Source of the DNA: an uncultured delta proteobacterium
Lineage (GTDB): Bacteria; Desulfobacterota; Binatia; UBA9968
Direction of reading: 5' to 3'
Assembly: GCA_963755715.1 (NCBI GenBank)
Contig: CAVWLW010000056.1
Location: 69,454-133,453 of the forward strand
DNA: 64,000 bases
The notes under the pieces are model-generated. The model had not been told where the DNA came from and made no database searches. It saw nothing but the letters and a program-made list of their open reading frames with translations. Positions 1 through 64,000 of this stretch are shown piece after piece. Position 1 is the first letter of the stretch; each line of letters starts with the position of its first letter. Both the position numbers and the translations under genes were made by a program.

Positions 1-24
1 AACGGATTAAAGAAAGGAGAGCCC

Positions 25-1041
25 ATGCTCCATAGTACAGATCGAATACTCTACGTCGGCACTGAAGATGGTCTTTATCTGGCTGAGCCGGATGGAAAAG
101 AATACAAATCACGCCCGTTGGCGCTCCAAGGCAAAGGGGTATTGAGATCACCGGTGCAGATTGACCGAGATAACCCGCGCCGCATCTACGCAGCCACGAG
201 TCGCTGTGGCATGCAGCGCAGCGAAGACGGTGGTCAGAGCTGGCGCGAGATCAACAACGGCATCCTTTATAAAGAAGCTTGGTGTGTGGTTCAGCATCCG
301 CAAAGCGCCGAGCTGTTTGTCGGCACCGGTCCGTCGTCCGTTTTCAAGAGCGAAGACGGCGGCGAGAGTTGGGTCGACTGCGAACAGCTCAGAGATTTGC
401 CCGAAACCATCGATTGGACTTTCCCACGACCGCCCCACGTGAGCCACGTCAAAGGTCTTGCGCTCAGGCCTGATGATCCGCTTGTCATCCTCGGCGCCAT
501 CGAAGAAGGCTGGATCGTTCGCAGTCAGGACGGCGGCAAGAGCTGGCAAAATATCAAAGAAGGTGTCGAGTTCGACGCTCACTCCGTCGCGGTGATGCCG
601 GACAATCCAGCCGTGGTGATCGCGACTTCCGGCCAAGGCGTATACAAGAGCACCAACGGCGGCGACAGTTTCGTCGAGTCCAGCAACGGACTCGATCGTC
701 GTTACATGGCGCAACTGGTCTGCCATCCGGCGCGACCCAAGGTGCTTTTTTCCGCCGCCGCCGCGGTGCCCCCGCCATTCTGGCGCCGGCCGGAAGGCGC
801 GGCCGCCGCTTTTTTTCGCAGCGACGACCAGGGAGAGTCCTGGCGACGACTTTCCGGCGGATTGCCGGAACATTTCAAAGCAGCGCCGCGCGCGACGGCG
901 GGCGATCCGGAGGAGGCCGACGCATTTTTCGTCGGTATGACCGACGGCACGATCTGGCTGAGTGAAAACGGCGGCGAATCGTTTCGCCAAATTGTTGGCG
1001 GTTTGCCTTCTGTGTTCAGTATTCGCGTCGCTTACCACTGA
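25..1041 (+). CDS. BNR/Asp-box repeat beta-propeller protein (WD40/YVTN/BNR-like)
   Basis: 338 aa with repeated SxDGGxSW Asp-boxes; AAAGGAG RBS upstream. Confidence 0.85.
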   Translation: MLHSTDRILYVGTEDGLYLAEPDGKEYKSRPLALQGKGVLRSPVQIDRDNPRRIYAATSRCGMQRSEDGGQSWREINNGILYKEAWCVVQHPQSAELFVGTGPSSVFKSEDGGESWVDCEQLRDLPETIDWTFPRPPHVSHVKGLALRPDDPLVILGAIEEGWIVRSQDGGKSWQNIKEGVEFDAHSVAVMPDNPAVVIATSGQGVYKSTNGGDSFVESSNGLDRRYMAQLVCHPARPKVLFSAAAAVPPPFWRRPEGAAAAFFRSDDQGESWRRLSGGLPEHFKAAPRATAGDPEEADAFFVGMTDGTIWLSENGGESFRQIVGGLPSVFSIRVAYH

Positions 1042-1181
1042 GCGCGCGAATAATTCATGAAAGCCAGTAAAGACTTCGACATAGCGTAAGGCGATGCGGA
1101 AGTCTGTAATCAAACGAGAAGTCCTGCCATGCCAAATGGCAAATCGTAAGCTTTGCAGCGCAAGTCATCGCCATTGTCGTT

Positions 1182-2150
1182 ATGCCACCTTCTCAAATTG
1201 AGATCGGCCTCTTGTTGCATACGCGCCATCTGATCCGTGACGGCGGCAGCGGCTCCCACGTAAGCGAACTGTGGAAAACTGCAGAGCGCGCCGATGAAAT
1301 GGGCTTCGATCATCTGTGGGTCGGCGACAGTCCGAGGTTGTCACTGCAAGACCGAGCCCACGCCGACTGCCTCACGATCACCGCGGCTTTGGCGGCGCGA
1401 ACGAACAAAATAAGGATCGGCACGGTGCCGCTGATCTTGGCGATGCGCAATCCGGTGTTGACGGCGCACAGCTTGGCAACCTTGGATGTGATCTCCGGCG
1501 GGCGCAGCATGATCGGAGTGAGCGCGGCGCATCAATATCCATTTGCCCAACGCGAGTTCGAAGCGTGCGGCGTGCCCTTTCACCAGAGGGCAGGCCGATT
1601 GAATGAATCGATTCAACTGCTGCGGCGGTTGTGGACCGAGCCCTCGTTTGCCTTCGAGGGAAAATATTATCGCTTCGAAGAGCTGGGCATCGAGCCCAAG
1701 CCGATACAGCGGCCGATTCCCATCTGGATCGCGGCTTCGGACAACGATAACGCTCTGCGCCGCGTCGCGCGTTTGGCCGACGGCTGGTTCACCGTAGCGC
1801 ATACGCCCGCCCAATTCGCTGCGCGGCGCCGCAAGATAGATCAGTATCTCAAAGAACAGGGCCGAGCTGATAAGATTATTCCTTCGCTGCTCTTCGCCAC
1901 CTTTCATTTGAGTTATGACACCGCGGCGGAGGCGGAGGGATGGAATCTTGCAGAGAAATATTTTCATCAGCCGCGCGCAAGGCTCGGCCATCTCAGCGCT
2001 TTCTTTGGCACGCCCCGCCAATGCGCGGAGCAACTGCGCGCCTATATCGATCGCGGCCTGACAGGCATCGTCGCTCGCTTCGTCGCCGACGATGCCCACG
2101 CGCAAATGCGTTTGATGCTCGAAGAGCTGCGACCCAGATTGTCGCTGTGA
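1182..2150 (+). CDS. LLM-class flavin-dependent oxidoreductase (luciferase-like)
   Basis: GFDHLWVGD, LAARTNKIRIGT, LATLDVISGGR, PKPIQRPIPIWIA motifs. Confidence 0.88.
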   Translation: MPPSQIEIGLLLHTRHLIRDGGSGSHVSELWKTAERADEMGFDHLWVGDSPRLSLQDRAHADCLTITAALAARTNKIRIGTVPLILAMRNPVLTAHSLATLDVISGGRSMIGVSAAHQYPFAQREFEACGVPFHQRAGRLNESIQLLRRLWTEPSFAFEGKYYRFEELGIEPKPIQRPIPIWIAASDNDNALRRVARLADGWFTVAHTPAQFAARRRKIDQYLKEQGRADKIIPSLLFATFHLSYDTAAEAEGWNLAEKYFHQPRARLGHLSAFFGTPRQCAEQLRAYIDRGLTGIVARFVADDAHAQMRLMLEELRPRLSL

Positions 2151-2254
2151 TCCGTGAGATGAATGAATCAAGTCTGCAAAGAAGGTCGCGCGATTTTGTG
2201 ATCGAGAATTGTTTTCTTCGTCTGGCAGCGAGGAATTGAGTTTCAGGAGGTAAT

Positions 2255-3278
2255 ATGGCGCGCTCGAGTAAGCTTTTAGTGGCGATGCAAGGCAAGGGAG
2301 TCTTTGTCGTCGATCTCGCGGAGCGGAGCGTTGTCTCCGGTCTCCATGATTGTATCGTTGTGGCGCCGAGTCCCGACAATGGCGAGACTTTTTTCGCGGG
2401 AACGGACAAGGGCCAGTACAAGAGCATCGATGGCGGTAGAAACTGGCAGCTCAAAGGATTGGAGCAATACAAGATCTTTTCCCTGGCGTTTCATCCGTCC
2501 GATCCGAAGACAATCTACGCCGGCACGGAGCCGGCGTTGCTCTTTCGCAGCAGCGACGGCGGCGAAACCTGGACGGAACTCGATGGTGTGAGAAAGCTGC
2601 CGGGACGCAGTAAATGGTGCTACCCCGCGCCGCCGTACATCGCGCATATCAAAGGCATCGCCATTCATCCCGAGGATCCGGAAGTGATGTACTGCTCGAT
2701 CGAGGAGGGCGGTGTGATTCAGAGCCTCGATGCCGGCGAGAGTTGGCGCTACGTGAGCAAAGGGCGAGGCCGAGACTTTTCGTCCGGTAAGCCGCGTCAC
2801 CGGAGTCTATCAAGATTGTCACGTGGTGCGCATCTCACCCCATGATCCGGACAGTCTTTTTCTGACAACCGGAGACGGCCTTTACCGCAGCGACGACTGC
2901 GGCAAGAGCTGGCGCAGGATCGATCGCGGTTACCGCATGAAAAAATATTTCGGCTCCGTCGTGCTTCATCCTGACGACCCGAAAGTCATCTATGCGACGG
3001 CCTCTGCCGCGCCGCCGAGCGGCGCGAAAAACGAAAGCTCGGTGTACAAGAGCACGGACGACGGCGTGAGTTTCAAAGAGATCGCCACCGAGATTCGCCC
3101 GCTCTATATCGTCGGATGGAACGGTCTGGCGATGGACCCGTTGGACGCCGACTCGCTTTATTTTGGCGCGGCGGACGGAAAGCTTTATAACAGCGCTGAC
3201 GGCGGTGAAAGCTGGCGCAAGCTCGACGTCGAGCTGCCCAGCGAGGGAAGAATTCGCACGATTGCATGCGCGCCATAA
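2255..3278 (+). CDS. BNR/Asp-box repeat protein, split by a frameshift near 2777
   Basis: ORFs 2255-2845 and 2823-3278 both carry Asp-boxes; removing one T from TTTT (2777-2780) joins them. Confidence 0.8.
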
Positions 3279-3366
3279 TCCCGCGCAAGCGCTCGGGATG
3301 GCGGGGTCGCGCCCGTCACTTTGCGTTCTTGGCATCGTGACGCAGGGAAAATGTAGGAGAACCAGC

Positions 3367-4581
3367 ATGGAAGCACCGGCTGATATTAAATGGACGGGAT
3401 ATTCGTTAGCCGAGCGCGACTGGCGCTGGCGGCGCGTGCGCGAGGGCGCCGCGCAGGCTGGCTTCGATTGCATCCTCGTGCCGCTCTGCGTCGATGGACG
3501 CAATTTACATCTCTCACTAGAGCAGGCGCGCGGCACGCGCTCGGATTGCCGCTTTCTCACTTGCCTCGACAACGCCGCAGTGATTTTGCCGAGCGACGGC
3601 CGCGAGCCAATCATTGTTTCTGACCAAGAGTCCGGCAACGACTGGGTGCCGGAGCCTCGGCCGGTGGAGAATTCCTGGGGCGAAAGCATGACGCGGGCGC
3701 TGTTGGACGCCGGTATGGAGCGCGCGCGCATCGGCGTCTCCGGCATTCGCCGCGGCTTTTATACCCACGGTCGGGCGTTTCACGGCGTCGTCAATCACAG
3801 CTCCTACGCGGAAGTGCTGCGCCGTTTGCCCAACGCGCGATTCGAGAACGCCACGGAAGTGGTCGGTCATGCGCGCTACGTCAAAAGTGCCGAGCAGATC
3901 GCCTGCCTTAGACGTGGCGCGGCGATCGCCGCGGCTGGCATCGACAAAATGATCGAGCTTGCCAAGCCCGGCATGGATGAGGGCTTGCTCTACACCCGTG
4001 TGATGCAGCGGATGGTCGGGCTGGGCAGCGAATATTATCCGATGGCTTTTTACAGCGGGCTGCACGGCGGCGGCCGACTGCCACGCTTCGAAGATCCGAC
4101 AGAAGGCAGAACGCTGCAACCGAATTATCGCATTGCCAACGAAGTGGACGCCGTGTTCGGCGGCCTGATCGCGCAGGAGCAGCAGCCGATTTTTCTTGGC
4201 CGGATTCCCGATGCCTGGAAGCCGGCGATCGACCTTCAGCGTGACATGTACTACGCCGCTTTAGAGCATCTGACACCGGGTCAGCCGTTCGCGCAGTTCA
4301 TGGATTTAGTCAATAGCTTCGGTGAAAAGCGCGGCATGAAAAGCCAACTGCTCATGCACGGGCGCGGTTACGGCGACGACGGCCCGCTCTTCACGCCGCA
4401 AAACCGCGGCGGGCGCAATCGCGACCTGCTGATCGAAAAAGATTGCGTGTTCATCGTCAAGCCGATTGCGCACAGCGCGGACGGAACATTCGATACCAGT
4501 TGGGGCGGCTGCGTGCTCGTGACGGAAAACGGCGGCGAGCCTCTGGTGAAGCGTACGCCGGGAATGGTGTCGATCACATAG
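3367..4581 (+). CDS. M24 (aminopeptidase P/creatinase fold) family protein
   Basis: RYVKSAEQI linker, HGRGYG, VLVTENG; ATG at 3367 after AGGAG. Confidence 0.8.
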   Translation: MEAPADIKWTGYSLAERDWRWRRVREGAAQAGFDCILVPLCVDGRNLHLSLEQARGTRSDCRFLTCLDNAAVILPSDGREPIIVSDQESGNDWVPEPRPVENSWGESMTRALLDAGMERARIGVSGIRRGFYTHGRAFHGVVNHSSYAEVLRRLPNARFENATEVVGHARYVKSAEQIACLRRGAAIAAAGIDKMIELAKPGMDEGLLYTRVMQRMVGLGSEYYPMAFYSGLHGGGRLPRFEDPTEGRTLQPNYRIANEVDAVFGGLIAQEQQPIFLGRIPDAWKPAIDLQRDMYYAALEHLTPGQPFAQFMDLVNSFGEKRGMKSQLLMHGRGYGDDGPLFTPQNRGGRNRDLLIEKDCVFIVKPIAHSADGTFDTSWGGCVLVTENGGEPLVKRTPGMVSIT

Positions 4582-4584
4582 AAC

Positions 4585-4685
4585 GAGTCTAGAGTTTGGC
4601 GTCTGGAGTCTAGGGTTTACAGAAAATCGGAAACAGCCGGCTTCCTTCTGCCTAACGCTAGACCCTAGACTCCAGACACGAGACC
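4585..4685. repeat. Intergenic inverted repeat built of 7-nt units
   Basis: GTCTGGAGTCTAGGGT (4601-4616) pairs perfectly with ACCCTAGACTCCAGAC (4662-4677). Confidence 0.8.
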
Positions 4686-4698
4686 GAAGGAGTTAATC

Positions 4699-5889
4699 AT
4701 GCCTTGGACAGCACCGCCGGGAGCCGGCGCGACGGTACACATCTGGAACGGTTATTCGCTTGGGGAGCGCGACCGGCGCTGGAAAGCTGTGAGAGAAAAT
4801 GCCGGTAAGGCCGGCTTCGACTGTATTCTAATCCCGTTGGGCAATGGAGCGGACGGACGCTACATGACGCAGCTCCGATGCTCGGCCATGGCACTGCCAA
4901 CCGACGGCCGCGCGCCGATTATTATCGCTGACCGCAGCTCCACTAACGCATGGGTGCCGGAGCCTTGGCAAACCGGCCGCGAGTGGGCCGAACCGATGGC
5001 CGAAGCACTGCTTGATCTCGGCATGGAGCGCGCGCGCATCGGCGTCGCGGGCTTGAAAGGCGGGTCTGTCACGCACTGCGACTCGATCGATGGCGTAGTG
5101 AACCATACCGCGCTCGAATATGTGAAGAGCAAAGTGCCGAACGCGACTTTCGATGATGCGACGGACGTTATCGGCTTCGCGCGCTACGTCAAAAGCGCAG
5201 AAGAAATCGCGTTTGTGCGAGAATCGGCGCAGGTCGCGTCAGCGGGACTCGATGAGTTGATCAAGCTCGCGCGTCCCGGTGTGGACGCCGGCGCGCTCTA
5301 TTCCGACGCGCTGTCACGCCTGCTCGAGCTGCGCAGTGAATATTTTCCATTGACTCTGACCATCGATTCCATCGGCGCGCAAAAACCCAAACGCTATGTC
5401 AATCCGCCGATTGGGCGGCGCCTCGAGCCCAACGCGCTGATCACCAATGAAGTCAACGCGATTCGCGGCGCGCAACTGACCCAAGTGTGCCAACCGATAT
5501 TGCTCGGCAAAATTCCCGACGAGTGGAAACCGGTGATCGCGCTGCATAAAGAAGTGTATGAAGCGGGCTTGGCGATGATCAAGCCGGGCACGACGTTCGG
5601 CGCGTTGAGCGATTTCGTAAATGGCTTCGGCGCCAAACGTGGAATGAAAACAGTCATGCAGCTGCAAGGCTGCGGCTATGGCGACGACGGGCCGCTGTTC
5701 ACCGCGAAGGCGCGTAGCGACCGTGTGCGCGATATACCGATTGAAAAAGGCAACGTGTTCGTCTGGAAGCCACTGGCGATGTCGGCCGATGAAAAGATTC
5801 AATTCAGTTTCGGCGGGCCGGTGATCGTCGGGGAGCGTGGCTGCGAAACCCTTTTTAAGCGCGAGCACGGGATGGTGGCGATTGCTTGA
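4699..5889 (+). CDS. M24 family protein, tandem paralog of 3367-4581
   Basis: Colinear with the upstream gene (GYSLxERD, GFDCIL, RYVKSAE, GYGDDGPLFT). Confidence 0.8.
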   Translation: MPWTAPPGAGATVHIWNGYSLGERDRRWKAVRENAGKAGFDCILIPLGNGADGRYMTQLRCSAMALPTDGRAPIIIADRSSTNAWVPEPWQTGREWAEPMAEALLDLGMERARIGVAGLKGGSVTHCDSIDGVVNHTALEYVKSKVPNATFDDATDVIGFARYVKSAEEIAFVRESAQVASAGLDELIKLARPGVDAGALYSDALSRLLELRSEYFPLTLTIDSIGAQKPKRYVNPPIGRRLEPNALITNEVNAIRGAQLTQVCQPILLGKIPDEWKPVIALHKEVYEAGLAMIKPGTTFGALSDFVNGFGAKRGMKTVMQLQGCGYGDDGPLFTAKARSDRVRDIPIEKGNVFVWKPLAMSADEKIQFSFGGPVIVGERGCETLFKREHGMVAIA

Positions 5890-5909
5890 GCAGCTTCAGC
5901 GGAGGCTTG

Positions 5910-6905
5910 ATGTTTAGGTCTGTGTTCACAACCGCCGTCTTGATCTTGATTGCTCACGCGTATTCAGTCGAAGCGCAAGAGCTTAAGAGAATCACAATGG
6001 GGTATCCCTCGCTCGCTTTCACGCAGAGCCATATCTGGGTGGCGAAGGAACAGGGGTTATTTCGAAAATACGGTTTGGAAGTCGATCCGGTTTTTTTGCG
6101 CGGCGGCCAGGTAGCGACGCAAGCGCTCGCCGCCGGCGAACCGCCGATCGTGAACGTGGGCACGGTGATTCAAGCTAATCTGACGGGATATAATCTGGTG
6201 CTCATCATCAGCATGGAGAACAAATTCTACCAGCTCGTGTTCGTCCGGCCCGGCATCGCCAGCCTAGAGCAGTTGAAAGGCAAAAAACTTGGGATCAGCG
6301 GCTTCGGCTCGATCACGCACTATGCCGCGCAAATTTTACTCAAACATCTCAATCTCGAACCCAACAAAGACGTTGCATTGATCGCCGGCGGACCGGACGC
6401 GGAGCGACTGGGCGCCATGAGCGCCGGCAAGATCGACGCGTCATTTTTCAATTTATCGACGGCACCGATCGCGAGAAAAATGGGCTTCGTCGATTTGCTG
6501 CAGATTGCCGACTTGGGAGTCGAAGTGCAGGGCAACGGCCTGGCGACTTCGCGCGCCTATTTGAAGACCAATAGAGATACGGTGAAGAACGCCATGAAAG
6601 GATATCTGGAAGCGATTCACTTTATTTACGCCAACAAAGCGGAGGCGCAAAAAGTGTTCGCCAAATACATGCGCACCAACGATACTGAGGTGCTGGAGAC
6701 TTCGTATCAGAATTACGTGAAGACGATCCCGCGCAAACCGGCTTTCACGCCGAAGGGGATTCAGTTCATCCTCGACATGCTGGCGCCGCAAATGCCGCAG
6801 GCTAAGACGGCCAAACCCGAGCAGTTCTTCGATGCCAGTCTGATGAATGAACTGGAGAAAGAAGGGTTCTTCGTCGAAATGGCGAAGCGGTATCCGGCGA
6901 AATAG
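5910..6905 (+). CDS. ABC transporter substrate-binding protein (NitT/TauT, NMT1/THI5-like)
   Basis: Signal peptide, AKEQGLFRKYGLEV, LKGKKLGIS. Confidence 0.85.
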   Translation: MFRSVFTTAVLILIAHAYSVEAQELKRITMGYPSLAFTQSHIWVAKEQGLFRKYGLEVDPVFLRGGQVATQALAAGEPPIVNVGTVIQANLTGYNLVLIISMENKFYQLVFVRPGIASLEQLKGKKLGISGFGSITHYAAQILLKHLNLEPNKDVALIAGGPDAERLGAMSAGKIDASFFNLSTAPIARKMGFVDLLQIADLGVEVQGNGLATSRAYLKTNRDTVKNAMKGYLEAIHFIYANKAEAQKVFAKYMRTNDTEVLETSYQNYVKTIPRKPAFTPKGIQFILDMLAPQMPQAKTAKPEQFFDASLMNELEKEGFFVEMAKRYPAK

Positions 6906-6926
6906 AGAACGACGTTCCCTGTCGGG

Positions 6927-7467
6927 TCAAAATGTTTTGCTTCCTTCCGGCGGTTTTACGTCAAACATTCTAATGACGGTCCCGATGGTCATGTAGTGGC
7001 CGAGGAGTCCGACGGCTTCGATAAACTTGGCGCGGCCGAATTCGCTTTCCATGCGCGCAAACAACTCGTCCGACAGCGTGTGTTCGTGCATGCAGCGTGC
7101 GGGTAAACTCGACGAGCAGCCGCTCTCGGCCGGCGAATTGGTCGAGAGGCGCTTTGGCGCGCAGAGCTTCGATGACTTCCGGACCAATTCCGAATTTATG
7201 GGCGCGAATTTCGTGCCGTGACCAGGCGTAGCGCGCGTCGACTTCGCGCGCGGCGGTCAGGATGATGATCTCGCGGTCGGCGTCGGCGAGCAGAGAGTGA
7301 TCGCGGAAGTAGTCTTCGGTTGCCGCCAAGTGATCGGCCATTGCCGGGGAATGCATCAACATGGAATAGGGGCCGCCACCGCCGCTGCGCTTGGCGTGAA
7401 TGCGGTCCCATATTTGCTGATGATCGGATGTCAGGTCTTCTCGTTTTACGGCTGGCAGTCGGCTCAT
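6927..7467 (-). CDS. Carboxymuconolactone decarboxylase/AhpD-like protein, frameshift near 7090
   Basis: REIIILTAAREVDARYAWSRH in 6970-7467 continues as HTLSDELF...LLGHY in 6927-7187. Confidence 0.75.
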
Positions 7468-7476
7468 ATTTGCTCC

Positions 7477-8413
7477 TTAGTGCAAGGTCATCGTTAGATT
7501 CATCAATTTCAATGCGGCCCGGCCGGCGATGCCATAGGGATTGCCTATGGTTTCTTGCATTTCGAAGTGATTGAAGCCTTCGCCGACAATCAGCTCGACC
7601 GGTTTGCCCGCGGCTTTCACCGCGGCGGCGAAATCGCGATTTTGCCGCTGGAACTCGGGAGTCTCCTGAGTCCCGTAAGCGACGATGATCGGCGCGTTCA
7701 GTTTATCCAAATGACGCTGCGAGCTGAGCGCTTGTTCGATCTCGTCGGTAAAGTTGACGTATTCGCTTCGCTTCGAAAGTCTGACCGGTTTCAAATCGTA
7801 CATTCCACTGACCAAAAGGCCGCCCTTAATAACGTTTGCAGGCAGGCCGAAATCTTTCTGCCAATCGGTGACGAGAGTGCATCCGGCGAGATGCGCGCCG
7901 GAGGAATGCCCGGTGATGTAGATGCGATTCGGATCGCCGCCGAAACGCTGCGGCGTTCCTGTAGACCCAAGCTACCGCGCTGCGAACTTGCCGCGCCATC
8001 GGCATTAGATTGCCGCCGGCATTATGCACCTGAACGAAGTCGGGTATGACAAAGTGGGCGCCGGCGGTGATAAACATTTCGGCCAAATACGCCGAGTCTC
8101 TCGCTTGACCGTTGCGCCACGCGCCGCCGTGAACGAAGATGTTTATCGGCGCGTTGGGCCGCGAAGTTTTGTAGATGTCGAGCTTTTCATCTTCGGAGGC
8201 CCCATAAGCAATGCGCTCCGGCGTGACCCGTTTGAGCATCGCTTCGCTGGCAAGCCTGCGTCTGGTGGTGATGAATTGTTGGTTGGGTGCATAAACGCTC
8301 TGATCGTAGGCGTCGTCGAGCTCCTTTTGATCCATGTCGAGCCAGACAAGCGGACCTTTCGTGCGGGGAGAGGATTGCGACAGAGTTTGTCCCGCAGGGG
8401 AATTTTCAGCCAT
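7477..8413 (-). CDS. Alpha/beta hydrolase (arylformamidase-like), frameshift near 7945
   Basis: FVHGGAW; the corrected frame restores GHSSGAHL and joins VSGMYDL...NHF. Confidence 0.8.
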
Positions 8414-8434
8414 ATTAATTTCCTGTACTTTCAT

Positions 8435-8465
8435 CGTTCAAAACGTTCAAGTCGTTCAAACCGTT
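8435..8465. repeat. Short tandem repeat, 9-nt period (CGTTCAA core x3)
   Basis: cgttcaa at 8435, 8444 and 8453. Confidence 0.6.
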
Positions 8466-8500
8466 AGCACGTAAAGGTCAACGCCATGCAGTGCGACGAC

Positions 8501-9565
8501 CTAATTGATCCCATAAAACTTCTTCGCGTTGGTCGCGAGGATCGCTTCTTTATCATCTTGGTTAACGTCTTCGCGCGCGAGCAACTCGTCGATCTCGTGG
8601 CGGCAATGCTTGGCGTCGAAGCTTTCGTGCGGAAAATCGGTGGCGAAAAGAAACGCTTCATTGCCCGCTTCCTTAATGGCAAATCCCAAACCGCGGTCAT
8701 CGCAGTCGAAGCCGACGAAAATTCTGCCGGCCTTCACATGCCGACGAAAATATTCGCTCGCCATGACATCGGGTTGAGAGCTAGGCAAGAAGTCGCCATG
8801 GATGTCGACCTGCAAATGGTGCGGATAGGAGCGGTCGAGGCGGTCCATGAAAAACGGCACCCACGTGGCGCCGCCTTCGAGAAAACCGACGCGCAGTTTA
8901 GGGAATCGATCGAATACGCCGTAGGACAACATCGCAGCGGCTTGCGCCATGATGCCGAACGGATGACCGAGGGCATGCACGGGGTAATAAACGCCGATCG
9001 AATCCATGCCGAGGTGATGGAGCGCGCCGACGTGTATCGCCAGCGGCGCGTTGAGTTTTTCCGCTTCTTCGTAAATCGCCCAGTAGATCTTCGCGCCGAA
9101 GTGGCCTTTGATACCCTCGCCGTTGGACGGCAGCATGGCCCCGGCCATGCCGAGCTCTTTCACCGCGCGGCGCATTTCCGCGCATGCGGCATCCGCGTCT
9201 TGGATCGGAATCAGCGCCATCCCTTTGATGCGCGGGCTGACGTTGGTGAATTTTTCGTAGAGCCAATTATTGTACGCTCGACAGGCGGCGATGGCCCAAT
9301 CTTCGGCGATGATCCGGCCGACGGCCAATCCCGCGGTTGGATATACGACGGTCCAGTCGATTCCAACCTCGTCGAGAAAATTCACCCATTCCTGGGGTCC
9401 GACGGTGCCGGTGCGCGAGCGCTTTTCGCCACCCTCCAAGAAATGGAAGTGGATGTGGTCGAATGCGGGGAAAACTTGGCTGCGATTTCCCGGCGGCATG
9501 TATTTGGAGATTTCGTCCATACAGGGCCGATCGTTGACGTGGCCATCGGCGTCGATGATTTGCAT
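8501..9565 (-). CDS. Amidohydrolase 2 family protein
   Basis: IIDADGH, AYNNWL, FLEGG, FATDFPH. Confidence 0.9.
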   Translation of the reverse strand: MQIIDADGHVNDRPCMDEISKYMPPGNRSQVFPAFDHIHFHFLEGGEKRSRTGTVGPQEWVNFLDEVGIDWTVVYPTAGLAVGRIIAEDWAIAACRAYNNWLYEKFTNVSPRIKGMALIPIQDADAACAEMRRAVKELGMAGAMLPSNGEGIKGHFGAKIYWAIYEEAEKLNAPLAIHVGALHHLGMDSIGVYYPVHALGHPFGIMAQAAAMLSYGVFDRFPKLRVGFLEGGATWVPFFMDRLDRSYPHHLQVDIHGDFLPSSQPDVMASEYFRRHVKAGRIFVGFDCDDRGLGFAIKEAGNEAFLFATDFPHESFDAKHCRHEIDELLAREDVNQDDKEAILATNAKKFYGIN

Positions 9566-9600
9566 CAGGTTCGATCCCTTTCACCCGCGATACTGTCACG

Positions 9601-9630
9601 GCTATAACAAGCCGTCTTGATAGCTGTCAA
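9601..9630 (-). promoter_or_regulatory. Putative sigma70 promoter of the amidohydrolase operon
   Basis: TTGACA-N17-TTATAG on the minus strand. Confidence 0.5.
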
Positions 9631-9697
9631 CGCTGGGCCATTTCGAATTTCGCATTGACGGCAAAATTCCGATCATGTTAGGAGCAATGCGCAGGTA

Positions 9698-10714
9698 ATG
9701 GAGGCAGAAATGAAATGGGTCCGATGGATTATCGTCTTCGGCGTGTTGTCATCCCAGACTTGTGTCTTCGCTCAAGACGCCAAACTTGTCGAGGCGGCAA
9801 AGAAAGAAGGCGCAAAGGTTATCATCTACGGGTCGCTGGAGACTCCGGTGTTGGAGGGAGTGATCCAGGCGTTTCGCAAGAAGACCGGGATAACGGCTGA
9901 GTATTGGCGCGCCTCGGCGATGAGCGTGATGAATCGGGCGATGACCGAATATCGCGCTGGAAAACCCGGGTACGATGTCGTGCTCAACAATTCCGATCCG
10001 CTCGTCATCATGGCGAATGAGGGCATACTGGCCCAATACGATTCTCCCACTGCAAAGAAGTATCTCAAAGATCAGATCGACCCCCGCTTTGGCCCGATCA
10101 CTCGGTACGGCATCGTCGGTGTCGTTTATCACAAGGGATTGGTCAAGCCGGATGACGCCCCTAAGTCGATCGAAGATCTCGTCAATCCAAAATACAAAGG
10201 GATGCTGGTGATGGCCGATCCGACACTGCACGTGACCACGATCCAATGGCTGAGCAGCCTGCATAAGATCATGACCAAGGAAAGAGTCGACAAGTTCATC
10301 CGCGACCTGGCGGCAATGAAGCCGACGCTGGTAGAGTCGATGTTGCCGGCGTCGGAACGGGTGGCCAACGGAGAAATTCCCATCGCCCTCACATTCGTCA
10401 AATTTGCTTACAGCGCGGCGCAAAGCGGCGCGCCGCTCGATTATGTCAGGGTTGACAGGATGCTTGGTGACAGCCACTTTGTCGTGCTTGGCAACAAGGC
10501 GCTGCACCCCAACGGCGGCAAAGCGTTTATTGATTTCTATCTCGACGACGAGAGCATGAAGATTCTCGCCCAAAACGGGGAGTTCGTTAACCGCAAAGGA
10601 ATTTACCCGCCGCTGCCTGGCGCGGAGAGGATTCAGTACGTGCAGATGGAAGTGCTCGAAGCGAAAGCATTCGAGGATAAGAAAAAAGAATTCGGCAAGA
10701 TATTTTCAAAATGA
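9698..10714 (+). CDS. Extracellular solute-binding protein (Fe3+/polyamine-type ABC SBP)
   Basis: Signal peptide, AAKKEG, PKSIEDL...YKG, HPNGGKAFIDF. Confidence 0.85.
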   Translation: MEAEMKWVRWIIVFGVLSSQTCVFAQDAKLVEAAKKEGAKVIIYGSLETPVLEGVIQAFRKKTGITAEYWRASAMSVMNRAMTEYRAGKPGYDVVLNNSDPLVIMANEGILAQYDSPTAKKYLKDQIDPRFGPITRYGIVGVVYHKGLVKPDDAPKSIEDLVNPKYKGMLVMADPTLHVTTIQWLSSLHKIMTKERVDKFIRDLAAMKPTLVESMLPASERVANGEIPIALTFVKFAYSAAQSGAPLDYVRVDRMLGDSHFVVLGNKALHPNGGKAFIDFYLDDESMKILAQNGEFVNRKGIYPPLPGAERIQYVQMEVLEAKAFEDKKKEFGKIFSK

Positions 10715-11220
10715 TCACTGCTCGGGCGACCGCCATAAGCGCAGGATTGCTTCTTTGGTTTGGAGTGTCGGTTGGCAGCGCGGCATCAATCGAGCAAAAT
10801 TCCTCCGTCCAGTTCGCAGTCACCGATCCGCGGGCCAAGATAACCGAATCCTTGAGTCCGCACTTGGTGCTGAAGATCCGCGGGTCCGTCGATGCGCAAG
10901 GACGCCGATACGGATGGGATATTGCGGTTATCGACCGGCGGCTCGGCGACTATCCGAATTTTCTGTACGATTGTTTATGTGGGCACGGGCCGCGGCCCAA
11001 CGATCTCTACGCGTGGCACTTTCGCGAGATGCTCTATCCGCCGAAGCGAGTTCTGCCAGTGTATGGTTATCCCTTTGAGATTCGCGTGGCCTGTAAGGAC
11101 TGCCGAATTGACGGCGACACCGCCGCAGACGCACACTTTACCGCGGGAGTAGTCGAAGTGACATGGCGACGGCTGCCAAAGTCTAATCCGCGGCAAAGTA
11201 CCCTTGCGGACTTTCGCTGA
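10711..11220 (+). CDS. Hypothetical secreted protein
   Basis: 169 aa, signal peptide, ATGA overlap with the upstream stop. Confidence 0.6.
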   Translation: MITARATAISAGLLLWFGVSVGSAASIEQNSSVQFAVTDPRAKITESLSPHLVLKIRGSVDAQGRRYGWDIAVIDRRLGDYPNFLYDCLCGHGPRPNDLYAWHFREMLYPPKRVLPVYGYPFEIRVACKDCRIDGDTAADAHFTAGVVEVTWRRLPKSNPRQSTLADFR

Positions 11221-11296
11221 TTATTTAATTGTTCGGAATGAGACTTGGGCGATAATTATTTAGGTCAAAATCCCAGCGCAATGGCGCTGCATTCTC

Positions 11297-11575
11297 TTAC
11301 CAACGGAAGAGCGTCATCGGATTGAGTGGCTTTGGTTGCTTATTTTTCGCGAGCTGCTCGTTGGATTTCGAGCCCGCATCTTTCGCATCCCGTTGCGCGG
11401 CAGTGGCCTGCTCCTGAACGTACTGTTCGAAGTCCTTCTGCGGCGGTGTCGGAACTACTTCGAGCTCGATGGTCATGCGACGCTTGTCAGCTTCCGGATT
11501 TTTCAATTCCAACGCAGAAGCGGTAGCTGCCCTGACGATAAAAACGAATGAAAATATAAAAATGCCGAATTTCAT
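11297..11575 (-). CDS. Small hypothetical secreted protein
   Basis: 92 aa, signal peptide, GAAGG RBS, sigma54-like promoter upstream. Confidence 0.6.
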   Translation of the reverse strand: MKFGIFIFSFVFIVRAATASALELKNPEADKRRMTIELEVVPTPPQKDFEQYVQEQATAAQRDAKDAGSKSNEQLAKNKQPKPLNPMTLFRW

Positions 11576-11600
11576 TTTTGTACCTTCGCACTGTTAAAGT

Positions 11601-11617
11601 AGCAATCCGCGAGCCAA
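11601..11617 (-). promoter_or_regulatory. sigma54 -24/-12 promoter
   Basis: TTGGCTCGCGGATTGCT on the minus strand (GG-N10-GC). Confidence 0.6.
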
Positions 11618-11770
11618 CAGAAAGTAGCTGAAATGATGGGATTTGCGTATTTTCGGCTGATAGGGAAGAAGAGAAATTCCTGCTCCGGGAGCCGTAAAAT
11701 TTATGCGGTAGCCAAAATTCGAAGATTTTGTTTAATAGTGGAAATCTTTAAAATTGATGGCAGGAAAAAT

Positions 11771-13212
11771 CTATCTAAGGCCAAAAAATGCGCGACCGTA
11801 TTTTCCTAGCACTTGTTTTCTAAGATCCGGGCTCGTCTCGGCTACTTCGGGAAATTTGCTCATCCATTCGTAGGGCCGGCATGCTTCGATCACCGCACGC
11901 GAATTCAGCAATACTTTAGAGTCCGGATGAATCATCGGATCGAGAGAGCTCGACCAGCAGCGGCGCTGGATATCGATGCCGGTTTCCGGATCGCAGCGCG
12001 TCGAAAGCGCCCAGACGACGTCATCGATGCGAGTCGGATCGATATCGTCGTCGACGACGATGGTGAAGCGATTCTGATAGCCGCCGGAAAAACACTGCGA
12101 CGCGATCACACCGGCTTGTTTGACGTGACCGGGATAGCGCTGCTTGATGGCGACGACGGTAAACTGCCGCGGTCCGGGCTCGTGCGACCAGACGCCGCGA
12201 ATGTCCGGCACGCCGGCTTTCTCCAGCTCTTCCCACACATGCGCCGAACGCGTGATCGCGCGCAGCAAGGTCAGCGTGTGCGGCGGCCGCGCCGGATTCG
12301 CACAGGAAAGAATCGGATTGTTGCGGTGGAGGATCCGCTTCACGCGGATAAATGGCTCGAGGCTTTTCGGGCTGGCGTAGTAACCGGGCCACTCGCCGAA
12401 CGGTCCTTCTTCCTTCAACTCACCGGGTCTGATTTCGCCTTCGAGAACAATTTCCGCATCCGCCGGATACGGCAAGACCGGTGATGTCGCTGCGAATCAC
12501 TTCGATCGGCTTTCCCTCGGAGTCCGCCGGCGAAGTCGAATTCGCTGATACCCGCAGGCACAGGACAAGACGCGGCAAACCAAATCAACGGATCGCTGCC
12601 GAGCACGATGTTGACCGGCATCGGCTGATTTTTCTCGAAGTATTTTTGTTTATGAATGTAAGCGTGCTTGCCCGGGCCGATATAGATTCCGGCGGTGTTT
12701 TGATCCTGCGACATGATCCGATAAGTGCCGACGTTCACCCAATCGGAATCGGGATCCTTGGTGATGACCAAGTGGCCGGTGCCGAGGTAGCGTCCGCCGT
12801 CTTTTTCGTGCAGCAATGGGGCGGGGAAATCTAAAAGATTGACGCGGTCTCCCTCCCGGACGTTTTCATGCGCCGGCCCGGTTTTCACTTCGGTTCTCGG
12901 CACCGGTACGCAATGCTTGATCTTCTCATGATAGATTCGGGTAAACTCCAGCACGTGATTGAATTCTTCGTTGACTCCGAGCGTCAGCGCGATGCGTTGC
13001 GGGGAGGCGAAATGACCGAAGAGCGTGCGGTAACCAGGCTTATGATCTTTAATGTTGTCGAAGATCAGCGCCGGGGGATAGGGTGGATGCTCGCGATAGA
13101 GCACGTCGACGATGGCGCCCATTTCGAGATTCCAATCGACGTTTTCGAGCGTCGTGAGCTCGCCGCGCTGGCCGATTTTATCGAGCCAGTCGCGCAGGCC
13201 GTCATAGTTCAT
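11771..13212 (-). CDS. UbiD family (prFMN-dependent) decarboxylase, frameshifted near 12470-12520
   Basis: DGGRYLGT and NVGTYR in the 5' ORF; EGPFGEW, VVDDDID, WALSTR in the 3' ORF. Confidence 0.88.
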
Positions 13213-13298
13213 GATGGCTCCTTAGGAAAATTCATTAACCGCAAAGATCGCAAAATAGGGGTGGTGTTGAAACCCGCTGCTACGTCGGAATGATTTCA

Positions 13299-14777
13299 TC
13301 ACACCAGGTTTGTGGACTTGGCTGATTTTCCAAGCGTCAGTGAGACTCCGTCTCTGCTGATGTAGAGATGATTGCAGTCTTTCTTTTTGCTGAGTCGTTC
13401 GATCAGGTGCAACAGCGATTGTTTGCCGTCGAGTTGCGGCTTGGGCGCGCCGTTGGCCAGCAGCGCATCGACCGCATCGGGGCCGGCGTAGACGCGCAGC
13501 AGGAGTTCTTCGTCTGAAATAGTCGCGCCGAACTTTTGCCGTACCTGGTGCAAACTCAGATCCGACGGCTGCCAGGCTTGCCAATCCTTGGCGCGAGCGC
13601 GGCTCAGTATTTTGTCTTTGACGTCGGCGTCCATGATTTCAGTGGCTTCTTTGCCCCATATCCCCAGCGCGTATTGAATGACTTGATCGGTGACTTCTTT
13701 GTAGCGCTCGCCGACGATGACGTTGATCGCCGCCTGGCTCACAACGAATTGTGAAAGCGGCGTGACCATGATCGGATAGCCAAAATCCGCGCGCACTCGC
13801 GCCGCTTCTTCCAGCGTCTCTGGCAACTTGTCTTCCTTGCCAATCAGGCGCAGCTGATGGCGCAGATTGGAGATCACGCCGCCGGGAACCTGATGCAGAT
13901 ACTGCGACTCGTCGTAGGCGAAGGGTTTGCCGATGGCAAGTCCTTGGGCTTTAGCGACGGCGGTGAAATGTTCTTCGACCGGCTTTACTTCTTCATCATG
14001 CACCACCGGCGCGTAGCCGAGGGCGCGCAGATTTCTCGCGACATTCAAAATAGATGGTTGCGACGAGCCGTTGGCGAGCGGTGGCACCGCCGTGTGCAGC
14101 GAAGTGATGCCGAGCTTCACCGCCTCGATATAGCAGAGCGTCGCCAGACCATTGTTGCAATGGGCGTGATATTCCACCGGAACGGCGCCGGCGTTCGTCA
14201 AAATCGCCGGCAGCAAAGTTCGCGCGCGCGCGGGTGTCAGCAGACCGCCGACGTCTTTAAAACATATTCGATAGGGCGCGATGGCCGCCGCTTCACGGGC
14301 TTTTTGCGCGTAGTATTCATCGGTGTGACGCGGTGAAACTGAGTAGATCAGATTGACGACGGTTTCCATGCCGATCGCGCGCAGCTCGCGCACTTCGTCT
14401 CTCATTGCTTCGAAATCGTTCCAGCAATTGGAAGTCCGGGTCAGCGTGATGCCGTAGGAGACGACGCGCTCGGCTAGGAGCTTCAGCGCTGCATGCGGCA
14501 GCTTTTCCATGGCGCCCGAGCCGTGCAGTCCGCCATGATTGCGCAATCGCGTGTGGCGGAAGCGTTTGGTTCCCTCGCGCACCCAATCCCAAGGATTTTC
14601 CTTGAGCTCGCGGACGTATTTCTTGATCATGATCGAGACGAAAAATTCCATCGATTCGAAGCCGATGCGATCCATTTGCGCCGCCGCGCCAAGCATCGCG
14701 TCGGTTTTCATCCCCAGCGCCCAGAGACTTTGCTGGCCATCGCGCAGGGTGGTGTCGACGAAGGAGATTTCGCTCAT
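13299..14777 (-). CDS. Pyruvate/oxaloacetate carboxyltransferase-like protein, no biotinyl domain
   Basis: DTTLRDGQQSL, KDVGG, HAHC, HQVPGG, MVTPLSQ; no C-terminal MKM biotin site. Confidence 0.85.
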   Translation of the reverse strand: MSEISFVDTTLRDGQQSLWALGMKTDAMLGAAAQMDRIGFESMEFFVSIMIKKYVRELKENPWDWVREGTKRFRHTRLRNHGGLHGSGAMEKLPHAALKLLAERVVSYGITLTRTSNCWNDFEAMRDEVRELRAIGMETVVNLIYSVSPRHTDEYYAQKAREAAAIAPYRICFKDVGGLLTPARARTLLPAILTNAGAVPVEYHAHCNNGLATLCYIEAVKLGITSLHTAVPPLANGSSQPSILNVARNLRALGYAPVVHDEEVKPVEEHFTAVAKAQGLAIGKPFAYDESQYLHQVPGGVISNLRHQLRLIGKEDKLPETLEEAARVRADFGYPIMVTPLSQFVVSQAAINVIVGERYKEVTDQVIQYALGIWGKEATEIMDADVKDKILSRARAKDWQAWQPSDLSLHQVRQKFGATISDEELLLRVYAGPDAVDALLANGAPKPQLDGKQSLLHLIERLSKKKDCNHLYISRDGVSLTLGKSAKSTNLV

Positions 14778-14788
14778 AGGTAAGAAAT

Positions 14789-14862
14789 TGGATTACTGGA
14801 GTGATGGAGTGTTGGGTTCAGGAGCCGCAGCACTCAAACACTCCAGTAATCCACTACTCCAA
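14789..14862. repeat. Intergenic inverted repeat built of 8-nt units
   Basis: TGGATTACTGGAGTG (14789-14803) / CACTCCAGTAATCCA (14839-14853). Confidence 0.8.
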
Positions 14863-14863
14863 T

Positions 14864-15844
14864 TCATTTCTTCGTCGCGGCTTTGCTTTGCGCCAATTCT
14901 CGCAAGATCGAATAGTCCGCGAGTTTGCTTCGATCCACCGTCGCCGCCCGTTTGTCTACGTAGGTCATCATCTTCACCAGATTTTCGACCGCGGCTTCCG
15001 GCGGAATCAAATCGACGGTGGCGCGGGCGCGCATCTGTTCATAGGCGTAATCGAGGGTTTCTTTGTCGTCTGCCGGGACAATCCTTTTAAGAACTTCGAT
15101 GGAGCCTTCTTTATTAGTCGTCATGTATTGCGTTGCTTCCAAGTACGCTTTGACGAAACGCAGCCATTTGCCGCGGTTCGCCTTCAGGGACGCAACCGTC
15201 ACCGTGATCGGGCCGTTCATAAACGGCGTCTTGCGGCCCGGGACCAGATGAAAGCCCATCTGTTTCATTTTGGGCTCGAAGGCGAAATCGACGGGCGCGG
15301 CGTCGATGCCGCCGCGGATGAGCGCCGCCAATCTTTCCTGCGAGCCGCCAAGCTGCAGCAAGGTCACGTCCTTCGAAGTATTGAGACCGGCGTCTTCGAG
15401 CATGACGCGCAGAACCAGAGACGACTTGCCGCCGAGGCGATTGATGCCGACTTTCTTGCCTCTTAACTGCGCTAGATCGTCGATCTTGTCGCGAGTGATC
15501 ATCGTGTAAGAAACCAGATTGTCCCAACTGCCAAGTGAGACCACCGGCACGCCCTGGATATTCGATTGGACCAGTCCGGTCGGCGCGCCGGAAGTCGCAT
15601 CGATGTCGCCGGAAATGAGCGCTTGATAGGTCGTCGGCTCGCTGTTGATCCGAATGATCTCGCCCTTGAGTCCGTTCTTGTCAAAGAAGCCTTTCTCCTG
15701 CGCGATAAACACCGGATACGAAACGGTGGGAAAAAGCGGCACGCCGATACGGATCCTGTCCTGGCCGAGGGCGATAGATGGCGCACAATTGACGAATATG
15801 AACAGGAGTAACAGGGACAATCGGCGGCGGCTGGCGTTTCGCAT
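14864..15844 (-). CDS. ABC transporter substrate-binding protein (NitT/TauT)
   Basis: Signal peptide, AQEKGFFDKNGL, LRGKKVGI. Confidence 0.85.
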   Translation of the reverse strand: MRNASRRRLSLLLLFIFVNCAPSIALGQDRIRIGVPLFPTVSYPVFIAQEKGFFDKNGLKGEIIRINSEPTTYQALISGDIDATSGAPTGLVQSNIQGVPVVSLGSWDNLVSYTMITRDKIDDLAQLRGKKVGINRLGGKSSLVLRVMLEDAGLNTSKDVTLLQLGGSQERLAALIRGGIDAAPVDFAFEPKMKQMGFHLVPGRKTPFMNGPITVTVASLKANRGKWLRFVKAYLEATQYMTTNKEGSIEVLKRIVPADDKETLDYAYEQMRARATVDLIPPEAAVENLVKMMTYVDKRAATVDRSKLADYSILRELAQSKAATKK

Positions 15845-15962
15845 GAGACCTCCTTAGCGGGCAAAATCCTCGATATTGCTCGCACGATCGATCATTTGTT
15901 TGAATGAGAGTGGATTGAAACCTATTATTGTCCGCCCGATGATGCAAGCGCATGATTACGGG

Positions 15963-15991
15963 TTGACATTGCGCTTTTCTGTGCGTACTAT
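15963..15991 (+). promoter_or_regulatory. sigma70 promoter of the RNA-binding protein gene
   Basis: TTGACA-N17-TACTAT. Confidence 0.7.
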
Positions 15992-16198
15992 GCAGTATCT
16001 TCTTCAGTATACGGCCTTCTGATAGAAGTCATAGCAAAGGTTGAAGGCCCTTGTCAGTCTCTCTCCTTGTGAACTGATACCTAAAAGGAAAATCCGATCA
16101 GAGTGTGGTTGAGCATTTTAGAGCCCCCATGTTCGGCTCCCATTAGCAGTTAATTTCTCAGGGTCAAAGACACTAACATTCTCTAATAGGAGGAGAAC

Positions 16199-16546
16199 AT
16201 GGGTAGTAAATTATATGTCGGCGGTTTGCCATATTCGGTAACCGGCGACCGGTTGCAGGAAATTTTCGCCGAGCATGGGACCGTCGAATCGGCCAATGTG
16301 ATTTCCGATAAATTCACGGGCCAATCACGAGGCTTCGGCTTCGTCGAGATGAGCTCTAGCGGCGAGGCCCAGAAAGCTATCGATAGCCTGAACGGCACAC
16401 AGCTTGACGGGCGCACGCTGACTGTCAACGAAGCCAAGCCAATGGCCAAACGCGATAACTTCGGTGGTGGCGGCGGAAATCGTGGTGGTGGTGGTGGCCG
16501 CGGCAATCGCGACGGTGGCGGCGGCGGTGGACGCAACCGCTGGTAG
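16199..16546 (+). CDS. RRM RNA-binding protein with Gly-rich tail
   Basis: RNP2 LYVGGL, RNP1 RGFGFVEM; AGGAGG RBS. Confidence 0.95.
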   Translation: MGSKLYVGGLPYSVTGDRLQEIFAEHGTVESANVISDKFTGQSRGFGFVEMSSSGEAQKAIDSLNGTQLDGRTLTVNEAKPMAKRDNFGGGGGNRGGGGGRGNRDGGGGGGRNRW

Positions 16547-16570
16547 TTTTTTCGTTAGCGAATTAACTGC

Positions 16571-16604
16571 AAAAAAGGGCAACCAATCCGGTTGCCCTTT
16601 TTTT
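16571..16604. terminator. Intrinsic terminator (bidirectional form)
   Basis: AAAAAAGGGCAACC-aatcc-GGTTGCCCTTTTTT. Confidence 0.85.
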
Positions 16605-16639
16605 GTGATTTCGCAGCAATATCACCGGGCGCATTTTCC

Positions 16640-17794
16640 ATGGAGAGATTTTTCGCTACCTGTCCGCGCGGCCTGGAACTGCTTCTTGCAGAAGAATTAC
16701 GTCAACTCAAAGCTGAAAAAATTCATGCCGTTGGCGGCGGTGTGCAATTCGGTGGCGATTTTTTTCTTTGCTACCGAGTCAATCTGGAAAGCCGCATCGC
16801 CAGCCGTGTTCTTTGGCAGGTGGCGCACGGGAATTACCGTAGCGAGGACGACATTTACCGCACCGCCTACGCGCCGCGCTGGACCGATTGGTTCGATCCG
16901 GCGCGGACCCTTCGCGTCGATATCTCCGCGACCAAGAGTCCGCTTACGAGCCTCAATTTCGTCACGCTAAAAATCAAAGACGCGGTGTGCGATAAGATTC
17001 GCCGGATCGCGGGACGGCGCCCTAACGTCGATACGCGAGAACCCGATATTCCGATCCAGGGTCATCTGAGTGATCGCGAGTTTACGCTTTATCTCGATAC
17101 CACGGGGGAGCCGCTCTTCAAACGCGGCCAGCGCATTTCCACGGGTGAGGCACCGCTCAGGGAAAATCTCGCCGCCGGAATTATTCGTCTCGCCGGTTGG
17201 GCGCCCGGCATTCCTCTGCTCGATCCAATGTGCGGCAGCGGCACGATCCTGCTCGAAGCGGCGCACATGGCTCTCGATATCGCGCCTGGCTTAGGCCGGG
17301 GCTTTGCTTTTGAGAAATTCAAAAATTTCGATTCGCGCCTCTGGCGGGATCTCTTGCGCCAAAGCAGGGCGCGGCAAAAGCCCAGGGCGCCGCTAGCCAT
17401 TTACGGCAGCGATCTCGCTGCCGATGTGTTGAAAGCGGCGCGCGCCAATCTCATGGCAGCCGGTCTAGAAAAAGTTGTGAGCCTGAAACGGGCCGACGTT
17501 CTGGAAACCGCCGCGCCGGCACAGGGAGGCATCATCGTAACGAATCCGCCTTATGGAATTCGCCTCGGCGAGCAGCAAGCGATGGCTGAGTTTTACCCCA
17601 AACTCGGCGACGTGTTGAAAAAACAATTCAGCGGCTGGCGTGCCTATCTGCTCAGCGCCGACATGCGTCTGCCCAAGCTGATCCACCTCGCCGCCTCGAA
17701 GCGTACGCCGCTTTTTAACGGCGCCCTCGAATGCCGCCTTTTCGAGTACAAGATGGTGGAAGGAGAAATGAGAAAGAAAAAAGCTGGAGTGTGA
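16640..17794 (+). CDS. THUMP-domain class I SAM-dependent RNA methyltransferase (RlmL N-terminal-like)
   Basis: FFATCPRGLE, LFKRG, APLRENLAA, DPMCGSGT, NPPYG. Confidence 0.9.
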   Translation: MERFFATCPRGLELLLAEELRQLKAEKIHAVGGGVQFGGDFFLCYRVNLESRIASRVLWQVAHGNYRSEDDIYRTAYAPRWTDWFDPARTLRVDISATKSPLTSLNFVTLKIKDAVCDKIRRIAGRRPNVDTREPDIPIQGHLSDREFTLYLDTTGEPLFKRGQRISTGEAPLRENLAAGIIRLAGWAPGIPLLDPMCGSGTILLEAAHMALDIAPGLGRGFAFEKFKNFDSRLWRDLLRQSRARQKPRAPLAIYGSDLAADVLKAARANLMAAGLEKVVSLKRADVLETAAPAQGGIIVTNPPYGIRLGEQQAMAEFYPKLGDVLKKQFSGWRAYLLSADMRLPKLIHLAASKRTPLFNGALECRLFEYKMVEGEMRKKKAGV

Positions 17795-17898
17795 TTCGTC
17801 TCACCGGACTACGAGGCGGCCTCATCGGCCTGAAACGTATTGACAGGGTTGATGCGCGCCGCAAGCAACCCGGCCGTTTGCTTTCTGCTCGAGCCCTG

Positions 17899-19194
17899 CT
17901 AGATCACCGTGCCATCAGGAATGGTGGCGTTCTTTATGATGACGACAATGCCGTTTTGAATAACGAAGCCGAGATCTTCCCGGCTCGCCTCCTGCACGTG
18001 GTCTCTGTTGACGATTTGCACGTTGCGGCCGATGCGAGCGTTTTTGTCGACGATCGCTTTTTGGATCGTCGTGTTTGCGCCAACGCCCAAAGGAACCTTT
18101 CCGGTCTCCAAGGCTTTCATGCGTTCCGCCGGGGACTCGTAATAGTCTGAACCCATCAATAATGCATTATCGATCAGGCAACCCGTCTCGATGCGCGAGC
18201 GAATGCCGATGACCGAGCGCTTGACGGTGCATTCCTTGAGGATACAGCCCTCGCCGACCATCGATTCTACCACTTTGGAATCGAGCAGCTTGGTGGGTGG
18301 AAGATAGCGCGATCGCGTATAGATGGGCGCCTTCTCATCGTAAAAGCTAAACGGCGGATCGGGCTGGGCGGTGAGCGCGAGGTTCGCGTGGTAGAAGGCT
18401 TCGATCGTTCCGATATCTTCCCAGTAGTCTTTGAAAAGATAGGCTTGCACGTTGTGACTACTTAGCGACGCGGGCAGGATTTCTTTTCCAAAATCCGTTC
18501 GGTCCGGCGCCGCGTTTAGCAAATCGTGCAAAACTTGCTTTTCAAACACATAGATTCCCATAGAAGCGATGCAGGGAAATTCTTTCGCCTTTTCTCCGGG
18601 GAGTCCGAGAACGGTGGTATTGACTCGCATCTCTTTCAAAGCGTCGCCCTTGGGCTTTTCGCTGAAAGAGAGCACGCGACCGCCGCGATCGATTTTCACC
18701 AAACCGAAGTCGTGCGCCCGACTCTCCGTCATCGGTACCACGGATAGGGTGACATCCGCCTTAGTTTCGCGATGGCGCTCAATAAAATCCGCGTAATTCA
18801 TCCGATACAAATGATCGCCGGATAGAATCAAGTATTGATCGACGTCCCATTCGGCGAACAGCCATAGATATTTGCGCACGGCATCGGCTGTCCCTTCGAA
18901 CCAACTCGGGCTGTCCGGTGTTTGCTGTGCTGCCAGCACTTCAACAAATCCTTGAGTGAAACCCGCGCCCGCCAAGTGGTACGTGCGCGCGATATGCCGA
19001 TTGAGCGAGGCTGAGTTGAATTGCGTCAAAACATAGATTCTCTGGATCTCCGAGTTGATGCAATTGCTGATGGGAATATCGATCAAGCGATATTTGGCAC
19101 CGAGGGGAACGGCCGGCTTGGCGCGAAGTTTGGTAAGAGGGTAGAGCCGCTTTCCGGCCCCTCCGCCCAGAATAATGGCCAATACTCTTTTCAC
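17899..19194 (-). CDS. glgC: Glucose-1-phosphate adenylyltransferase
   Basis: [50 protein letters not shown]. Confidence 0.95.
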
Positions 19195-19688
19195 AAAAGT
19201 GGTCTTAAATGTCCAAGTCTTTCGTCCGCGTCAAGTTTCTGCCGTTTTTCTCGGCGCCTCCAAACACTATTAAACACAGCGTGTCTATGTCAACCGGATT
19301 ATGAAAAGCGAACTTGAATAAAGGTCAGGAATGGGAATTTATGTTGATCTGAGGCGAACCTCGCAATCAGGAGACAGTAGGCAGTCCAATCGAAGGCAGC
19401 GTTGCTGTTTTTAGACATGCAATAGCGGCCTTTCCGTAAATTTTCTCATCCCCGTGATCGGGATCATCGAGCATTGCCGACTTGTCGATCACGCATTCTA
19501 TCCAACCGTGGGTGGCGTTGCGGATAGGGTCAGTGCGAGAGCGGAGCGTAAAAGCCATCGTCGAGCGGTTCCGCGCGAGCAAGCTCGAATTAATTTTCCT
19601 GTGAGAGAGTGGGCCAGCTCCGGCGTGGTCGAATCGCGGATCGCATGAGAACCGCCATTGCCGACGTCAGAGTCCTGGATCAAGCCGT

Positions 19689-19982
19689 CTACTTCTTCAA
19701 TCTCCGGCCGAGCAGGTGGAGGATTTCGTTGAACTGGCGCTGCATGGCGATCATCTGTTCGCGCATGTTGAGGGCGACTTCGGCGCCTTCGAGATTGACG
19801 CCCATTTCTTCGATGAGCAGCCGGGCGATGCGCACTCGATCGACTTGATCGATGGAATAAACTTTTTCGCCCCGCCGGACAATCGGAGAGATCACCTTCT
19901 CTTGTTCCAAACGGGAGACGAAAATCTTATCGACGTTGCAGATCTTCGTCACCTCGGTAATGCGCAGATATTTTCGTGCCAT
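19689..19982 (-). CDS. MerR-like chaperone modulator (CbpM/HspR type)
   Basis: ARLLIEEMGVNLEG; directly downstream of the dnaJ homolog. Confidence 0.8.
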   Translation of the reverse strand: MARKYLRITEVTKICNVDKIFVSRLEQEKVISPIVRRGEKVYSIDQVDRVRIARLLIEEMGVNLEGAEVALNMREQMIAMQRQFNEILHLLGRRLKK

Positions 19983-19994
19983 CGTTCGATTCCT

Positions 19995-21125
19995 CTATAA
20001 CCGAACGTCCTTGCGCACGTCTTCGTCATAGGCCCGGTCGATTTTGTCGACGAGCTCTTGGGCGATCTTTTCGTTGGGCACGCGCACCATCAGCCGCAAA
20101 TATAGATCGCCGGCGGGAGTTTGGCCGTGGGCGGCGACTCCTTTGCCTTTGATGCGCAATTGCTGGCCGCTCTGGGCACCCGCGGGCACTTTGACTTTAA
20201 TCGTCCCGCTGGGTGTCGGCACTTCAATGCTCGCGCCGCGGATCGCTTCGGCGATCGTGATGGGCAGCTCCATGGTCAAATCTCTGCCGGAGCGCGTCAG
20301 TAGCGGGTGCGGGCGGATGCGCGGCGTGATGTAGAGATCTCCCGCCGGGCCGCCGCGAACGCCCGCTTCCCCTTTGCCGCGTAGGCGAATCCGTTTTCCC
20401 GCTTCGGCTCCGGGCGGAATATTGACGCGGATAGTATCGGACCGCATAACTCTGCCAGTGCCTCTGCATGCGCTGCAGGGATCGCCGGGCAACTTCCCAG
20501 TTCCCCTGCAGCGCGGGCAGGTCTGGCGAAATTGCATCGGCCCTTGAGTGACCGGTTTGCTGCCGCTGCCTTTGCAATCCGGGCAAGTCGTCGGCCGGCT
20601 GCCGGGTTTTATCCCGGCGCCCTGGCAGACCTCGCACGGGACGGGCCGCTGCAGGGTAATCGCGGTCTGAAAGCCACGCACCGCGTCCAGGAAATCGATG
20701 TCCATGCTGGACTCGATATCCTGACCGGGCGCCGGACCCAGCGGCGCGTTTCGGCCTTGTCGAAACATGCCGCCTAGGCCGCCGAAGATGTCGCCGAGAT
20801 CGTCCATGTTAAATTCAAAGCCGCCACCGCCGCTACCTGCCTGCGCCGATTGCTCTTGCCAGCGCTGATAGCTGCGCGCCTTGTCGGCGTCGAATCCGGC
20901 GGCGAGACCGGCCTCGCCGAATTCGTCGTAAAGCTTTTTTTTCTTTTCGTCGCTCAGCACATCGTAGGCGACGGAAAGCTCTTTAAACTTGTTCTCGGCG
21001 TCTTTATTACCCGGGTTGATGTCCGGATGGAATTTCCGCGCAAGCTTGCGGTACGCTTTGCGGATATCGTCCTGTGAAGCGGCGCGATCAACGCCCAGTA
21101 CTTTGTAGTAGTCACTGTTAGCCAT
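19995..21125 (-). CDS. dnaJ: Molecular chaperone DnaJ
   Basis: J-domain HPD, G/F region, four CxxCxGxG repeats. Confidence 0.92.
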
Positions 21126-21356
21126 TGTTACTCTAAAATAACCACAACGGCGGGACTTTCAAGAGAATAGCTCGATGTTGTCCTCGCGCCGGCGTGAGCT
21201 CACCAATTACATTAGCGGTGAGGAAGGAACGAGAAGCGACAATGATTAAGCGCGGGGTATCTTTGCGCATACACTCTGATATAGTGTGTCTCGATGTAAC
21301 CGTTGGCATCCCGAAGTCCAATCAGCGCATGCTCGGTCCAATCTGACCGGGTTCTT

Positions 21357-21388
21357 AAAGAGGCGGTCCCCTTGGGTACCGCCTCTTT
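21357..21388. terminator. Terminator-like hairpin upstream of the GT4 gene
   Basis: AAAGAGGCGGT...ACCGCCTCTTT stem. Confidence 0.6.
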
Positions 21389-21450
21389 GCGTTTCTGCAC
21401 CCGGAAAATAGCGAACAACGAGAGTCGATGGCGAGTAAGGAGATAGATTT

Positions 21451-23736
21451 ATGGACCGTTATCCGAACCAATTGGACAGTGATCGCATTGCCTTTATCGG
21501 TAATTACTTGCCGAGACAATGCGGTATCGCCACGTTCACAACGGATTTATGCGAGGCGGTGGCCGTCGAGCACCCCGGCGCAACGTGCATCGCTCTGCCG
21601 GTAAACGACAACGAAGCCGGCTATGAATACCCGTCCAGGGTGCGTTTCGAGTTGGCCGAGAAGGACATCGACTCTTATCGCCGCGCCGCTGATTTCTTGA
21701 ATATCAATAGCGTGGATGTCGTGTCTCTGCAGTTTGAGTACGGCATCTTTGGCGGCCGGGCGGGTAGCCACATTTTGGCATTGCTGCGTGAATTGCGCAT
21801 GCCCATCGTAACGACGCTTCACACTATTCTGCGCGAACCGGATCCGCACCAGCGCAGGGTCTTGGAGGAAGTGGCGGCGTTGTCGGATCGAGTGGTCGTC
21901 ATGAGCGAACGCGGCGCGGCATTCTTGCGCGAGGTTTATCGCATTTCACCGGCGAAGATCGATCTGATTCCGCATGGAATTCCTGATCTATCCTTCGTCG
22001 ACCCCGGCTTCCATAAAGATCTGTTCGGTGTCGAAGGCAAAATTGTCTTGCTCAGTTTTGGCTTGCTGTCCGCGAACAAAGGAATCGAGAATGTTATCGC
22101 GGCCCTACCTGCGATACTCGCCAAGCATCCCAACGTCGTGTATTTCATCGTCGGCGCCACCCATCCGCAGGTCAAGCAGCATGACGGTGAAACCTATCGT
22201 TTGTCCTTGCAGTGGCTGGCGCAAGAAAAGGGCGTCGAAGGTCAGGTTATTTTTTACAATCAGTTCGTCACGTTGGATGAATTGGTCGAATTCATCGGCG
22301 CAGCCGACATCTATATCACGCCTTACCAAAACCCGGCACAGATCGTCTCGGGCACCTTGGCCTATACGCTCGGCGCCGGTAAGGCGATCATCTCGACGCC
22401 TTATTGGTACGCTGAAGAGATGCTTGCTGATGAACGCGGCGTGTTGGTGCCGTTCCGTGATCCGCCGGCGTTGGCGGCGCAAGTCATCGACCTGTTGGAC
22501 AACGAGGCCAAGCGTCACGCCATGCGCAAGCGCGCCTATATGTTCGGACGCGATATGATCTGGCCGCAGGTAGCGCGCCGTTACCTGGAGAGTTTTGCCC
22601 GCGCCAGAGCCGAGAAACGCAACTTCACGCCGAGTGTTTTCACGGTGAAGCCGCTCGATAAGCGGCCGGCGGAACTGCCGCCGCTCAAGCTCGATCACTT
22701 GCGGCACATGACCGATGATACCGGCATGCTGCAGCACGCCCTTTTTACTTTGCCGAACTATCGCGAAGGTTACACCGTCGACGACAACGCCAGAGCGCTG
22801 ATGGTGAGTGTTTTAGCGGATGAACTGGGCCATTCCGAAGGGGCAGAGATAGTGTCGCGCTATCTTGCTTTCATCTGCTACGCCTTCAACGGCGAGACCA
22901 AACGCTTTCGCAATTTTATGGATTACCAGCGCAATTGGTTGGAGGCGAGCGGTTCAGACGACAGCCACGGCCGCACCCTGTGGGCGCTGGGCACGCTGTT
23001 GGGCCGTTCTAACACACCCGGTCTCCAGAGCATGGCCGGACGGCTGTTCGAGCAGGCATTGCCCGCGATTCTCACGACCACCAGTCCACGGGCCTGGGCC
23101 TTCGCGCTGATCGGCATTCACGAATATCTGCGCCGTTACGACGGCGATCGCCGGGCAAGTCAGGTGCGCGAGGAATTGGCCGGGCGGCTGCTCACGTTGT
23201 ATCAAGCGAATCGTTCGAAAGAATGGTGCTGGTTTGAAGAAAGTCTGAGTTATTGCAATGCCGCGCTGCCCCACGCTTTTCTGATGTGCGGTCAATCGAT
23301 ACCAAGCAGCACCATGAGTGACGCCGCGCTCGAGTCTCTCACGTGGCTCGCTGATCTTCAGCGAGACAAGACGAACGGCGGTCATTTTGTGCCGATCGGC
23401 TCCAACGGCTTTTATAAGCGCGGCGGTGTGCGTGCCCGCTTCGATCAGCAACCGGTGGAGGCTCAAGCGATGGTGTCCGCCTGCCTCGAAGCGCATCGGA
23501 TCACGGGCGACAAAAACTGGTACAAGGAAGCGCGCCGCGCTTTCGACTGGTTCCTGGGCCGCAACGATCTTCACCTTCCTATCTACGATCCGACGACGGG
23601 AGGTTGTCGAGACGGCTTGCATCCCGACCGCCCGAACGAAAATCAAGGCGCGGAGTCTTCCCTGGCGTTTCTTCAGGCCGTGTTGGAACTGCGTCTGGCT
23701 GAAAATACACTCCTGACCGTGGAGGCAGGATCTTAA
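21451..23736 (+). CDS. Glycosyltransferase family 4 fused to a C-terminal glycosidase-like domain
   Basis: PRQCGIATFT, FGLLSANKGIE, ISTPY; C-terminal GYTVDDNARAL, FDQQP, NQGAES. Confidence 0.9.
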   Translation: MDRYPNQLDSDRIAFIGNYLPRQCGIATFTTDLCEAVAVEHPGATCIALPVNDNEAGYEYPSRVRFELAEKDIDSYRRAADFLNINSVDVVSLQFEYGIFGGRAGSHILALLRELRMPIVTTLHTILREPDPHQRRVLEEVAALSDRVVVMSERGAAFLREVYRISPAKIDLIPHGIPDLSFVDPGFHKDLFGVEGKIVLLSFGLLSANKGIENVIAALPAILAKHPNVVYFIVGATHPQVKQHDGETYRLSLQWLAQEKGVEGQVIFYNQFVTLDELVEFIGAADIYITPYQNPAQIVSGTLAYTLGAGKAIISTPYWYAEEMLADERGVLVPFRDPPALAAQVIDLLDNEAKRHAMRKRAYMFGRDMIWPQVARRYLESFARARAEKRNFTPSVFTVKPLDKRPAELPPLKLDHLRHMTDDTGMLQHALFTLPNYREGYTVDDNARALMVSVLADELGHSEGAEIVSRYLAFICYAFNGETKRFRNFMDYQRNWLEASGSDDSHGRTLWALGTLLGRSNTPGLQSMAGRLFEQALPAILTTTSPRAWAFALIGIHEYLRRYDGDRRASQVREELAGRLLTLYQANRSKEWCWFEESLSYCNAALPHAFLMCGQSIPSSTMSDAALESLTWLADLQRDKTNGGHFVPIGSNGFYKRGGVRARFDQQPVEAQAMVSACLEAHRITGDKNWYKEARRAFDWFLGRNDLHLPIYDPTTGGCRDGLHPDRPNENQGAESSLAFLQAVLELRLAENTLLTVEAGS

Positions 23737-24710
23737 TGGGCAACCATCATGTCGAACTCTTCCAGCGTTGCGAGCACAATCCGATCTTAACTGCCGCGGA
23801 TTGGCCTTATCCCGTGAACAGCGTGTTTAACCCGGGAGCTACGTTACTCCCCGATGGCACGACGCTACTGCTGTGCCGCGTGGAAGATCGCCGCGGACAT
23901 TCCCATTTATGTGTCGCCCGTTCTGCGAACGGCGTCGATCATTGGGAGATCGATTCCCGGCCGACGATGCCGGCCGATCCAGAACATTATCCGGAGGAAT
24001 TATGGGGTATCGAGGATCCGCGCATCACTTACATTGCGGAACTGAAAAAATATGCCATCGTCTACACGGCGTTCTCGCGCGATGGCCCGGGCGTATCTCT
24101 GGCGCTCACTGAGGATTTCCACACCTTCGAGCGCTATGGCGTCATCATGTCGCCGGAAGATAAAGATGCGGCGTTACTTCCCCATCGGATCGGCGGTCAG
24201 TGGGCCTTGATTCACCGGCCGGTGAGCGCGCCGCGCGCGCATATGTGGATCTCGTTTTCAGAGAACCTCTACCACTGGGGCAAGCACAAGCTGATGCTAG
24301 AGGCGCGGCGGGGTGCTTGGTGGGACGCTAACAAAATAGGTCTCTCACCGCCGCCCCTACTAACACCTCAAGGCTGGTTAGTGATCTATCATGGCGTGCG
24401 CCAGACAGCTTCCGGTGCGATTTATCGCTTGGGGCTGGCGTTGTTTGATTTACAAGCGCCGGAGCGTTGCCTGAAACGCAGCGATGAATGGGTCTTCGGT
24501 CCGCAAGAAGATTACGAGCAACGCGGGGACGTTGACAACGTGGTTTTTCCCTGCGGCACGACGGTCGCCGCCGATGGCGACACCCTGCGGTTCTACTACG
24601 GCGCCGCCGATACAAGCATTGCGATGGCCACCGGCAGCATTCGCGCCATGCTCCAACGCCTTGAAAACACACCTGAGGGAAACAAAAGGTTTGAAGATAT
24701 GGATGGTTGA
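23736..24710 (+). CDS. GH130-type glycosidase/phosphorylase (PH1107-like)
   Basis: VFNPGA, GIEDPR, DKDAAL, NVVFPCG, YYGAAD; translationally coupled to GT4. Confidence 0.88.
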   Translation: MGNHHVELFQRCEHNPILTAADWPYPVNSVFNPGATLLPDGTTLLLCRVEDRRGHSHLCVARSANGVDHWEIDSRPTMPADPEHYPEELWGIEDPRITYIAELKKYAIVYTAFSRDGPGVSLALTEDFHTFERYGVIMSPEDKDAALLPHRIGGQWALIHRPVSAPRAHMWISFSENLYHWGKHKLMLEARRGAWWDANKIGLSPPPLLTPQGWLVIYHGVRQTASGAIYRLGLALFDLQAPERCLKRSDEWVFGPQEDYEQRGDVDNVVFPCGTTVAADGDTLRFYYGAADTSIAMATGSIRAMLQRLENTPEGNKRFEDMDG

Positions 24711-24720
24711 AGAGGATCCA

Positions 24721-25248
24721 ATGACGTTCAGCATCGGGAATAAGGTCGTTTATCCGTCTCAGGGCCCCTGCCTGATCGGTGCAGAGGAAAACAAAATTGT
24801 TGCTGGTCGAGCGACGCGCTTTTACCGTTTGACGTTGTTGGACGACAGCGGCGACTCGGTTTTTGTCCCGGTAGATAAACTCAAAGCGCTCCGGATGCGG
24901 CACTTAATGGGCAAATCGGAGATTCCGAAACTGCTGAACCATTTGGAAAATACAGTCACGACATCTAAAAACTGGAAGCAGCGTGCGATCGACAACTTGA
25001 AACTGATGAGCTCGGGGTCGGCATTTGACTTGGCTGAAATCGTTGAGTCCCTGACGGTGCTGAACGAAATCAAGGCTCTGTCTCTGCGCGATCGGCAAAC
25101 GCTGGATAAGGCGAAAAAGTTCCTAGTTTGCGAAATTTCCGAGGTGATGGAAGAGACAAAAAGCACAGCGAAAGAACAGGTCGACAAAGCACTCGGACGC
25201 AAAGAGGCTGAAAAAGACCCACCAAATATCCGAGTCGAGTTTGAATAA
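24721..25248 (+). CDS. CarD/CdnL family RNAP-binding regulator
   Basis: FSIGNKVVYPSQGPCLI, NWKQR, EIS; ATG at 24721 after GAGG. Confidence 0.85.
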   Translation: MTFSIGNKVVYPSQGPCLIGAEENKIVAGRATRFYRLTLLDDSGDSVFVPVDKLKALRMRHLMGKSEIPKLLNHLENTVTTSKNWKQRAIDNLKLMSSGSAFDLAEIVESLTVLNEIKALSLRDRQTLDKAKKFLVCEISEVMEETKSTAKEQVDKALGRKEAEKDPPNIRVEFE

Positions 25249-25488
25249 CTAACAGCATAGGGTTCATGCCAGACTTTCCCAATAATTGAATTGTTCAAAA
25301 AATAACCCTCTACGCGGGCGCGGCCTAGCGGACCTGGTGTTTCGGGCTGTGCGGCAAAGTTCTCGGTTCCGGCGCGCGAGCAAAATGTTTTGGGCTGTGC
25401 GCCTGCGCTGTATAACGCCAAATCCTGCTCATATCCCAATCGCTTAGCGTCTGTTGACCGATTGACACTCAATTAGAACAGCAACAAT

Positions 25489-25531
25489 TGTTCAATATTG
25501 GACATTAGTTCCTTTTGCGACGTGGTAGCAT
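25489..25531 (+). promoter_or_regulatory. Crp-type palindrome promoter A1 (desaturase)
   Basis: TGTTCAATATTGGACA-N21-TAGCAT; a second TGTT-N8-GACA at 25452. Confidence 0.75.
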
Positions 25532-25696
25532 TTCACAAATTTGCATTGATGAGGCGACGAGTTCTTGAAACATTGGATAAAACTACGATCGTCCAGTCAG
25601 AGCGCAAGGCCGCGCAGCTGATGGGAAATTCACGGCTGTTAGCAAGCATGGCGAGGCTCTATTTCGGTATCGTTATCGGATCATGGGGGATAAAGC

Positions 25697-26767
25697 GTGA
25701 GCAGAACGACGCAGCAAATGATCGCTGAAGTGAATGTCGCCGAAACTAAATTGACCAAGCCCGCCTGGTATCAGACCACTGCCAAGTATGCGCAGTCGAA
25801 TCTGGGCCGATCGCTGTGGCAAATCTTCGATACTCTTGTTCCTTATTTCGCGCTATGGGCGGCGATGGTTTATACGGTTCAAATGGAATTGCCCTATTGG
25901 ATTACCCTAACGCTCGCCGTGGTGGCTGGCAGCGTTCTGGTTCGGATTTTTATCTTTTTCCACGATTGCTGCCATGGATCCTTCTTTGCGTCGCGCCGGG
26001 CAAACGCCATCTTAGGCTACATCACGGGTATTCTGACCTTTACTCCGTTTGAACATTGGAGATACACCCACAATAGGCATCATGCCACGACGGGAGACCT
26101 GGATCGACGGGGAGTTGGCGATGTCCGGACGATGACGACTGAAGAATATCTGGCGGCACCGCTACTCAGGCGGTTCGCCTACAGGTGTTACCGAAATCCT
26201 TTCATTTTCTTCGGTCCCGGATCGGCGCTGCTGTTTTTATGTTTCAATCGATTTTCTCGCAAAGACGCGGGACAGATAGAGCGCCGGAGCGTGCTTCGCA
26301 CCAACATGGCACTCTTGTTCGTCGTCGGATTGGCGACGTGGACAATCGGTTTTCGGACCTATCTCCAGATTCAGTTGCCCATCATTCTGATCGCCGGGAG
26401 CCTCGGGCTCTGGTTGTTCTATATTCAACATCAGTTTGAGAGCGCGTATTGGGCGCGTCACGGATCTTGGGATCCGATGAAAGTAGCACTGGAAGGCAGC
26501 TCGTATTTCAAATTGCCCAAAATCCTCCAGTGGTTCTCCGGCAATATTGGCCTGCATCACATTCATCACGTTCGTCCGAATATTCCCAACTACAATCTGC
26601 AACAGTGCCACGATGAAATCCCGGCGTTTCACAGCGTCAAGGTCATTACGCTGGGGACAAGTCTCAGGTCACTGCAACTAGGCCTATGCGATGAAAAAAG
26701 CAAAACGCTGGTTAGTTTTCGCTCGTTGAAGGCTCGTGATCGGGAAGCTGACCTCAACATGATCTGA
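25697..26767 (+). CDS. Fatty acid desaturase
   Basis: His boxes HDCCH, HNRHH, HHIHH. Confidence 0.92.
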   Translation: MSRTTQQMIAEVNVAETKLTKPAWYQTTAKYAQSNLGRSLWQIFDTLVPYFALWAAMVYTVQMELPYWITLTLAVVAGSVLVRIFIFFHDCCHGSFFASRRANAILGYITGILTFTPFEHWRYTHNRHHATTGDLDRRGVGDVRTMTTEEYLAAPLLRRFAYRCYRNPFIFFGPGSALLFLCFNRFSRKDAGQIERRSVLRTNMALLFVVGLATWTIGFRTYLQIQLPIILIAGSLGLWLFYIQHQFESAYWARHGSWDPMKVALEGSSYFKLPKILQWFSGNIGLHHIHHVRPNIPNYNLQQCHDEIPAFHSVKVITLGTSLRSLQLGLCDEKSKTLVSFRSLKARDREADLNMI

Positions 26768-26916
26768 TGTTGCAATTCATGCTTCGATATCTCGTTCTCG
26801 CAAGTCGCCGCAGCGCAGATTAGATAGAGATAGGGGATTTTCGGACATCATTTAGCGTCTGCACAGCTTGACTTGCTATCACGACTTAATTCACCTAGGC
26901 TTAATTCTCTTCTCGC

Positions 26917-26964
26917 AGTCGTAGGGTTCCTCTCCGCGGTTACTTGAAATTCTTCAAGTAAGCC
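26917..26964 (+). ncRNA. Conserved 5' leader hairpin, copy 1 (unassigned)
   Basis: 42/48 nt identical to 28987-29034; stem TTACTTGAA-attc-TTCAAGTAA. Confidence 0.45.
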
Positions 26965-27022
26965 TCTCTTCATCACCCCTCCAAGCAAACGGCCGTCAGC
27001 TCCGGCCAAAAGGGGAAATAGA

Positions 27023-27562
27023 TTGAGTTCTTTATTCGTTATTGCCATCCCTATGGCTTTGATAGTCATCGGAATCCTATTGAACAGTTTTCACATTGTC
27101 CACGATCAACCGGCATTTTCATTTGAAGAGGATCCGACCCATAAACTGGCAGCCGAACGGCAAGCGAATTATCATTTCTTCCAACTCCAGCGGGCGCGAC
27201 TTCTAAAGCGTCAAAAGAGGGTCGGTCAATACGGCTGGTTAGTTCTGGCCGTGTTTGTCGGGTCGTCTTGGTTTCTCTATTCCGACGCCGTGAGAGCCAC
27301 TACGGTGTCAAAGCAAATCAGCGCAATCCAAACATTCGCCGTAGCCGAAAGTAAAGAAGCGGTTTTGTCGCTGACTCTGAGTGACGGCAGTAACGTTAAA
27401 TATGTCGTCAAAGCATCAGAACCCTACACCGCGCAATCACCAAAGCAAGCGGAGCACTCGGCAGAAATCCTGCAGGACTGGCAACTGGCGAGCGCGGGAA
27501 CGGCAGTCAATGTCGGCGATGCCAAAGTGCCGCTTGGGATTGCTCTAAGAATTTCGAATTGA
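27023..27562 (+). CDS. Hypothetical membrane protein
   Basis: 179 aa, two hydrophobic segments, AAGGGG RBS. Confidence 0.6.
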   Translation: MSSLFVIAIPMALIVIGILLNSFHIVHDQPAFSFEEDPTHKLAAERQANYHFFQLQRARLLKRQKRVGQYGWLVLAVFVGSSWFLYSDAVRATTVSKQISAIQTFAVAESKEAVLSLTLSDGSNVKYVVKASEPYTAQSPKQAEHSAEILQDWQLASAGTAVNVGDAKVPLGIALRISN

Positions 27563-27666
27563 ACCGCAAGATCAATGAGTGGAATGCAAGAATTGCACGG
27601 TCTTAGCTTCACGCAAATAGCGAACACGAGACGATCTTCATCGACGATGAGGCAAAGGAACGAAAA

Positions 27667-27894
27667 ATGAAAAGCAGCATTTCATACAAGAACTGGCTCA
27701 TTCGCAGTGAATCGTTTCAGCGAGAAAGCAAAGGCGGCTGGATTCCGCAGTATACCGTGACGCGTCAGGATGCCAAAAACCAGACCAGCGGTGTTCCAGC
27801 GCATCACGCTCAACTCGACAAAACGTTTTGGAGTGAAAATGAAGCCGACGAGTTTGCCCTGCAAGATGCCATGCATTGGATCGATAAGAATTGA
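27667..27894 (+). CDS. Hypothetical protein
   Basis: 75 aa, AAGGA RBS. Confidence 0.6.
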   Translation: MKSSISYKNWLIRSESFQRESKGGWIPQYTVTRQDAKNQTSGVPAHHAQLDKTFWSENEADEFALQDAMHWIDKN

Positions 27895-27939
27895 CGGTTA
27901 TCAAGCAGAAAAGATGACCAGGAGGTTTTTACGTCGTTA

Positions 27940-28425
27940 TTGAACCAGTTACCGGAAACCGTTTTTACGACAAAGGTCGACGAGCTGCTCAACTGGGGCC
28001 GCGCCTCGTCGCAGTGGTACATGCTGTTTGGCTTGGCCTGTTGCGCTATCGAGTTGATGCAGACAGGAGGGCCGCGCGCCGATATCGATCGATTCGGCGC
28101 AGTGCCGCGCGCGACGCCGCGACAATCCGATCTGATGATCGTCGCCGGCACATTGACCTACAAAATGGCCAAACGCACCAAGCTCCTTTACGATCAGATG
28201 CCTGATCCGAAATACGTCATTTCGATGGGAAGCTGCGCCAACTGCGGCGGGCTTTTTCAGCTCGCCTATTCGGTCTGCAAAGGCGTGGACAAAATCATTC
28301 CCGTCGATGTTTATGTTCCCGGCTGTCCACCGCGCCCGGAAGCCTTGACCGAGGGGCTTTTAAGAATCCAGGACAAGATCATGCAAGAGAAATGGCTGGT
28401 GAAAAATACTCAGGTATCGGCCTGA
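27940..28425 (+). CDS. nuoB: NADH-quinone oxidoreductase subunit B
   Basis: [34 protein letters not shown]. Confidence 0.92.
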
Positions 28426-28428
28426 GCT

Positions 28429-28755
28429 ATGGTTGGACAAATAACGATCACCGATCGCGCCGCGGAAAAGATCCGCAAGCTTCTCACCGGAGCAAAAGAC
28501 GGATATGGCCTGCGCGTCGGAGTCGTCGAGGGTGGCTGCTCCGGCTACGAGTACAAAATGGAGATTGATTCTCCCGCGGCAGAAGACAAGGTCTTTGAGA
28601 AAAATGGCGCCCGCGTCTTACTCGGCGCGAAAAGCATCCATCACCTAGACGGCACCGAGATGGATTATAAAGACGAGTTGATGCGATCGGGATTCGTGTT
28701 CAACAACCCCAATGTCAAAGGAACCTGCGGTTGCGGCACTTCTTTCAGCACCTAA
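28429..28755 (+). CDS. A-type Fe-S cluster carrier (IscA/HesB family)
   Basis: GGCSGYEY, NPN, CGCGTSF. Confidence 0.92.
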   Translation: MVGQITITDRAAEKIRKLLTGAKDGYGLRVGVVEGGCSGYEYKMEIDSPAAEDKVFEKNGARVLLGAKSIHHLDGTEMDYKDELMRSGFVFNNPNVKGTCGCGTSFST

Positions 28756-28986
28756 GGAAGCCAAGGCCACAGGACCTGTCTATAGAGTGGTGTCTTAGAA
28801 GGCCATTGCACAATTTGATTTGATTTCCTGTCAGGATGGATGCCCTTCTACCGATCACGAAGATTAGCAGCGCACGGCGAACGACCGCAAGATCGACATT
28901 CCTTTCCTCGGACAAGTGGATTTGCTCGGGACGTCTTGGAGATTCGGGTTGACAATGGGTGCTTAGTGACTACTGTTAAGGAAGTT

Positions 28987-29034
28987 AGTCCTAGGGTTCC
29001 CTTCCTCGGTTACCTGAAATTCTTCACGTAAGCC
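28987..29034 (+). ncRNA. Conserved 5' leader hairpin, copy 2 (unassigned)
   Basis: Follows TTGACA-N16-TACTGT (28949-28976); 42/48 identical to 26917-26964. Confidence 0.45.
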
Positions 29035-29077
29035 AAAAATCCTCCACCCTATCACCAGTCCAACCAAGGAGGTTGAT

Positions 29078-29395
29078 ATGTATACTCGCAACGTCAGTAT
29101 GAAGCTGAAGGTCAATAGCGCGAAGGAGTTTACCCAAACTCTTGAGAACGAAGTGATTCCCGTGCTCCGCAAACAAAAGGGATTTAAGGATGAGATTACC
29201 CTCATCGCCCCAGAACGTAACGATGCCGTAGGGATTAGTTTCTGGGATAGGAAAGAAGACGCGGAAGCTTACAATCGCGAGAAATATCAAGACGTCTTGA
29301 AGACCCTGTCCAAGGTGCTTGATGGCACTCCGAAAGTGGAATCCTTTGAGGTCGCCAATTCGACTTCCCACCACATCGCAGCCAAAGCAGCCTAA
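29078..29395 (+). CDS. Small ABM-like (ferredoxin-fold) hypothetical protein
   Basis: IPVLRKQKGF, SFWDRKEDAEAY; AAGGAGG RBS. Confidence 0.7.
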   Translation: MYTRNVSMKLKVNSAKEFTQTLENEVIPVLRKQKGFKDEITLIAPERNDAVGISFWDRKEDAEAYNREKYQDVLKTLSKVLDGTPKVESFEVANSTSHHIAAKAA

Positions 29396-29625
29396 CTAGA
29401 GAGGCCTTCCGGTTCGGGGAGGGGGGGCTATCCCCTCTCCGGGTCGTATTGAATAGCAGCGGAAAAGCACAAGTTTGAAAGGGTAGTAACGCATTTTGAA
29501 TTGTCATGTGGCTAACAATAAGCGGTGCATTGCATCCGGTAGCAGCATGCTGAAGCGAATCTAACATTTGTCCGAGCTTAAAAAACCGGGTCAGCGGTGA
29601 CCGGAAGCCCGAACAGGGGGGCCGC

Positions 29626-29853
29626 ATGGCCAATTTGTTCTCCAAAAATCCGCTCATCGTTGTCTCCGCTCGGTTCGACGAAAATACTCGATCTTGGGTT
29701 CCTATCGCTGACATCAGTTGGGAAGCTGACGGTCAGCGAGGATCGCACACGATAATTGGCCCTCTCTATAATTTCGAAAGTTGGCGGGAAACAGAAAATC
29801 ACATGATAGGCTTGGCGAAGGCGTGGATCGATGACCTTCCCTCGCCTTCATAA
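29626..29853 (+). CDS. Hypothetical protein
   Basis: 75 aa, AGGGGG RBS; C-terminal AKAWID resembles AMHWID of 27667-27894. Confidence 0.5.
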   Translation: MANLFSKNPLIVVSARFDENTRSWVPIADISWEADGQRGSHTIIGPLYNFESWRETENHMIGLAKAWIDDLPSPS

Positions 29854-30047
29854 ATCGTTGCGCTAACCCTGCGATGGAAGTAAGAGTGTCGAATCATGTT
29901 GGGTCGGTTTGAAAAAATTGCGGTCTTCTTCGATTCAAAATGAGTCACTACCGAAAAGCCGTGATTCGTGCTCGTGCACCTAGCAAAGTCTGCGTCGTTC
30001 AGCGCGGCTGTTTAGGCAATCGGGTCCGCGCTAATTCTTTTTAAACT

Positions 30048-30090
30048 CGTTCAATATTAGACAGTAGCCCTTTTCGACTCAAGGTAAGGT
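30048..30090 (+). promoter_or_regulatory. Crp-type palindrome promoter A2 (ferredoxin)
   Basis: CGTTCAATATTAGACA-N21-TAAGGT. Confidence 0.78.
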
Positions 30091-30195
30091 TAGATTGAAA
30101 AGGCTTGATTTTGGCAGGCGTTCGACGCGGTCAGCGTGGGCGAGCTATTCTCTGATTTTGCGCTTGATCCGTAGTCGAACTGCTGGAGAGAAAGC

Positions 30196-30786
30196 ATGGC
30201 AGATTTGACGGCGCAACCTGAAGAGAAGAAAAAACGTAAAGGCACCGCTCTCCTTGCCGTCATGGACGAAAATTGCAGTAGCTGCGCCGGCTCGCCTCTA
30301 TGCGAGCTGCACTGCCCGGTAGAAAACTGCATTAACTTACTCTATGAGGAAACCCCCGCTGGAGGACTGAAGCCGTATCGGGTTTGGGTAGACAACGACA
30401 AGTGCATCGGCTGCCAGATGTGTTTCAGCGATGATTTAACCAAGGTCCATCGGCACAAGGAGACCGGCGAAATCTTCCGCGAGTATGCCGGGAGATATTA
30501 CGACAGCTCGAAAAAGCCGGTCGAAGAGAACAAGCTGCCGAAGAAATTTCAACTCGAGCTGATTGGCACGGAGTCGGACGATCGGCTCGATAAAAAAATC
30601 TGCCCTTGGGACGCGATAAAAATGTACGAATTCGACGAAGGGGCGGAGCTGTCCAAAAATTTCTACGAACCCGAAAAAATCGATGCGGTGAACGGCGTGT
30701 ACGTCATGGATGCTGCCGAGAAAAAACGGCTGGAAGAGAAGCAAATCGAACTCTACAACGGCGGCGAGTTGGCGGATAATCTTTGA
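30196..30786 (+). CDS. 4Fe-4S dicluster ferredoxin-like protein with a long insertion
   Basis: CSSCAGSPLCELHCP and CIGCQMC...CP. Confidence 0.8.
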   Translation: MADLTAQPEEKKKRKGTALLAVMDENCSSCAGSPLCELHCPVENCINLLYEETPAGGLKPYRVWVDNDKCIGCQMCFSDDLTKVHRHKETGEIFREYAGRYYDSSKKPVEENKLPKKFQLELIGTESDDRLDKKICPWDAIKMYEFDEGAELSKNFYEPEKIDAVNGVYVMDAAEKKRLEEKQIELYNGGELADNL

Positions 30787-30824
30787 GGTAGCCTACCAAA
30801 TGACTTTTCCCGACGGGGTGAGCG

Positions 30825-31166
30825 ATGAAACGAATTGAACAGATGTCGCTCTGGGAAAGAGCGTACGTGCCTGAGATCGTGCGCGGTCTCTCCGTAACCG
30901 GTTATCACTTTTGGCGCAATCTGAGCATTCACATTTTGCATGCCTTCGGTCTAGCGAAATCCAGTCAGGCTGATGTTACGGTGCAATATCCGGAGGAAGG
31001 AGCTTCTACCGGAACCTTAGCCCCTACCGAAAAGTGTAGCACGAAGGACACCGAGCTGAACTTAAAGAGCGTCAGGAATGAGGCGTCGCCGATAGTTTTA
31101 CCCTGCGCGGCGGATTTACCTTCTGTCGCTCTTATCAATCTGCCGGAATCCGCTTCGGAAGACTAA
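30825..31166 (+). pseudogene. nuoI: Truncated NuoI (N-terminus only)
   Basis: YVPEIVRGLSVT...TVQYPEE then unrelated sequence; no CxxCxxC motifs. Confidence 0.65.
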
Positions 31167-31196
31167 GAGTCCCTCAAAAAGAAAGCTGAGTTACAC

Positions 31197-33344
<2,148 letters not shown>

Positions 33345-33361
33345 AATCAGGAGAGCGAAAT

Positions 33362-33712
33362 ATGAAGAGCGAAACGCGGCGGCCCGGAGATGAACCGCAG
33401 TTCGACGAGCACGCTAATGAAGATAGTTATTTTGCCGCGAAAGAACATGAGCTGGTCGAAGATATGAAGTTCGAATTTCACAAGACCGAAGCGGCCCGGC
33501 GGGAAACGCAGATGGCGACTTGTCCCAAGTGTTCAGGACAATTCGCGAAGTACCGATTTATGGGATTCGATTTAGAACGCTGTGAAAACTGTGAAGGGAT
33601 CTGGCTCAATAAAGGCGAGCTCGCGGGGATTCTCAGACAGCAGGCGCGCGGCCCGCTGGGAGTTTTTTTGGATCGCTGTTTTTCCAAGAGTGAAAGAGCA
33701 AAGAAGATTTAG
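33362..33712 (+). CDS. zf-TFIIB zinc-ribbon protein
   Basis: EDSYF, CPKC...CENCEGIWLNKGEL. Confidence 0.8.
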   Translation: MKSETRRPGDEPQFDEHANEDSYFAAKEHELVEDMKFEFHKTEAARRETQMATCPKCSGQFAKYRFMGFDLERCENCEGIWLNKGELAGILRQQARGPLGVFLDRCFSKSERAKKI

Positions 33713-33746
33713 CGCGGTGTGTCAAAAATCAATCATGTAACTTCCA

Positions 33747-33836
33747 CGTCATTCCGGGCCAGCTTGCGATAGCGAACGCGATGCGGAACCAAGAATCCCA
33801 AAGCGTCGCCATGCCCGCGTTCGCAGTCATGGCGAC
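33747..33836. repeat. Degenerate REP-like palindromic element
   Basis: CGTCATTCCGG...GAATCC...ATGCCCGCGTTCGCAGTCATG, between convergent genes. Confidence 0.4.
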
Positions 33837-33917
33837 GGCTTAGAGGGGAATGACCGATTTTACAAACTTTAGCGCCAAATCTACCGGCACTTCGTCGGCG
33901 ATCGCTACCCGGGTTAT

Positions 33918-34265
33918 TTACGCTTTGTCCGCAAGATGCTTGGCGCAGGCGTCGGCAACTTTGCTATCGGGCTTATCCTCACCCGGCATAACCGCCCAAC
34001 TCTGCTTTTCTATATAGCGGCCTTTGTCCCAAGAATCTTTTCCTTTCATTTCTTTGACCTTATCGCCCTTGTCCGAGTCGCGGTTAAATTGCGCGACACA
34101 AATCGTACCCAAGCGGTCGGCGACAGCATCTGCAGCGATCTCCTTCGCCATTGACGCAGCAGTACCGCTGGTAACCCATCCGCCATAGTTGAATCCAACG
34201 ACGGCTAATACCGCCGCGCCACCGAGGGCACTCCACCCACCTAGCTTAATTTTTTCCCAATCCAT
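33918..34265 (-). CDS. Hypothetical membrane-anchored protein
   Basis: VGFNYGGWVT, ICVAQF, WAVMPG; GGGAGG RBS. Confidence 0.75.
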   Translation of the reverse strand: MDWEKIKLGGWSALGGAAVLAVVGFNYGGWVTSGTAASMAKEIAADAVADRLGTICVAQFNRDSDKGDKVKEMKGKDSWDKGRYIEKQSWAVMPGEDKPDSKVADACAKHLADKA

Positions 34266-34566
34266 GAGACACCTCCCTTAACGACAAGTTTGGAACACGC
34301 CGATTTAATTCGCCGCAGCGGTGACAAATCCAATAGTCCGAGCATTGTTTTGTGACGGAGCATTCTTCACAAACACTGCAAAAACGGTGACGGCAGCATT
34401 CGCATTCCGCACTGCCAATCTGAACGGACGAACGGTTGGCTTTGGCCCACGCCCGTTTCGCGGAACCGGCTTCGATCCGAACACGACCCTGGCTGTCCAC
34501 GTCGTTGGATTCCTCTGTCACCCGCTGCACCACTCTGTCCCGCAGATCAACCGCATACCAAGCCAT
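34246..34566 (-). CDS. Cys-rich hypothetical protein (probable zinc binder)
   Basis: CECC, CSVCEEC, CHRCG; AAGGAAGG RBS; downstream of promoter A3. Confidence 0.6.
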   Translation of the reverse strand: MAWYAVDLRDRVVQRVTEESNDVDSQGRVRIEAGSAKRAWAKANRSSVQIGSAECECCRHRFCSVCEECSVTKQCSDYWICHRCGELNRRVPNLSLREVSHGLGKN

Positions 34567-34631
34567 GTTACCTTCCTTCTTGCACGCGAGCGTTGCGCTC
34601 GAGGCCGGCCATAGGAGGCTATCTGATCTTC

Positions 34632-34674
34632 ATGCTGGGCTTACTCAGCCACAGTTGCTGTCTAATATTGAACA
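34632..34674 (-). promoter_or_regulatory. Crp-type palindrome promoter A3
   Basis: TGTTCAATATTAGACA-N21-CAGCAT on the minus strand. Confidence 0.72.
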
Positions 34675-34842
34675 ATCTCGAAAAGAATTATTGCCAGGCT
34701 CACAGGTAGGCGCACGTGGAAAGAGCGCTGATCCAAGTCATGGCCAGAAAATCGAGATCTGATCGGCAGGCACCCAGGGTTTCAGACATGCCTGGGGGGC
34801 AGTTATACCGGCCTTTGGGCTTGAGTCAATTCTTTTCAAAAG

Positions 34843-34885
34843 GGTTCAATATTAGACCGCAATCTCGCCTCAACCAACCTAAGCT
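34843..34885 (+). promoter_or_regulatory. Crp-type palindrome promoter A4
   Basis: GGTTCAATATTAGACC-N21-TAAGCT. Confidence 0.78.
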
Positions 34886-35160
34886 CAATGCAAGCGGAGA
34901 GAATAGGTGAATATGGCGCCGGAGGGTCCGCGGAGCGGTGCTTATTGCCGGCTATTAACCGGCCGGCTCTAAACGGTGTCGAACTAGGCGACCCAGCGGT
35001 TGTGCTTCGTGAAGGAAAGGAAAAGGGCAATGATTAGCAAGACGGAGCAGAATAAGTGGCGGATCAAAGACGCGGTGGGGGAGCTCTCGTGTGATGATCG
35101 CCGTCAAAGGGAGGGAAAGCTCGATCACATCGAGACGGTAAGAGCACGGCGGCGAGGGCG

Positions 35161-35805
35161 GTGAGTAAGATCAAGCACGTTGTAATAAGCGCAGCGATGA
35201 AAGCAATTTTACTGGCTCGATTCATCATGGTAGGCCTCTTGTTCTTGCTTTGCTGCCTTGTGCTTCCCGCAGCTTCGAGAGCCGGCAGCCCGACGGAACA
35301 AGTGCGCGCCACCGTGGACAAGGTGCTGACTATTGTCAGAAGTCCAAACTCAAAATCGAAGCCGCAAATGGACGAGCAGCGGGCTAAATTGATTGAGGTC
35401 ATTTATCCCAGGTTCGATTTCCCGGAGATGGCCAAACGTGCCCTCGGACTGAACTGGACACGCCGGACTCCGGAGGAGCAGCGGGAATTCATAGGAGTTT
35501 TCACCGCGCTGATGGGAAGAGCGTACGCCGAAAACATTGAATCCTATACCAGTCAAAATGTCCTCTACACGCGCGAGAGCGAGGATCAGAACTATGCGCA
35601 GGTGGACACCAAGATCGTCGGCGATAACCAGCCCCCTTTAGCGATCAACTACAAACTCCATCGCGTCGACAAGGAATGGAAGGTCTACGATCTGGTGATC
35701 GAAGACATCAGCGTAGTCAACAACTACCGATCCCAGTTCGATCGCGTCATCGCGCGATCTTCTTTCGCCGAGCTCGTTCGTACGATGAAAGAAAAGCAGC
35801 CATAG
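35161..35805 (+). CDS. MlaC/Ttg2D-family periplasmic binding protein
   Basis: FDFPEMAKRALG, WKVYDLVIEDISVVNNYRSQF. Confidence 0.88.
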   Translation: MSKIKHVVISAAMKAILLARFIMVGLLFLLCCLVLPAASRAGSPTEQVRATVDKVLTIVRSPNSKSKPQMDEQRAKLIEVIYPRFDFPEMAKRALGLNWTRRTPEEQREFIGVFTALMGRAYAENIESYTSQNVLYTRESEDQNYAQVDTKIVGDNQPPLAINYKLHRVDKEWKVYDLVIEDISVVNNYRSQFDRVIARSSFAELVRTMKEKQP

Positions 35806-36060
35806 GATTCGGTAAACAGCGGCTGTTCTTGCATATGCTTAGAACAGAATGCTTGTCCCGAAAGGGCGTAACATTCGAGAGTAAACAGTGTTCGGTAAAT
35901 TTGAGAGTAAGCGCATGACCAGTTCTAGTTGCATTACGAGAAATAGTCGACGATCGGAGTTTCTTAATATCGGCCGCCATATGACTAAAACGCCACGCAC
36001 AAATACTCGTCATCGGTTAGGTTCCTATCGTTAAGCAGTGTGTCAGGTAAGGGAGCTGCA

Positions 36061-37557
36061 ATGGACGATGAGACGGACAAAGTCGTAAGGAGCAACGGGA
36101 ATGAAGAGAGTTTGCGGGCTTCCGAAGTTCGCTACCGCCGACTGTTCGAGACGGCCAAGGATGGCATACTGCTCCTGGATGCGGACACGGGGCGAATCAC
36201 CGACGTCAACCCGTTCCTGCAAGACATGCTGGGATACTCTCACGCCGAGTTGATTGGCAAGGCGCTCTGGGAGATCGGCCCGATCAAAGATATTGCCGCG
36301 AGCCAGGACGCCATGCACCAGTTGCAGAAAAAGGAATATGTCCGTTACGAGAATCTGCCGTTGGAAACCAAAGCGGGACAACACATCCAGGTGGAGTTCG
36401 TCAGCAATGTCTACCTGGTCGATGGCTGGCGCGTGATCCAATGCAACGTCCGCGATATCACCGCCCGCAAAACGGCCGAGGAGGGTATGCGGACGGCCAA
36501 TGACGATTTAGTGGCTTCGGTGGCTGAACTGCAAAGGCGTGACGAGGAAATGAAGTCGCTCATCCGCCTAAACGATCTGCTTCAATCCTGCACGACCCAG
36601 GCCGAGGCCTACCAGGTGGTTGCCCACGTAGCCATCGAACTATTCGCGGGGCAGAGTGGTTGTTTAGCCATCTTGTATGCGCCGGATCACCATTTGGAGA
36701 CGGTCGCCTGTTGGGGCGGTGAAACACCCCTGAAGCCCAGTTTTTCATTGGAGGACTGTTGGGGGCTACGGCGCGGTAAATTGCACGAAGTTAGCGATCC
36801 CCGGACGGATTTGCTGTGCCATCACTTTGTCCATGAAGCCCAGGCAGGCTATTTGTGTGTGCCTTTGACAGGCCAGAGCGGAACAATCGGACTGTTGTTC
36901 CTCGCGGGAGCGGCGCGGAAAGGGATGGGTTCAGTCACCAGGCAACAACTGGCCATAACGGCGGGCGAAACGATCAAGCTGTCTTTGTATAATTTGAAAC
37001 TAAGAGAGGAGATGCGCGAACAGGCCATCCATGATCCACTGACCGGGCTGTGCAATCGGCGTTATTTGGACGAGAGTCTGTCGCGCGAGGTGCATCGGGC
37101 GCAGCGTGGTAAATCGCCGCTCTCCGTCGTGATGCTCGATCTCGATTACTTCAAGCCATTCAATGATACCTTCGGTCACGATGCCGGCGATGCGCTATTA
37201 CGCGAGTTGGCGCAAGTGATGCACGACAAGCTGCGCAAGAGCGATATCTGTTGCCGCTATGGCGGGGATGAGTTTGTCCTCGTGCTGCCCGATTCATCAC
37301 TGGCGGACACCCAGCAACGCATGGAGCAAATCTGCGTTGCGGTTAAAGAGAAGCAGATTCGCAACGGTGGCCCACCACTAGACGCGATAACAATATCGGC
37401 CGGTGTTGTCGGCCTGCCTGAACACGGTTCCACGGCCGCTGAATTACTCCAAGCGGCTGACAATGCCATGTATGCCGCCAAACAGGCCGGGCAGGAACCG
37501 GATCGTTGTCTACCAAGCGAAGGAGTCTTAGCTCGAAAAACGGAGAGGCTTGCTTAA
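36061..37557 (+). CDS. PAS-GAF diguanylate cyclase, C-terminal frameshift near 37490
   Basis: DPLTGL, FKPFND, GGDEF; removing one G restores AKQAGRNRIVVY. Confidence 0.9.
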   Translation: MDDETDKVVRSNGNEESLRASEVRYRRLFETAKDGILLLDADTGRITDVNPFLQDMLGYSHAELIGKALWEIGPIKDIAASQDAMHQLQKKEYVRYENLPLETKAGQHIQVEFVSNVYLVDGWRVIQCNVRDITARKTAEEGMRTANDDLVASVAELQRRDEEMKSLIRLNDLLQSCTTQAEAYQVVAHVAIELFAGQSGCLAILYAPDHHLETVACWGGETPLKPSFSLEDCWGLRRGKLHEVSDPRTDLLCHHFVHEAQAGYLCVPLTGQSGTIGLLFLAGAARKGMGSVTRQQLAITAGETIKLSLYNLKLREEMREQAIHDPLTGLCNRRYLDESLSREVHRAQRGKSPLSVVMLDLDYFKPFNDTFGHDAGDALLRELAQVMHDKLRKSDICCRYGGDEFVLVLPDSSLADTQQRMEQICVAVKEKQIRNGGPPLDAITISAGVVGLPEHGSTAAELLQAADNAMYAAKQAGQEPDRCLPSEGVLARKTERLA

Positions 37558-37668
37558 CCCTAGGGTTTACCGCCACCGAGATTGACCAGCTCTTGTTCGA
37601 TTGATTAGTAGCTCAGATCGCCGAGACCGGCGCTGGGCGTGTCCGCCTCACGATCATTTTTTTAAAAT

Positions 37669-37711
37669 GGTTCAATATTAGACCGAAATCTCATCAGAGT
37701 CAGCGTAAGTT
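37669..37711 (+). promoter_or_regulatory. Crp-type palindrome promoter A5 (no clear ORF immediately downstream)
   Basis: GGTTCAATATTAGACC-N21-TAAGTT. Confidence 0.75.
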
Positions 37712-38018
37712 TTCGCACAAAAAGGGCGGCTCCATCGTAATCATCACGATGGGTAAAGCCTGGTTGCGGAGAAGGGCTGTTGATGTCAAGGAGATACTAA
37801 TTGTCGAAGATTCTTTGTGATCTGCCGGATCTGAGCATCTCGCGCCGATGAAAAAATAGTCCGGAGAAAATCATCGGATGCGTTCTCTTTCACCCAACTC
37901 GTTCGGGTGATGCGAAAAATAGAGCGCTAAAGGCCGTGTCGAAGAGACTGCACGGCGAACCGGCGGTTTGAGAATCAACGCTGAATGAGGTCGAGTTTGG
38001 TGTAATTTTGTTTCCATT

Positions 38019-38061
38019 TGTTCAATTTTAGACAGATTTTCACCCGGAGGCATAGTAATTT
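38019..38061 (+). promoter_or_regulatory. Crp-type palindrome promoter A6 (hybrid kinase)
   Basis: TGTTCAATTTTAGACA-N21-TAATTT. Confidence 0.75.
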
Positions 38062-38142
38062 ACGTTCGTTCACGAAAGGGATCCTCATTCACAGGGAAAA
38101 ATTCCAGGCCGGAGGCAACATGAATTTGCACCAATCTCGCTA

Positions 38143-39993
38143 TTGCGGTTAGAAGACGTCGTCATAAATTCCGAACTCATAAACAGGCCCTCCAAAGCAC
38201 CCAACTATGAAGCCGAAAATCAGGCTTTGTTAGCGCTGGCGCAGACCCTTGCGGATGCGCCGGATAAAATTTTGCAAAGGCTTGCCGAAACAGCCTTGCA
38301 ACTTTGCCGCGCCGATACCGCTGGGATCAGCCTGTTAGAGCAACAGGATGGCGCGGAAGTTTTCCGTTGGGAGGCGCTGGCGGGAGTTTTTAGCGACCGC
38401 CTTAACGCCACAATGCCTAGAGACGCAAGTCCTTGTGGCACCACAATCGACCGGAACGCAACCCAGCTCATGTACATGGCGGAGCGAGTTTTTCCGGCTT
38501 TAACATCGGAGCCGCCCGTCGTCGAGGCCTTGCTCATCCCGTTTCACGTCGGGCACAAACCGATCGGCACGGTATGGGTCGTTGCTCACGACGAGCGCCG
38601 CAAATTCGATCGGGAAGACGAACGGATCATCAAGACACTAGCTCAATTCGCGTCGGCCTCCTGGCAATTATGGCAAGCACGGGCCGGCGCCGAAGCCGCA
38701 GCTCGAGACAAGCTTCAACAGGCGCTGGACTTAGCTGCCGCAAACGCAGCATTGCAGGCGCATCTTGAGTACAAGACGACGGTGGAAGAGAAGCTGCAGC
38801 AGCTCAATAACGAGTTGCAGGTGCGGATCGCTGAAAGCAAGGCGAAATTGACCAAGGGGAAGGCCGACATAGATACGCTCGCTGCCGGCATAGCTCACGA
38901 TTTCAATAACGTTTTAAATGTTATCCAGGCCTATGCAACACTGATCATGACGAGTCCGACCGAACCCAATAATGTTGTCGAGCACGCGGAAGTGATCAGG
39001 ACAATCGTCGAGGAGGGTGGGGTGCTGGCGCGGCAGATGCTCGCGATTGGAAGAAAGCCAGAGACAAACTTCGAACTTGCCGATGTCAATGGCCTGCTCC
39101 AACGAACGATTAAACTATTGTCCCCGATGTTTCCGCCGGCAATTGAAATCGCCGCAGATCTGGATCCGCGCGCGCCGATGGTCATGATCGATGCCGGTCT
39201 CATAAATCAGGCCATACTCAATATCTGCATGAACGCGCGGGACGCGATGCCGGACGGCGGGAAAATTCTTTTGCAGACTCGAACGACCTTGGGTGCCGTC
39301 CTGTGCCAACGTTTCTCCGAAGCCAAAGCAGAACAATACGTACACATCAGCGTCGCAGATACCGGCGTTGGAATGGAGGCGGACGTCAGCAGCCGCATTT
39401 TTGAATCGTATTTTACCACTAAGAAGCCGGGCCAAGGGACCGGTCTCGGCCTTTCGATTGTTCACGGTATCGTCAGTGCACACGCCGGCTTCATCGAGGT
39501 AAACAGTGAGCCAGGTTGCGGTTCGACCTTTCATATTTATTTGCCGCTTCCGCCAGAAGAAGCAGCGACAGACGCCATAACCGCTTCATGGGCGCAAAGC
39601 AAAATAGAAGATCGAACGCGGCAGCGTGAGACGATTCTCTACGCTGAAGATGATGCAAGGCTCTCCTATTTGATGCAAAAATTACTGGAAAAAGAAGGAT
39701 TCCAGGTCTTGGCAGCCCAAAACGGTGCCGAAGCCGTGGAATTGCATAGCCGTTATAAAAACGAGATCGGCATAGCAATTCTTGATCTTGGTTTGCCAAA
39801 AATGAATGGCTGGGAGGCTTTTCAAAAAATGAAAAAAATCAATCCAAAGCTAAAAGGTATTCTTGCCAGCGGCTATGTGTCCGCCGAAGCCGAGTCGCGG
39901 TTGGCAAAAGGAGAGCTGAACGGTGTGCTTCAAAAGCCCTACGCTGCAGCAGAAGTTCTGGCCACGATTAAGCGGGCATTTCAGAGCCAATAA
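38143..39993 (+). CDS. GAF-domain hybrid histidine kinase/response regulator
   Basis: AHDFNN H-box, NARDAM, DTGVGM, GTGLGL, C-terminal REC; true start probably ATG 38120 (GGAGG RBS) with an indel. Confidence 0.9.
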
Positions 39994-40078
39994 AACAGCG
40001 GGGAGTTTTGTATCCATCGCCTTGGATGTTGGTATTTATTTATGTGACGGAACTTCAATCCTTAGGACGGAGGATGAT

Positions 40079-40300
40079 ATGTACATCGAACGCATCGGTG
40101 CTCGTAAAAAGAAGCGCAGGATCCATACCACCTTGGGAGAGCTCGTCGCGACGATCAGCGACATTGCCTTTGAATATGCCGCTGACGGAGAAGAGGCCTA
40201 TGAAATTGCTCGCTGGGTTTTGGTGGGCTTTCTCAAAGACGCATCGCTCAGAAGCGAAACCATTGACCGGCACTTTCCCGCCAGTAAATACCTGCATTAA
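40079..40300 (+). CDS. Hypothetical protein, paralog of 57060-57269
   Basis: TTLGELVATISDIAFEY...DRHFP; GGAGG RBS. Confidence 0.7.
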   Translation: MYIERIGARKKKRRIHTTLGELVATISDIAFEYAADGEEAYEIARWVLVGFLKDASLRSETIDRHFPASKYLH

Positions 40301-40326
40301 TCTGTTCCAACGCTCGCTCCCTCATC

Positions 40327-40449
40327 CGACCGTTTGGTCGAAAGTCGCGACGCTTTCGACGAGCTTTCTGTGATTGCTTTCCTGACGGATTAAAAATCCA
40401 TTCAAAACATTTAGTTTTTTCTTGATACAAGTCGTGGCACAAGGCTTGC
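40327..40449 (+). promoter_or_regulatory. sigma54 promoter with tandem enhancer B1
   Basis: CGACCGTTTGGTCG; TGGCAC-AAGGC-TTGC starts 108 nt later. Confidence 0.8.
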
Positions 40450-40483
40450 GCCTACTTAGCTTCGATAGCCTTAGAGAAGCTAT

Positions 40484-40633
40484 ATGCTCGCAACTATTTT
40501 GATCATCGTCATGATTTTGCTGCAGACGGGTGCATTGTCACTTGGCCTCATGGCCATTCCCCGGTTTGCAGCCGCGGCGAGCTTGAAGCGCAAATCGGCT
40601 CTACTTAACAAACGTATCCGGGAACGGCCCTAA
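40484..40633 (+). pseudogene. Degenerate DUF3309-like membrane peptide
   Basis: MLATILIIVMILLQTGAL, then TWPH in a shifted frame. Confidence 0.45.
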
Positions 40634-40665
40634 AGGCGCCGGCTCCGGGAACAGGGAGGTGCTTT

Positions 40666-40863
40666 ATGCCTTTAGTTCAACTCGTAGTGATCTTGATCGT
40701 AATTGGTGTTCTCCTCGGGATGGTTAATCGCTACATACCGATGGCGGGATCGATTAAGTCGATCTTGAATGGGGTTGTGGTCATTAGCGTAGTTCTGTGG
40801 CTTCTAAATGTTTTTGGACTTTTCACCTCAATCTCAGCGATCCATGTCGGGAAGTTATCTTGA
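40666..40863 (+). CDS. Small membrane protein (Thivi_2564-like)
   Basis: NRYIPMAGSIKSILN; GGGAGG RBS. Confidence 0.75.
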   Translation: MPLVQLVVILIVIGVLLGMVNRYIPMAGSIKSILNGVVVISVVLWLLNVFGLFTSISAIHVGKLS

Positions 40864-40952
40864 CTCAGCGCGAGCGGCGCATAGTTGCGGCGAAAAGGAG
40901 TCGCGATGAGCTTCCAACGTACATGAAGAATTAGAGACCATAGAGTACAGCT

Positions 40953-43379
40953 ATGTTGTATTGGTCGCTGATGTTTCTTCTTGTTGCTCTAACCGCCGGC
41001 CTGCTGGTCATTGCTTTCACTGCGGCCGGCGCGCGAAAGATTTTGCCGGGGCCCAATCCACACCCCCGCTGGGACTCGGAGACTCATAATTCAACTTTGT
41101 TCAGACGAATGCGAGTGAGTGCTCTGGCGGCTCGGAGAATCCGTAGTACCCGCTTCGCCGTTCCACATTGGCGGAGACGCGTCCTTAACCTTGCAATTTG
41201 CACAACGCCGATTATAGCCGCTCTCGTGTCAATCGGGTTTTATCACGTCTATTTCGACCGAAGTGATTTGCCTGACATAGAAGCATTCGCCCGCTTTGAG
41301 TTTCCTACCATCGGCACCGTCTACGATGCCAACGGCCAGCCGCTCATGGAACTGGCAAAAGAGTACCGAAAGATCGTCAAATATGAGGACATCCCGCCGA
41401 TTGTTCGCGATGCAATCCTCGCCACCGAAGATAAACACTTCTTCTCACATAGCGGCGTTGACTATTCGGTAATTCCTCGCGTGCTGGGCAAAGTCAGGAT
41501 TCGAGCTCTGGCGGCACGCCTCGTAGGACTCGGACAGCAAGACGAAAATGAAAGTCCGGCGCTTCTCCCGCAAGGCGGATCGACGATCACTCAACAGCTC
41601 GTGCGGGGACATTTTCTCAAAAACCTAACGACGAAAGAAAACAGCAACGAGCTCCGCTATGCCGGACTCTTTCCTCGCTCGCTGTCAAGCCTGGTCGGCG
41701 CGCGCAGTGTCAACATGCTGGTTCGCAAGCTGGAGGAGATTCGCCTGTCGTTGTGGATCGAAGAAGAGATGCAGAAGCGTTTCGGTTCGAAACGCAACGC
41801 TAAGGAGGAAATTCTCGCCCGCTACGCCAGTTTCATTTACATGGGAAATGGTCAATACGGATTCCCGACGGCAGCCGAATACTATTTTGGCCGGTCTCTC
41901 GCCACGTTCACCGCCGATGACGCCGACAAGGCAGCGCTGCTCGCAGGCATCGCGAAGTCGCCGCGTTACTACGCCCCCAATGCGAAGGACAGCTCAAGGG
42001 TGTTGCGCCGCAGAAATCAAACACTGGCGCTTATGGCGGCAAACGGTTTCATTCCCCAGGACAATGTGAATTCAGCCGAGCAGCGCCCGCTTCAAGTGAT
42101 CGCGCCGCGCAAAGACAAGATGTTTCAGGCGCCCGCGGTCCTTGGAACTATCCTTCAAGGGCTCAGAGGCCGTGGCGACCGCAGCGTTGAAGATCTTCTG
42201 CAGGGACGTATCCAGGTTTACTCGACGGTGGATCTCCGGGTGCAGCAAATTGCCAACGAGGCGCTCGAGCGCGGCCTCGAGCTTTACGAGAAACGACACC
42301 CGGGCGCCAAAGGGATAATCCAAGGCTCTGTCGTTGTGCTACGGAACCGCGATGCGAGCATTCTCGCCGAAACTGGCGGTCGTCAGTTTTACCAGGACCG
42401 CTCCGCCGCATACAGCGACTTTAACCGCGTCATCAAGTCCCTGCGGCAACCTGGGTCAACGATGAAACCTATGGTCTATCTTGCGGCGTTTCGACAGGGT
42501 GGCGTTAATCTGGAAACCATGGTCCCCGACGAAGCGATCGGTGTTCCGGATGCAGAGAAACAGAGTACAAAATGGATCTCAAACTATGATGATCAATTCC
42601 GAGGCATGATTCCGGTCCGCGAGGCGCTCGCGGAATCCAGAAACACCGTCGCGATTTGGCTAACAGAGCAGATCGGGATCGGCAGTGTTTTGCGAACATC
42701 GCAAACGTTAGGGATCCAGACACGGTTGCAGCCCTACCCCACAACGGCGTTGGGCGCGTCCGAAGTGAATTTGCTGGAGCTGGCCAATGCGTACCGCACC
42801 ATGGCATCGGGGATGTCCGCCGAGCCGTATGTGATCCGAAAAATCGTTAGCGATTCGGGCGAGGTGGTAGCCGACAACGAACACGCGGGGACCCCGGTCG
42901 ATGTCGACGACTCCGCGCTTGCGCTCATTCAGGAAGGCCTTCGCGGTGTCGTGCGTATGCCCACCGGCACGGCTCATACGCTTGACTCGAGCGTTTTCCC
43001 ACTCGCGGTCATGGGCAAGACGGGGACGACAAACGAGTTCAGAGATGCGCTCTTTGTCGGCTCGACCTTCGGCCTCGAGGGAATCACCGTCGCCGTTCGT
43101 ATAGGCTTCGACGACAACCGTTCCCTTGGAACGACAGAGACCGGCGGCCGGGTCGCGCTGCCGGTGTTTAAAGAACTCATGCTCAGAGTGTATCGCGAAA
43201 AGCTGGTAGGCCCAGCGCCGACATTCCCGGCGCAAATGGAACAGAACATTAATGATTATCTGGCAGGCGGCTCGATCGCGAAGGGCGAATCCGTAACTGT
43301 ACTTAACCCTTCAAATCCGCCCGCGCCGTTTTCGGTCCGCTTCACGGATCGTGGCGAAGCGATTCAAGAACGGCCGTAG
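40953..43379 (+). CDS. Class A penicillin-binding protein (transglycosylase/transpeptidase) with DUF1328-like N-terminus
   Basis: EDKHFFSHSGVD, GGSTITQQL, RKLEE, STMK, SRN, KTGT. Confidence 0.9.
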   Translation: MLYWSLMFLLVALTAGLLVIAFTAAGARKILPGPNPHPRWDSETHNSTLFRRMRVSALAARRIRSTRFAVPHWRRRVLNLAICTTPIIAALVSIGFYHVYFDRSDLPDIEAFARFEFPTIGTVYDANGQPLMELAKEYRKIVKYEDIPPIVRDAILATEDKHFFSHSGVDYSVIPRVLGKVRIRALAARLVGLGQQDENESPALLPQGGSTITQQLVRGHFLKNLTTKENSNELRYAGLFPRSLSSLVGARSVNMLVRKLEEIRLSLWIEEEMQKRFGSKRNAKEEILARYASFIYMGNGQYGFPTAAEYYFGRSLATFTADDADKAALLAGIAKSPRYYAPNAKDSSRVLRRRNQTLALMAANGFIPQDNVNSAEQRPLQVIAPRKDKMFQAPAVLGTILQGLRGRGDRSVEDLLQGRIQVYSTVDLRVQQIANEALERGLELYEKRHPGAKGIIQGSVVVLRNRDASILAETGGRQFYQDRSAAYSDFNRVIKSLRQPGSTMKPMVYLAAFRQGGVNLETMVPDEAIGVPDAEKQSTKWISNYDDQFRGMIPVREALAESRNTVAIWLTEQIGIGSVLRTSQTLGIQTRLQPYPTTALGASEVNLLELANAYRTMASGMSAEPYVIRKIVSDSGEVVADNEHAGTPVDVDDSALALIQEGLRGVVRMPTGTAHTLDSSVFPLAVMGKTGTTNEFRDALFVGSTFGLEGITVAVRIGFDDNRSLGTTETGGRVALPVFKELMLRVYREKLVGPAPTFPAQMEQNINDYLAGGSIAKGESVTVLNPSNPPAPFSVRFTDRGEAIQERP

Positions 43380-43453
43380 AATCGCCTCCTTGAACCGCTT
43401 CGAGCTCAAACGGCGGCTATCGCCCCATGGCGCGCGACAATTCTTTGCAAAAT

Positions 43454-43496
43454 CGTCCAATATTAGACTGCAACTCGTTTTGGATCGGCCTAAGCT
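43454..43496 (+). promoter_or_regulatory. Crp-type palindrome promoter A7
   Basis: CGTCCAATATTAGACT-N21-TAAGCT. Confidence 0.78.
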
Positions 43497-43596
43497 TCCT
43501 GCCATTAATACCATGAAGCTTCATCCCCGTGGATTGGTTGAAAATGTTCAAAGCGCCCGGCTTGCGCGCTAGTCATGCCAAACGAAGGATGCTGCG

Positions 43597-43891
43597 ATGA
43601 AAAAATTAATGTTTCTGTTGGTGCTCACGATGGCTCCCAGTCTCGGTGGGGAAAGACGTTGCATTTTCAAACCACGCGGCGGCCGCCCGCGCTCCCCGAG
43701 AGGAGGTTAGCGCACGACCCCTGTATGAATATGGCACCGAACATCAGATCAACGCGTTCGACGAAAAGAATCATCGGAACGAAAAAAGATTGCTTCGCGC
43801 CGGTCCGACTAACGAGGTTGAAGTGAAGCGATTAAAGTTGATGTTTCTGCTCATGATGAGTCTAGGTCAATACCGCACTCCAGTGCATTAG
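43597..43891 (+). CDS. Small secreted hypothetical protein, probable frameshift near 43637
   Basis: Signal-like MKKLMFLLVLTMAP after AAGGA joins ORF 43646-43891 with one indel. Confidence 0.45.
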
Positions 43892-43917
43892 GAAACGGAA
43901 AAACAGTTCAAGTGATG

Positions 43918-44041
43918 CGACTCTTTGGTCGAAAGTTTCGACGCTTCCGACGAGACTTTAATGATTTTCTTTTTCACATCTTAAGAAATCCATAGGTAAA
44001 TTCAGTCTTTCACTCACAACGCGGTACGGCACAAAAGTTGC
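43918..44041 (+). promoter_or_regulatory. sigma54 promoter with tandem enhancer B2
   Basis: CGACTCTTTGGTCG; CGGCAC-AAAAG-TTGC starts 109 nt later. Confidence 0.78.
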
Positions 44042-44097
44042 CCTTTAAAATTCTATCTAGTCTATGGGTCGCGACCGCACAGACAGAGAGGGTTTTC

Positions 44098-44280
44098 ATG
44101 TACGCAATCATTTGGCTTGTACTGATAGGAGTTGTCGGTTGGTCGATAGGAAACATGGCAGGACAACACCAATACGCGCAGATCTTAGGGGCTGAGCCTA
44201 GCGCGATTGAGATCACACTGGGAATTGCTGTCACCACTGTCGGCTGTCATCTATTCTTACACACTTCTTCGACTCGATGA
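44098..44280 (+). CDS. Small membrane protein (GlsB/YeaQ-like, degenerate)
   Basis: IIWLVLIGVVGWSIG...ITLGIA; GAGGG RBS. Confidence 0.5.
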   Translation: MYAIIWLVLIGVVGWSIGNMAGQHQYAQILGAEPSAIEITLGIAVTTVGCHLFLHTSSTR

Positions 44281-44364
44281 CTGAATAGTCCGCTCACGGC
44301 GAATGAGCGCAAGCTGGTCGATCGCGCTCGCGGGAGCAGAAAAACAAAGATTATTCGTAGATAT

Positions 44365-44407
44365 CGTCTGGTATTGAACAGCAACTTATTTCAACCTGAC
44401 CGATAAT
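44365..44407 (+). promoter_or_regulatory. Crp-type palindrome promoter A8 (csbD)
   Basis: CGTCTGGTATTGAACA-N21-GATAAT. Confidence 0.62.
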
Positions 44408-44476
44408 TGAAAAATCATAATCAACATAATAACCCGATCCTTGAGTAAGGATCCGAACACTTAAAAGGAGACAATT

Positions 44477-44689
44477 ATGTGGAACAAAGATGAGATCAAA
44501 GGTAAGGGCAAGCAGATTTCTGGGGCGATCAAGGACAAGACTGGGGAATTGATCAAGGATCCTAAACTCGAAGCCAAAGGGGAAGCAGAACGCGTAGCAG
44601 GTAAAATTCAGGAGAAGAGCGGAAAAGCGCGCCGTAAAACCAGTGAAGCGGTACAAAAGCTCGGCAAAGTGATTGCCGGCAAAATTTAG
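44477..44689 (+). CDS. CsbD family general stress protein
   Basis: NKDEIKGK...GAIKDKTG...LEAKG...GKIQ. Confidence 0.88.
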   Translation: MWNKDEIKGKGKQISGAIKDKTGELIKDPKLEAKGEAERVAGKIQEKSGKARRKTSEAVQKLGKVIAGKI

Positions 44690-44871
44690 TCTACGATTCT
44701 TTTGAAACGCCCTGCCCCAGATTGCTCCGGTGGCAGGCGAAAAAATTTTAGTCGCCTGTGTGGCGCCGTAGGGAATTCGTTACCGTTTGTAACGGTCACT
44801 TCGGCTTGGCCATCGGCGACAAGGATTGTGAGAAGTGCGAGTTCTAATCGGACAATGGGAGAAATATTCTA

Positions 44872-45291
44872 ATGGAAAACCAAGACAAAATACTCAAAAT
44901 GCTCAATGACGCTCTAGCTCAGGAACACGCATGTCAGATTCGTTATCTTACCCATGCAGCGGTCATTACCGGGCCGTATGCGGAAGCGGTGGCTGCTCGA
45001 CTCAAGGAAATAGCCGAAGACGAAAAGACTCATGCAATTCAGTTGCGCGACCGAATCACCGCTTTAGCTGGAACTCCGACGATGGAGATTGCCACCAAAG
45101 ATCTCATTCCGGCCACGACCTTGAAAGATATTTTGCGGGTGAACATCGCCGAGGAAGAAGCAGCTATTAAAATGTACCGGTCGATACTTGATTCGGTCGG
45201 ACATGACGGCACAATTCTTTATGAAACCATTGAAGATATCGTTAAAGATGAACAGCAACACAAAGAAGAATTACAGCGCTTACAAGAATAA
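44872..45291 (+). CDS. Ferritin-like (bacterioferritin/Dps-like) protein
   Basis: Two ExxH motifs (EKTH, EQQH), EEEAAIKMY. Confidence 0.82.
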   Translation: MENQDKILKMLNDALAQEHACQIRYLTHAAVITGPYAEAVAARLKEIAEDEKTHAIQLRDRITALAGTPTMEIATKDLIPATTLKDILRVNIAEEEAAIKMYRSILDSVGHDGTILYETIEDIVKDEQQHKEELQRLQE

Positions 45292-45430
45292 CTTCAACAC
45301 AGTGTTTTTCGTGTCGTCACTTGACCGCGAGTCGAAGCAGGCCCCGGGTCTGCTTCGATCTCTATTCCGGCTGGGTTACTAGCCGCCCGGTAATGAGCAG
45401 CCGATCTGAAGCCCGAAAGAAGATGGCACC

Positions 45431-45853
45431 ATGATTTATTCTTCATCGCCTTTTTCCCGCTTCGCCAAATGGACGGCACGAGCCACGGGCCATCCGGCGG
45501 CATTCATGGCTGCGGCTTCGATCGTCGTGGTCTGGGGGGTCACAGGCCCGATATTCAAGTTCAGCGATACTTGGCAATTGGTCATCAACACAGGCACGAC
45601 GATCGTCACATTCCTGATGGTATTTTTGATTCAGAATACCCAGAACCGCGATAGCCACGCCGTCCAACTCAAACTCGACGAGCTGATTCGCGCGGTGAGC
45701 GGCGCGCACAATGCCTTACTCGACCTCGAAGGCCTTGAAGAAGCCGATCTCGAGCGGTTTCGCGTGCGCTATGAAGAGCTCGCGCGCACTGCACGCGAAG
45801 CGCTAGGGCGCGGCGAATTGGACACCGACACTCCGGAAGTCAGGCCGGATTAG
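45431..45853 (+). CDS. Low-affinity iron permease family protein
   Basis: WQLVINTGTTIVTFLMVFLIQNTQNRD. Confidence 0.9.
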   Translation: MIYSSSPFSRFAKWTARATGHPAAFMAAASIVVVWGVTGPIFKFSDTWQLVINTGTTIVTFLMVFLIQNTQNRDSHAVQLKLDELIRAVSGAHNALLDLEGLEEADLERFRVRYEELARTAREALGRGELDTDTPEVRPD

Positions 45854-45893
45854 ATCACGCCGATTCGTTAACCGCCGTTCTCTAATCAATCTT

Positions 45894-46017
45894 CGACCTT
45901 TTGGTCGAGCGATTCGACCGCCGCGACGGTTCTTTTATCCTTGTTTCTCTAAAGCCCGAAAGAAGCAGTCGGAAACTACAGCCTTTTTCGAACAACAAGT
46001 TCTGGCACACAACCTGC
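45894..46017 (+). promoter_or_regulatory. sigma54 promoter with tandem enhancer B3
   Basis: CGACCTTTTGGTCG; TGGCAC-ACAAC-CTGC starts 109 nt later. Confidence 0.8.
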
Positions 46018-46061
46018 TCCTACACAGTTAAGATATAGATAACCCAAATAAAGGAGAGACT

Positions 46062-46142
46062 ATGGACACTCTATTGATCGTTATTTTACTGGTGCTTTTG
46101 TTCGGTGGTGGGGGCTGGGGATATTCTCGTTGGCGCCGGTAG
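46062..46142 (+). CDS. 26-aa membrane micropeptide MDTLLIVILLVLLFGGGGWGYSRWRR (DUF3309-like)
   Basis: AAGGAG RBS; identical copy at 52022. Confidence 0.75.
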   Translation: MDTLLIVILLVLLFGGGGWGYSRWRR

Positions 46143-46247
46143 CGAGAGTTCATTGATCCGGCTCTCAGTGTGGCTAACGTTGTAACGCAAATCGGGAGAG
46201 CACAAATCACGTCGCAACAAAACGCGGCGAAGAAAGGAGAAACTGAC

Positions 46248-46322
46248 ATGAACAGTATTTTCTACATAGTTGGTGTTATTGTCGTAGTGGTTTTCGTCGC
46301 CGGCTTTTTCGGACTGAGGTAG
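46248..46322 (+). CDS. 24-aa membrane micropeptide MNSIFYIVGVIVVVVFVAGFFGLR
   Basis: AAAGGAG RBS; paralog at 63591 differs mostly at synonymous sites. Confidence 0.75.
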   Translation: MNSIFYIVGVIVVVVFVAGFFGLR

Positions 46323-46366
46323 CCCCGGAGCCTCACGAGGGACTTTCCCGATATTTTTTTCAAACC

Positions 46367-46409
46367 TGTCTAATACTGGACGGCAATCCCTGGCGAGTCA
46401 GCATAAGTT
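46367..46409 (+). promoter_or_regulatory. Crp-type palindrome promoter A9
   Basis: TGTCTAATACTGGACG-N21-TAAGTT. Confidence 0.75.
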
Positions 46410-46462
46410 TCAAATCATTCTGGGCATAGGGTTTCACTCCTGACGTTAACCGAGGAGTTGAA

Positions 46463-46691
46463 ATGGAAAGAGTTATTTTGGCTCTAGCGTTCTTGATCGT
46501 TCTCGGTCAAAGCGGTTGTGCGTTCTTGGGCGGAGCGGCGTTAGGCGCCCTGGGCACAAGCGCAGGTTACGAAATTAACGCCAAGAGTAAGATGGACCAG
46601 CTCGAGGATGATTACAAAGCCGAGAGAATATCCCGTAGAGAATACGAAGGCTCGTAAGTCGCAGATAGAAAAAGGCTCCATCATTTATTAG
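46463..46691 (+). CDS. Small lipoprotein, frameshift near 46650
   Basis: Lipobox QSGC, Gly-zipper; corrected end RKSQIEKGSIIY. Confidence 0.65.
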
Positions 46692-46731
46692 GAGAAATCT
46701 AAATTTCAAAGAAAAGGCACGGAGGTGATTT

Positions 46732-47043
46732 ATGATACGGGCATTCAAAAGGTTAACAGTGACTTTGGCACTTCTGTTCTTCATGACCGGCTGCCAAGCA
46801 ATGACCGGTGAAACCGCGGGGCAGAACATCGATGACGGCACCCTTACGACATCTGTGAAGTCCTCACTCGCGGGAGAGCGGCTTAACACCCTGACACGTG
46901 TGGGCGTCGAGACCAACAACGGCATTGTGTACCTTACCGGCGAAGTCGAGACCGCCGCGGAGAAGTCGCGCGCTGGAACGGTTGCCGGGCAGGTAAAGGG
47001 CGTCAAACAGGTAGTCAACAACCTGCAAGTCATCAAGCGTTAG
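46732..47043 (+). CDS. BON-domain lipoprotein
   Basis: Lipobox, IDDGTLTTSVKSSL, VYLTGEV, GVKQVVNNLQV. Confidence 0.9.
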   Translation: MIRAFKRLTVTLALLFFMTGCQAMTGETAGQNIDDGTLTTSVKSSLAGERLNTLTRVGVETNNGIVYLTGEVETAAEKSRAGTVAGQVKGVKQVVNNLQVIKR

Positions 47044-47240
47044 AGGCTGACTGTTCCAACGGCCAAAAAGCAGGGCTATCGGGAACCGAGAAAATCTGGG
47101 GGCTAAGAATTTCGACAGCAGGCTTTCTAGAAGAATATTCCAAATTGTGTTGATCAGTGCTCTGGTGGTGCTCGGGATCCCTCGCTCGGCGGTATCGAGT
47201 GGATTAGCCATTTTGGCTCCAAAAACGGAGGAAAAATATT

Positions 47241-47471
47241 ATGCGTAGCAATCCGATAACGCTTGTTGGAATCGCTCTCATCATCCTTGGGATAGTGGCC
47301 TTTGCCTACCAAGGCATCACCTATACCAGCCGCGAAAAGATTATCGATATCGGCCCCATCCAAGCCACCGCCGACACCCAGAAGAGCATTCCGCTCTCAC
47401 CTCTCTTGGGGGGATTGGTGCTTGTAGGGGGGATCGCTTTGGTTGTGGTTGGAGCCAAGACATCGTCTTAG
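47241..47471 (+). CDS. DUF3185-like small membrane protein, copy 1
   Basis: YQGITYTSREKIIDIGPIQA. Confidence 0.8.
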   Translation: MRSNPITLVGIALIILGIVAFAYQGITYTSREKIIDIGPIQATADTQKSIPLSPLLGGLVLVGGIALVVVGAKTSS

Positions 47472-47674
47472 TGCGTCTGAGGGTTGCCTGCCACGGGCAA
47501 TGTCGCGGCCCAATGATCGTGGATCAATTTCTAAAAAATTGGATAGGGGGAAATTGACATGGCGAGCTTGGTTTTGATGCTTGTCGCGATTTGAGCTGGG
47601 AATACAGATGATCAGGGGACGAATCTGATCGTCGACTTCCTCCACGGCCGCGGCTCTCGTCCCTAACGTTTAAT

Positions 47675-47862
47675 GGTGTACCCGAGTACACGATCGATGT
47701 CATCCCGCACGGGATTTCGAGCGTGCCGTTCGCGTCAAGCAATGAGAAAGAACTCGGGATCGAAGGCAAGTCGGTGACTTTTACATTCGGACTGCTGTCG
47801 CCGGACAAAGGTATCGAGCATGTCATCGACGCGCTGCCCGTAATTCTTGCCCGCTATCCGGA
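47675..47862 (+). pseudogene. Internal fragment of the GT4 glycosyltransferase
   Basis: Near-identical to 55500-55690 (ELGIEGKSV.FTFGLLSPDKGIEHVIDALP). Confidence 0.85.
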
Positions 47863-48000
47863 TCGATTGACCGTGCTGACAAAAATGACCGGCTCAAACG
47901 GCAGGCCAAGTGATTGGTGCGCCAGAGATTAAACCGAATTAAATGTTTTTCTCAGTGGGGACACTAACTCGGATCGAACTAAAGCGGCAAGATTTACTCT

Positions 48001-48050
48001 ATGAACAAACTCTCTCTATCAAACGGAGCAAATGAATCATCCGTATACCC
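48001..48050 (+). pseudogene. 5' remnant of the superoxide dismutase gene
   Basis: atgaacaaactc...tatcaaacgg...atccgtataccc matches 56350-56401; upstream leader also homologous. Confidence 0.7.
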
Positions 48051-48225
48051 CGCGCGCTACGTCCGCATGATGCGCCGGGCAATGTAGGAGGGCTCCACAG
48101 GACACGGAAAGCCATGAGGGTGAGGTATTGCGCGCAGAGTCCGATGAGGAAGAAGGGCTAAAGGAAATTAATCATATTGGGTACATTAACGACGAAGGCC
48201 GATTAAGGAAAAAGAAGGGAAGAAA

Positions 48226-48978
48226 ATGCAAAAAAGTGTAAAAGATCTAAAAGGCTATGCCATCGGCGCAACGGACGGTGACATTGGAAAGCTGGATGAT
48301 TTCTATTTTGACGACGAAGCCTGGACCATCCGGTATCTGGTGGCCGACACCGGTAATTGGCTTCTGGGCCGAAAGGTACTTATCTCGCCTATCGCTCTCG
48401 GCAAGGCGGATTTATCAGAGGAGCGGCTCAATGTCACCCTGACAAAGAAGCAAGTCGAGGAGAGCCCCAGCATTGATACCGAGAAGCCGGTTTCTCGCCA
48501 GCACGAGGCGTCTTACCACGACTACTACGGTTACCCATATTATTGGAGTGGTCCTTACTTGTGGGGCCCCATGTACTTTCCTCAGCTCCCACAGGCCGAT
48601 CAAAAAATAATTGAAGAACGGCGCGCGGAGCGAGAAGAAGCAGGCGATTTGCATCTGCGCAGCGCTACTGAAGTGACGGGCTATCACATTGAGGCTACGG
48701 ATGACGGCATCGGTCATGTCGAAGACTTTATCATTGATGATGAAACCTGGGAGATTCGGTATATGGTTGTGGATACGCGTAATTGGTTGCCGGGAAAAAA
48801 GGTGCTGGTTGCGCCACGGTGGATCGATCGGGTGAGCTGGGACAATTCCAAGGTATACGTAAACTTATCCCGGGAGGCGATCAAGAATGCACCCGAATAT
48901 CATCCGGACGCTCTCAACCGGGAATATGAAGGGAAGCTTTACGATCACTACGATCGGCCGAAGTATTGGGATCTTTGA
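48226..48978 (+). CDS. Double PRC-barrel domain protein
   Basis: Two repeats of GYxIxATDxxIG...DF..DDExWxIRYxVxDTxNWL. Confidence 0.9.
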   Translation: MQKSVKDLKGYAIGATDGDIGKLDDFYFDDEAWTIRYLVADTGNWLLGRKVLISPIALGKADLSEERLNVTLTKKQVEESPSIDTEKPVSRQHEASYHDYYGYPYYWSGPYLWGPMYFPQLPQADQKIIEERRAEREEAGDLHLRSATEVTGYHIEATDDGIGHVEDFIIDDETWEIRYMVVDTRNWLPGKKVLVAPRWIDRVSWDNSKVYVNLSREAIKNAPEYHPDALNREYEGKLYDHYDRPKYWDL

Positions 48979-49403
48979 TCCAGGCTTCAAGGAGCTGATC
49001 GAAGTAAGGGGTAAGGAAAGGGACGAAAAAGCGGGTAAAACGCGAAGACAAGCAAAGGCAAGCAAAGGCAGAAGTCCCTGACTCAAAGCCGATCAAAGCT
49101 CTCGAGACAATCGAGAGGAAAGGCGGAAGGCAGTTAGGCCCTGACGAAGAGGAAAGCCAAATGTCGTCGCTCCAGGCTTGGATTCTGACGGCGGAAGGGC
49201 GAGAAAGAAAAGTCGAAAACAGACTTGGTGGAAAAAAAGGAATAAAGGAAAAAAAAAACAAAAAAAAACTGCCAGCTCAGCAAGGGAGAATCCACTGAAA
49301 TTAAAGACGCGAGAAGAGAAAAAAGAAACTCTGCGATTAGTCGGGCGTACAGTTTAGATTTATTCGTCTCGTTTTCGTTTATCAAATTGCTCTTTCGCGA
49401 TAA

Positions 49404-49700
49404 TTGACAAATTCGTTGCCTGACGTCCGAATCGCATGGAGAGATGTCTGGATCGGAGCGTCGGCCACGACCTTATTGCTATATTCGGTTGGAAAATTTT
49501 TAACCGGCTTTGATCTGGACCAAAGCACGATCACATCCATCTATGATGCGGCCGGTTCACTCGTTACTCTTTTGTTATGGGTCGATCATTCATCTCTCAT
49601 GTTTCTTCGGCGCCGAGTTAACCCAAGTCTACGCGACCCGGCACGGATTGAAAGTCATCCCCCGGAAAATGCTCAAAGCAATAGGCCGGCGAGTGAATCG
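49404..49700 (+). pseudogene. C-terminal fragment of a YihY/BrkB family membrane protein
   Basis: LPDVRIAWRDVWIGA...AAGSLVTLLLW / FGAELTQVYA; N-terminus missing, frameshifted. Confidence 0.7.
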
Positions 49701-49749
49701 CATAAACTCTTCGAGGAGCTACTCTCTATGTATCCCGGAAGAAAGCTAG

Positions 49750-51664
49750 ATGAAAAATCCACGAGAACGCAACAATCTCCGGGGCACTAGCGGTCACAGC
49801 ACCGGAACACTACCAACTCTGATCGCCGTCGCGACCTTCGTTCTGATAATTGCGTCGCTCTATTGGGCGCAAGCTGTTCTGATTCCGGTAGCTCTGGCGA
49901 TTTTGCTGACCTTTTTGTTGAGTCCGGTTGCCGGCGCCCTGGAACGGATAGCTCTTGGACGACTCCCTTCGGTCATCCTTATCGTAGTTCTTACATTTTC
50001 CCTCCTGGGAGGAATCGGCTGGATCGTCACCCTTCAATTTGAAAGCCTGGCTAACGAGCTGCCCACATATAGAAAGAATATCAGGCAAAAAATAGCCGAC
50101 ATACGTGAGGCGGGTAAGGGAGGTGCTCTAGAGAAACTCCAAAAGACTGCCGAGGATGTGAAGGAACAATTTCAGAAGAAGGACGAACCCGCAAGGGTCC
50201 AAGAAAAGCCCCGTGAGGTTGTCGTGAAGGCCGAGGAGTCGTCCACATTTTGGCCCGTTCCACCGGCCGTCGGCCCGACGGTGGAGCGGTTCGCCAGCGC
50301 TGGCCTTGTGATTGTGCTGGTGATTTTTATGCTCATTTATCGCGAAGATCTGCGCAACCGCCTGATCCGTCTCATCGGTTATGGCCGCCTGACGGTTACC
50401 ACTAAGGCGCTCGAAGAGGCGGGCGACCGGATCAGCCACTACCTGCTCATGCAGACGATCATCAATGCCTCCTTTGGTTTAGCGATAGGTTCGGCATTTT
50501 TTCTGATTAGTCTACCTTATGCCGTCCTCTGGGGTTTTCTTGCTGCCGTGTTGCGTTTCATTCCCTATATCGGACCCTTTTCGGCTGGCGATCATGCCGA
50601 GCGCCCTTAGCCTGGCGGTTTTCCAAGGTTGGCTGTGGCCGATCGTGGTTGTCGGACTCTTTTTGGTGTTGGAGCTTCTCAATAATATGGTTTTGGAGCC
50701 TTTGCTCTATGGCGAGAGCGCAGGCGTTTCAAAAGTTGGACTCCTAGTTGCAATCGCGTTCTGGACATGGCTTTGGGGACCTGTCGGACTGGTCCTCGCC
50801 ACCCCGCTCACGGTCTGTGTTGTCGTGCTTGGCAAATATGTACCCCAGCTGGATTTTATCGGAGTGCTTATGAGCGATCAGCCGGCCATGGAATCAAACA
50901 TAAGCTACTATCAGAGACTGTTGGCTATGGACCAGGCCGAAGCGGCGGAAATCGTCGAAGAGCATCTCAAGACCCATCCGCAGGAACAGCTCTTCGATGG
51001 GGTGCTGATTCCGGCACTGAACTACACCCGGAGAGACCGGGAACTTGGCCGGCTGACGGAAGATGGCGAACAATTTGTTTTCCGAGCGACACGGGAGATC
51101 CTCGAGGACCTGAATAGTTTGAAGCCTCAGAGTTCGTCCGAAGTATCAGACTCTTCAAAAACTACGACGACCGACGAAAACTCCCCGGTTATCCTTCCGA
51201 AAGTTCCCATCTTGGGATGTCCTGCTCAAGACGAAGCGGACGAACTGGCACTCCTCATGTTCCGGCAACTGCTTGATTCCAGCAGATATGAAGTCGAAAT
51301 TATGTCCGACGCGATGCTCACCGCCGAAGTTGTTGCTCGGATCGGCGAGAAGGGTCCGGCTATGATTTGTATCGCAGCCCTGCCGCCCGGCGGACTGGTG
51401 CAGGCACGCTACCTCTGCAAGCGGCTGCGGGCCCGGTTTCCCAATCTCAAGATCGTGGTAGGGCGATGGGGTGTAGGAAGCGAAGATAGTAACAGTATCC
51501 TGATCGCGGGTGCTGACAGGGTCGGGACTACCATGATTGAAACGCGCGAGCAGATGATCCAATTGAGCCAAATCAGCCCTCATTCCGAAGCTCAGTCCGG
51601 CACGACTGCAAATCCTTTCTCTCCTGTTGATGCGTTGCTTCCCCAGAGGTTGTCGCCTAATTAA
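49750..51664 (+). CDS. AI-2E family transporter with cytoplasmic C-terminal domain, frameshift near 50585
   Basis: LRFIPYIGP / LEPLLYG, FWTWLWGPVGLVLATPLT; tail QDEADELA...LRARFPNLKIVVGRW. Confidence 0.85.
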
Positions 51665-51858
51665 AATGATTTGGCAAAATACTTCAGGAATCAGATTGCC
51701 GTCGTGAGCTACTTAACTGATCATTATTCAACAGACTGCTTAAGCAGAACGGGTTCAGTCAACGATCGCATGATTTGTTGCTGCGTGAGAACGTAAATTC
51801 TCGTCGTTCGTGATTGCATTTATCAATCTTTTGAACTCACCCTCCACCTGATCTAATT

Positions 51859-51982
51859 CGACCTTTTGGTCGAGCGATTCGACCGCCGCGACGGTTCTTT
51901 CATCCTTGTTTCTCTAAAACTCGAAAGAAGCAGCCGGAAATTACAGCCTTTTTCGAACAACAAGTTCTGGCACACAACCTGC
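51859..51982 (+). promoter_or_regulatory. sigma54 promoter with tandem enhancer B4
   Basis: CGACCTTTTGGTCG; TGGCAC-ACAAC-CTGC starts 109 nt later. Confidence 0.8.
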
Positions 51983-52021
51983 TCCTCCACAGATATAGAT
52001 AACCCAAATAAAGGAGAGACT

Positions 52022-52102
52022 ATGGACACTCTATTGATCGTTATTTTACTGGTGCTTTTGTTCGGTGGTGGGGGCTGGGGATATTCTCGTTGGCGCCGGT
52101 AG
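52022..52102 (+). CDS. 26-aa membrane micropeptide, copy 2
   Basis: Identical to 46062-46142. Confidence 0.75.
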   Translation: MDTLLIVILLVLLFGGGGWGYSRWRR

Positions 52103-52319
52103 CGCCCGCGGGCATCTACCTGCTCCGCGCTTGGAACAAAAAACCGATCTGAAAGGGCAGCAGCTTGCTGCGAACTCTCTTCGTCAGAGGATTCGATACC
52201 GATCTGCGGGTGGCGGGATAGTTCATTGATCCGGCTCTCAGGGTGGCCAACCTTGTAACGCAACTCGGTTGTGCACAACTCACGTCGCAACAAACAGCGA
52301 TGAAAGATTAGGAGAATTT

Positions 52320-52544
52320 ATGACAAAGAAAATCGAAATCCACGGTCAGCGCGTTCAACTCTACAGTTTAGACGAAGGCCGTACCTGGTCGAGCAGCCCG
52401 CAATCGATCATTGCTTATGGGCAAAGGAAAACGACGCTGCGCTTGGAATTACAAAAGAGATTTGAACGCGTAAATGGGCTGCAGTACCCCGATCCGAATA
52501 ACATCGCTGAACTTGAAATCCCAACGAGCTTCGCTAGACGGTGA
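52320..52544 (+). CDS. Hypothetical protein
   Basis: 74 aa after AGGAG RBS. Confidence 0.55.
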   Translation: MTKKIEIHGQRVQLYSLDEGRTWSSSPQSIIAYGQRKTTLRLELQKRFERVNGLQYPDPNNIAELEIPTSFARR

Positions 52545-52867
52545 AGATAACTAGGACGTGTCTTGATCCCGCTAAAAGGAGGGATAGCCGTAACTGCCTT
52601 AGATTTAGAATTCGGTTATTTTTATCTGCCTGTGGGATCGCCAAGCGGGTGACGGGCCGGGTGGGACGAGGCATTTACACGACGCCGTTGTCCAGGGTTC
52701 AGGCAAGGCCTACGTGCTCGATACGACAAACTCTGGTAAGCCCCTCGCAATCATCAGACTGCTAAGACGAATGACTTATTTAGCGCAGCGCGAGAACTTA
52801 AATTTTCGTGCAGTGAGGACTGTACTAAATTAATCGCTTCCAACGCGTCCTTCCGGAAAATCTAAGC

Positions 52868-52990
52868 CGACCTTTTGGTCGAGAGTTTCGACGCTTCTAA
52901 CGAACCGTTTCTTCGTTTCCCTCTGACAACCTCAAGAAGTTATCGGAAACGCAGCCTTTTCCCTGTGACACGTTGTGGCACAGATAGTGC
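52868..52990 (+). promoter_or_regulatory. sigma54 promoter with tandem enhancer B5
   Basis: CGACCTTTTGGTCG; TGGCAC-AGATA-GTGC starts 108 nt later. Confidence 0.8.
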
Positions 52991-53042
52991 TCTACATACC
53001 TAATGTCAGAAAACGAAATCCGAAAACTGGAGTTGTTACACA

Positions 53043-53192
53043 ATGCGACGAATAATCTTTGCAACACTAATGATGTTGATCCTCTTAGGCACTAACGTGG
53101 CTTGCAACACGGTTCACGGTCTCGGCCAAGACGTTGAGCGGGCGGGCGAAAAGACTCAGGACGCGGCGAACGCCGTGAAGAAGAAATTGTAG
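53043..53192 (+). CDS. Entericidin EcnA/B family lipoprotein (49 aa)
   Basis: ACNTVHGLGQDVERAGE. Confidence 0.85.
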   Translation: MRRIIFATLMMLILLGTNVACNTVHGLGQDVERAGEKTQDAANAVKKKL

Positions 53193-53272
53193 AACGCGCC
53201 GGAGTATTTGACTTTGGCCGGCTGGAGCTCTCATCGCGTGCATGCGGACTTGACGATATTTCTTTTGAAAGT

Positions 53273-53315
53273 CGTCCAAAATTAGACAGCAGTCCCCGAC
53301 TCGTCAGCGTACCGT
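53273..53315 (+). promoter_or_regulatory. Crp-type palindrome promoter A10
   Basis: CGTCCAAAATTAGACA-N21-TACCGT. Confidence 0.72.
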
Positions 53316-53382
53316 TAAAGACGTTACGGCGTGGGTTTTACGGCTGAGGTTACGTGGTTCTCAGTCAAAGCGGGAGGGTTTT

Positions 53383-53604
53383 ATGAACACATTCAGAATA
53401 ATCATGTCCGGAATTATGGTGGCCGGCTTCGTGCTGGTTTCGAGTGGATGTTACGAGTGGAATCGCAGCGGCGACTACGGCGGGTATGACAGGGTCGGCA
53501 GCAGCTATGACAGGAACGATCGCCGCTGGGATGGAGATCCTTACCAAGGCGGGGGTTACTCACGACCAGATCGGAGGGACTCGAACTGGAAAGAAATTAA
53601 TTGA
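53383..53604 (+). CDS. Small lipoprotein with Y/D/R/G-rich tail
   Basis: Lipobox SSGC; GGGAGG RBS. Confidence 0.65.
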   Translation: MNTFRIIMSGIMVAGFVLVSSGCYEWNRSGDYGGYDRVGSSYDRNDRRWDGDPYQGGGYSRPDRRDSNWKEIN

Positions 53605-53668
53605 CGGAAAATCACGTGATGCGCTGAGCAAGAAAACAAAACTTTCAGAACTAGTGAAGGAGAATTTT

Positions 53669-53980
53669 ATGATCCGGACAATCAAAAATGTGACAGGTGC
53701 GTTGGTAGTTCTTTTCTTAATGAGTGGTTGCCAGGCGATGACCGGCGAGACCATGGGACAAAACCTCGATGATGGAGCTCTTACTTCGTCCGTAAAGACC
53801 AAACTCGCTTCAGACAAGCTTGTCACCCTGTCGCGTGTGGGAGTCGAAACCAACAATGGGATTGTTTATCTGACCGGCGAAGTCGAGACCGGCGACCAGA
53901 AGTCCCACATCGGATCGGTTTCGTCGCAGGTGAGCGGCGTCAAACGGGTCGTCAACAATTTGCAAGTCATCCAGCGTTAG
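53669..53980 (+). CDS. BON-domain lipoprotein, paralog of 46732-47043
   Basis: GCQAMTGET, RVGVETNNGIVYLTGEVET. Confidence 0.9.
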   Translation: MIRTIKNVTGALVVLFLMSGCQAMTGETMGQNLDDGALTSSVKTKLASDKLVTLSRVGVETNNGIVYLTGEVETGDQKSHIGSVSSQVSGVKRVVNNLQVIQR

Positions 53981-54026
53981 TCGCTGACGGTTCCAACGCG
54001 AGAGCATTCGATCAGAGGAGAAATTT

Positions 54027-54329
54027 ATGACAACGAACGGTGAATCGAAATTTTCGTACTTACTTGTCGGTCTAGGTCTGGGAGCCATCGGCGGGTTCAT
54101 GGCCGCGATTCTTGGTCGTAAAGAGACGCGCGAGGTGCTCCGTGAACGCGGCGGTAAAAGCCTGGACTACCTGAATCAGCAGGCGGGTAAGCTGCGCGAG
54201 ACTGCCGACGTGATCGTGCAACAGGGAAAGAAGCTCATGGCTTGCAACGATTCCGACTCAGTTGTTCGCACTACGGAGGCCGAAAAGCAGGCTTTTCAGG
54301 AAGGCAAGCGAGAAAACTTGGGTGGCTAA
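54027..54329 (+). CDS. YtxH-domain protein
   Basis: LVGLGLGAIGG...GRKETRE. Confidence 0.75.
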   Translation: MTTNGESKFSYLLVGLGLGAIGGFMAAILGRKETREVLRERGGKSLDYLNQQAGKLRETADVIVQQGKKLMACNDSDSVVRTTEAEKQAFQEGKRENLGG

Positions 54330-54370
54330 GAATATTGACAGAGGGTTTTCCAACAGAACGGAGCCGAAAA

Positions 54371-54544
54371 ATGCTTTGGGCTATCTTTGCGATGCTTGTG
54401 GTCCTGGGCGTAGTGAGCTTCCTCGCTTCCTATACGTTGGTTGGCGGGGTCATGCAAATTTTACTGATTAGCGCTCTGGTGGTGCTCGGGATCAATCGCA
54501 TTCGAGCGGTATCGACTCAAATTCGGCGGTCTCAAGTGGATTAG
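54371..54544 (+). CDS. lmo0937/DUF5670-like small membrane protein
   Basis: MLWAIFAMLVVL...SYTLVGGVMQILLISALVV. Confidence 0.65.
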   Translation: MLWAIFAMLVVLGVVSFLASYTLVGGVMQILLISALVVLGINRIRAVSTQIRRSQVD

Positions 54545-54577
54545 TCATTTGGGTTAAAAAACGAAGGAATAAACACG

Positions 54578-54808
54578 ATGCGTATTACGCTGATCACGCT
54601 TGTTGGAATCGCTCTTATCGTTCTTGGGATCGTGGCCTTTGCCTACCGAGGAATCCCTTACACTAGCCGCGAGAAGGTTATCGATGTTGGCGCCCTCCAG
54701 GCCAGCGGTGACATCCGGAAGACCATCCCGATGTCACCGCTGTTGATAGGGTTGGCCCTTGTGAGTGGCGCAGCGCTGATCGCAGTTGGCTCCAGGAAGT
54801 CGTTTTAG
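54578..54808 (+). CDS. DUF3185-like small membrane protein, copy 2
   Basis: YRGIPYTSREKVIDVG. Confidence 0.8.
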   Translation: MRITLITLVGIALIVLGIVAFAYRGIPYTSREKVIDVGALQASGDIRKTIPMSPLLIGLALVSGAALIAVGSRKSF

Positions 54809-54901
54809 CGGCGCTTGGGGGGAGGCAGCACAGCATCGCAAATGTCGTGGCGAAAATGACTCGCGGATCATTTCTAATAAGTTGGTTAGGAGGAAATTGA
54901 T

Positions 54902-54982
54902 ATGGTGAGCTTATTTTTGGTGCTGGGGGTCTTACTCGTCGCGATTTGGTTGGGAATAGAGATGATCAGAGGACGAATCTGA
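54902..54982 (+). CDS. 26-aa membrane micropeptide MVSLFLVLGVLLVAIWLGIEMIRGRI
   Basis: AGGAGG RBS; decayed copy near 47559. Confidence 0.55.
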   Translation: MVSLFLVLGVLLVAIWLGIEMIRGRI

Positions 54983-55010
54983 TCGTAGGCTTCTCCGGGT
55001 GGGAGGAATC

Positions 55011-56231
55011 ATGAACCACGGAACCATTGCGGGAAGGGTTGGTCGAATCGCGATCCTCGGCAATCATTTGCCGCGGCAGTGCGGCATCGCTACTTTCACC
55101 ACCGATCTCAGCGGCGCGGTCGCCGCGGAGTTCTCGAATGCCGATTGCTTCGTGGTCGCGATGAACGACGCCGGCAAACATTATGCGTATCCACCGCGGG
55201 TCCGTTTCGAGGTGGCAGATAGTGATATCGCGTCATACCGCGTCGCCGCGGATTATTTGAACGCTAACAAGATCGATGTCGTGTCCGTGCAGCACGAGTA
55301 CGGTATTTTCGGTGGCAACGCCGGTAACTACCTGCTCACGCTGCTGCGCAAATTGCGCATGCCGATCGTGACCACCATTCACACCATCCTCGGCGAGCCG
55401 GATTCCATGCAGCGTCGGGCGATGAACGAGATCGCCCGACTTTCGAAGCGGCTCGTCGTCATGAGCGCCCACGGCGCCGCTCTCCTCCATAATGTTCACG
55501 GTGTACCCGAGCACAAGATCGATATCATCCCGCACGGGATTCCGAGCGTGCCGTTCGCATCAAACAGTAAGAAAGAACTCGGGATCGAAGGCAAGTCGGT
55601 GATTTTTACATTCGGACTGCTATCGCCGGACAAAGGTATCGAGCATGTCATCGACGCGCTGCCCGTGATTCTTGCGCGCCACCCCGACACGGTCTACGTC
55701 GTGCTCGGAGCTACCCATCCACATATCAAAGAGCAGTACGGCGAGAGCTACCGGGAGAGCCTAGAGCGCCGTGCCCAAGGACTCGGCGTGGAATCCAGCG
55801 TGATCTTTCACAATCGTTTCGTGAGCCGCGGCGAACTCGTCAAGTTTCTTTCGGCGGCTGACATCTATGTGACGCCGTACCTCAAGCCGGAGCAGAGCAC
55901 GTCCGGGACGTTGGCCTACGCGGTAGGATCCGGCAAAGCCGTCATCTCGACGCCTTATCTTTATGCGCGCGAGCTCCTCGCTGACGGGCGCGGTATACTC
56001 GTGCCGTGGCGAGACTCCCAGACCATCGCACGCGAGGTCGTGGATCTCCTAAGCGATGATGCAAAACGATTGGCCCTCTGCGCACGCGCCGCCGCTCACG
56101 GCCGCAGCATGGTCTGGCCCGCGGTCGCGCGCCGCTACCTGCAGAGCTTCGACCAGGCATGCAGTCGAGGGCAATCAGTGCCTCGGGTTAGCCGGGAACT
56201 ACCGGTTCGAGCTCATCATGTCTCAACGTAG
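55011..56231 (+). CDS. Glycosyltransferase family 4 (paralog of the N-terminal half of 21451-23736)
   Basis: PRQCGIATFTTDL, FGLLSPDKGIE, SGTLAY, ISTPY. Confidence 0.9.
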   Translation: MNHGTIAGRVGRIAILGNHLPRQCGIATFTTDLSGAVAAEFSNADCFVVAMNDAGKHYAYPPRVRFEVADSDIASYRVAADYLNANKIDVVSVQHEYGIFGGNAGNYLLTLLRKLRMPIVTTIHTILGEPDSMQRRAMNEIARLSKRLVVMSAHGAALLHNVHGVPEHKIDIIPHGIPSVPFASNSKKELGIEGKSVIFTFGLLSPDKGIEHVIDALPVILARHPDTVYVVLGATHPHIKEQYGESYRESLERRAQGLGVESSVIFHNRFVSRGELVKFLSAADIYVTPYLKPEQSTSGTLAYAVGSGKAVISTPYLYARELLADGRGILVPWRDSQTIAREVVDLLSDDAKRLALCARAAAHGRSMVWPAVARRYLQSFDQACSRGQSVPRVSRELPVRAHHVST

Positions 56232-56349
56232 GGGGACGTGGCGAGGCGCGCCGACGTAACAGGAGACAGACATTGGAGAGTCGCCGACTTTTTTGTCAGT
56301 CGGGAAACTAACTCGGATCAGCTAAAGCGACACACAGGAGGTTTACGCC

Positions 56350-57003
56350 ATGAACAAACTCTTGCTCTATCAAACGGCGCATATGGATTATCCGTATACC
56401 CTGCCGCCGCTCGATTATGCGTATGATGCGCTCGAGCCGCACATCGACGAACAAACGATGCATTTGCATCATGACAAGCATCATCAGGCTTACACCGATC
56501 ACGCCAACGAAGCGGTCGGAAAATATCCTGAGCTGCAAAAAACAGATCTGGTGACCCTATTGGCTCATCTTAACGAGTTGCCTGCCGATATCAGGGCGCC
56601 ATTGCAAAGCAACGGCGGTGGCCATCTAAATCACGCGTTATTCTGGGAATATCTGACACCAGGAGGTGGCGGTGAACCTCAGGGCAAGCTGGCACAGGCG
56701 ATTACAAAGACGTTTGGCGGATTCGCTCAATTTAAAGAAGGGTTTGATGCCGCTGCCAAAAATCGCTCGGGCAGCGGGTGGGCGTGGCTTTCCGTGACGT
56801 CCACCGGCGACTTGGAGATTGGCTCAACAGCGAACCAGAATAATCCGTTATCAAACGGCCAGCTGCCAATTTTAGGTCTCGATGTGTGGGAACATGCGTA
56901 TTATCTCAAGTACCACAACAAGCGACCCGAATACATTACCCATTGGTGGCACGTGGTGAACTGGAAGAAAGTCCAGGAACAGTTCGAGAACATCACAGGT
57001 TAG
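56350..57003 (+). CDS. sodA: Superoxide dismutase (Mn/Fe, Mn-type signatures)
   Basis: HHDKHHQAY, NGGGHLNH, DVWEHAYY. Confidence 0.9.
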   Translation: MNKLLLYQTAHMDYPYTLPPLDYAYDALEPHIDEQTMHLHHDKHHQAYTDHANEAVGKYPELQKTDLVTLLAHLNELPADIRAPLQSNGGGHLNHALFWEYLTPGGGGEPQGKLAQAITKTFGGFAQFKEGFDAAAKNRSGSGWAWLSVTSTGDLEIGSTANQNNPLSNGQLPILGLDVWEHAYYLKYHNKRPEYITHWWHVVNWKKVQEQFENITG

Positions 57004-57059
57004 CAGGTCGAAAAAACGAGCGACGATCGACCGCATTTTTGAGTGAAAGGATAATCGCC

Positions 57060-57269
57060 GTGAAAACAAATCGTAGCGATAACCGGATCGACACTACGCC
57101 GTTGGGAGAGCTTATGGCAACCGTCAGCGAGTTCGCCTTTGAATATTCCGCCGACACAAGAGAGGCCTATGATCTCGCCCGTCTGATTTTAGTTGAGTTG
57201 CTGAACGGGGCTTCCCTCGAAAGGGGAATCACCGACCGGCACTTTCCCGGAACTGTGCTACTGCATTGA
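57060..57269 (+). CDS. Hypothetical protein, paralog of 40079-40300
   Basis: LGELMATVSEFAFEY...DRHFP; AAGGA RBS, GTG start. Confidence 0.65.
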   Translation: MKTNRSDNRIDTTPLGELMATVSEFAFEYSADTREAYDLARLILVELLNGASLERGITDRHFPGTVLLH

Positions 57270-57324
57270 TAGGTTTGAACGGGTCAATATGGAGAGTCTA
57301 ATCAGCATAATTCTTTTAGCACTT

Positions 57325-57366
57325 TGTCCAAGAATGAACTGTGAGTCTTCTAGGAAGACGTATTCT
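57325..57366 (+). promoter_or_regulatory. Crp-type palindrome promoter A11 (divergent copy)
   Basis: TGTCCAAGAATGAACT-N20-TATTCT. Confidence 0.5.
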
Positions 57367-57461
57367 ATTAGAAGTAACGGCATCGAGGTTTAGCAACTCG
57401 TAGAAATAATCATATTACGCTTTATCTCAAATTTACATGCCCGAACACCAGGAGGAGTACC

Positions 57462-58449
57462 GTGAAAATTAATATCTTAGATCGGATGGTGATGGCCCTC
57501 GTCATCGCCACCCTGTCATTGGCGGGGATCAGCATAGCGGCCGATGGGCAGCGAGAACCGCAGGAAGAGCAAAAAGAGCAAAAGCGCGATCCGCATGAAA
57601 AGCAGCAGGAACAAAAGCAGCAAAAGCAAGAAGAGCGCGTTCAAAAAAAATCAGAGCAGGACCAGAAGCAACAGCAACATCGCGTTGAGCAGCAACAACA
57701 GCAGCAAGACCAAAAGCAGAAACAAAAGCAGCAGGAGCGCGTGCAGCAAAAATCAGATCAGGACCAGAAACAACAGCAACAACGGGTTCAGCAAGCAACA
57801 GCAGCAGCAGAGGCAAGACCAAAATCAGCAACAAAAACAACAACAGCGTTTGTCACAGCAGCAGCAACAAAAGCTGATTAGTCAGCAACAACAACGTGTG
57901 GTGCAATACCGTCAGCATCTGGAACAGCAGGATCGTCTCGCACAACAGAATGCAGCACAGCTGCAGCAACAAAAGCGTGTAGCGCAGTATCGTTTTCAGG
58001 AACAGTATTTAGATCGCGTACGTCAGCAGCAGATCCACCTCCGGGACGATCGGTTCGATTACGATCGTGACCCGTATTTCTTTACGCCTCCGATCTATCG
58101 ATACAATCGTGGCGGCCACTACTATGAAACGAACGAATACGGTGCGAAGACGCTGCGGCAGGCGGTGAACTATGGCTACGAAGAAGGCTTCCGCGCCGGA
58201 AAGGCAGACCGGGACGACCGTTGGGGTTCCAACTACAAAGACTCTTATGCCTACAGGGACGCAAACTTCGGCTACAGTGGCTATTACGTAGACCGGAGCG
58301 ACTACAACTACTACTTCCGTGAGGGTTTCCGTCGCGGCTATGAAGATGGCTACAACAGCCGCTATCAATATGGTCGCTTCACTAGTGGAAACTATTCCAT
58401 CTTGGATACCATTTTGTCACAAATCCTCAATTTCCAGGCTCTGCGCTAA
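57462..58449 (+). CDS. Secreted Gln-rich protein with Tyr/Gly-rich C-terminal repeats, frameshift near 57794
   Basis: Signal peptide, Q/K/E repeats, GYEEGFRAG and FREGFRRGYEDGY; AGGAGG RBS. Confidence 0.75.
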
Positions 58450-58611
58450 AGACCCAGAGGATGGAGCGCTGAACAAGCGCCTGGCTACTCATGAGAAACG
58501 TGAGCGGAGCCAGGCGCTTTTGGTCATTGCCCTGGTGGTGCCAGTGATTACTCTCGTTCAGGGACGAAGAATATACTAGCCGTTTCGGCTTTTAACGAAG
58601 GAAGGAATTTT

Positions 58612-58842
58612 ATGGCTATCAATTCGATAACGCTTGTTGGGATCGCTCTCATCGTGTTAGGGGTCGTGGCTCTTGCGTACCAGGGCATCACCTACACAAG
58701 CCGCGAGACGGTGATCGATATTGGCCCCATCCATGCCACCGCCGACACCCAGAAGACCATCCCGCTTTCCCCTCTACTGGGCGGGTTGGCGCTTGCAGGC
58801 GGGATCGTCTTGGTCGTGGTTGGAGCCAAGAAATCGTCTTAG
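58612..58842 (+). CDS. DUF3185-like small membrane protein, copy 3
   Basis: YQGITYTSRETVIDIGPIHA; preceded by an lmo0937-like 3' remnant. Confidence 0.8.
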   Translation: MAINSITLVGIALIVLGVVALAYQGITYTSRETVIDIGPIHATADTQKTIPLSPLLGGLALAGGIVLVVVGAKKSS

Positions 58843-58920
58843 GGCCACTGAGAGTCCCCCCTTACATACGGGTCCATGCCCGCTATCGGCGCTCTTCGCG
58901 CTTTGAGAACCAGGATAATC

Positions 58921-59072
58921 GGAAAGCCTGGGTGCGGAAGGAATCGCAAGTAGAGTTTGATGAGGGGAAACAGGACGTGGCTCTACGGACGATCCTAACG
59001 GGCGCGAAGTCGGAAACGATCGATACCGCCAAGGATCGACCTAGCGAATGATGCGCCTGCTCTCCACTCTAC
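58921..59072 (+). mobile_element. Group II intron 3'-end remnant (degenerate domain V plus domain VI)
   Basis: GAAAGCC...TGCG...CGCA...GTTTGATGAGGGG, then CGGAAACG/GCCAAGG and a 3' CTCTAC; no RT ORF. Confidence 0.62.
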
Positions 59073-59117
59073 TTACGTCTATCTCTTAGCAGGCTAATCG
59101 ACCCTATTCTGATCGGA

Positions 59118-59240
59118 TCATTTAACAACGAGCGAAAAGGATGTGTTCTCTTTCTTAGCCCTTTTCGCGGCTCTTTTTTCCATCAAGGTCTTCAGTGGCT
59201 TCTTCTTGTTTTGTTTCTTGCTGTCTTTACCTTTGCTCAT
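59118..59240 (-). CDS. 40-aa Lys-rich basic microprotein MSKGKDSKKQNKKKPLKTLMEKRAAKRAKK...
   Basis: GAGG RBS; downstream of promoter A12. Confidence 0.7.
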   Translation of the reverse strand: MSKGKDSKKQNKKKPLKTLMEKRAAKRAKKENTSFSLVVK

Positions 59241-59306
59241 GATTGTTAATCCTCATAGCCGAGTTGATAGTTTAGAACACGCAGTTTTTAGTTCACTTTA
59301 AACTTC

Positions 59307-59349
59307 ATGCTGCGCCGGATCGACTACCGTTGCTGTCCAATATTGAACA
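59307..59349 (-). promoter_or_regulatory. Crp-type palindrome promoter A12
   Basis: TGTTCAATATTGGACA-N21-CAGCAT on the minus strand. Confidence 0.72.
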
Positions 59350-59546
59350 ATCTCGAAAATAAATATTGCGACGCCGCGGCGGGCGGGTCAACGCAAGTCA
59401 TGCGGATGAGCGAGACGTATACACTGCGGGAACGGAGTGAAGCATCGTCGCAAAGAAAGGGTGGTGGGGTCATAGTGTGTTGCTGACCCGATATTATGCT
59501 CTGTCGAATCACTTGTAAAAAGACACCGTAATCATAATATGAAGCG

Positions 59547-59723
59547 ATGAATGTTAACATTTGGAAATTGGAATGCCGGAGTTGCCATGCAACTTTCGAG
59601 GTTGAAACTAAACGGGATACGCTCACTAAAGATATTAGAATGATGACCTGTCCTAACTGCCAGGCGAAACCGGAAACCGAAAACCAGTATCAAGTAACCG
59701 GTTTTCGCAACACTGAACGTTGA
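59547..59723 (+). CDS. 58-aa zinc-ribbon microprotein
   Basis: CRSC...CPNC. Confidence 0.6.
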   Translation: MNVNIWKLECRSCHATFEVETKRDTLTKDIRMMTCPNCQAKPETENQYQVTGFRNTER

Positions 59724-59727
59724 ACCC

Positions 59728-59976
59728 ATGCCACGCAAGCGCGACGAAAACGAAACGGCCTTCGATACCCTTCAAGAAATTCTCAGACGCGATGCCGAGC
59801 GAGACGGCATTCCGGTGTCACCGAAGCCCAAGCCGGAAAAGATGGCTGTTAGGGTGAAGGCGGGACGGAAGGGCGGGAAGATCGGGGGAAGCGGTGATTG
59901 GGTCCTCATATGCCGAATAGCCATCTATCCAACAAACCCCTTACAACGGTCATTTTTTCGAAATACAATTGGGTGA
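59728..59976 (+). CDS. Small basic hypothetical protein (GRKGGKIGG), probably truncated
   Basis: The KGG motif is followed by sequence that looks unrelated. Confidence 0.4.
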   Translation: MPRKRDENETAFDTLQEILRRDAERDGIPVSPKPKPEKMAVRVKAGRKGGKIGGSGDWVLICRIAIYPTNPLQRSFFRNTIG

Positions 59977-59978
59977 TC

Positions 59979-60155
59979 ATGGTATATCGAAGGCTGAAAG
60001 ACTCCCTAGATTTGGACTGGCATTTTCATACTAAATGCCCGAGTTGGCCAGAACTCGGCGTAATTGACGTACAGCTTAACAGCCCTGGTAGTGATCGCAT
60101 CTGTCCAGAATGCATAGAATTGGATGCCACAATGCCCACTGAAAAACCCCACTGA
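59979..60155 (+). CDS. Small His/Cys zinc-binding-like protein
   Basis: WHFHTKCPSWP...ICPEC. Confidence 0.5.
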   Translation: MVYRRLKDSLDLDWHFHTKCPSWPELGVIDVQLNSPGSDRICPECIELDATMPTEKPH

Positions 60156-60311
60156 CGATTCAGCAACACATTAATACCCGACTACCAAAGAAAAAGGAAT
60201 GTCGCTCGCGCGGTTCCGCTCGCCGCACGCTGATAACCCGCGTGATCTGTTCATCCTAGTGTCTCCTGTACGGGAGGCGTTGTTCCATAGCACAAGGCAT
60301 TCTCTGTAATT

Positions 60312-60435
60312 CGACCATTTGGTCGATCGTTTCGACTCTTTCGCCGATCCGTCCCTCCGTTTCCCTCCGGCGCGTTAAATAATCTCCAGCAATATGCGGT
60401 ACCTACCTGATCGTGAGCACTGGCACGTAAGCTGC
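60312..60435 (+). promoter_or_regulatory. sigma54 promoter with tandem enhancer B6 (DUF3309-crp)
   Basis: CGACCATTTGGTCG; TGGCAC-GTAAG-CTGC starts 109 nt later. Confidence 0.8.
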
Positions 60436-60483
60436 TCCTTTTTACTCACTGGGAAAAGAAGAATTGAAGGAAGGTGACTGACT

Positions 60484-60633
60484 ATGAGCCTGATACTGTT
60501 GATCTTATTAGTTCTATTTCTGGTGGGAGGTCTGCCTAACTGGGGTTATCACAGGTTTGGCTTTGCACCCTCGGGCATCGCCGGTGTGGTGCTGCTAATC
60601 GTTGTTGCTCTGCTCTTGACCGGCCGGCTCTAA
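60484..60633 (+). CDS. DUF3309 family small membrane protein (49 aa)
   Basis: GGLPNWGYHRFGFAPSG...LLLTGRL. Confidence 0.8.
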   Translation: MSLILLILLVLFLVGGLPNWGYHRFGFAPSGIAGVVLLIVVALLLTGRL

Positions 60634-60749
60634 ACGGGTCGCAACATGCGCATAAGGTTAGAGTAATTTAAGGCATAGGGTTTCATTCCTGAGGTTGCAA
60701 AGTGGTTGCGCGTTCTTGGGCGGCGCGCATCGGGTTTGGGTGTGAACCG

Positions 60750-61430
60750 ATGATTCAACAGACTCCCGAAGCGGAACGCTTCAAACAGCAAATGCGCGAT
60801 TCGTTGCAGCACGAGACGCTGAACTCTCGCGCCGTGACGATCGCGCGGCACGCGAATGTTTACACCTGCGGCGACCAGGACGAGATGGTCTATTTCATCG
60901 AGACCGGCCAGATCAAACTGCTTCTGCTCTCGCCCGAAGGTAAAGAATGTCTGCTGGCCATCCATAGCGGTGGAGATATTTTCGGCGAGCTGTGTTTAGC
61001 CGGGTTGGGCGCACGTCACGAAACCGCCGTGGCAATGAAACAAACGAAGATAAAACAAATACCCTGTGCCCAGTTCTTTGCGCGTCTGAGCCGCGACTCT
61101 TTGTCTGAGGGATTTGTACGCTACCTGGCGGTGCGCATCGCCGACCAACAGCACGTCATCGCCAATCTGGTGACGGCGGACAGCGAACAGCGGCTGGGCC
61201 AAACGTTGTTACAATTGGCCCGCACCATGGGCAAGAAGGACCCGCGCAGCATCCGCATCGAGCTGAAGATTTCCCATGATGAATTATCCTCGATGGTAGG
61301 CACGACGCGGCCTCGGATCAGCTTTTTCATGCAGAGATTTCGCAACCTGGGATTGATCGAAACCAATAGCGATCATTTTCTCATCATCAAAGAAAACAAA
61401 CTCACCGATTACCTCGCGCAGATCGCTTAG
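60750..61430 (+). CDS. Crp/Fnr family transcriptional regulator
   Basis: cNMP-like domain (GDIFGE, RHETA), HTH SHDELSSMVGTTRPRISFF. Confidence 0.92.
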   Translation: MIQQTPEAERFKQQMRDSLQHETLNSRAVTIARHANVYTCGDQDEMVYFIETGQIKLLLLSPEGKECLLAIHSGGDIFGELCLAGLGARHETAVAMKQTKIKQIPCAQFFARLSRDSLSEGFVRYLAVRIADQQHVIANLVTADSEQRLGQTLLQLARTMGKKDPRSIRIELKISHDELSSMVGTTRPRISFFMQRFRNLGLIETNSDHFLIIKENKLTDYLAQIA

Positions 61431-61563
61431 AAAGGCCGTGCCGCCCAACCCAGTCGGCATTTACTTGCAACAAATCCTGCCGCGTTCCTATGTTTTAATA
61501 GTCAGGAAAAAAGAGGTTTTCGGGAAGAATCCAATTTAAAGAAGTAATCAAGGAGACATACCG

Positions 61564-61737
61564 ATGTCATTTGGAATTTACCTCGTCGGATACATCATAC
61601 TGATCGCGGGCCTGGCAATCGGAGCCAATCTGCTCCACGTGCCGATGCAGTGGATCGGGGTGGGCAGTCTGTGTTTGGCCGGCGTGGCGATCGTCCATGG
61701 CGTGACGGCAACTCGGCAAAAGGATCCACAGTCCTAG
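61564..61737 (+). CDS. 57-aa two-TM membrane microprotein
   Basis: MSFGIYLVGYIILIAGLAIGANLLHVP...TRQKDP; AAGGAG RBS. Confidence 0.72.
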   Translation: MSFGIYLVGYIILIAGLAIGANLLHVPMQWIGVGSLCLAGVAIVHGVTATRQKDPQS

Positions 61738-61891
61738 AGGACAGCATCTCTCGTGCCGGCGTTACCACGAACAGCGCGAGGTTAGCCTCTTCTCCGGCTA
61801 GAGTAGGAGGACGCGCTGATGATTCAGCCGCCGGCTTTTCTGCCGCAGCAACAGCCTGCGACTGATCGCAATCGAATGCATGTGTCGTTTT

Positions 61892-62437
61892 CTATTGGCC
61901 CGATGGCAGTTCGAGTCGAACCGTGGCGGTGCCCGATTCTATCATATCCAAAGCTTTTGCCGCCGCCTCCGATAGATCGATGATACGATTTCCTGCAGCG
62001 GGTCCGCGATCGGTAATCTCTACTTCCACCGATTTTCCGTTGGCGAGATTAGTAACCTTGATCTTGCTACCGAACGGTAGGCTTGGATGTGCGGCTGTAA
62101 GCCCCGCTTGATCATAAATTGTTCCACTGGCCGTCTGCTTCCCTTGATGTTGCGCTCCATACCACGAAGCTTCCCCGGTTTGTGGCAACTTCGCAGGCAC
62201 AGCGGGATTTTTTTTAGCCGTCGGTGGAACGGGCGCAGGCTGGACACCGCTTGAAGTGTTGGGAGCGGCAGGTTGCGCCGGAGTTTCGGCCGGCGCGGCG
62301 ATATCCGACGGACGTTGCAGCAATGCGCAGCCCTGAAAAAGCACTAGACCTAAACACATCGTTAATAGGCACGGACGCCTGTCGGATAAACCGCGGACCA
62401 CGAATTTAAGCAGCGAAAAAGATAAATCATTCGCCAT
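61892..62437 (-). CDS. rlpA: RlpA-like lytic transglycosylase lipoprotein
   Basis: GEASWYG, TASG, TAAHPSLPFGS, DRGP, IIDLS. Confidence 0.85.
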   Translation of the reverse strand: MANDLSFSLLKFVVRGLSDRRPCLLTMCLGLVLFQGCALLQRPSDIAAPAETPAQPAAPNTSSGVQPAPVPPTAKKNPAVPAKLPQTGEASWYGAQHQGKQTASGTIYDQAGLTAAHPSLPFGSKIKVTNLANGKSVEVEITDRGPAAGNRIIDLSEAAAKALDMIESGTATVRLELPSGQ

Positions 62438-62603
62438 CTGTAATAGTTCCTCTCCGACTAGCTACGTTTGCTCTTTGCAATGATTAGAGAATTTCCAACA
62501 CGTAGTATGGCATTTCGCCATACTTAACAAGGGAAACACTCGGAGGTCGAAAGCAAAAACCCCTGTGCCCGCCTGCGCCCTTCGCAATAAATATTTTCGG
62601 CAT

Positions 62604-62646
62604 TGTTCAGTATTAGACAGCATCACCCGCCGAGTGAGCGCACGAT
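62604..62646 (+). promoter_or_regulatory. Crp-type palindrome promoter A13 (LapA-like)
   Basis: TGTTCAGTATTAGACA-N21-CACGAT. Confidence 0.72.
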
Positions 62647-62714
62647 GAACATCGGTAGACTCTGATGAATCAACCTCAGAGTACGGTTGGCCAAAGAAAG
62701 AAGGTTATAAAAAT

Positions 62715-63065
62715 ATGTTGGTATTACTTGTTGCAGTTATTTCCGGCGTCGCGATCGCTTACTTTGGAATGCAAAACATTAGCCCGGTTACGATCCGGCT
62801 CAATGACTATGTCTGGAATGATGTCCCCTTGTATCTGGTTATCGTGGGGTCGTTGTTTGTGGGACTTTTCATGGCGTGGATTCTCTATTTTGCTAGGTCG
62901 GTTTCCTCCACGCTCACCATCTATGGAAAAGATCGAGCGATGAAAAAAGCCAAACATACGGTAGCCGGTCTGGAACAGCGGGTCCACGAACTCGAAGTGG
63001 AAAAGGCGGGACTCAAGACCACAGTCCCTTCTCCGTCTGAAATTCCGCACCATACATTGTCCTAA
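62715..63065 (+). CDS. LapA/DUF1049 family membrane protein
   Basis: FGMQNISPVTI, VPLYLVIVGSLFVG, coiled-coil tail. Confidence 0.8.
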   Translation: MLVLLVAVISGVAIAYFGMQNISPVTIRLNDYVWNDVPLYLVIVGSLFVGLFMAWILYFARSVSSTLTIYGKDRAMKKAKHTVAGLEQRVHELEVEKAGLKTTVPSPSEIPHHTLS

Positions 63066-63146
63066 TACCAAGGTGGGAAGCGCGCGATTGAGTCGCGCCA
63101 AACTCTCCGGAGAGAAAAACAGTTGGGAGAACTAAATATTCCAGTC

Positions 63147-63269
63147 CGACCTTTTGGTCGATGCGCTCGACGTTCCTGACGAGCCTCATCTTCTTCATCC
63201 TGAACGCCTAAAATAAATCTAAGGGAGATCCAATGGTTTTCTTACCAAAGGGTCTGGCACACAATCTGC
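63147..63269 (+). promoter_or_regulatory. sigma54 promoter with tandem enhancer B7
   Basis: CGACCTTTTGGTCG; TGGCAC-ACAAT-CTGC starts 108 nt later. Confidence 0.8.
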
Positions 63270-63347
63270 TCTGACATAGTACAACAATGAAAACAGGGGA
63301 TTCACTGTAAAGAGCGTGAAACATAGACAAAGAAGAGGAATAAAACT

Positions 63348-63488
63348 ATGAAGTGTCCGCGTTGCCAAAATTATATTGTCCCCGAGTTTTATTGCATAAA
63401 CTGTGGTCACGTACCTCCAAGGATACAGGACCCCGTTCCGAATAATATTTCTCAACTTGAGATTCCATTGAGCCTCACCGGACAGTAA
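63348..63488 (+). CDS. 46-aa zinc-ribbon microprotein
   Basis: MKCPRC...YCINCG; GAGGA RBS. Confidence 0.68.
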   Translation: MKCPRCQNYIVPEFYCINCGHVPPRIQDPVPNNISQLEIPLSLTGQ

Positions 63489-63590
63489 GACATCACGCGA
63501 AGTCGCTAGCCTGCGCTTATTTTTGAAATACTGTTATGGGCATCTGGCTCAACGGTAAATCCGCTCACGCGAAAGAAAGGAGAAACTGCC

Positions 63591-63665
63591 ATGAATAATA
63601 TTTTCTACATAATCGGCGTTATCGTCGTAGTGGTATTCGTTGCCGGCTTTTTCGGGCTGAGATAG
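63591..63665 (+). CDS. 24-aa membrane micropeptide MNNIFYIIGVIVVVVFVAGFFGLR
   Basis: Paralog of 46248-46322; AAAGGAG RBS. Confidence 0.75.
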   Translation: MNNIFYIIGVIVVVVFVAGFFGLR

Positions 63666-63708
63666 CCCCGGAGCCTTGCGACGGTCTTCCCCGATATTTA
63701 TTCAAACC

Positions 63709-63751
63709 TGTCTAATAGTGGACGGCAATCCTTCGCGAGTCAGGTTAAGTT
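63709..63751 (+). promoter_or_regulatory. Crp-type palindrome promoter A14
   Basis: TGTCTAATAGTGGACG-N21-TAAGTT. Confidence 0.72.
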
Positions 63752-63771
63752 TCAAATCCAATACAACCCAG

Positions 63772-63879
63772 GCGCCGAGCGCGTTAGGCGCCTGGGCACA
63801 AGCGCAGGTCGCGAAATTGACGCCCACAGGAAGATGGCGCCGTAAATCGCGGATCGAGAAACGCTCGATCATTTATTAG
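63772..63879 (+). pseudogene. Decayed copy of the 46463 lipoprotein gene
   Basis: gcgttaggcgcc.tgggcacaagcgcagg and the end RKSRIEKRSIIY match; start and middle deleted. Confidence 0.65.
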
Positions 63880-64000
63880 GAGCGATCATGAATCTAATTA
63901 ATCGTGGAGTGTTGGGTTTAGCTCTGGCTCTGGCGCTGACACCAATCGCAGGCTGAGGACAATGTTGCGCTGGTAGGCAGACCTACGCTGGAACTGAGCC

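Follow-up and report, generated by a model that had tools for sequence, protein, structure and literature searches.

σ54 systems are usually described as narrow-task switches, each serving one or few operons. In the case of NtrC acting at glnAp2, tandem dimer sites located ~100–140 bp upstream nucleate an oligomer that loops to the σ54 RNA polymerase. The bEBPs PspF and RtcR, which have no receiver domain, each control one or two operons. Typical members of the broad σS, σB, and EcfG regulons include CsbD, BON/OsmY, entericidin, YtxH, DUF3309, ferritin/Dps-like proteins, SOD, and PRC-barrel proteins. In PMC4987338, ZraR is described as an NtrC-type bEBP with a partner kinase; it acts on σ54 promoters including that of its own operon, serves two divergent promoters, and has a periplasmic envelope-stress protein under its control. 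PMC4014564 and PMC4987338 treat Rrp2-RpoN-RpoS of Borrelia, PspF, and RtcR as σ54-dependent stress or adaptive responses.

We analyzed a 64,000-nucleotide stretch (hereafter, the window) of contig CAVWLW010000056.1 (C56), which belongs to the 7.4 Mb genome of an uncultured delta proteobacterium. Seven sites in the window, B1 to B7, look like predicted σ54 (−24/−12) promoters, each with upstream activator sites in tandem; a further promoter built in this way, the eighth, precedes a kinase gene and an activator gene on contig C14. As in ZraPSR (HydHG) of E. coli and Salmonella, a kinase and an NtrC-type bEBP are combined with σ54-type promoters, including that of their own operon. In NCBIfam, the C14 kinase matches ZraS best and the regulator has ZraR in second place, although both scores are far below equivalog cut-offs (260 vs. 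479 for ZraS, 445 vs. 760 for ZraR). Unlike ZraPSR, the system studied here comprises nine promoters, all co-oriented and all with a CGACC-N4-GGTCG site, together with a broad stress-gene content, a periplasmic Cache sensor, and an OmpA-like upstream gene in place of zraP. The best-scoring named family of the regulator is AtoC (528 bits), again below the equivalog cut-off of 714, as is AtoS (232 vs. 646), and the targets are stress proteins rather than the acetoacetate or nitrogen metabolism genes of AtoSC and NtrBC. The overlap of gene content with σS, σB, and EcfG regulons is strong, but the promoters are of the −24/−12 type that needs an ATPase activator, and control would be exerted by a two-component system and not by a σ70-family factor with partner switching or proteolysis. 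In Borrelia, σ54 drives a single promoter (rpoS) and RpoS runs the regulon, whereas here, in contrast also to PspF and RtcR, σ54-type promoters stand directly on many effector operons.

The seven CGAC(C)-N4-GGTCG dyads all lie on the + strand, as do the promoters and genes that follow them. The CGAC-N4-6-GGTCG pattern has 15 matches in the window (palindromes are counted on both strands) vs. 2.13 ± 1.52 expected, and none of 100 shuffled sequences reached 15. An alignment of the seven sites revealed a weaker second dyad 21 nt further on, with CGAC at +21 and CG at +33/34 invariant. Since the dyads (TCGAC-N6-GTCGA) are centered 21 bp apart, both would be on one face of the helix. The −24/−12 element (YGGCAC-N5-NTGC) begins at a distance of 108, 109, 109, 109, 108, 109, and 108 nt, counted from the start of the dyad, at B1 through B7, and all seven elements have GG at −24 and GC at −12, 10 nt apart, with 0–1 mismatch. 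While TGGCAC-N5-TTGC with up to two mismatches is not enriched in the window overall (60 matches vs. 63.9 expected), seven of its nine matches with at most one mismatch are the B1–B7 sites. Similarly, GGCAC-N6-TGC occurs eight times in the window (both strands), seven times at the B sites, and 229 times in the genome. The combination of dyads and promoter elements thus greatly exceeds what chance would produce. The dyad centers are ~127 and ~106 bp before the predicted transcription starts, which in turn are 24–68 nt ahead of the first start codons. A tandem dyad pair ~127 bp upstream of a −24/−12 promoter occupies the position of a bEBP site. The pair is within the ~80–150 bp range of upstream activator sites and is conserved together with the activator that would bind it. 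B3 and B4 are one recent duplicate (253 bp at 95.7% identity, 45892–46144 against 51857–52104). The other spacers keep a length of 71–72 nt at a pairwise identity of 47–64% (mean 56%, with 49 ± 2.8% for shuffled spacers). Each of these features had been proposed by a sequence-only reading of the window, namely the seven dyads, the weaker site 21 nt away, the 108–109 nt distance, the B3/B4 duplication, and spacers that diverged in sequence but not in length, and all of them were reproduced exactly.

The B1 tandem enhancer (strong and weaker dyad, 40327–40362; nhmmer E 2.7e-10) and its TGGCAC-N5-TTGC promoter (40435–40449, predicted start ~40460) precede a unit at 40484–43379, which codes for a 49-aa membrane peptide (40484–40633), a 65-aa Thivi_2564-family membrane protein (40666–40863), and PBP1A (40953–43379). 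The enhancers of B2–B7 were each recognized by the dyad pattern, the alignment, and the nhmmer profile, and promoters B2–B7 by motif match. At B2 (enhancer 43918–43953, promoter 44027–44041), the unit at 44098–45853 comprises genes for a 60-aa membrane peptide (44098–44280), CsbD (44477–44689), a ferritin-like protein (44872–45291), and a low-affinity iron permease (45431–45853). The putative B3 unit (enhancer 45894–45929, promoter 46003–46017, unit 46062–51664) opens with a 26-aa DUF3309-like peptide (46062–46142), small ORFs, and a BON protein (46732–47043). It may extend through a PRC-barrel protein (48226–48978), a BrkB fragment (49404–49790), and an AI-2E transporter read in two frames (49750–50610 and 50519–51664). 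The duplicate, B4 (enhancer 51859–51894, promoter 51968–51982, unit 52022–52765), codes for a 26-aa peptide identical to that of B3 (52022–52102) and for conserved family-less proteins of 91 aa (52269–52544) and 74 aa (52541–52765). Behind B5 (enhancer 52868–52903, promoter 52976–52990), the unit and following co-oriented genes (53043–58449, a putative extent) specify an entericidin-like lipoprotein (53043–53192), a BON protein (within 53444–53980), a YtxH-like protein (54027–54329), a GT4 glycosyltransferase (54999–56231), Fe/Mn SOD (56350–57003), a 127-aa protein (56886–57269), and a Q-rich 301-aa protein (57544–58449). The B6 unit (enhancer 60312–60347, promoter 60421–60435, unit 60484–61430) consists of DUF3309 (60484–60633) and Crp/Fnr-family regulator (60702–61430) genes, a pair found behind this promoter type in relatives too. 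The first gene of B7 (enhancer 63147–63182, promoter 63255–63269) codes for a 46-aa zinc-ribbon-like peptide (63348–63488) that is 93% identical in genome G018.

As the sequence-only reading had claimed, the first gene is always tiny at the seven window promoters (26–60 aa), and all seven of these ORFs are conserved as peptides in three to six of seven related genomes; at the eighth, C14-type promoter, the first gene is ~300 aa in relatives. The same reading's "regulon of microproteins" holds for these first genes only, for the units continue into PBP1A, Fe/Mn SOD, GT4, PRC-barrel, AI-2E transporter, and Crp/Fnr genes. Stress-type genes (CsbD, BON, entericidin, DUF3309, YtxH, ferritin-like, SOD) recur behind 42 sites of relatives.

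We carried out the genome-wide scan for the composite motif and the census of bEBPs that had been suggested along with the original reading. The nhmmer enhancer profile yielded nine matches at E ≤ 9e-5 in 7.4 Mb (the seven sites, C14, and one on contig C73); the next best match had an E value of 0.14. CGAC-N6-GTCG occurs 1274 times in the genome, and GGCA[CT]-N6-TGC follows at an offset of 107–110 nt in eight cases, the seven sites and C14:983. Among C73 and the next 52 weaker profile matches, a good σ54-like element was present downstream only at C73. There, the promoter is at 248 nt, and so the fixed distance is not absolute. PF00158 has 36 matches in the genome, of which 31 are strong, and none on C56, in agreement with the earlier statement that the window holds no bEBP gene. 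The C14 regulator is the one behind the eighth promoter, and there are 30 other bEBPs in the genome.

On C14, the enhancer at 983 is followed by the OmpA-like gene, the kinase gene (2153–3904), and the bEBP gene (3905–5278). The kinase is a histidine kinase with a periplasmic Cache-type sensor domain. The bEBP has the Pfam domains REC (PF00072), Sigma54_activat (PF00158), AAA_lid (PF25601), and HTH_8 (PF02954), and GAFTGA is visible in its translation. It thus combines the receiver, the AAA+ domain with GAFTGA, and the Fis-type HTH of NtrC-family response regulators, and among solved structures it is closest to chains of NtrC-family regulators and ZraR. The protein stands alone in the genome (49% identity to the next paralogue) and is most likely the cognate activator of B1–B7. 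C14 very probably adjoins the window's end, a linkage that rests on synteny in G018; in that genome, the final 225 nt of the window align elsewhere. The genome has a single rpoN locus, with AID, CBD, and DBD domains. An apparent frameshift splits it into two frames, so that either the assembly is in error here or the gene is a pseudogene; if the frameshift is real, the promoters would be dead in this strain.

A phylum-wide sample of 401 genomes yielded the exact pattern in two cases, G000 and a genome of the same family. Within the genus, the enhancer is ~2.9–3.1 kb upstream of the activator orthologue start in all seven genomes in which a single contig carries the two (G004, G014, G015, G018, G019, G020, and G023), and in five of five relatives tested the orthologue is located within the motif array. 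These orthologues are 80–92% identical to the C14 bEBP, with other activators at ≤47%. G014 and G015 also have a second activator copy (68–69%) on other contigs. An orthologue at ≥80% identity is present in 10 of 30 other genus genomes and absent from all nine genus genomes that lack a motif match; the kinase was absent in three of three motif-less genus genomes tested. The system is, therefore, accessory within the genus. Two genomes go against the co-occurrence of motif and pair: G003 (88% complete) has two sites, but no kinase or activator gene could be found in it, and G025 has an enhancer with a promoter at +101, with no kinase or activator within 10 kb. In eight genomes, GG-N9-TGC follows at 107–111 nt at 45 of 50 sites; the exceptions are one promoter at +68, two decayed-looking sites, and two sites with the same sequence and no promoter. 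In orthologous promoter sets, the enhancer is 84–88% and the promoter 86–92% identical, compared with 65–71% for the spacer, with the spacing kept (the sets were grouped partly by promoter look, which biases enhancer and promoter conservation upward). Because enhancer and promoter outconserve the spacer and the spacing is retained, at 107–111 nt in 45 of 50 cases, these alignments indicate that the architecture is under selection.

Three genomes of other genera (G331, G029, and G027) have a single enhancer each, with GG-N9-TGC at +110/111, in front of an operon coding for a secreted protein, a kinase (56–60% identical), and a bEBP (70–73%). The multi-promoter island thus looks like a within-genus expansion of an older single autoregulated operon.

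We put at about three in four the probability that the nine predicted promoters of this genome, all co-oriented and upstream of genes, form a real, conserved, and probably autoregulated two-component/σ54 stress regulon, with activator binding, rpoN dependence, and signal being presumed parts of this reading. A stress signal, probably from the envelope or periplasm, would activate the Cache-domain kinase, and the phosphorylated regulator would assemble on both dyads. The DNA would then loop over the length-constrained 71–72 nt spacer, possibly with the help of a bending protein that binds a semi-conserved block within it, and ATP hydrolysis would open the σ54 closed complex. Positive autoregulation would result from the position of the kinase and activator genes, which follow the C14 promoter of this type. 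The output would include DUF3309, entericidin, and other small membrane peptides; CsbD, BON/OsmY-like, YtxH-like, and ferritin-like proteins; SOD, PBP1A, and a glycosyltransferase; and the Crp/Fnr regulator as a possible second tier. The mechanism is a textbook one; what is new is the content of the regulon and its expansion.

The physiological role we infer from gene content. Of the "σ54-driven general-stress regulon" originally proposed, the σ54-type promoters and stress-type genes stand, while the word "general" draws on gene content only. A specialised envelope, desiccation, or oxidative-stress response (cf. ZraSR, Cpx, and Psp), with the general response run by a σ70-family factor, is a serious candidate that we rate somewhat short of even odds. 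It is favored by the periplasmic Cache-type sensor of the kinase, the co-transcription of the kinase gene with that of a secreted OmpA-like peptidoglycan-binding protein, the many envelope products (BON, entericidin, PBP1A, Mla, M48 peptidase, Gly-zipper), a protein in the G027 ancestral operon judged HtrA-like by eye, the accessory distribution of the system (10 of 30, as above), and the presence of further group-2-like sigma factors in the genome. The latter score below the RpoS cut-off (best 293 bits vs. 378.7), and no RpoS equivalog over the cut-off was found in the genome. The regulon also contains cytoplasmic general-stress hallmarks (CsbD, ferritin-like, SOD, dodecin, and a Crp/Fnr regulator), which argue against so narrow a role. 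Its promoters are of the −24/−12 type and not those of a dedicated σ70-family stress sigma, and it resembles such regulons in gene content only. The boldest version is possible but doubtful: one ZraSR/AtoSC-like activator with σ54 promoters would be the master switch of a general stress response, a further architecture beside σS, σB, and EcfG, built within one genus by spreading a length-locked cassette from one autoregulated envelope-stress operon to 8–11 effector operons of one accessory island.

Given the number of PF00158 matches (36, including 31 strong ones), the enhancers could be bound by another of the ~30 bEBPs, the C14 pair being a mere regulon member. We consider this improbable, since the sole site kept across other genera and another family fronts this kinase–activator pair, motif and C14 orthologue co-occur across the genus, and no other bEBP is present in the islands examined. 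Crp/Fnr proteins bind 14-bp palindromes. The 5-4-5 dyad fits this geometry, and relatives retain the island's Crp/Fnr-family gene downstream of the B6-type promoter. That the dyad is the operator of this regulator is nevertheless very unlikely, given that G029, G027, and G025 have no orthologue at E ≤ 1e-10 and G331 only a 22% match, while all four keep dyad and promoter, and that the tandem site is placed as a bEBP site would be. The view that the repeats lack any regulatory role and are a MITE-like mobile element or an artefact of assembly, suggested by the B3/B4 duplicate and by paralogous spacers slightly more alike than shuffled ones (56% vs. 49%), can be dismissed almost entirely: the sites share one orientation and invariably precede genes, orthologous sites are retained in different species and conserved block by block, there are just nine copies in 7.4 Mb with no terminal inverted repeats beyond the dyad itself, and the spacers, at 47–64% identity, are not uniformly similar, which had been named beforehand as the mark of such a repeat.

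Under the two-component/σ54 reading, many stress-effector operons appear to be under the direct command of a single activator, and the enhancer-to-promoter spacing is unusually strict across dozens of diverged promoters. The sites (most at 108–111 nt, with variants at 68 and 248 nt) provide a natural series for loop-length limits on bEBP action. The step from a lone autoregulated operon in related genera to 9–11 promoters in this genus makes a clear case of regulon expansion. The system also offers a candidate regulator of stress genes in a soil group that is uncultured or little studied, and it places many tiny membrane peptides without a family in a regulatory context.

RNA contigs from four libraries of three soil studies match island genes (e.g., 44819–45385, 46238–47135, and 63350–63776); they may include DNA and cannot show transcription starts, and are taken as weak support for this reading. 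The window DNA itself is present in soil metagenomes of 10 studies.

All seven tandem dyads proposed in the sequence-only reading were found on the plus strand, at window positions 40327, 43918, 45894, 51859, 52868, 60312, and 63147 (B1 to B7). The claim of a fixed distance to the promoter was also confirmed: the −24/−12 element YGGCAC-N5-NTGC begins 108, 109, 109, 109, 108, 109, and 108 nt from the dyad start, respectively. With palindromes counted twice, the dyad pattern CGAC-N4-6-GGTCG matched the window 15 times, compared to 2.13 ± 1.52 matches expected, and this number was reached in 0 of 100 shuffles. A loose −24/−12 pattern showed no enrichment over the whole window (60 matches vs. 63.9 expected). 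Seven of the nine window matches with at most one mismatch are the B1–B7 sites, as are seven of the eight window occurrences of GGCAC-N6-TGC, a motif present 229 times in the genome. In the alignment of the seven sites, CGAC..TTTGGTCGA, a second CGAC at +21, CG at +33/34, GGCAC, and TGC are invariant, which bears out the weaker second dyad noted 21 nt downstream of the first. Viewed as half-sites, both dyads of this unit (hereafter, the enhancer) read TCGAC-N6-G(T/a)CGA, and their centres are separated by 21 bp.

The spacers between enhancer and promoter are all 71–72 nt long. B3 and B4 are indeed duplicates, as had been suggested, with 95.7% identity over 253 bp, while spacers of the remaining pairs are only 47–64% identical (49 ± 2.8% for shuffled spacers). 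Spacer sequence has thus diverged while length was kept, and the uniformly similar spacers of a MITE-like repeat were not observed.

Similar sites were sought in related genomes. The pattern CGACNNTTTGGTCGANNNNNNCGAC, with one mismatch allowed, formed clustered, co-oriented arrays in genomes of the same genus, and its reversed control gave 0–2 matches per genome; in a phylum-wide sample, the exact pattern was present in 2 of 401 genomes. An enhancer profile identified 42 sites in the fetched islands (the array-bearing regions) of seven relatives (11 in G020, 8 each in G018 and G015, 6 in G014, 5 in G019, and 2 each in G003 and G004), on a single strand within each genome. When these were combined with eight sites of the source genome, GG-N9-TGC was found at an offset of 107–111 in 45 of the 50 (109 in 23 sites, 110 in 14, 108 in four, 111 in three, and 107 in one). 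The five exceptions comprise one promoter at +68 (in G020), two sites with a decayed −12 element, and two sites that represent one repeated promoterless sequence. In G015, identical enhancer and downstream sequence is present on two contigs, at C14:84439 (L143:8440) and, at the extreme contig start, C7:6 (L144:6); the duplicated sequence has no −24/−12 element at the usual distance, and the two copies are probably an assembly overlap. In orthologous promoter sets, offsets are kept, and enhancer plus promoter are 84–92% identical vs. 65–71% for spacers; because the sets were assembled from the downstream gene and, in part, the appearance of the promoter, the promoter identity figure is inflated.

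The source genome (G000) comprises 7.41 Mb in 76 contigs, the window being the final 64 kb of contig C56. A strict genome-wide scan for the composite motif returned eight sites, B1–B7 and one at position 983 of contig C14. Searching with an nhmmer profile built on the 45-nt enhancer returned nine sites at E ≤ 9e-5, the next best match having an E value of 0.14; none of the weaker matches ranked next had a convincing promoter. The ninth enhancer lies on contig C73 (L033:5691–5953). Here the second dyad follows at 20 rather than 21 nt, and an 896-aa glycosyl-hydrolase/transferase-like ORF is preceded by a perfect TGGCAT-N5-TTGC, 248 nt from the start of the enhancer.

The σ54 interaction domain has 36 matches in the genome (31 strong). 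C56 has none, in agreement with the earlier statement that the window has no σ54 activator (bEBP) gene; one, at C14:4337–4837, belongs to an operon that itself carries an enhancer. On C14 (L032), genes for a 195-aa protein and dodecin precede the enhancer (position 983; GGCAT-N5-TTGC at +107), and after it come an OmpA-like gene (1148–1768 plus 1744–2046; split here, intact in relatives at 297–340 aa), a Cache-domain histidine kinase (2153–3904), an NtrC-type regulator (3905–5278; REC, AAA+, HTH_8, GAFTGA), and a ferritin-like gene. In the product of the kinase operon's first gene, the N-terminal domain has no Pfam match, and a “PepSY-like” label, an impression only, was dropped. C14 probably adjoins the end of the window, since in G018 an M48 peptidase, homologues of the first C14 genes, and the kinase operon come, in that order, after a B7-like unit. 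The genome has no second copy of the regulator (nearest paralogue 49% identical), and against wider genome contigs the matches listed were paralogues only, at no more than 56% identity and from many phyla, with no orthologue among them. Among named families, the regulator scores best against AtoC and ZraR and the kinase against ZraS and AtoS, all well below equivalog cut-offs; the pair does not qualify as a ZraSR or AtoSC equivalog.

Within the genus, the regulator orthologue is 80–92% identical (other activators, at most 47%) and lies inside the array in five of five genomes tested, and an enhancer is located ~2.9–3.1 kb upstream of it in all seven genomes that have both on one contig. G014 and G015 have an extra regulator copy, 68–69% identical, on other contigs. 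No orthologue of at least 80% identity was found in any of nine genus genomes lacking a motif match, and the kinase was not found in the three motif-less genomes searched for it. Motif sites and kinase are both present in G002; G003 (88% complete) has two sites, yet neither kinase nor regulator was found there. Beyond the genus, a single enhancer with its promoter at +110/111 is present in G331, from the same family, and in each of G029 and G027, which belong to another family. In all three it precedes genes for a secreted protein, the kinase (56–60% identical), and the regulator (70–73%); G025 has an enhancer, a promoter at +101, and the secreted protein only. The Crp/Fnr regulator encoded in the island (window positions ~40000–64000) is a conceivable alternative binder of the 5-4-5 dyad, but its orthologue was not found in G029, G027, or G025. 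The motif therefore tracks the σ54 activator and not the Crp/Fnr regulator.

As had been noted from the sequence, ORFs of 26–60 aa lie behind all seven promoters. They code for a DUF3309-like peptide (two identical copies), a full DUF3309 protein, an entericidin-like lipoprotein, a zinc-ribbon peptide, and two hydrophobic peptides, all conserved, each in 3–6 of seven relatives. Predicted transcription starts, at ~40460, 44052, 46028, 51993, 53001, 60446, and 63280, are 24–68 nt ahead of the first start codons, most of which are preceded by purine-rich stretches. The genes that follow encode CsbD, ferritin-like, low-affinity iron permease, BON (twice), PRC-barrel, and YtxH-like proteins, a GT4 glycosyltransferase, Fe/Mn SOD, PBP1A, an AI-2E transporter, and the Crp/Fnr regulator. 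The same families recur downstream of the relatives' sites, along with M48 peptidase, BrkB, Gly-zipper, MlaE plus ABC ATPase, and dodecin genes.

The stretch is present in soil metagenomes from 10 studies, and contigs from four RNA libraries (three studies) cover island genes. These contigs are consistent with expression and cannot place transcription starts. RNA depth bins are low just upstream of B4, B6, and B7 and high behind them in all four runs; neither the depths of contigs nor their uncovered stretches are evidence, and the pattern is not counted here. Scanning of positions 44001–64000 for terminator-like sites (32 vs. 23 ± 4.4 expected) and σ70 promoter-like sites (14 vs. 15.9 expected) did not resolve transcription units. 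No Rfam match was found at 38000–64000, and the window contains no tRNA genes.

On sequence grounds, the array is best read as a two-component, σ54-dependent, positively autoregulated stress regulon. The kinase would sense a signal, probably periplasmic; the phosphorylated regulator would assemble on the two same-face dyads, centred ~127 and 106 bp before the start, loop across the length-constrained spacer, and open the σ54 closed complex. ZraPSR works in a similar way (PMC4987338). So does NtrC, at tandem sites. Gene content is reminiscent of general stress regulons under σS, σB, or EcfG, yet the promoter class differs. In open-access literature and preprints, we found no description of a σ54/bEBP regulon of CsbD, BON, or entericidin genes. 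The mechanism is conventional, and the interest lies in scale, gene content, and the spacing constraint. Related genera have a single operon and this genus 9–11 promoters, which suggests growth of the regulon via the spread of a length-locked enhancer–promoter cassette, of which B3/B4 is a fresh example. Within the genus, island and two-component system have a patchy distribution, and the island thus behaves as an accessory region.

The sole rpoN copy is on contig C34 (L031:1483–2971, minus strand) in the usual lptB-rpoN-hpf-ptsN order. As a caveat to the σ54 reading, it is found in two frames, with the activator-interacting domain in one (212 aa) and the core-binding and DNA-binding domains in the other (352 aa), and an apparent frameshift near L031:2480–2540. 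Because several other genes are also split, these interruptions, including that of rpoN, are likely assembly indels. Island genes split or truncated here and intact in relatives are the OmpA-like gene and, at window positions 49404–51664, those for BrkB (a 128-aa fragment vs. 328 aa in G019) and the AI-2E transporter (two overlapping frames). At 52568 and 61538, one-base differences are seen in RNA contigs from several runs.

A semi-conserved block, ~AAnAAtC..GGAAAC..GCCTTTyCC, is located in the spacer 16–46 nt upstream of the −24 GG (e.g., 52930–52960). It contains a GGAAA/TTTCC inverted repeat, is common to paralogous and orthologous promoters, and may be a bending site or a site for a second regulator. 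The block fits the IHF consensus poorly, and by eye the spacer matches to this consensus were also poor (6–7 of 9 positions in B1 and B2); the genome has three HU/IHF-family genes.

Directly upstream of B1, positions 36040–39993 encode a PAS-GAF-GGDEF diguanylate cyclase and a GAF-HisKA-HATPase-REC hybrid kinase, which may provide further signalling input to the island. Between the hybrid kinase and B1 lies the gene for one of two paralogous, family-less proteins of 125 and 127 aa (39923–40300 and 56886–57269); the second overlaps the end of the SOD gene. The two share a conserved C-terminal half, and both are kept in relatives' islands. The GC content is 49–55% in the island (40000–64000), 52–60% in the first 24 kb of the window, and 56% in the genome. 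Acidobacteriota predominate among the ESM Atlas neighbours of one island protein, and Pseudomonadota, Actinomycetota, and Verrucomicrobiota among those of another, two outcomes that contradict each other. Positions 57462–58449 encode a 301-aa family-less protein, 61–69% identical in four relatives, with a low-complexity N-terminal half rich in K/S/N/Q and a C-terminal domain rich in Y/G/D/R; its gene is overlapped by a 139-aa ORF in another frame.

What the first reader, a model, noticed from the sequence alone, without database searches (positions are those of the whole stretch)
60312..61430. Candidate two-tier cascade (bEBP/sigma54 -> Crp -> class II promoters), MrpB/MrpC-like, over a dormancy/stress island
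Seen: promoter B6 precedes DUF3309 and the Crp/Fnr gene with no evident terminator between them. The crp leader keeps a TAAGGT -10 and the leader box but has no family-A palindrome at the 21-nt position. A and B promoters alternate (B2-A8, B3-A9, B5-A10, B7-A14), so downstream genes could receive both inputs. Known, from memory: M. xanthus mrpC is transcribed under the sigma54 activator MrpB and drives development. Inference: a feed-forward programme controlling envelope remodelling (PBP, BON, MlaC, LapA, desaturase), oxidative defence (SOD, ferritin), proteolysis (FtsH) and signalling (hybrid kinase, adjacent DGC), possibly for a resting state in an uncultured lineage.
Basis: inference. Interest (0 to 1): 0.9.

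Follow-up and report, generated by a model that had tools for sequence, protein, structure and literature searches.

The report
Sigma-54 driven Crp regulator cascade
A stress-gene island of an uncultured soil bacterium appears to be wired in two steps: a sigma-54 switch turns on a Crp-type regulator gene, and that regulator probably turns on about two dozen promoters carrying a previously undescribed DNA motif.

Summary
A sigma-54 -24/-12 element (60421-60435) with an upstream activator site (60311-60347) precedes DUF3309 (60484-60633) and a Crp/Fnr gene (60750-61430). No terminator lies between them. It is one of 8 such promoters in a 7.4-Mb genome. The "TAAGGT plus leader box" spacer is a deletion scar. 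In relatives the same operon reads sigma-54 promoter, DUF3309, small lipoprotein, crp.

Soil metatranscriptome contigs start just after the sigma-54 element. They run through DUF3309 and the whole spacer, 30 nt into crp.

Tier 1: sigma-54-linked crp genes form one clade. The likely activator is an autoregulated kinase/NtrC-type pair on contig C14.

Tier 2: the palindrome GTYCAATATTRGAC sits 22 nt before a TAnnnT hexamer, which puts its centre at about -41.5. It co-occurs with this Crp clade in two phyla: 25 of 31 Crp-positive genomes against 5 of 31 Crp-negative ones. It often lies right after crp. This Crp is the genome's only intact family member.

Neither binding nor transcription starts were measured. 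The dormancy reading is untested. The system resembles MrpB/MrpC in architecture only.

The parts
60311..60347 (+). Upstream activator site of promoter B6: palindrome TCGACCATTTGGTCGA (60311-60326) followed by TTCGAC and CGCCGA repeats
   Evidence: (family D4). It starts 109 nt before the -24 element, as at all 8 copies in the genome.
60421..60435 (+). Sigma-54 type -24/-12 element TGGCAC-N5-CTGC (promoter B6). The start is predicted near 60446-60448 by inference.
   Evidence: 6 exact matches against 0.56 expected. rpoN is present in the genome. RNA contigs begin at 60465 and none lies upstream.
60484..60633 (+). DUF3309 small membrane protein (49 aa), first gene of the operon
   Evidence: Pfam PF11752, 5.4e-16.
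60634..60749 (+). Spacer that is a deletion scar. It holds a -10-like TAAGGT (60653-60658), the leader box (60674-60692) and a 30-nt fragment of a lipoprotein signal-peptide coding region (60698-60727).
   Evidence: It aligns colinearly with relatives in three blocks, with about 108 nt and about 265-565 nt missing. No terminator.
60750..61430 (+). Crp/Fnr-family regulator (226 aa) with recognition helix TTRPRISFFMQRF
   Evidence: Pfam cNMP_binding and HTH_Crp_2. 79 homologues at 69-94% identity. The helix is nearly invariant in 73 sequences. It is the only intact copy in the genome.
61564..61737 (+). 57-aa membrane protein ORF, probably the last gene of the operon
   Evidence: An RNA-run contig spans 61221-61706 and so joins the crp 3' end to this ORF. 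No Pfam match.
40435..40449 (+). B1 sigma-54 element, followed by small ORFs and PBP1 (40953-43379)
44027..44041 (+). B2 sigma-54 element (CGGCAC variant)
46003..46017 (+). B3 sigma-54 element, followed by a 26-aa DUF3309-like peptide ORF
51968..51982 (+). B4 sigma-54 element, a 95% duplicate of B3
   Evidence: D10, D13.
52976..52990 (+). B5 sigma-54 element
63255..63269 (+). B7 sigma-54 element, followed by a 46-aa zinc-ribbon-like ORF
25490..25503 (+). Motif A site upstream of the fatty-acid desaturase gene
30049..30062 (+). Motif A site upstream of the Fer4 protein / FtsH operon
34660..34673 (-). Motif A site reading leftwards
34844..34857 (+). Motif A site upstream of a DUF3309 paralogue and MlaC
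37670..37683 (+). Motif A site
38020..38033 (+). Motif A site upstream of the GAF hybrid histidine kinase
43455..43468 (+). Motif A site
44366..44379 (+). Motif A site (weaker, GTCTGGTATTGAAC) with GATAAT 22 nt downstream; in tandem with B2
46368..46381 (+). Motif A site with TAAGTT and the leader box, upstream of a 64-aa lipoprotein gene; in tandem with B3
53274..53287 (+). Motif A site upstream of the BON-domain protein; in tandem with B5
59335..59348 (-). Motif A site reading leftwards, upstream of a 40-aa lysine-rich ORF
62605..62618 (+). Motif A site upstream of the LapA-domain protein
63710..63723 (+). Motif A site in tandem with B7, at the contig end

Best explanation
The region is a sigma-54-dependent operon, DUF3309 - crp - 57-aa membrane protein, and it forms the link between two regulons.

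Step 1 (inferred from sequence, synteny and RNA contigs). A sensor kinase / NtrC-type response regulator pair lies on contig C14 (2153-5278). It binds the TCGACC-N4-GGTCGA plus TCGAC-repeat site about 110 nt upstream of eight sigma-54 promoters, including its own operon and B6. It thereby switches on DUF3309 and, by read-through across a terminator-free 116-nt spacer, the only intact Crp/Fnr-family gene of the genome.

Step 2 (inferred from co-occurrence, adjacency and geometry). The Crp dimer binds the 14-bp palindrome GTYCAATATTRGAC. Its centre lies about 41.5 nt upstream of the presumed start, 22 nt before a TAnnnT hexamer, and no -35 element is present. It acts as a class II activator at 13 promoters in the window and about 10 elsewhere. 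The genes downstream encode envelope, oxidative-stress, proteolysis and signalling functions.

Four B promoters lie 300-460 nt upstream of an A promoter on the same strand with no terminator-like site between. The genes downstream can therefore receive both inputs, which is a feed-forward layout.

The spacer's TAAGGT and leader box are remains of a lipoprotein gene that relatives still carry between DUF3309 and crp.
For: Tier 1 (sigma-54 -> crp):
- There are 6 exact -24/-12 matches against 0.56 expected.
- The UAS sits at a fixed 108-109 nt at all copies. The composite is found only at these 8 places in 7.4 Mb. rpoN is present.
- No terminator lies in the spacer.
- In 4 RNA runs from 4 studies, no contig covers 59900-60464.
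- One contig (depth 46; 0 mismatches, one inserted base) spans 60465-60779. Others span 60577-60742 and 60615-60779. One joins the crp 3' end to the next ORF.
- 10 of 79 crp homologues have the strict UAS/sigma-54 composite within 1.5 kb upstream (12 with L001 and L007). These fall in or next to one clade with the window (10 rows, SH-aLRT 95).
- Relatives show sigma-54 promoter, DUF3309, lipoprotein, crp in colinear order.

Activator assignment:
- C14 carries the UAS and a sigma-54 element, then an OmpA-like gene, an sCache kinase and a REC-AAA-HTH_8 activator.
- In 5 of 5 genomes where both lie on one contig, the composite is 2.3-4.0 kb upstream of the activator orthologue on the same strand.
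- In three Crp-negative genomes it is the only composite site.

Tier 2 (Crp -> motif A):
- 78 motif hits lie in 516 kb around crp homologues, against under 1 expected by my estimate. 53 of 79 loci have at least one.
- 24 of 79 loci have a site within 200 nt after the crp stop.
- Own family: 13 of 16 Crp-positive genomes have the exact motif against 5 of 15 Crp-negative ones. These counts include unpublished G354, which is Crp-positive and motif-positive.
- Acidobacterial family: 12 of 15 against 0 of 16.
- TAnnnT follows at a 22-nt spacer in 37 of 77 sites, and at 21-23 nt in 50 of 77.
- The recognition helix is nearly invariant.
- No other recognisable DNA-binding regulator was found among 50 ORFs scanned in 25-64 kb.
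- The second crp copy has three frameshifts.
Against: - No binding, transcription start or induction was measured.
- The RNA evidence is from assembled contigs, which cannot show strand, start or level, and DNA carry-over is possible.
- The longest contig reaches only 30 nt into crp, one short of the tool's 31-letter rule for bridging the start codon.
- A TAnnnT hexamer in the spacer could still act as a weak promoter.
- Most crp homologues (67 of 79) have no sigma-54 module upstream.
- Six of 31 Crp-positive genomes lack an exact motif: G215, G361, G370, G376, G399 and G403. G215, G361 and G370 have one-mismatch sites.
- G364 (87% complete) has 14 strand hits but no close Crp.
- Nine of 16 genomes with an activator orthologue lack the strict composite pattern.
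- Two genomes have the pattern but no orthologue at E<=1e-120.
- The genome has 31 strong sigma-54 activators, so the assignment rests on synteny.
- Related genomes are not independent samples.
Confidence: 0.6

Rival explanations
1. crp is transcribed mainly from its own sigma-70-type promoter in the spacer (TAAGGT at 60653-60658). The sigma-54 promoter serves DUF3309 only, so there is no real cascade.
For: The hexamer fits TAnnnT and is homologous to the hexamer of A promoters. One RNA contig begins at 60645.
Against: No -35 element or activator site is present, and the consensus promoter scan found none in 60100-61700. The element is a leftover of a lipoprotein leader. In the DUF3309-linked copies printed the hexamer is often not TAnnnT or is missing (for example in L007, L008, L015, L072 and L074). 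RNA contigs run without a break from 60465 through the spacer. The 60645 contig begins upstream of the hexamer, not downstream of it.
Confidence: 0.15
2. Motif A is bound by some other regulator. The Crp gene is merely cargo that travels with the same island.
For: There are no binding data. G364 has the motif without a close Crp. The conserved module extends well beyond the palindrome: ATAATTCTTTTCAAA upstream and AGCAAYCC downstream.
Against: Co-occurrence was replicated in two phyla. A site recurs directly after crp. A 5-N4-5 palindrome at about -41.5 is the classic Crp/Fnr geometry (textbook knowledge). Crp is the only recognisable helix-turn-helix regulator found in the island part of the window.
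Confidence: 0.15
3. Crp binds motif A but represses. The site overlaps the place of a -35 element, so the sigma-54 tier shuts the island off rather than turning it on.
For: TAGACA at the 3' end of the site resembles TTGACA (read).
Against: That hexamer lies 21 nt from the -10 hexamer, which is too far for a usual -35 (inference). B and A promoters lie in tandem before the same genes, which fits joint activation better.
Confidence: 0.08
4. The A and B modules are only copies spread by segmental duplication of cassettes and have no regulatory role.
For: The island contains duplicated blocks, for example 45892-46231 against 51857-52304.
Against: Apart from the B3/B4 duplicate, the copies are only about 60-77% alike overall, yet they keep the functional letters and exact spacings. 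The same modules are kept in many genomes and, for A, in two phyla.
Confidence: 0.02

Closest known systems
MrpB -> MrpC of Myxococcus xanthus (sigma-54 activator driving a Crp/Fnr-family developmental regulator)
   Same: In both, an NtrC-type activator binds upstream sites before a sigma-54 promoter of a Crp/Fnr-family gene, and that regulator then controls many stress or development genes. The MrpB/MrpC facts come from passages of PMC10701913.
   Different: No Crp-type site overlaps the UAS or promoter here, so MrpC-style negative autoregulation by competition is not seen. No motif A lies before the activator operon. crp is a downstream gene of a DUF3309 operon. The DNA motif differs. Orthology to MrpC was not tested. 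The activator is a response regulator paired with a kinase, and I did not compare that arrangement with MrpB.
Class II CRP/FNR-dependent promoters of E. coli (site centred at -41.5)
   Same: A dimeric Crp/Fnr fold. A 14-bp 5-N4-5 palindrome like the FNR box, placed 22 nt before the -10 hexamer. The -41.5 rule is textbook knowledge.
   Different: The half-site is GTYCA/TRGAC, not TTGAT or TGTGA. The recognition helix reads RPRIS where an actinobacterial Crp has RETVN (alignment). The protein scores far below the cut-offs of the CRP, FNR and NtcA models. The effector is unknown.
FixLJ -> FixK2 (-> NnrR) cascade of Bradyrhizobium
   Same: A two-component system switches on a CRP/FNR-type regulator that then drives a regulon. 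I saw only the abstract of PMC6710368 in the listing.
   Different: By recalled knowledge, FixJ is not a sigma-54 activator. The targets there are respiration and denitrification genes, not envelope and stress genes.
HrpR/S + sigma-54 -> HrpL cascade of Pseudomonas syringae
   Same: Sigma-54 and an activator switch on a second-tier transcription factor that has its own promoter motif. I saw only the abstract of PMC5263251 in the listing.
   Different: The second tier there is an ECF sigma factor, not a Crp-type activator.

Membership tests
Crp/Fnr superfamily | N-terminal cyclic-nucleotide-binding-like barrel | tested here: met
   PF00027, 1.9e-12, residues 47-130 of the 242-aa frame.
Crp/Fnr superfamily | C-terminal Crp-type helix-turn-helix | tested here: met
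   PF13545, 3.6e-13. Full-length alignment to solved actinobacterial Crp at 5.8e-20.
E. coli-type CRP, FNR or NtcA (named equivalogs) | Score above the curated cut-off of the NCBIfam model | tested here: not met
   NtcA 58.8 bits against 245; CRP 55.9 against 266; Fnr 49.4 against 228.
Sigma-54 promoter | GG and GC dinucleotides exactly 10 nt apart in a TGGCAC-N5-TTGC-like element | tested here: met
   TGGCACGTAAGCTGC at 60421-60435. 6 exact matches against 0.56 expected.
Sigma-54 promoter | Upstream activator binding site about 100 nt upstream, with rpoN and activators in the genome | tested here: met
   The UAS is 108-109 nt upstream at all 8 copies. rpoN lies on C34. There are 31 strong PF00158 matches.
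Sigma-54 promoter | Transcription start about 12 nt after the GC, dependent on rpoN | not testable with these tools
   RNA contigs begin at 60465 and none lies upstream, but contigs cannot show a start.
MrpB/MrpC-type cascade | Crp-family gene behind a sigma-54 promoter with activator sites | tested here: met
   Conserved in one Crp clade.
MrpB/MrpC-type cascade | The Crp-family protein binds its own promoter, overlapping the activator sites (negative autoregulation) | tested here: not met
   No motif A match, even a weak one, lies in 60250-60480.
MrpB/MrpC-type cascade | Orthology of the regulator to MrpC and of the activator to MrpB | not tested
Class II Crp/Fnr-activated promoter | Palindromic site centred near -41.5 and no -35 element | tested here: inconclusive
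   A 22-nt spacer to TAnnnT in 37 of 77 sites gives -41.5 if the hexamer is the -10. No start has been mapped.
Class II Crp/Fnr-activated promoter | The regulator binds the site and activates | not testable with these tools
   Only co-occurrence and adjacency are available.

The most novel reading that the evidence does not exclude
The Crp / motif A module is a portable stress regulon shared by two phyla of uncultured soil bacteria: Binatia-like MAGs and Acidobacteriota. It has its own undescribed DNA motif and an effector that need not be cAMP.

In the window's lineage, one crp paralogue was captured into a DUF3309 operon of a resident kinase / sigma-54 activator system. Here the other paralogue then decayed, so the whole regulon of about 25 promoters hangs on a single envelope- or stress-sensing two-component switch.

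Tandem sigma-54 and Crp promoters would act as a feed-forward gate for entry into a desiccation or starvation survival state.
Probability: 0.3. Interest if true: 0.7.

Novelty: new variant of a known kind. Interest (0 to 1): 0.55.

Why it matters
To my knowledge, little is known about gene regulation in Binatia-like bacteria and soil Acidobacteriota, which are abundant but mostly uncultured. This locus gives a complete, testable circuit:
- a sensor kinase and sigma-54 activator with a defined binding site;
- a Crp-family regulator with a defined 14-bp motif, whose six commonest forms appear in none of the papers searched;
- a target list rich in envelope, oxidative-stress, protease and c-di-GMP genes.

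The motifs can be used at once to predict stress regulons in hundreds of MAGs and to read soil metatranscriptomes. The cross-phylum spread of the second tier, set against the lineage-specific first tier, also shows how a regulon can be re-plugged under a new master switch.

Tried and rejected
- Rfam found no family at gathering score in the window.
- The sigma-70 consensus scan found no promoter in 60100-61700. Over 44-64 kb its counts were at chance level.
- The Crp was not found in 200 other genomes sampled across the phylum. In the class sample it was found only in the window's own family: 3 of 8 other family members, 0 of 142 others. The co-occurrence test was therefore done within families.
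- The careful tree did not finish in 300 s, so the quick IQ-TREE result is what I report. Three truncated or frameshifted rows (L052, L072, L074) were left out of it.
- The leader box was tested as an RNA structure. Two nested helices are predicted, but only 2 of 21 pairs show a double change, so it remains a lead.
- I considered a cAMP-pocket argument from the alignment (RTS in the solved protein, RHE here). I dropped it as too weak to say anything about the effector.
- Parts of 59900-62000 without RNA cover, other than the block upstream of 60465, are not interpreted.
- I did not use structure prediction or complex prediction.
- Supplementary files of papers were not consulted; MrpC binding-site tables there could refine the comparison.
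Full report
WHAT IS THERE

The window is the last 64 kb of contig C56 of a 7.4-Mb, 56% G+C draft genome (76 contigs, 93.6% complete). From about 24 kb onward the G+C content falls to 50-54.5%.

The finding's interval starts at a palindrome, TCGACCATTTGGTCGA (60311-60326), followed by two further TCGAC-like repeats up to 60347. Then come:
- a -24/-12 element, TGGCACGTAAGCTGC (60421-60435);
- a 49-aa DUF3309 gene (60484-60633; Pfam 5.4e-16);
- a 116-nt spacer;
- a Crp/Fnr-family gene with cNMP_binding and HTH_Crp_2 domains.

The listed ORF starts at GTG 60702. All 79 homologues align from residue 1-4 of the frame that starts at ATG 60750, so I take 60750-61430 as the gene.

FAMILY B IS REAL

Exact TGGCAC-N6-TGC occurs 6 times in the window against 0.56 expected, and 0 of 100 shuffles reached 6. 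A seventh site begins CGGCAC. All seven are on the + strand between 40 and 64 kb. Each has the same UAS starting 108-109 nt upstream.

In the whole genome the composite occurs at these seven places and once more on contig C14. The genome has rpoN and 31 strong sigma-54 activator genes, none of them on C56.

FAMILY A IS REAL

A 14-bp palindrome, consensus GTYCAATATTRGAC, occurs 13 times in the window, 11 on the + strand and 2 on the - strand. It is preceded by ATAATTCTTTTCAAA-like sequence. AGCAAYCC follows it directly, and a TAnnnT hexamer follows further downstream.

Over 77 sites from related loci, the hexamer lies at a 22-nt spacer in 37 and at 21-23 nt in 50. If the hexamer is the -10, the palindrome is centred at about -41.5, which is the class II position of Crp/Fnr activators (textbook knowledge).

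THE SPACER IS A DELETION SCAR

In relatives the box is the 5' leader of a roughly 75-aa lipoprotein gene that follows DUF3309. BLASTN of 60400-60800 against four relatives gives three colinear blocks:
- promoter, DUF3309 and box (79-84% identity);
- a 30-nt piece of the lipoprotein signal-peptide region (60698-60727; 90-93%);
- the crp start.

About 108 nt are missing between the first two blocks and about 265-565 nt between the last two. The ancestral operon was therefore sigma-54 promoter, DUF3309, lipoprotein, in some relatives one more ORF, and crp. The window has lost the middle.

In the DUF3309-linked copies printed the hexamer is often not TAnnnT or is absent. This argues that it is not a maintained promoter. 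No terminator-like site lies between DUF3309 and crp, and the spacer's fold is no better than shuffles (z 0.77).

RNA EVIDENCE

Twenty public runs hold the stretch or a part of it, six of them RNA libraries from soil. I laid four RNA runs from four studies on 59900-62000.
- In none does any contig cover 59900-60464.
- In X15 a 338-nt contig (depth 46; 0 mismatches, one inserted G after 60644) lies on 60465-60779, with adapter sequence at the 60465 end.
- X19 has a contig on 60577-60742.
- X17 has a contig on 60615-60779.
- X20 has a contig on 60645-60779.

The X15 and X19 contigs bridge the DUF3309 stop. The X15 contig covers the whole spacer and reaches 30 nt into crp. That is one letter short of the tool's 31-letter rule for bridging the start codon, so I do not count it as a formal bridge. 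Contigs break at 60779/60780, where paralogous crp sequences from other organisms join the assembly graph (loose ends, table 7).

Another X15 contig (61221-61706) joins the crp 3' end to the 57-aa ORF at 61564-61737.

These are contigs, so they show no strand, start or level. DNA in RNA libraries cannot be excluded. Even so, the empty 215 nt of the query upstream of 60465 in all four runs is what a start at B6 predicts.

TIER 1 ACROSS GENOMES

The search for related loci returned 79 loci with Crp homologues at 69-94% identity. They come from MAGs labelled Candidatus Binatia, 'delta proteobacterium' and Acidobacteriota (Blastocatellia, Pyrinomonadaceae), often with several copies per genome.

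Only 10 of 79 have the strict UAS/sigma-54 composite within 1.5 kb upstream on the same strand. L001 (UAS off the contig) and L007 have the -24/-12 element only.

In a quick maximum-likelihood tree of 77 rows, these B-linked genes and the window form or adjoin one clade of 10 rows, all B-linked (SH-aLRT 95). The label needs one change on the tree, against a mean of 10.1 in shuffles. I defined the label first and then asked whether it clusters, and near-copies inflate such tests.

The sigma-54 link is therefore a conserved property of one Crp orthologue group, not of the whole family.

THE LIKELY ACTIVATOR

Contig C14 starts with a dodecin gene. Then come the eighth UAS (983) with CGGCAT-N6-TGC, an OmpA-like gene, an sCache sensor kinase (2153-3904) and a REC-AAA-HTH_8 activator (3905-5278).

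In a sample of 31 family genomes, 16 have an orthologue of this activator at 69% identity or more, and 9 have the composite pattern.
- Where both lie on one contig (G000, G206, G351, G367, G368), the composite is 2.3-4.0 kb upstream on the same strand (5 of 5).
- In G206, G351 and G367, which lack the Crp, it is the only composite site in the genome.
- Against the assignment, 9 of the 16 orthologue-bearing genomes lack the strict pattern.
- G357 and G364 have the pattern but no orthologue at E<=1e-120.

I read the kinase/activator operon as the autoregulated core of regulon B, into which island promoters, including that of crp, were recruited. This is synteny-based inference.

TIER 2 ACROSS GENOMES

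The looser motif regex hits 78 times in the 516 kb of the 79 loci. I estimate under 1 hit by chance for 192 variants of a 14-mer. 53 of 79 loci have at least one hit. 24 of 79 have one within 200 nt after the crp stop.

In the window's family sample, 16 of 31 genomes have the Crp at E<=1e-30.
- 13 of these 16 have the exact motif GTYYAATATTRGAC, against 5 of 15 genomes without the Crp (G206, G356 and G365 one strand hit each; G363 two; G364 fourteen).
- The reversed control pattern gave almost no hits.
- G215, G361 and G370 (Crp but no exact motif) have one-mismatch sites. In G215 three lie on the crp contig and one lies directly after crp.
- G364 has no close Crp even at E 1e-5. It is 87% complete.
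- These counts include G354, which is flagged unpublished.

I repeated the test in the family of an acidobacterial genome that carries the Crp (G371). There 12 of 15 Crp-positive genomes have the motif and 0 of 16 Crp-negative ones do. The composite B pattern was found in 0 of 31 of these genomes.

The Crp / motif A pair is thus the unit shared between phyla, and the sigma-54 tier is specific to the window's lineage. Kin are not independent, so I give no P value.

IN THE WINDOW'S OWN GENOME

Only two places match HTH_Crp_2 above its cut-off: the window's gene and a copy on C14. The C14 copy is split over three reading frames, so the window's gene is the only intact one.

The recognition helix region (TTRPRIS.FMQRF) is nearly invariant in 73 homologues. 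It differs from the solved actinobacterial Crp at the base-contacting positions.

The protein scores far below the cut-offs of the CRP, FNR and NtcA models.

Among the 50 ORFs that I scanned between 25 and 64 kb, no other recognisable DNA-binding regulator appeared.

LAYOUT AND TARGETS

Four B promoters lie 298-455 nt upstream of an A promoter on the same strand, with a small ORF and no + strand terminator-like site between. The pairs are 44027/44366, 46003/46368, 52976/53274 and 63255/63710.

Genes behind A or B promoters include:
- a desaturase;
- a ferredoxin-like protein, FtsH and a zinc-ribbon operon;
- MlaC;
- a GAF hybrid kinase;
- PBP1;
- a BON protein;
- a LapA-domain protein;
- many small membrane proteins.

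SOD, ferritin-like proteins, an iron permease and a PAS-GGDEF cyclase lie in the same block. C14 adds a ferritin-like gene, an SPFH protein and a second PAS-GGDEF gene behind an A site.

This content fits an envelope and oxidative stress programme. 'Dormancy' is not shown by anything I ran.

COMPARISON WITH KNOWN SYSTEMS

The closest precedent is MrpB/MrpC. MrpB, a sigma-54 activator, binds two upstream sites before mrpC. MrpC, a Crp/Fnr protein, binds at least four sites in its own promoter and competes with MrpB (passages of PMC10701913).

Here the first feature is met and the second is not: no motif A, even a weak one, lies in 60250-60480. None lies before the activator operon either. Orthology to MrpC was not tested. 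The window works like the MrpB/MrpC cascade in outline but is not shown to be a member of it.

The six commonest forms of the palindrome occur in none of the 8.4 million papers and preprints searched. A search for Binatota with Crp or sigma-54 listed no paper containing the word Binatota among the ten shown. DUF3309 is mentioned in two papers, neither on its function (listing only).

VERDICT

The cascade is the best-supported reading (about 0.6), with two corrections: the spacer is a deletion scar, and there is no MrpC-like autoregulation. The physiological reading remains open.

The finding is a new variant of a known kind of circuit, with a new Crp clade and motif, in lineages where regulation is largely unexplored.

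Noticed in passing
G000 contig C14:22300-22980 (L081:2300-2980): A second crp copy is split over three reading frames (residues 1-25, 25-113, 114-188 and 189-226 lie in different frames). It looks like a pseudogene unless the assembly is wrong. A motif A site follows it at C14:23030.
   Followed up: partly
L006:3127-3226, L007:1073-1174, L013:27-127, L015:3259-3359, L071:2903-3003 and others; truncated copies at window 46425-46462 and 60674-60697: The 'leader box' is part of a conserved 5' leader of about 90 nt before a gene for a lipoprotein of about 75 aa (MKKL...GQSGC...GYEINA...). RNAalifold predicts two nested helices (AGGGU/ACCCU around a TTACTTGA hairpin), but with little covariation. 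It could be a cis-regulatory RNA.
   Followed up: partly
L026, L033, L035, L056, L063, L065, L069 and others; genome G371: The Crp / motif A module also occurs in Acidobacteriota at 69-82% protein identity to the window. There are up to 10 matches to the Crp and 33 strand hits of the motif in one 9.5-Mb genome. This suggests horizontal spread and paralogue expansion.
   Followed up: partly
window 45892-46231 vs 51857-52304; 46230-46359 vs 63573-63702; 47186-47471 vs 54523-54808 vs 58557-58842: The island is built from repeated cassettes: B3/B4 with a 26-aa peptide ORF at 95-100% identity, and three copies of a 76-aa membrane protein gene at 73%.
   Followed up: no
window 57462-58449: A glutamine- and lysine-rich low-complexity coding region has many overlapping 9-27-nt periodic repeats. 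No Pfam family was found for the 301-aa frame.
   Followed up: no
window 46062-46142 and about 52020-52100: A 26-aa ORF (MDTLLIVILLVLLFGGGGWGYSRWRR) follows B3 and B4. It resembles the N-terminal half of DUF3309 and takes its place as the first ORF after the sigma-54 promoter in some relatives (L007, L008).
   Followed up: partly
window 200-4600: There are repeated units of about 39-45 nt encoding S-x-D-x-G-x-S-W-like motifs (BNR/Asp-box-like) in several large ORFs upstream of the island.
   Followed up: no
L030 and L032; L010 and L011: Identical Crp loci are filed under different phylum labels (Verrucomicrobia against Deltaproteobacteria, apparently from one sample series). This is probably binning noise and a caution for reading the taxon labels.
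   Followed up: no
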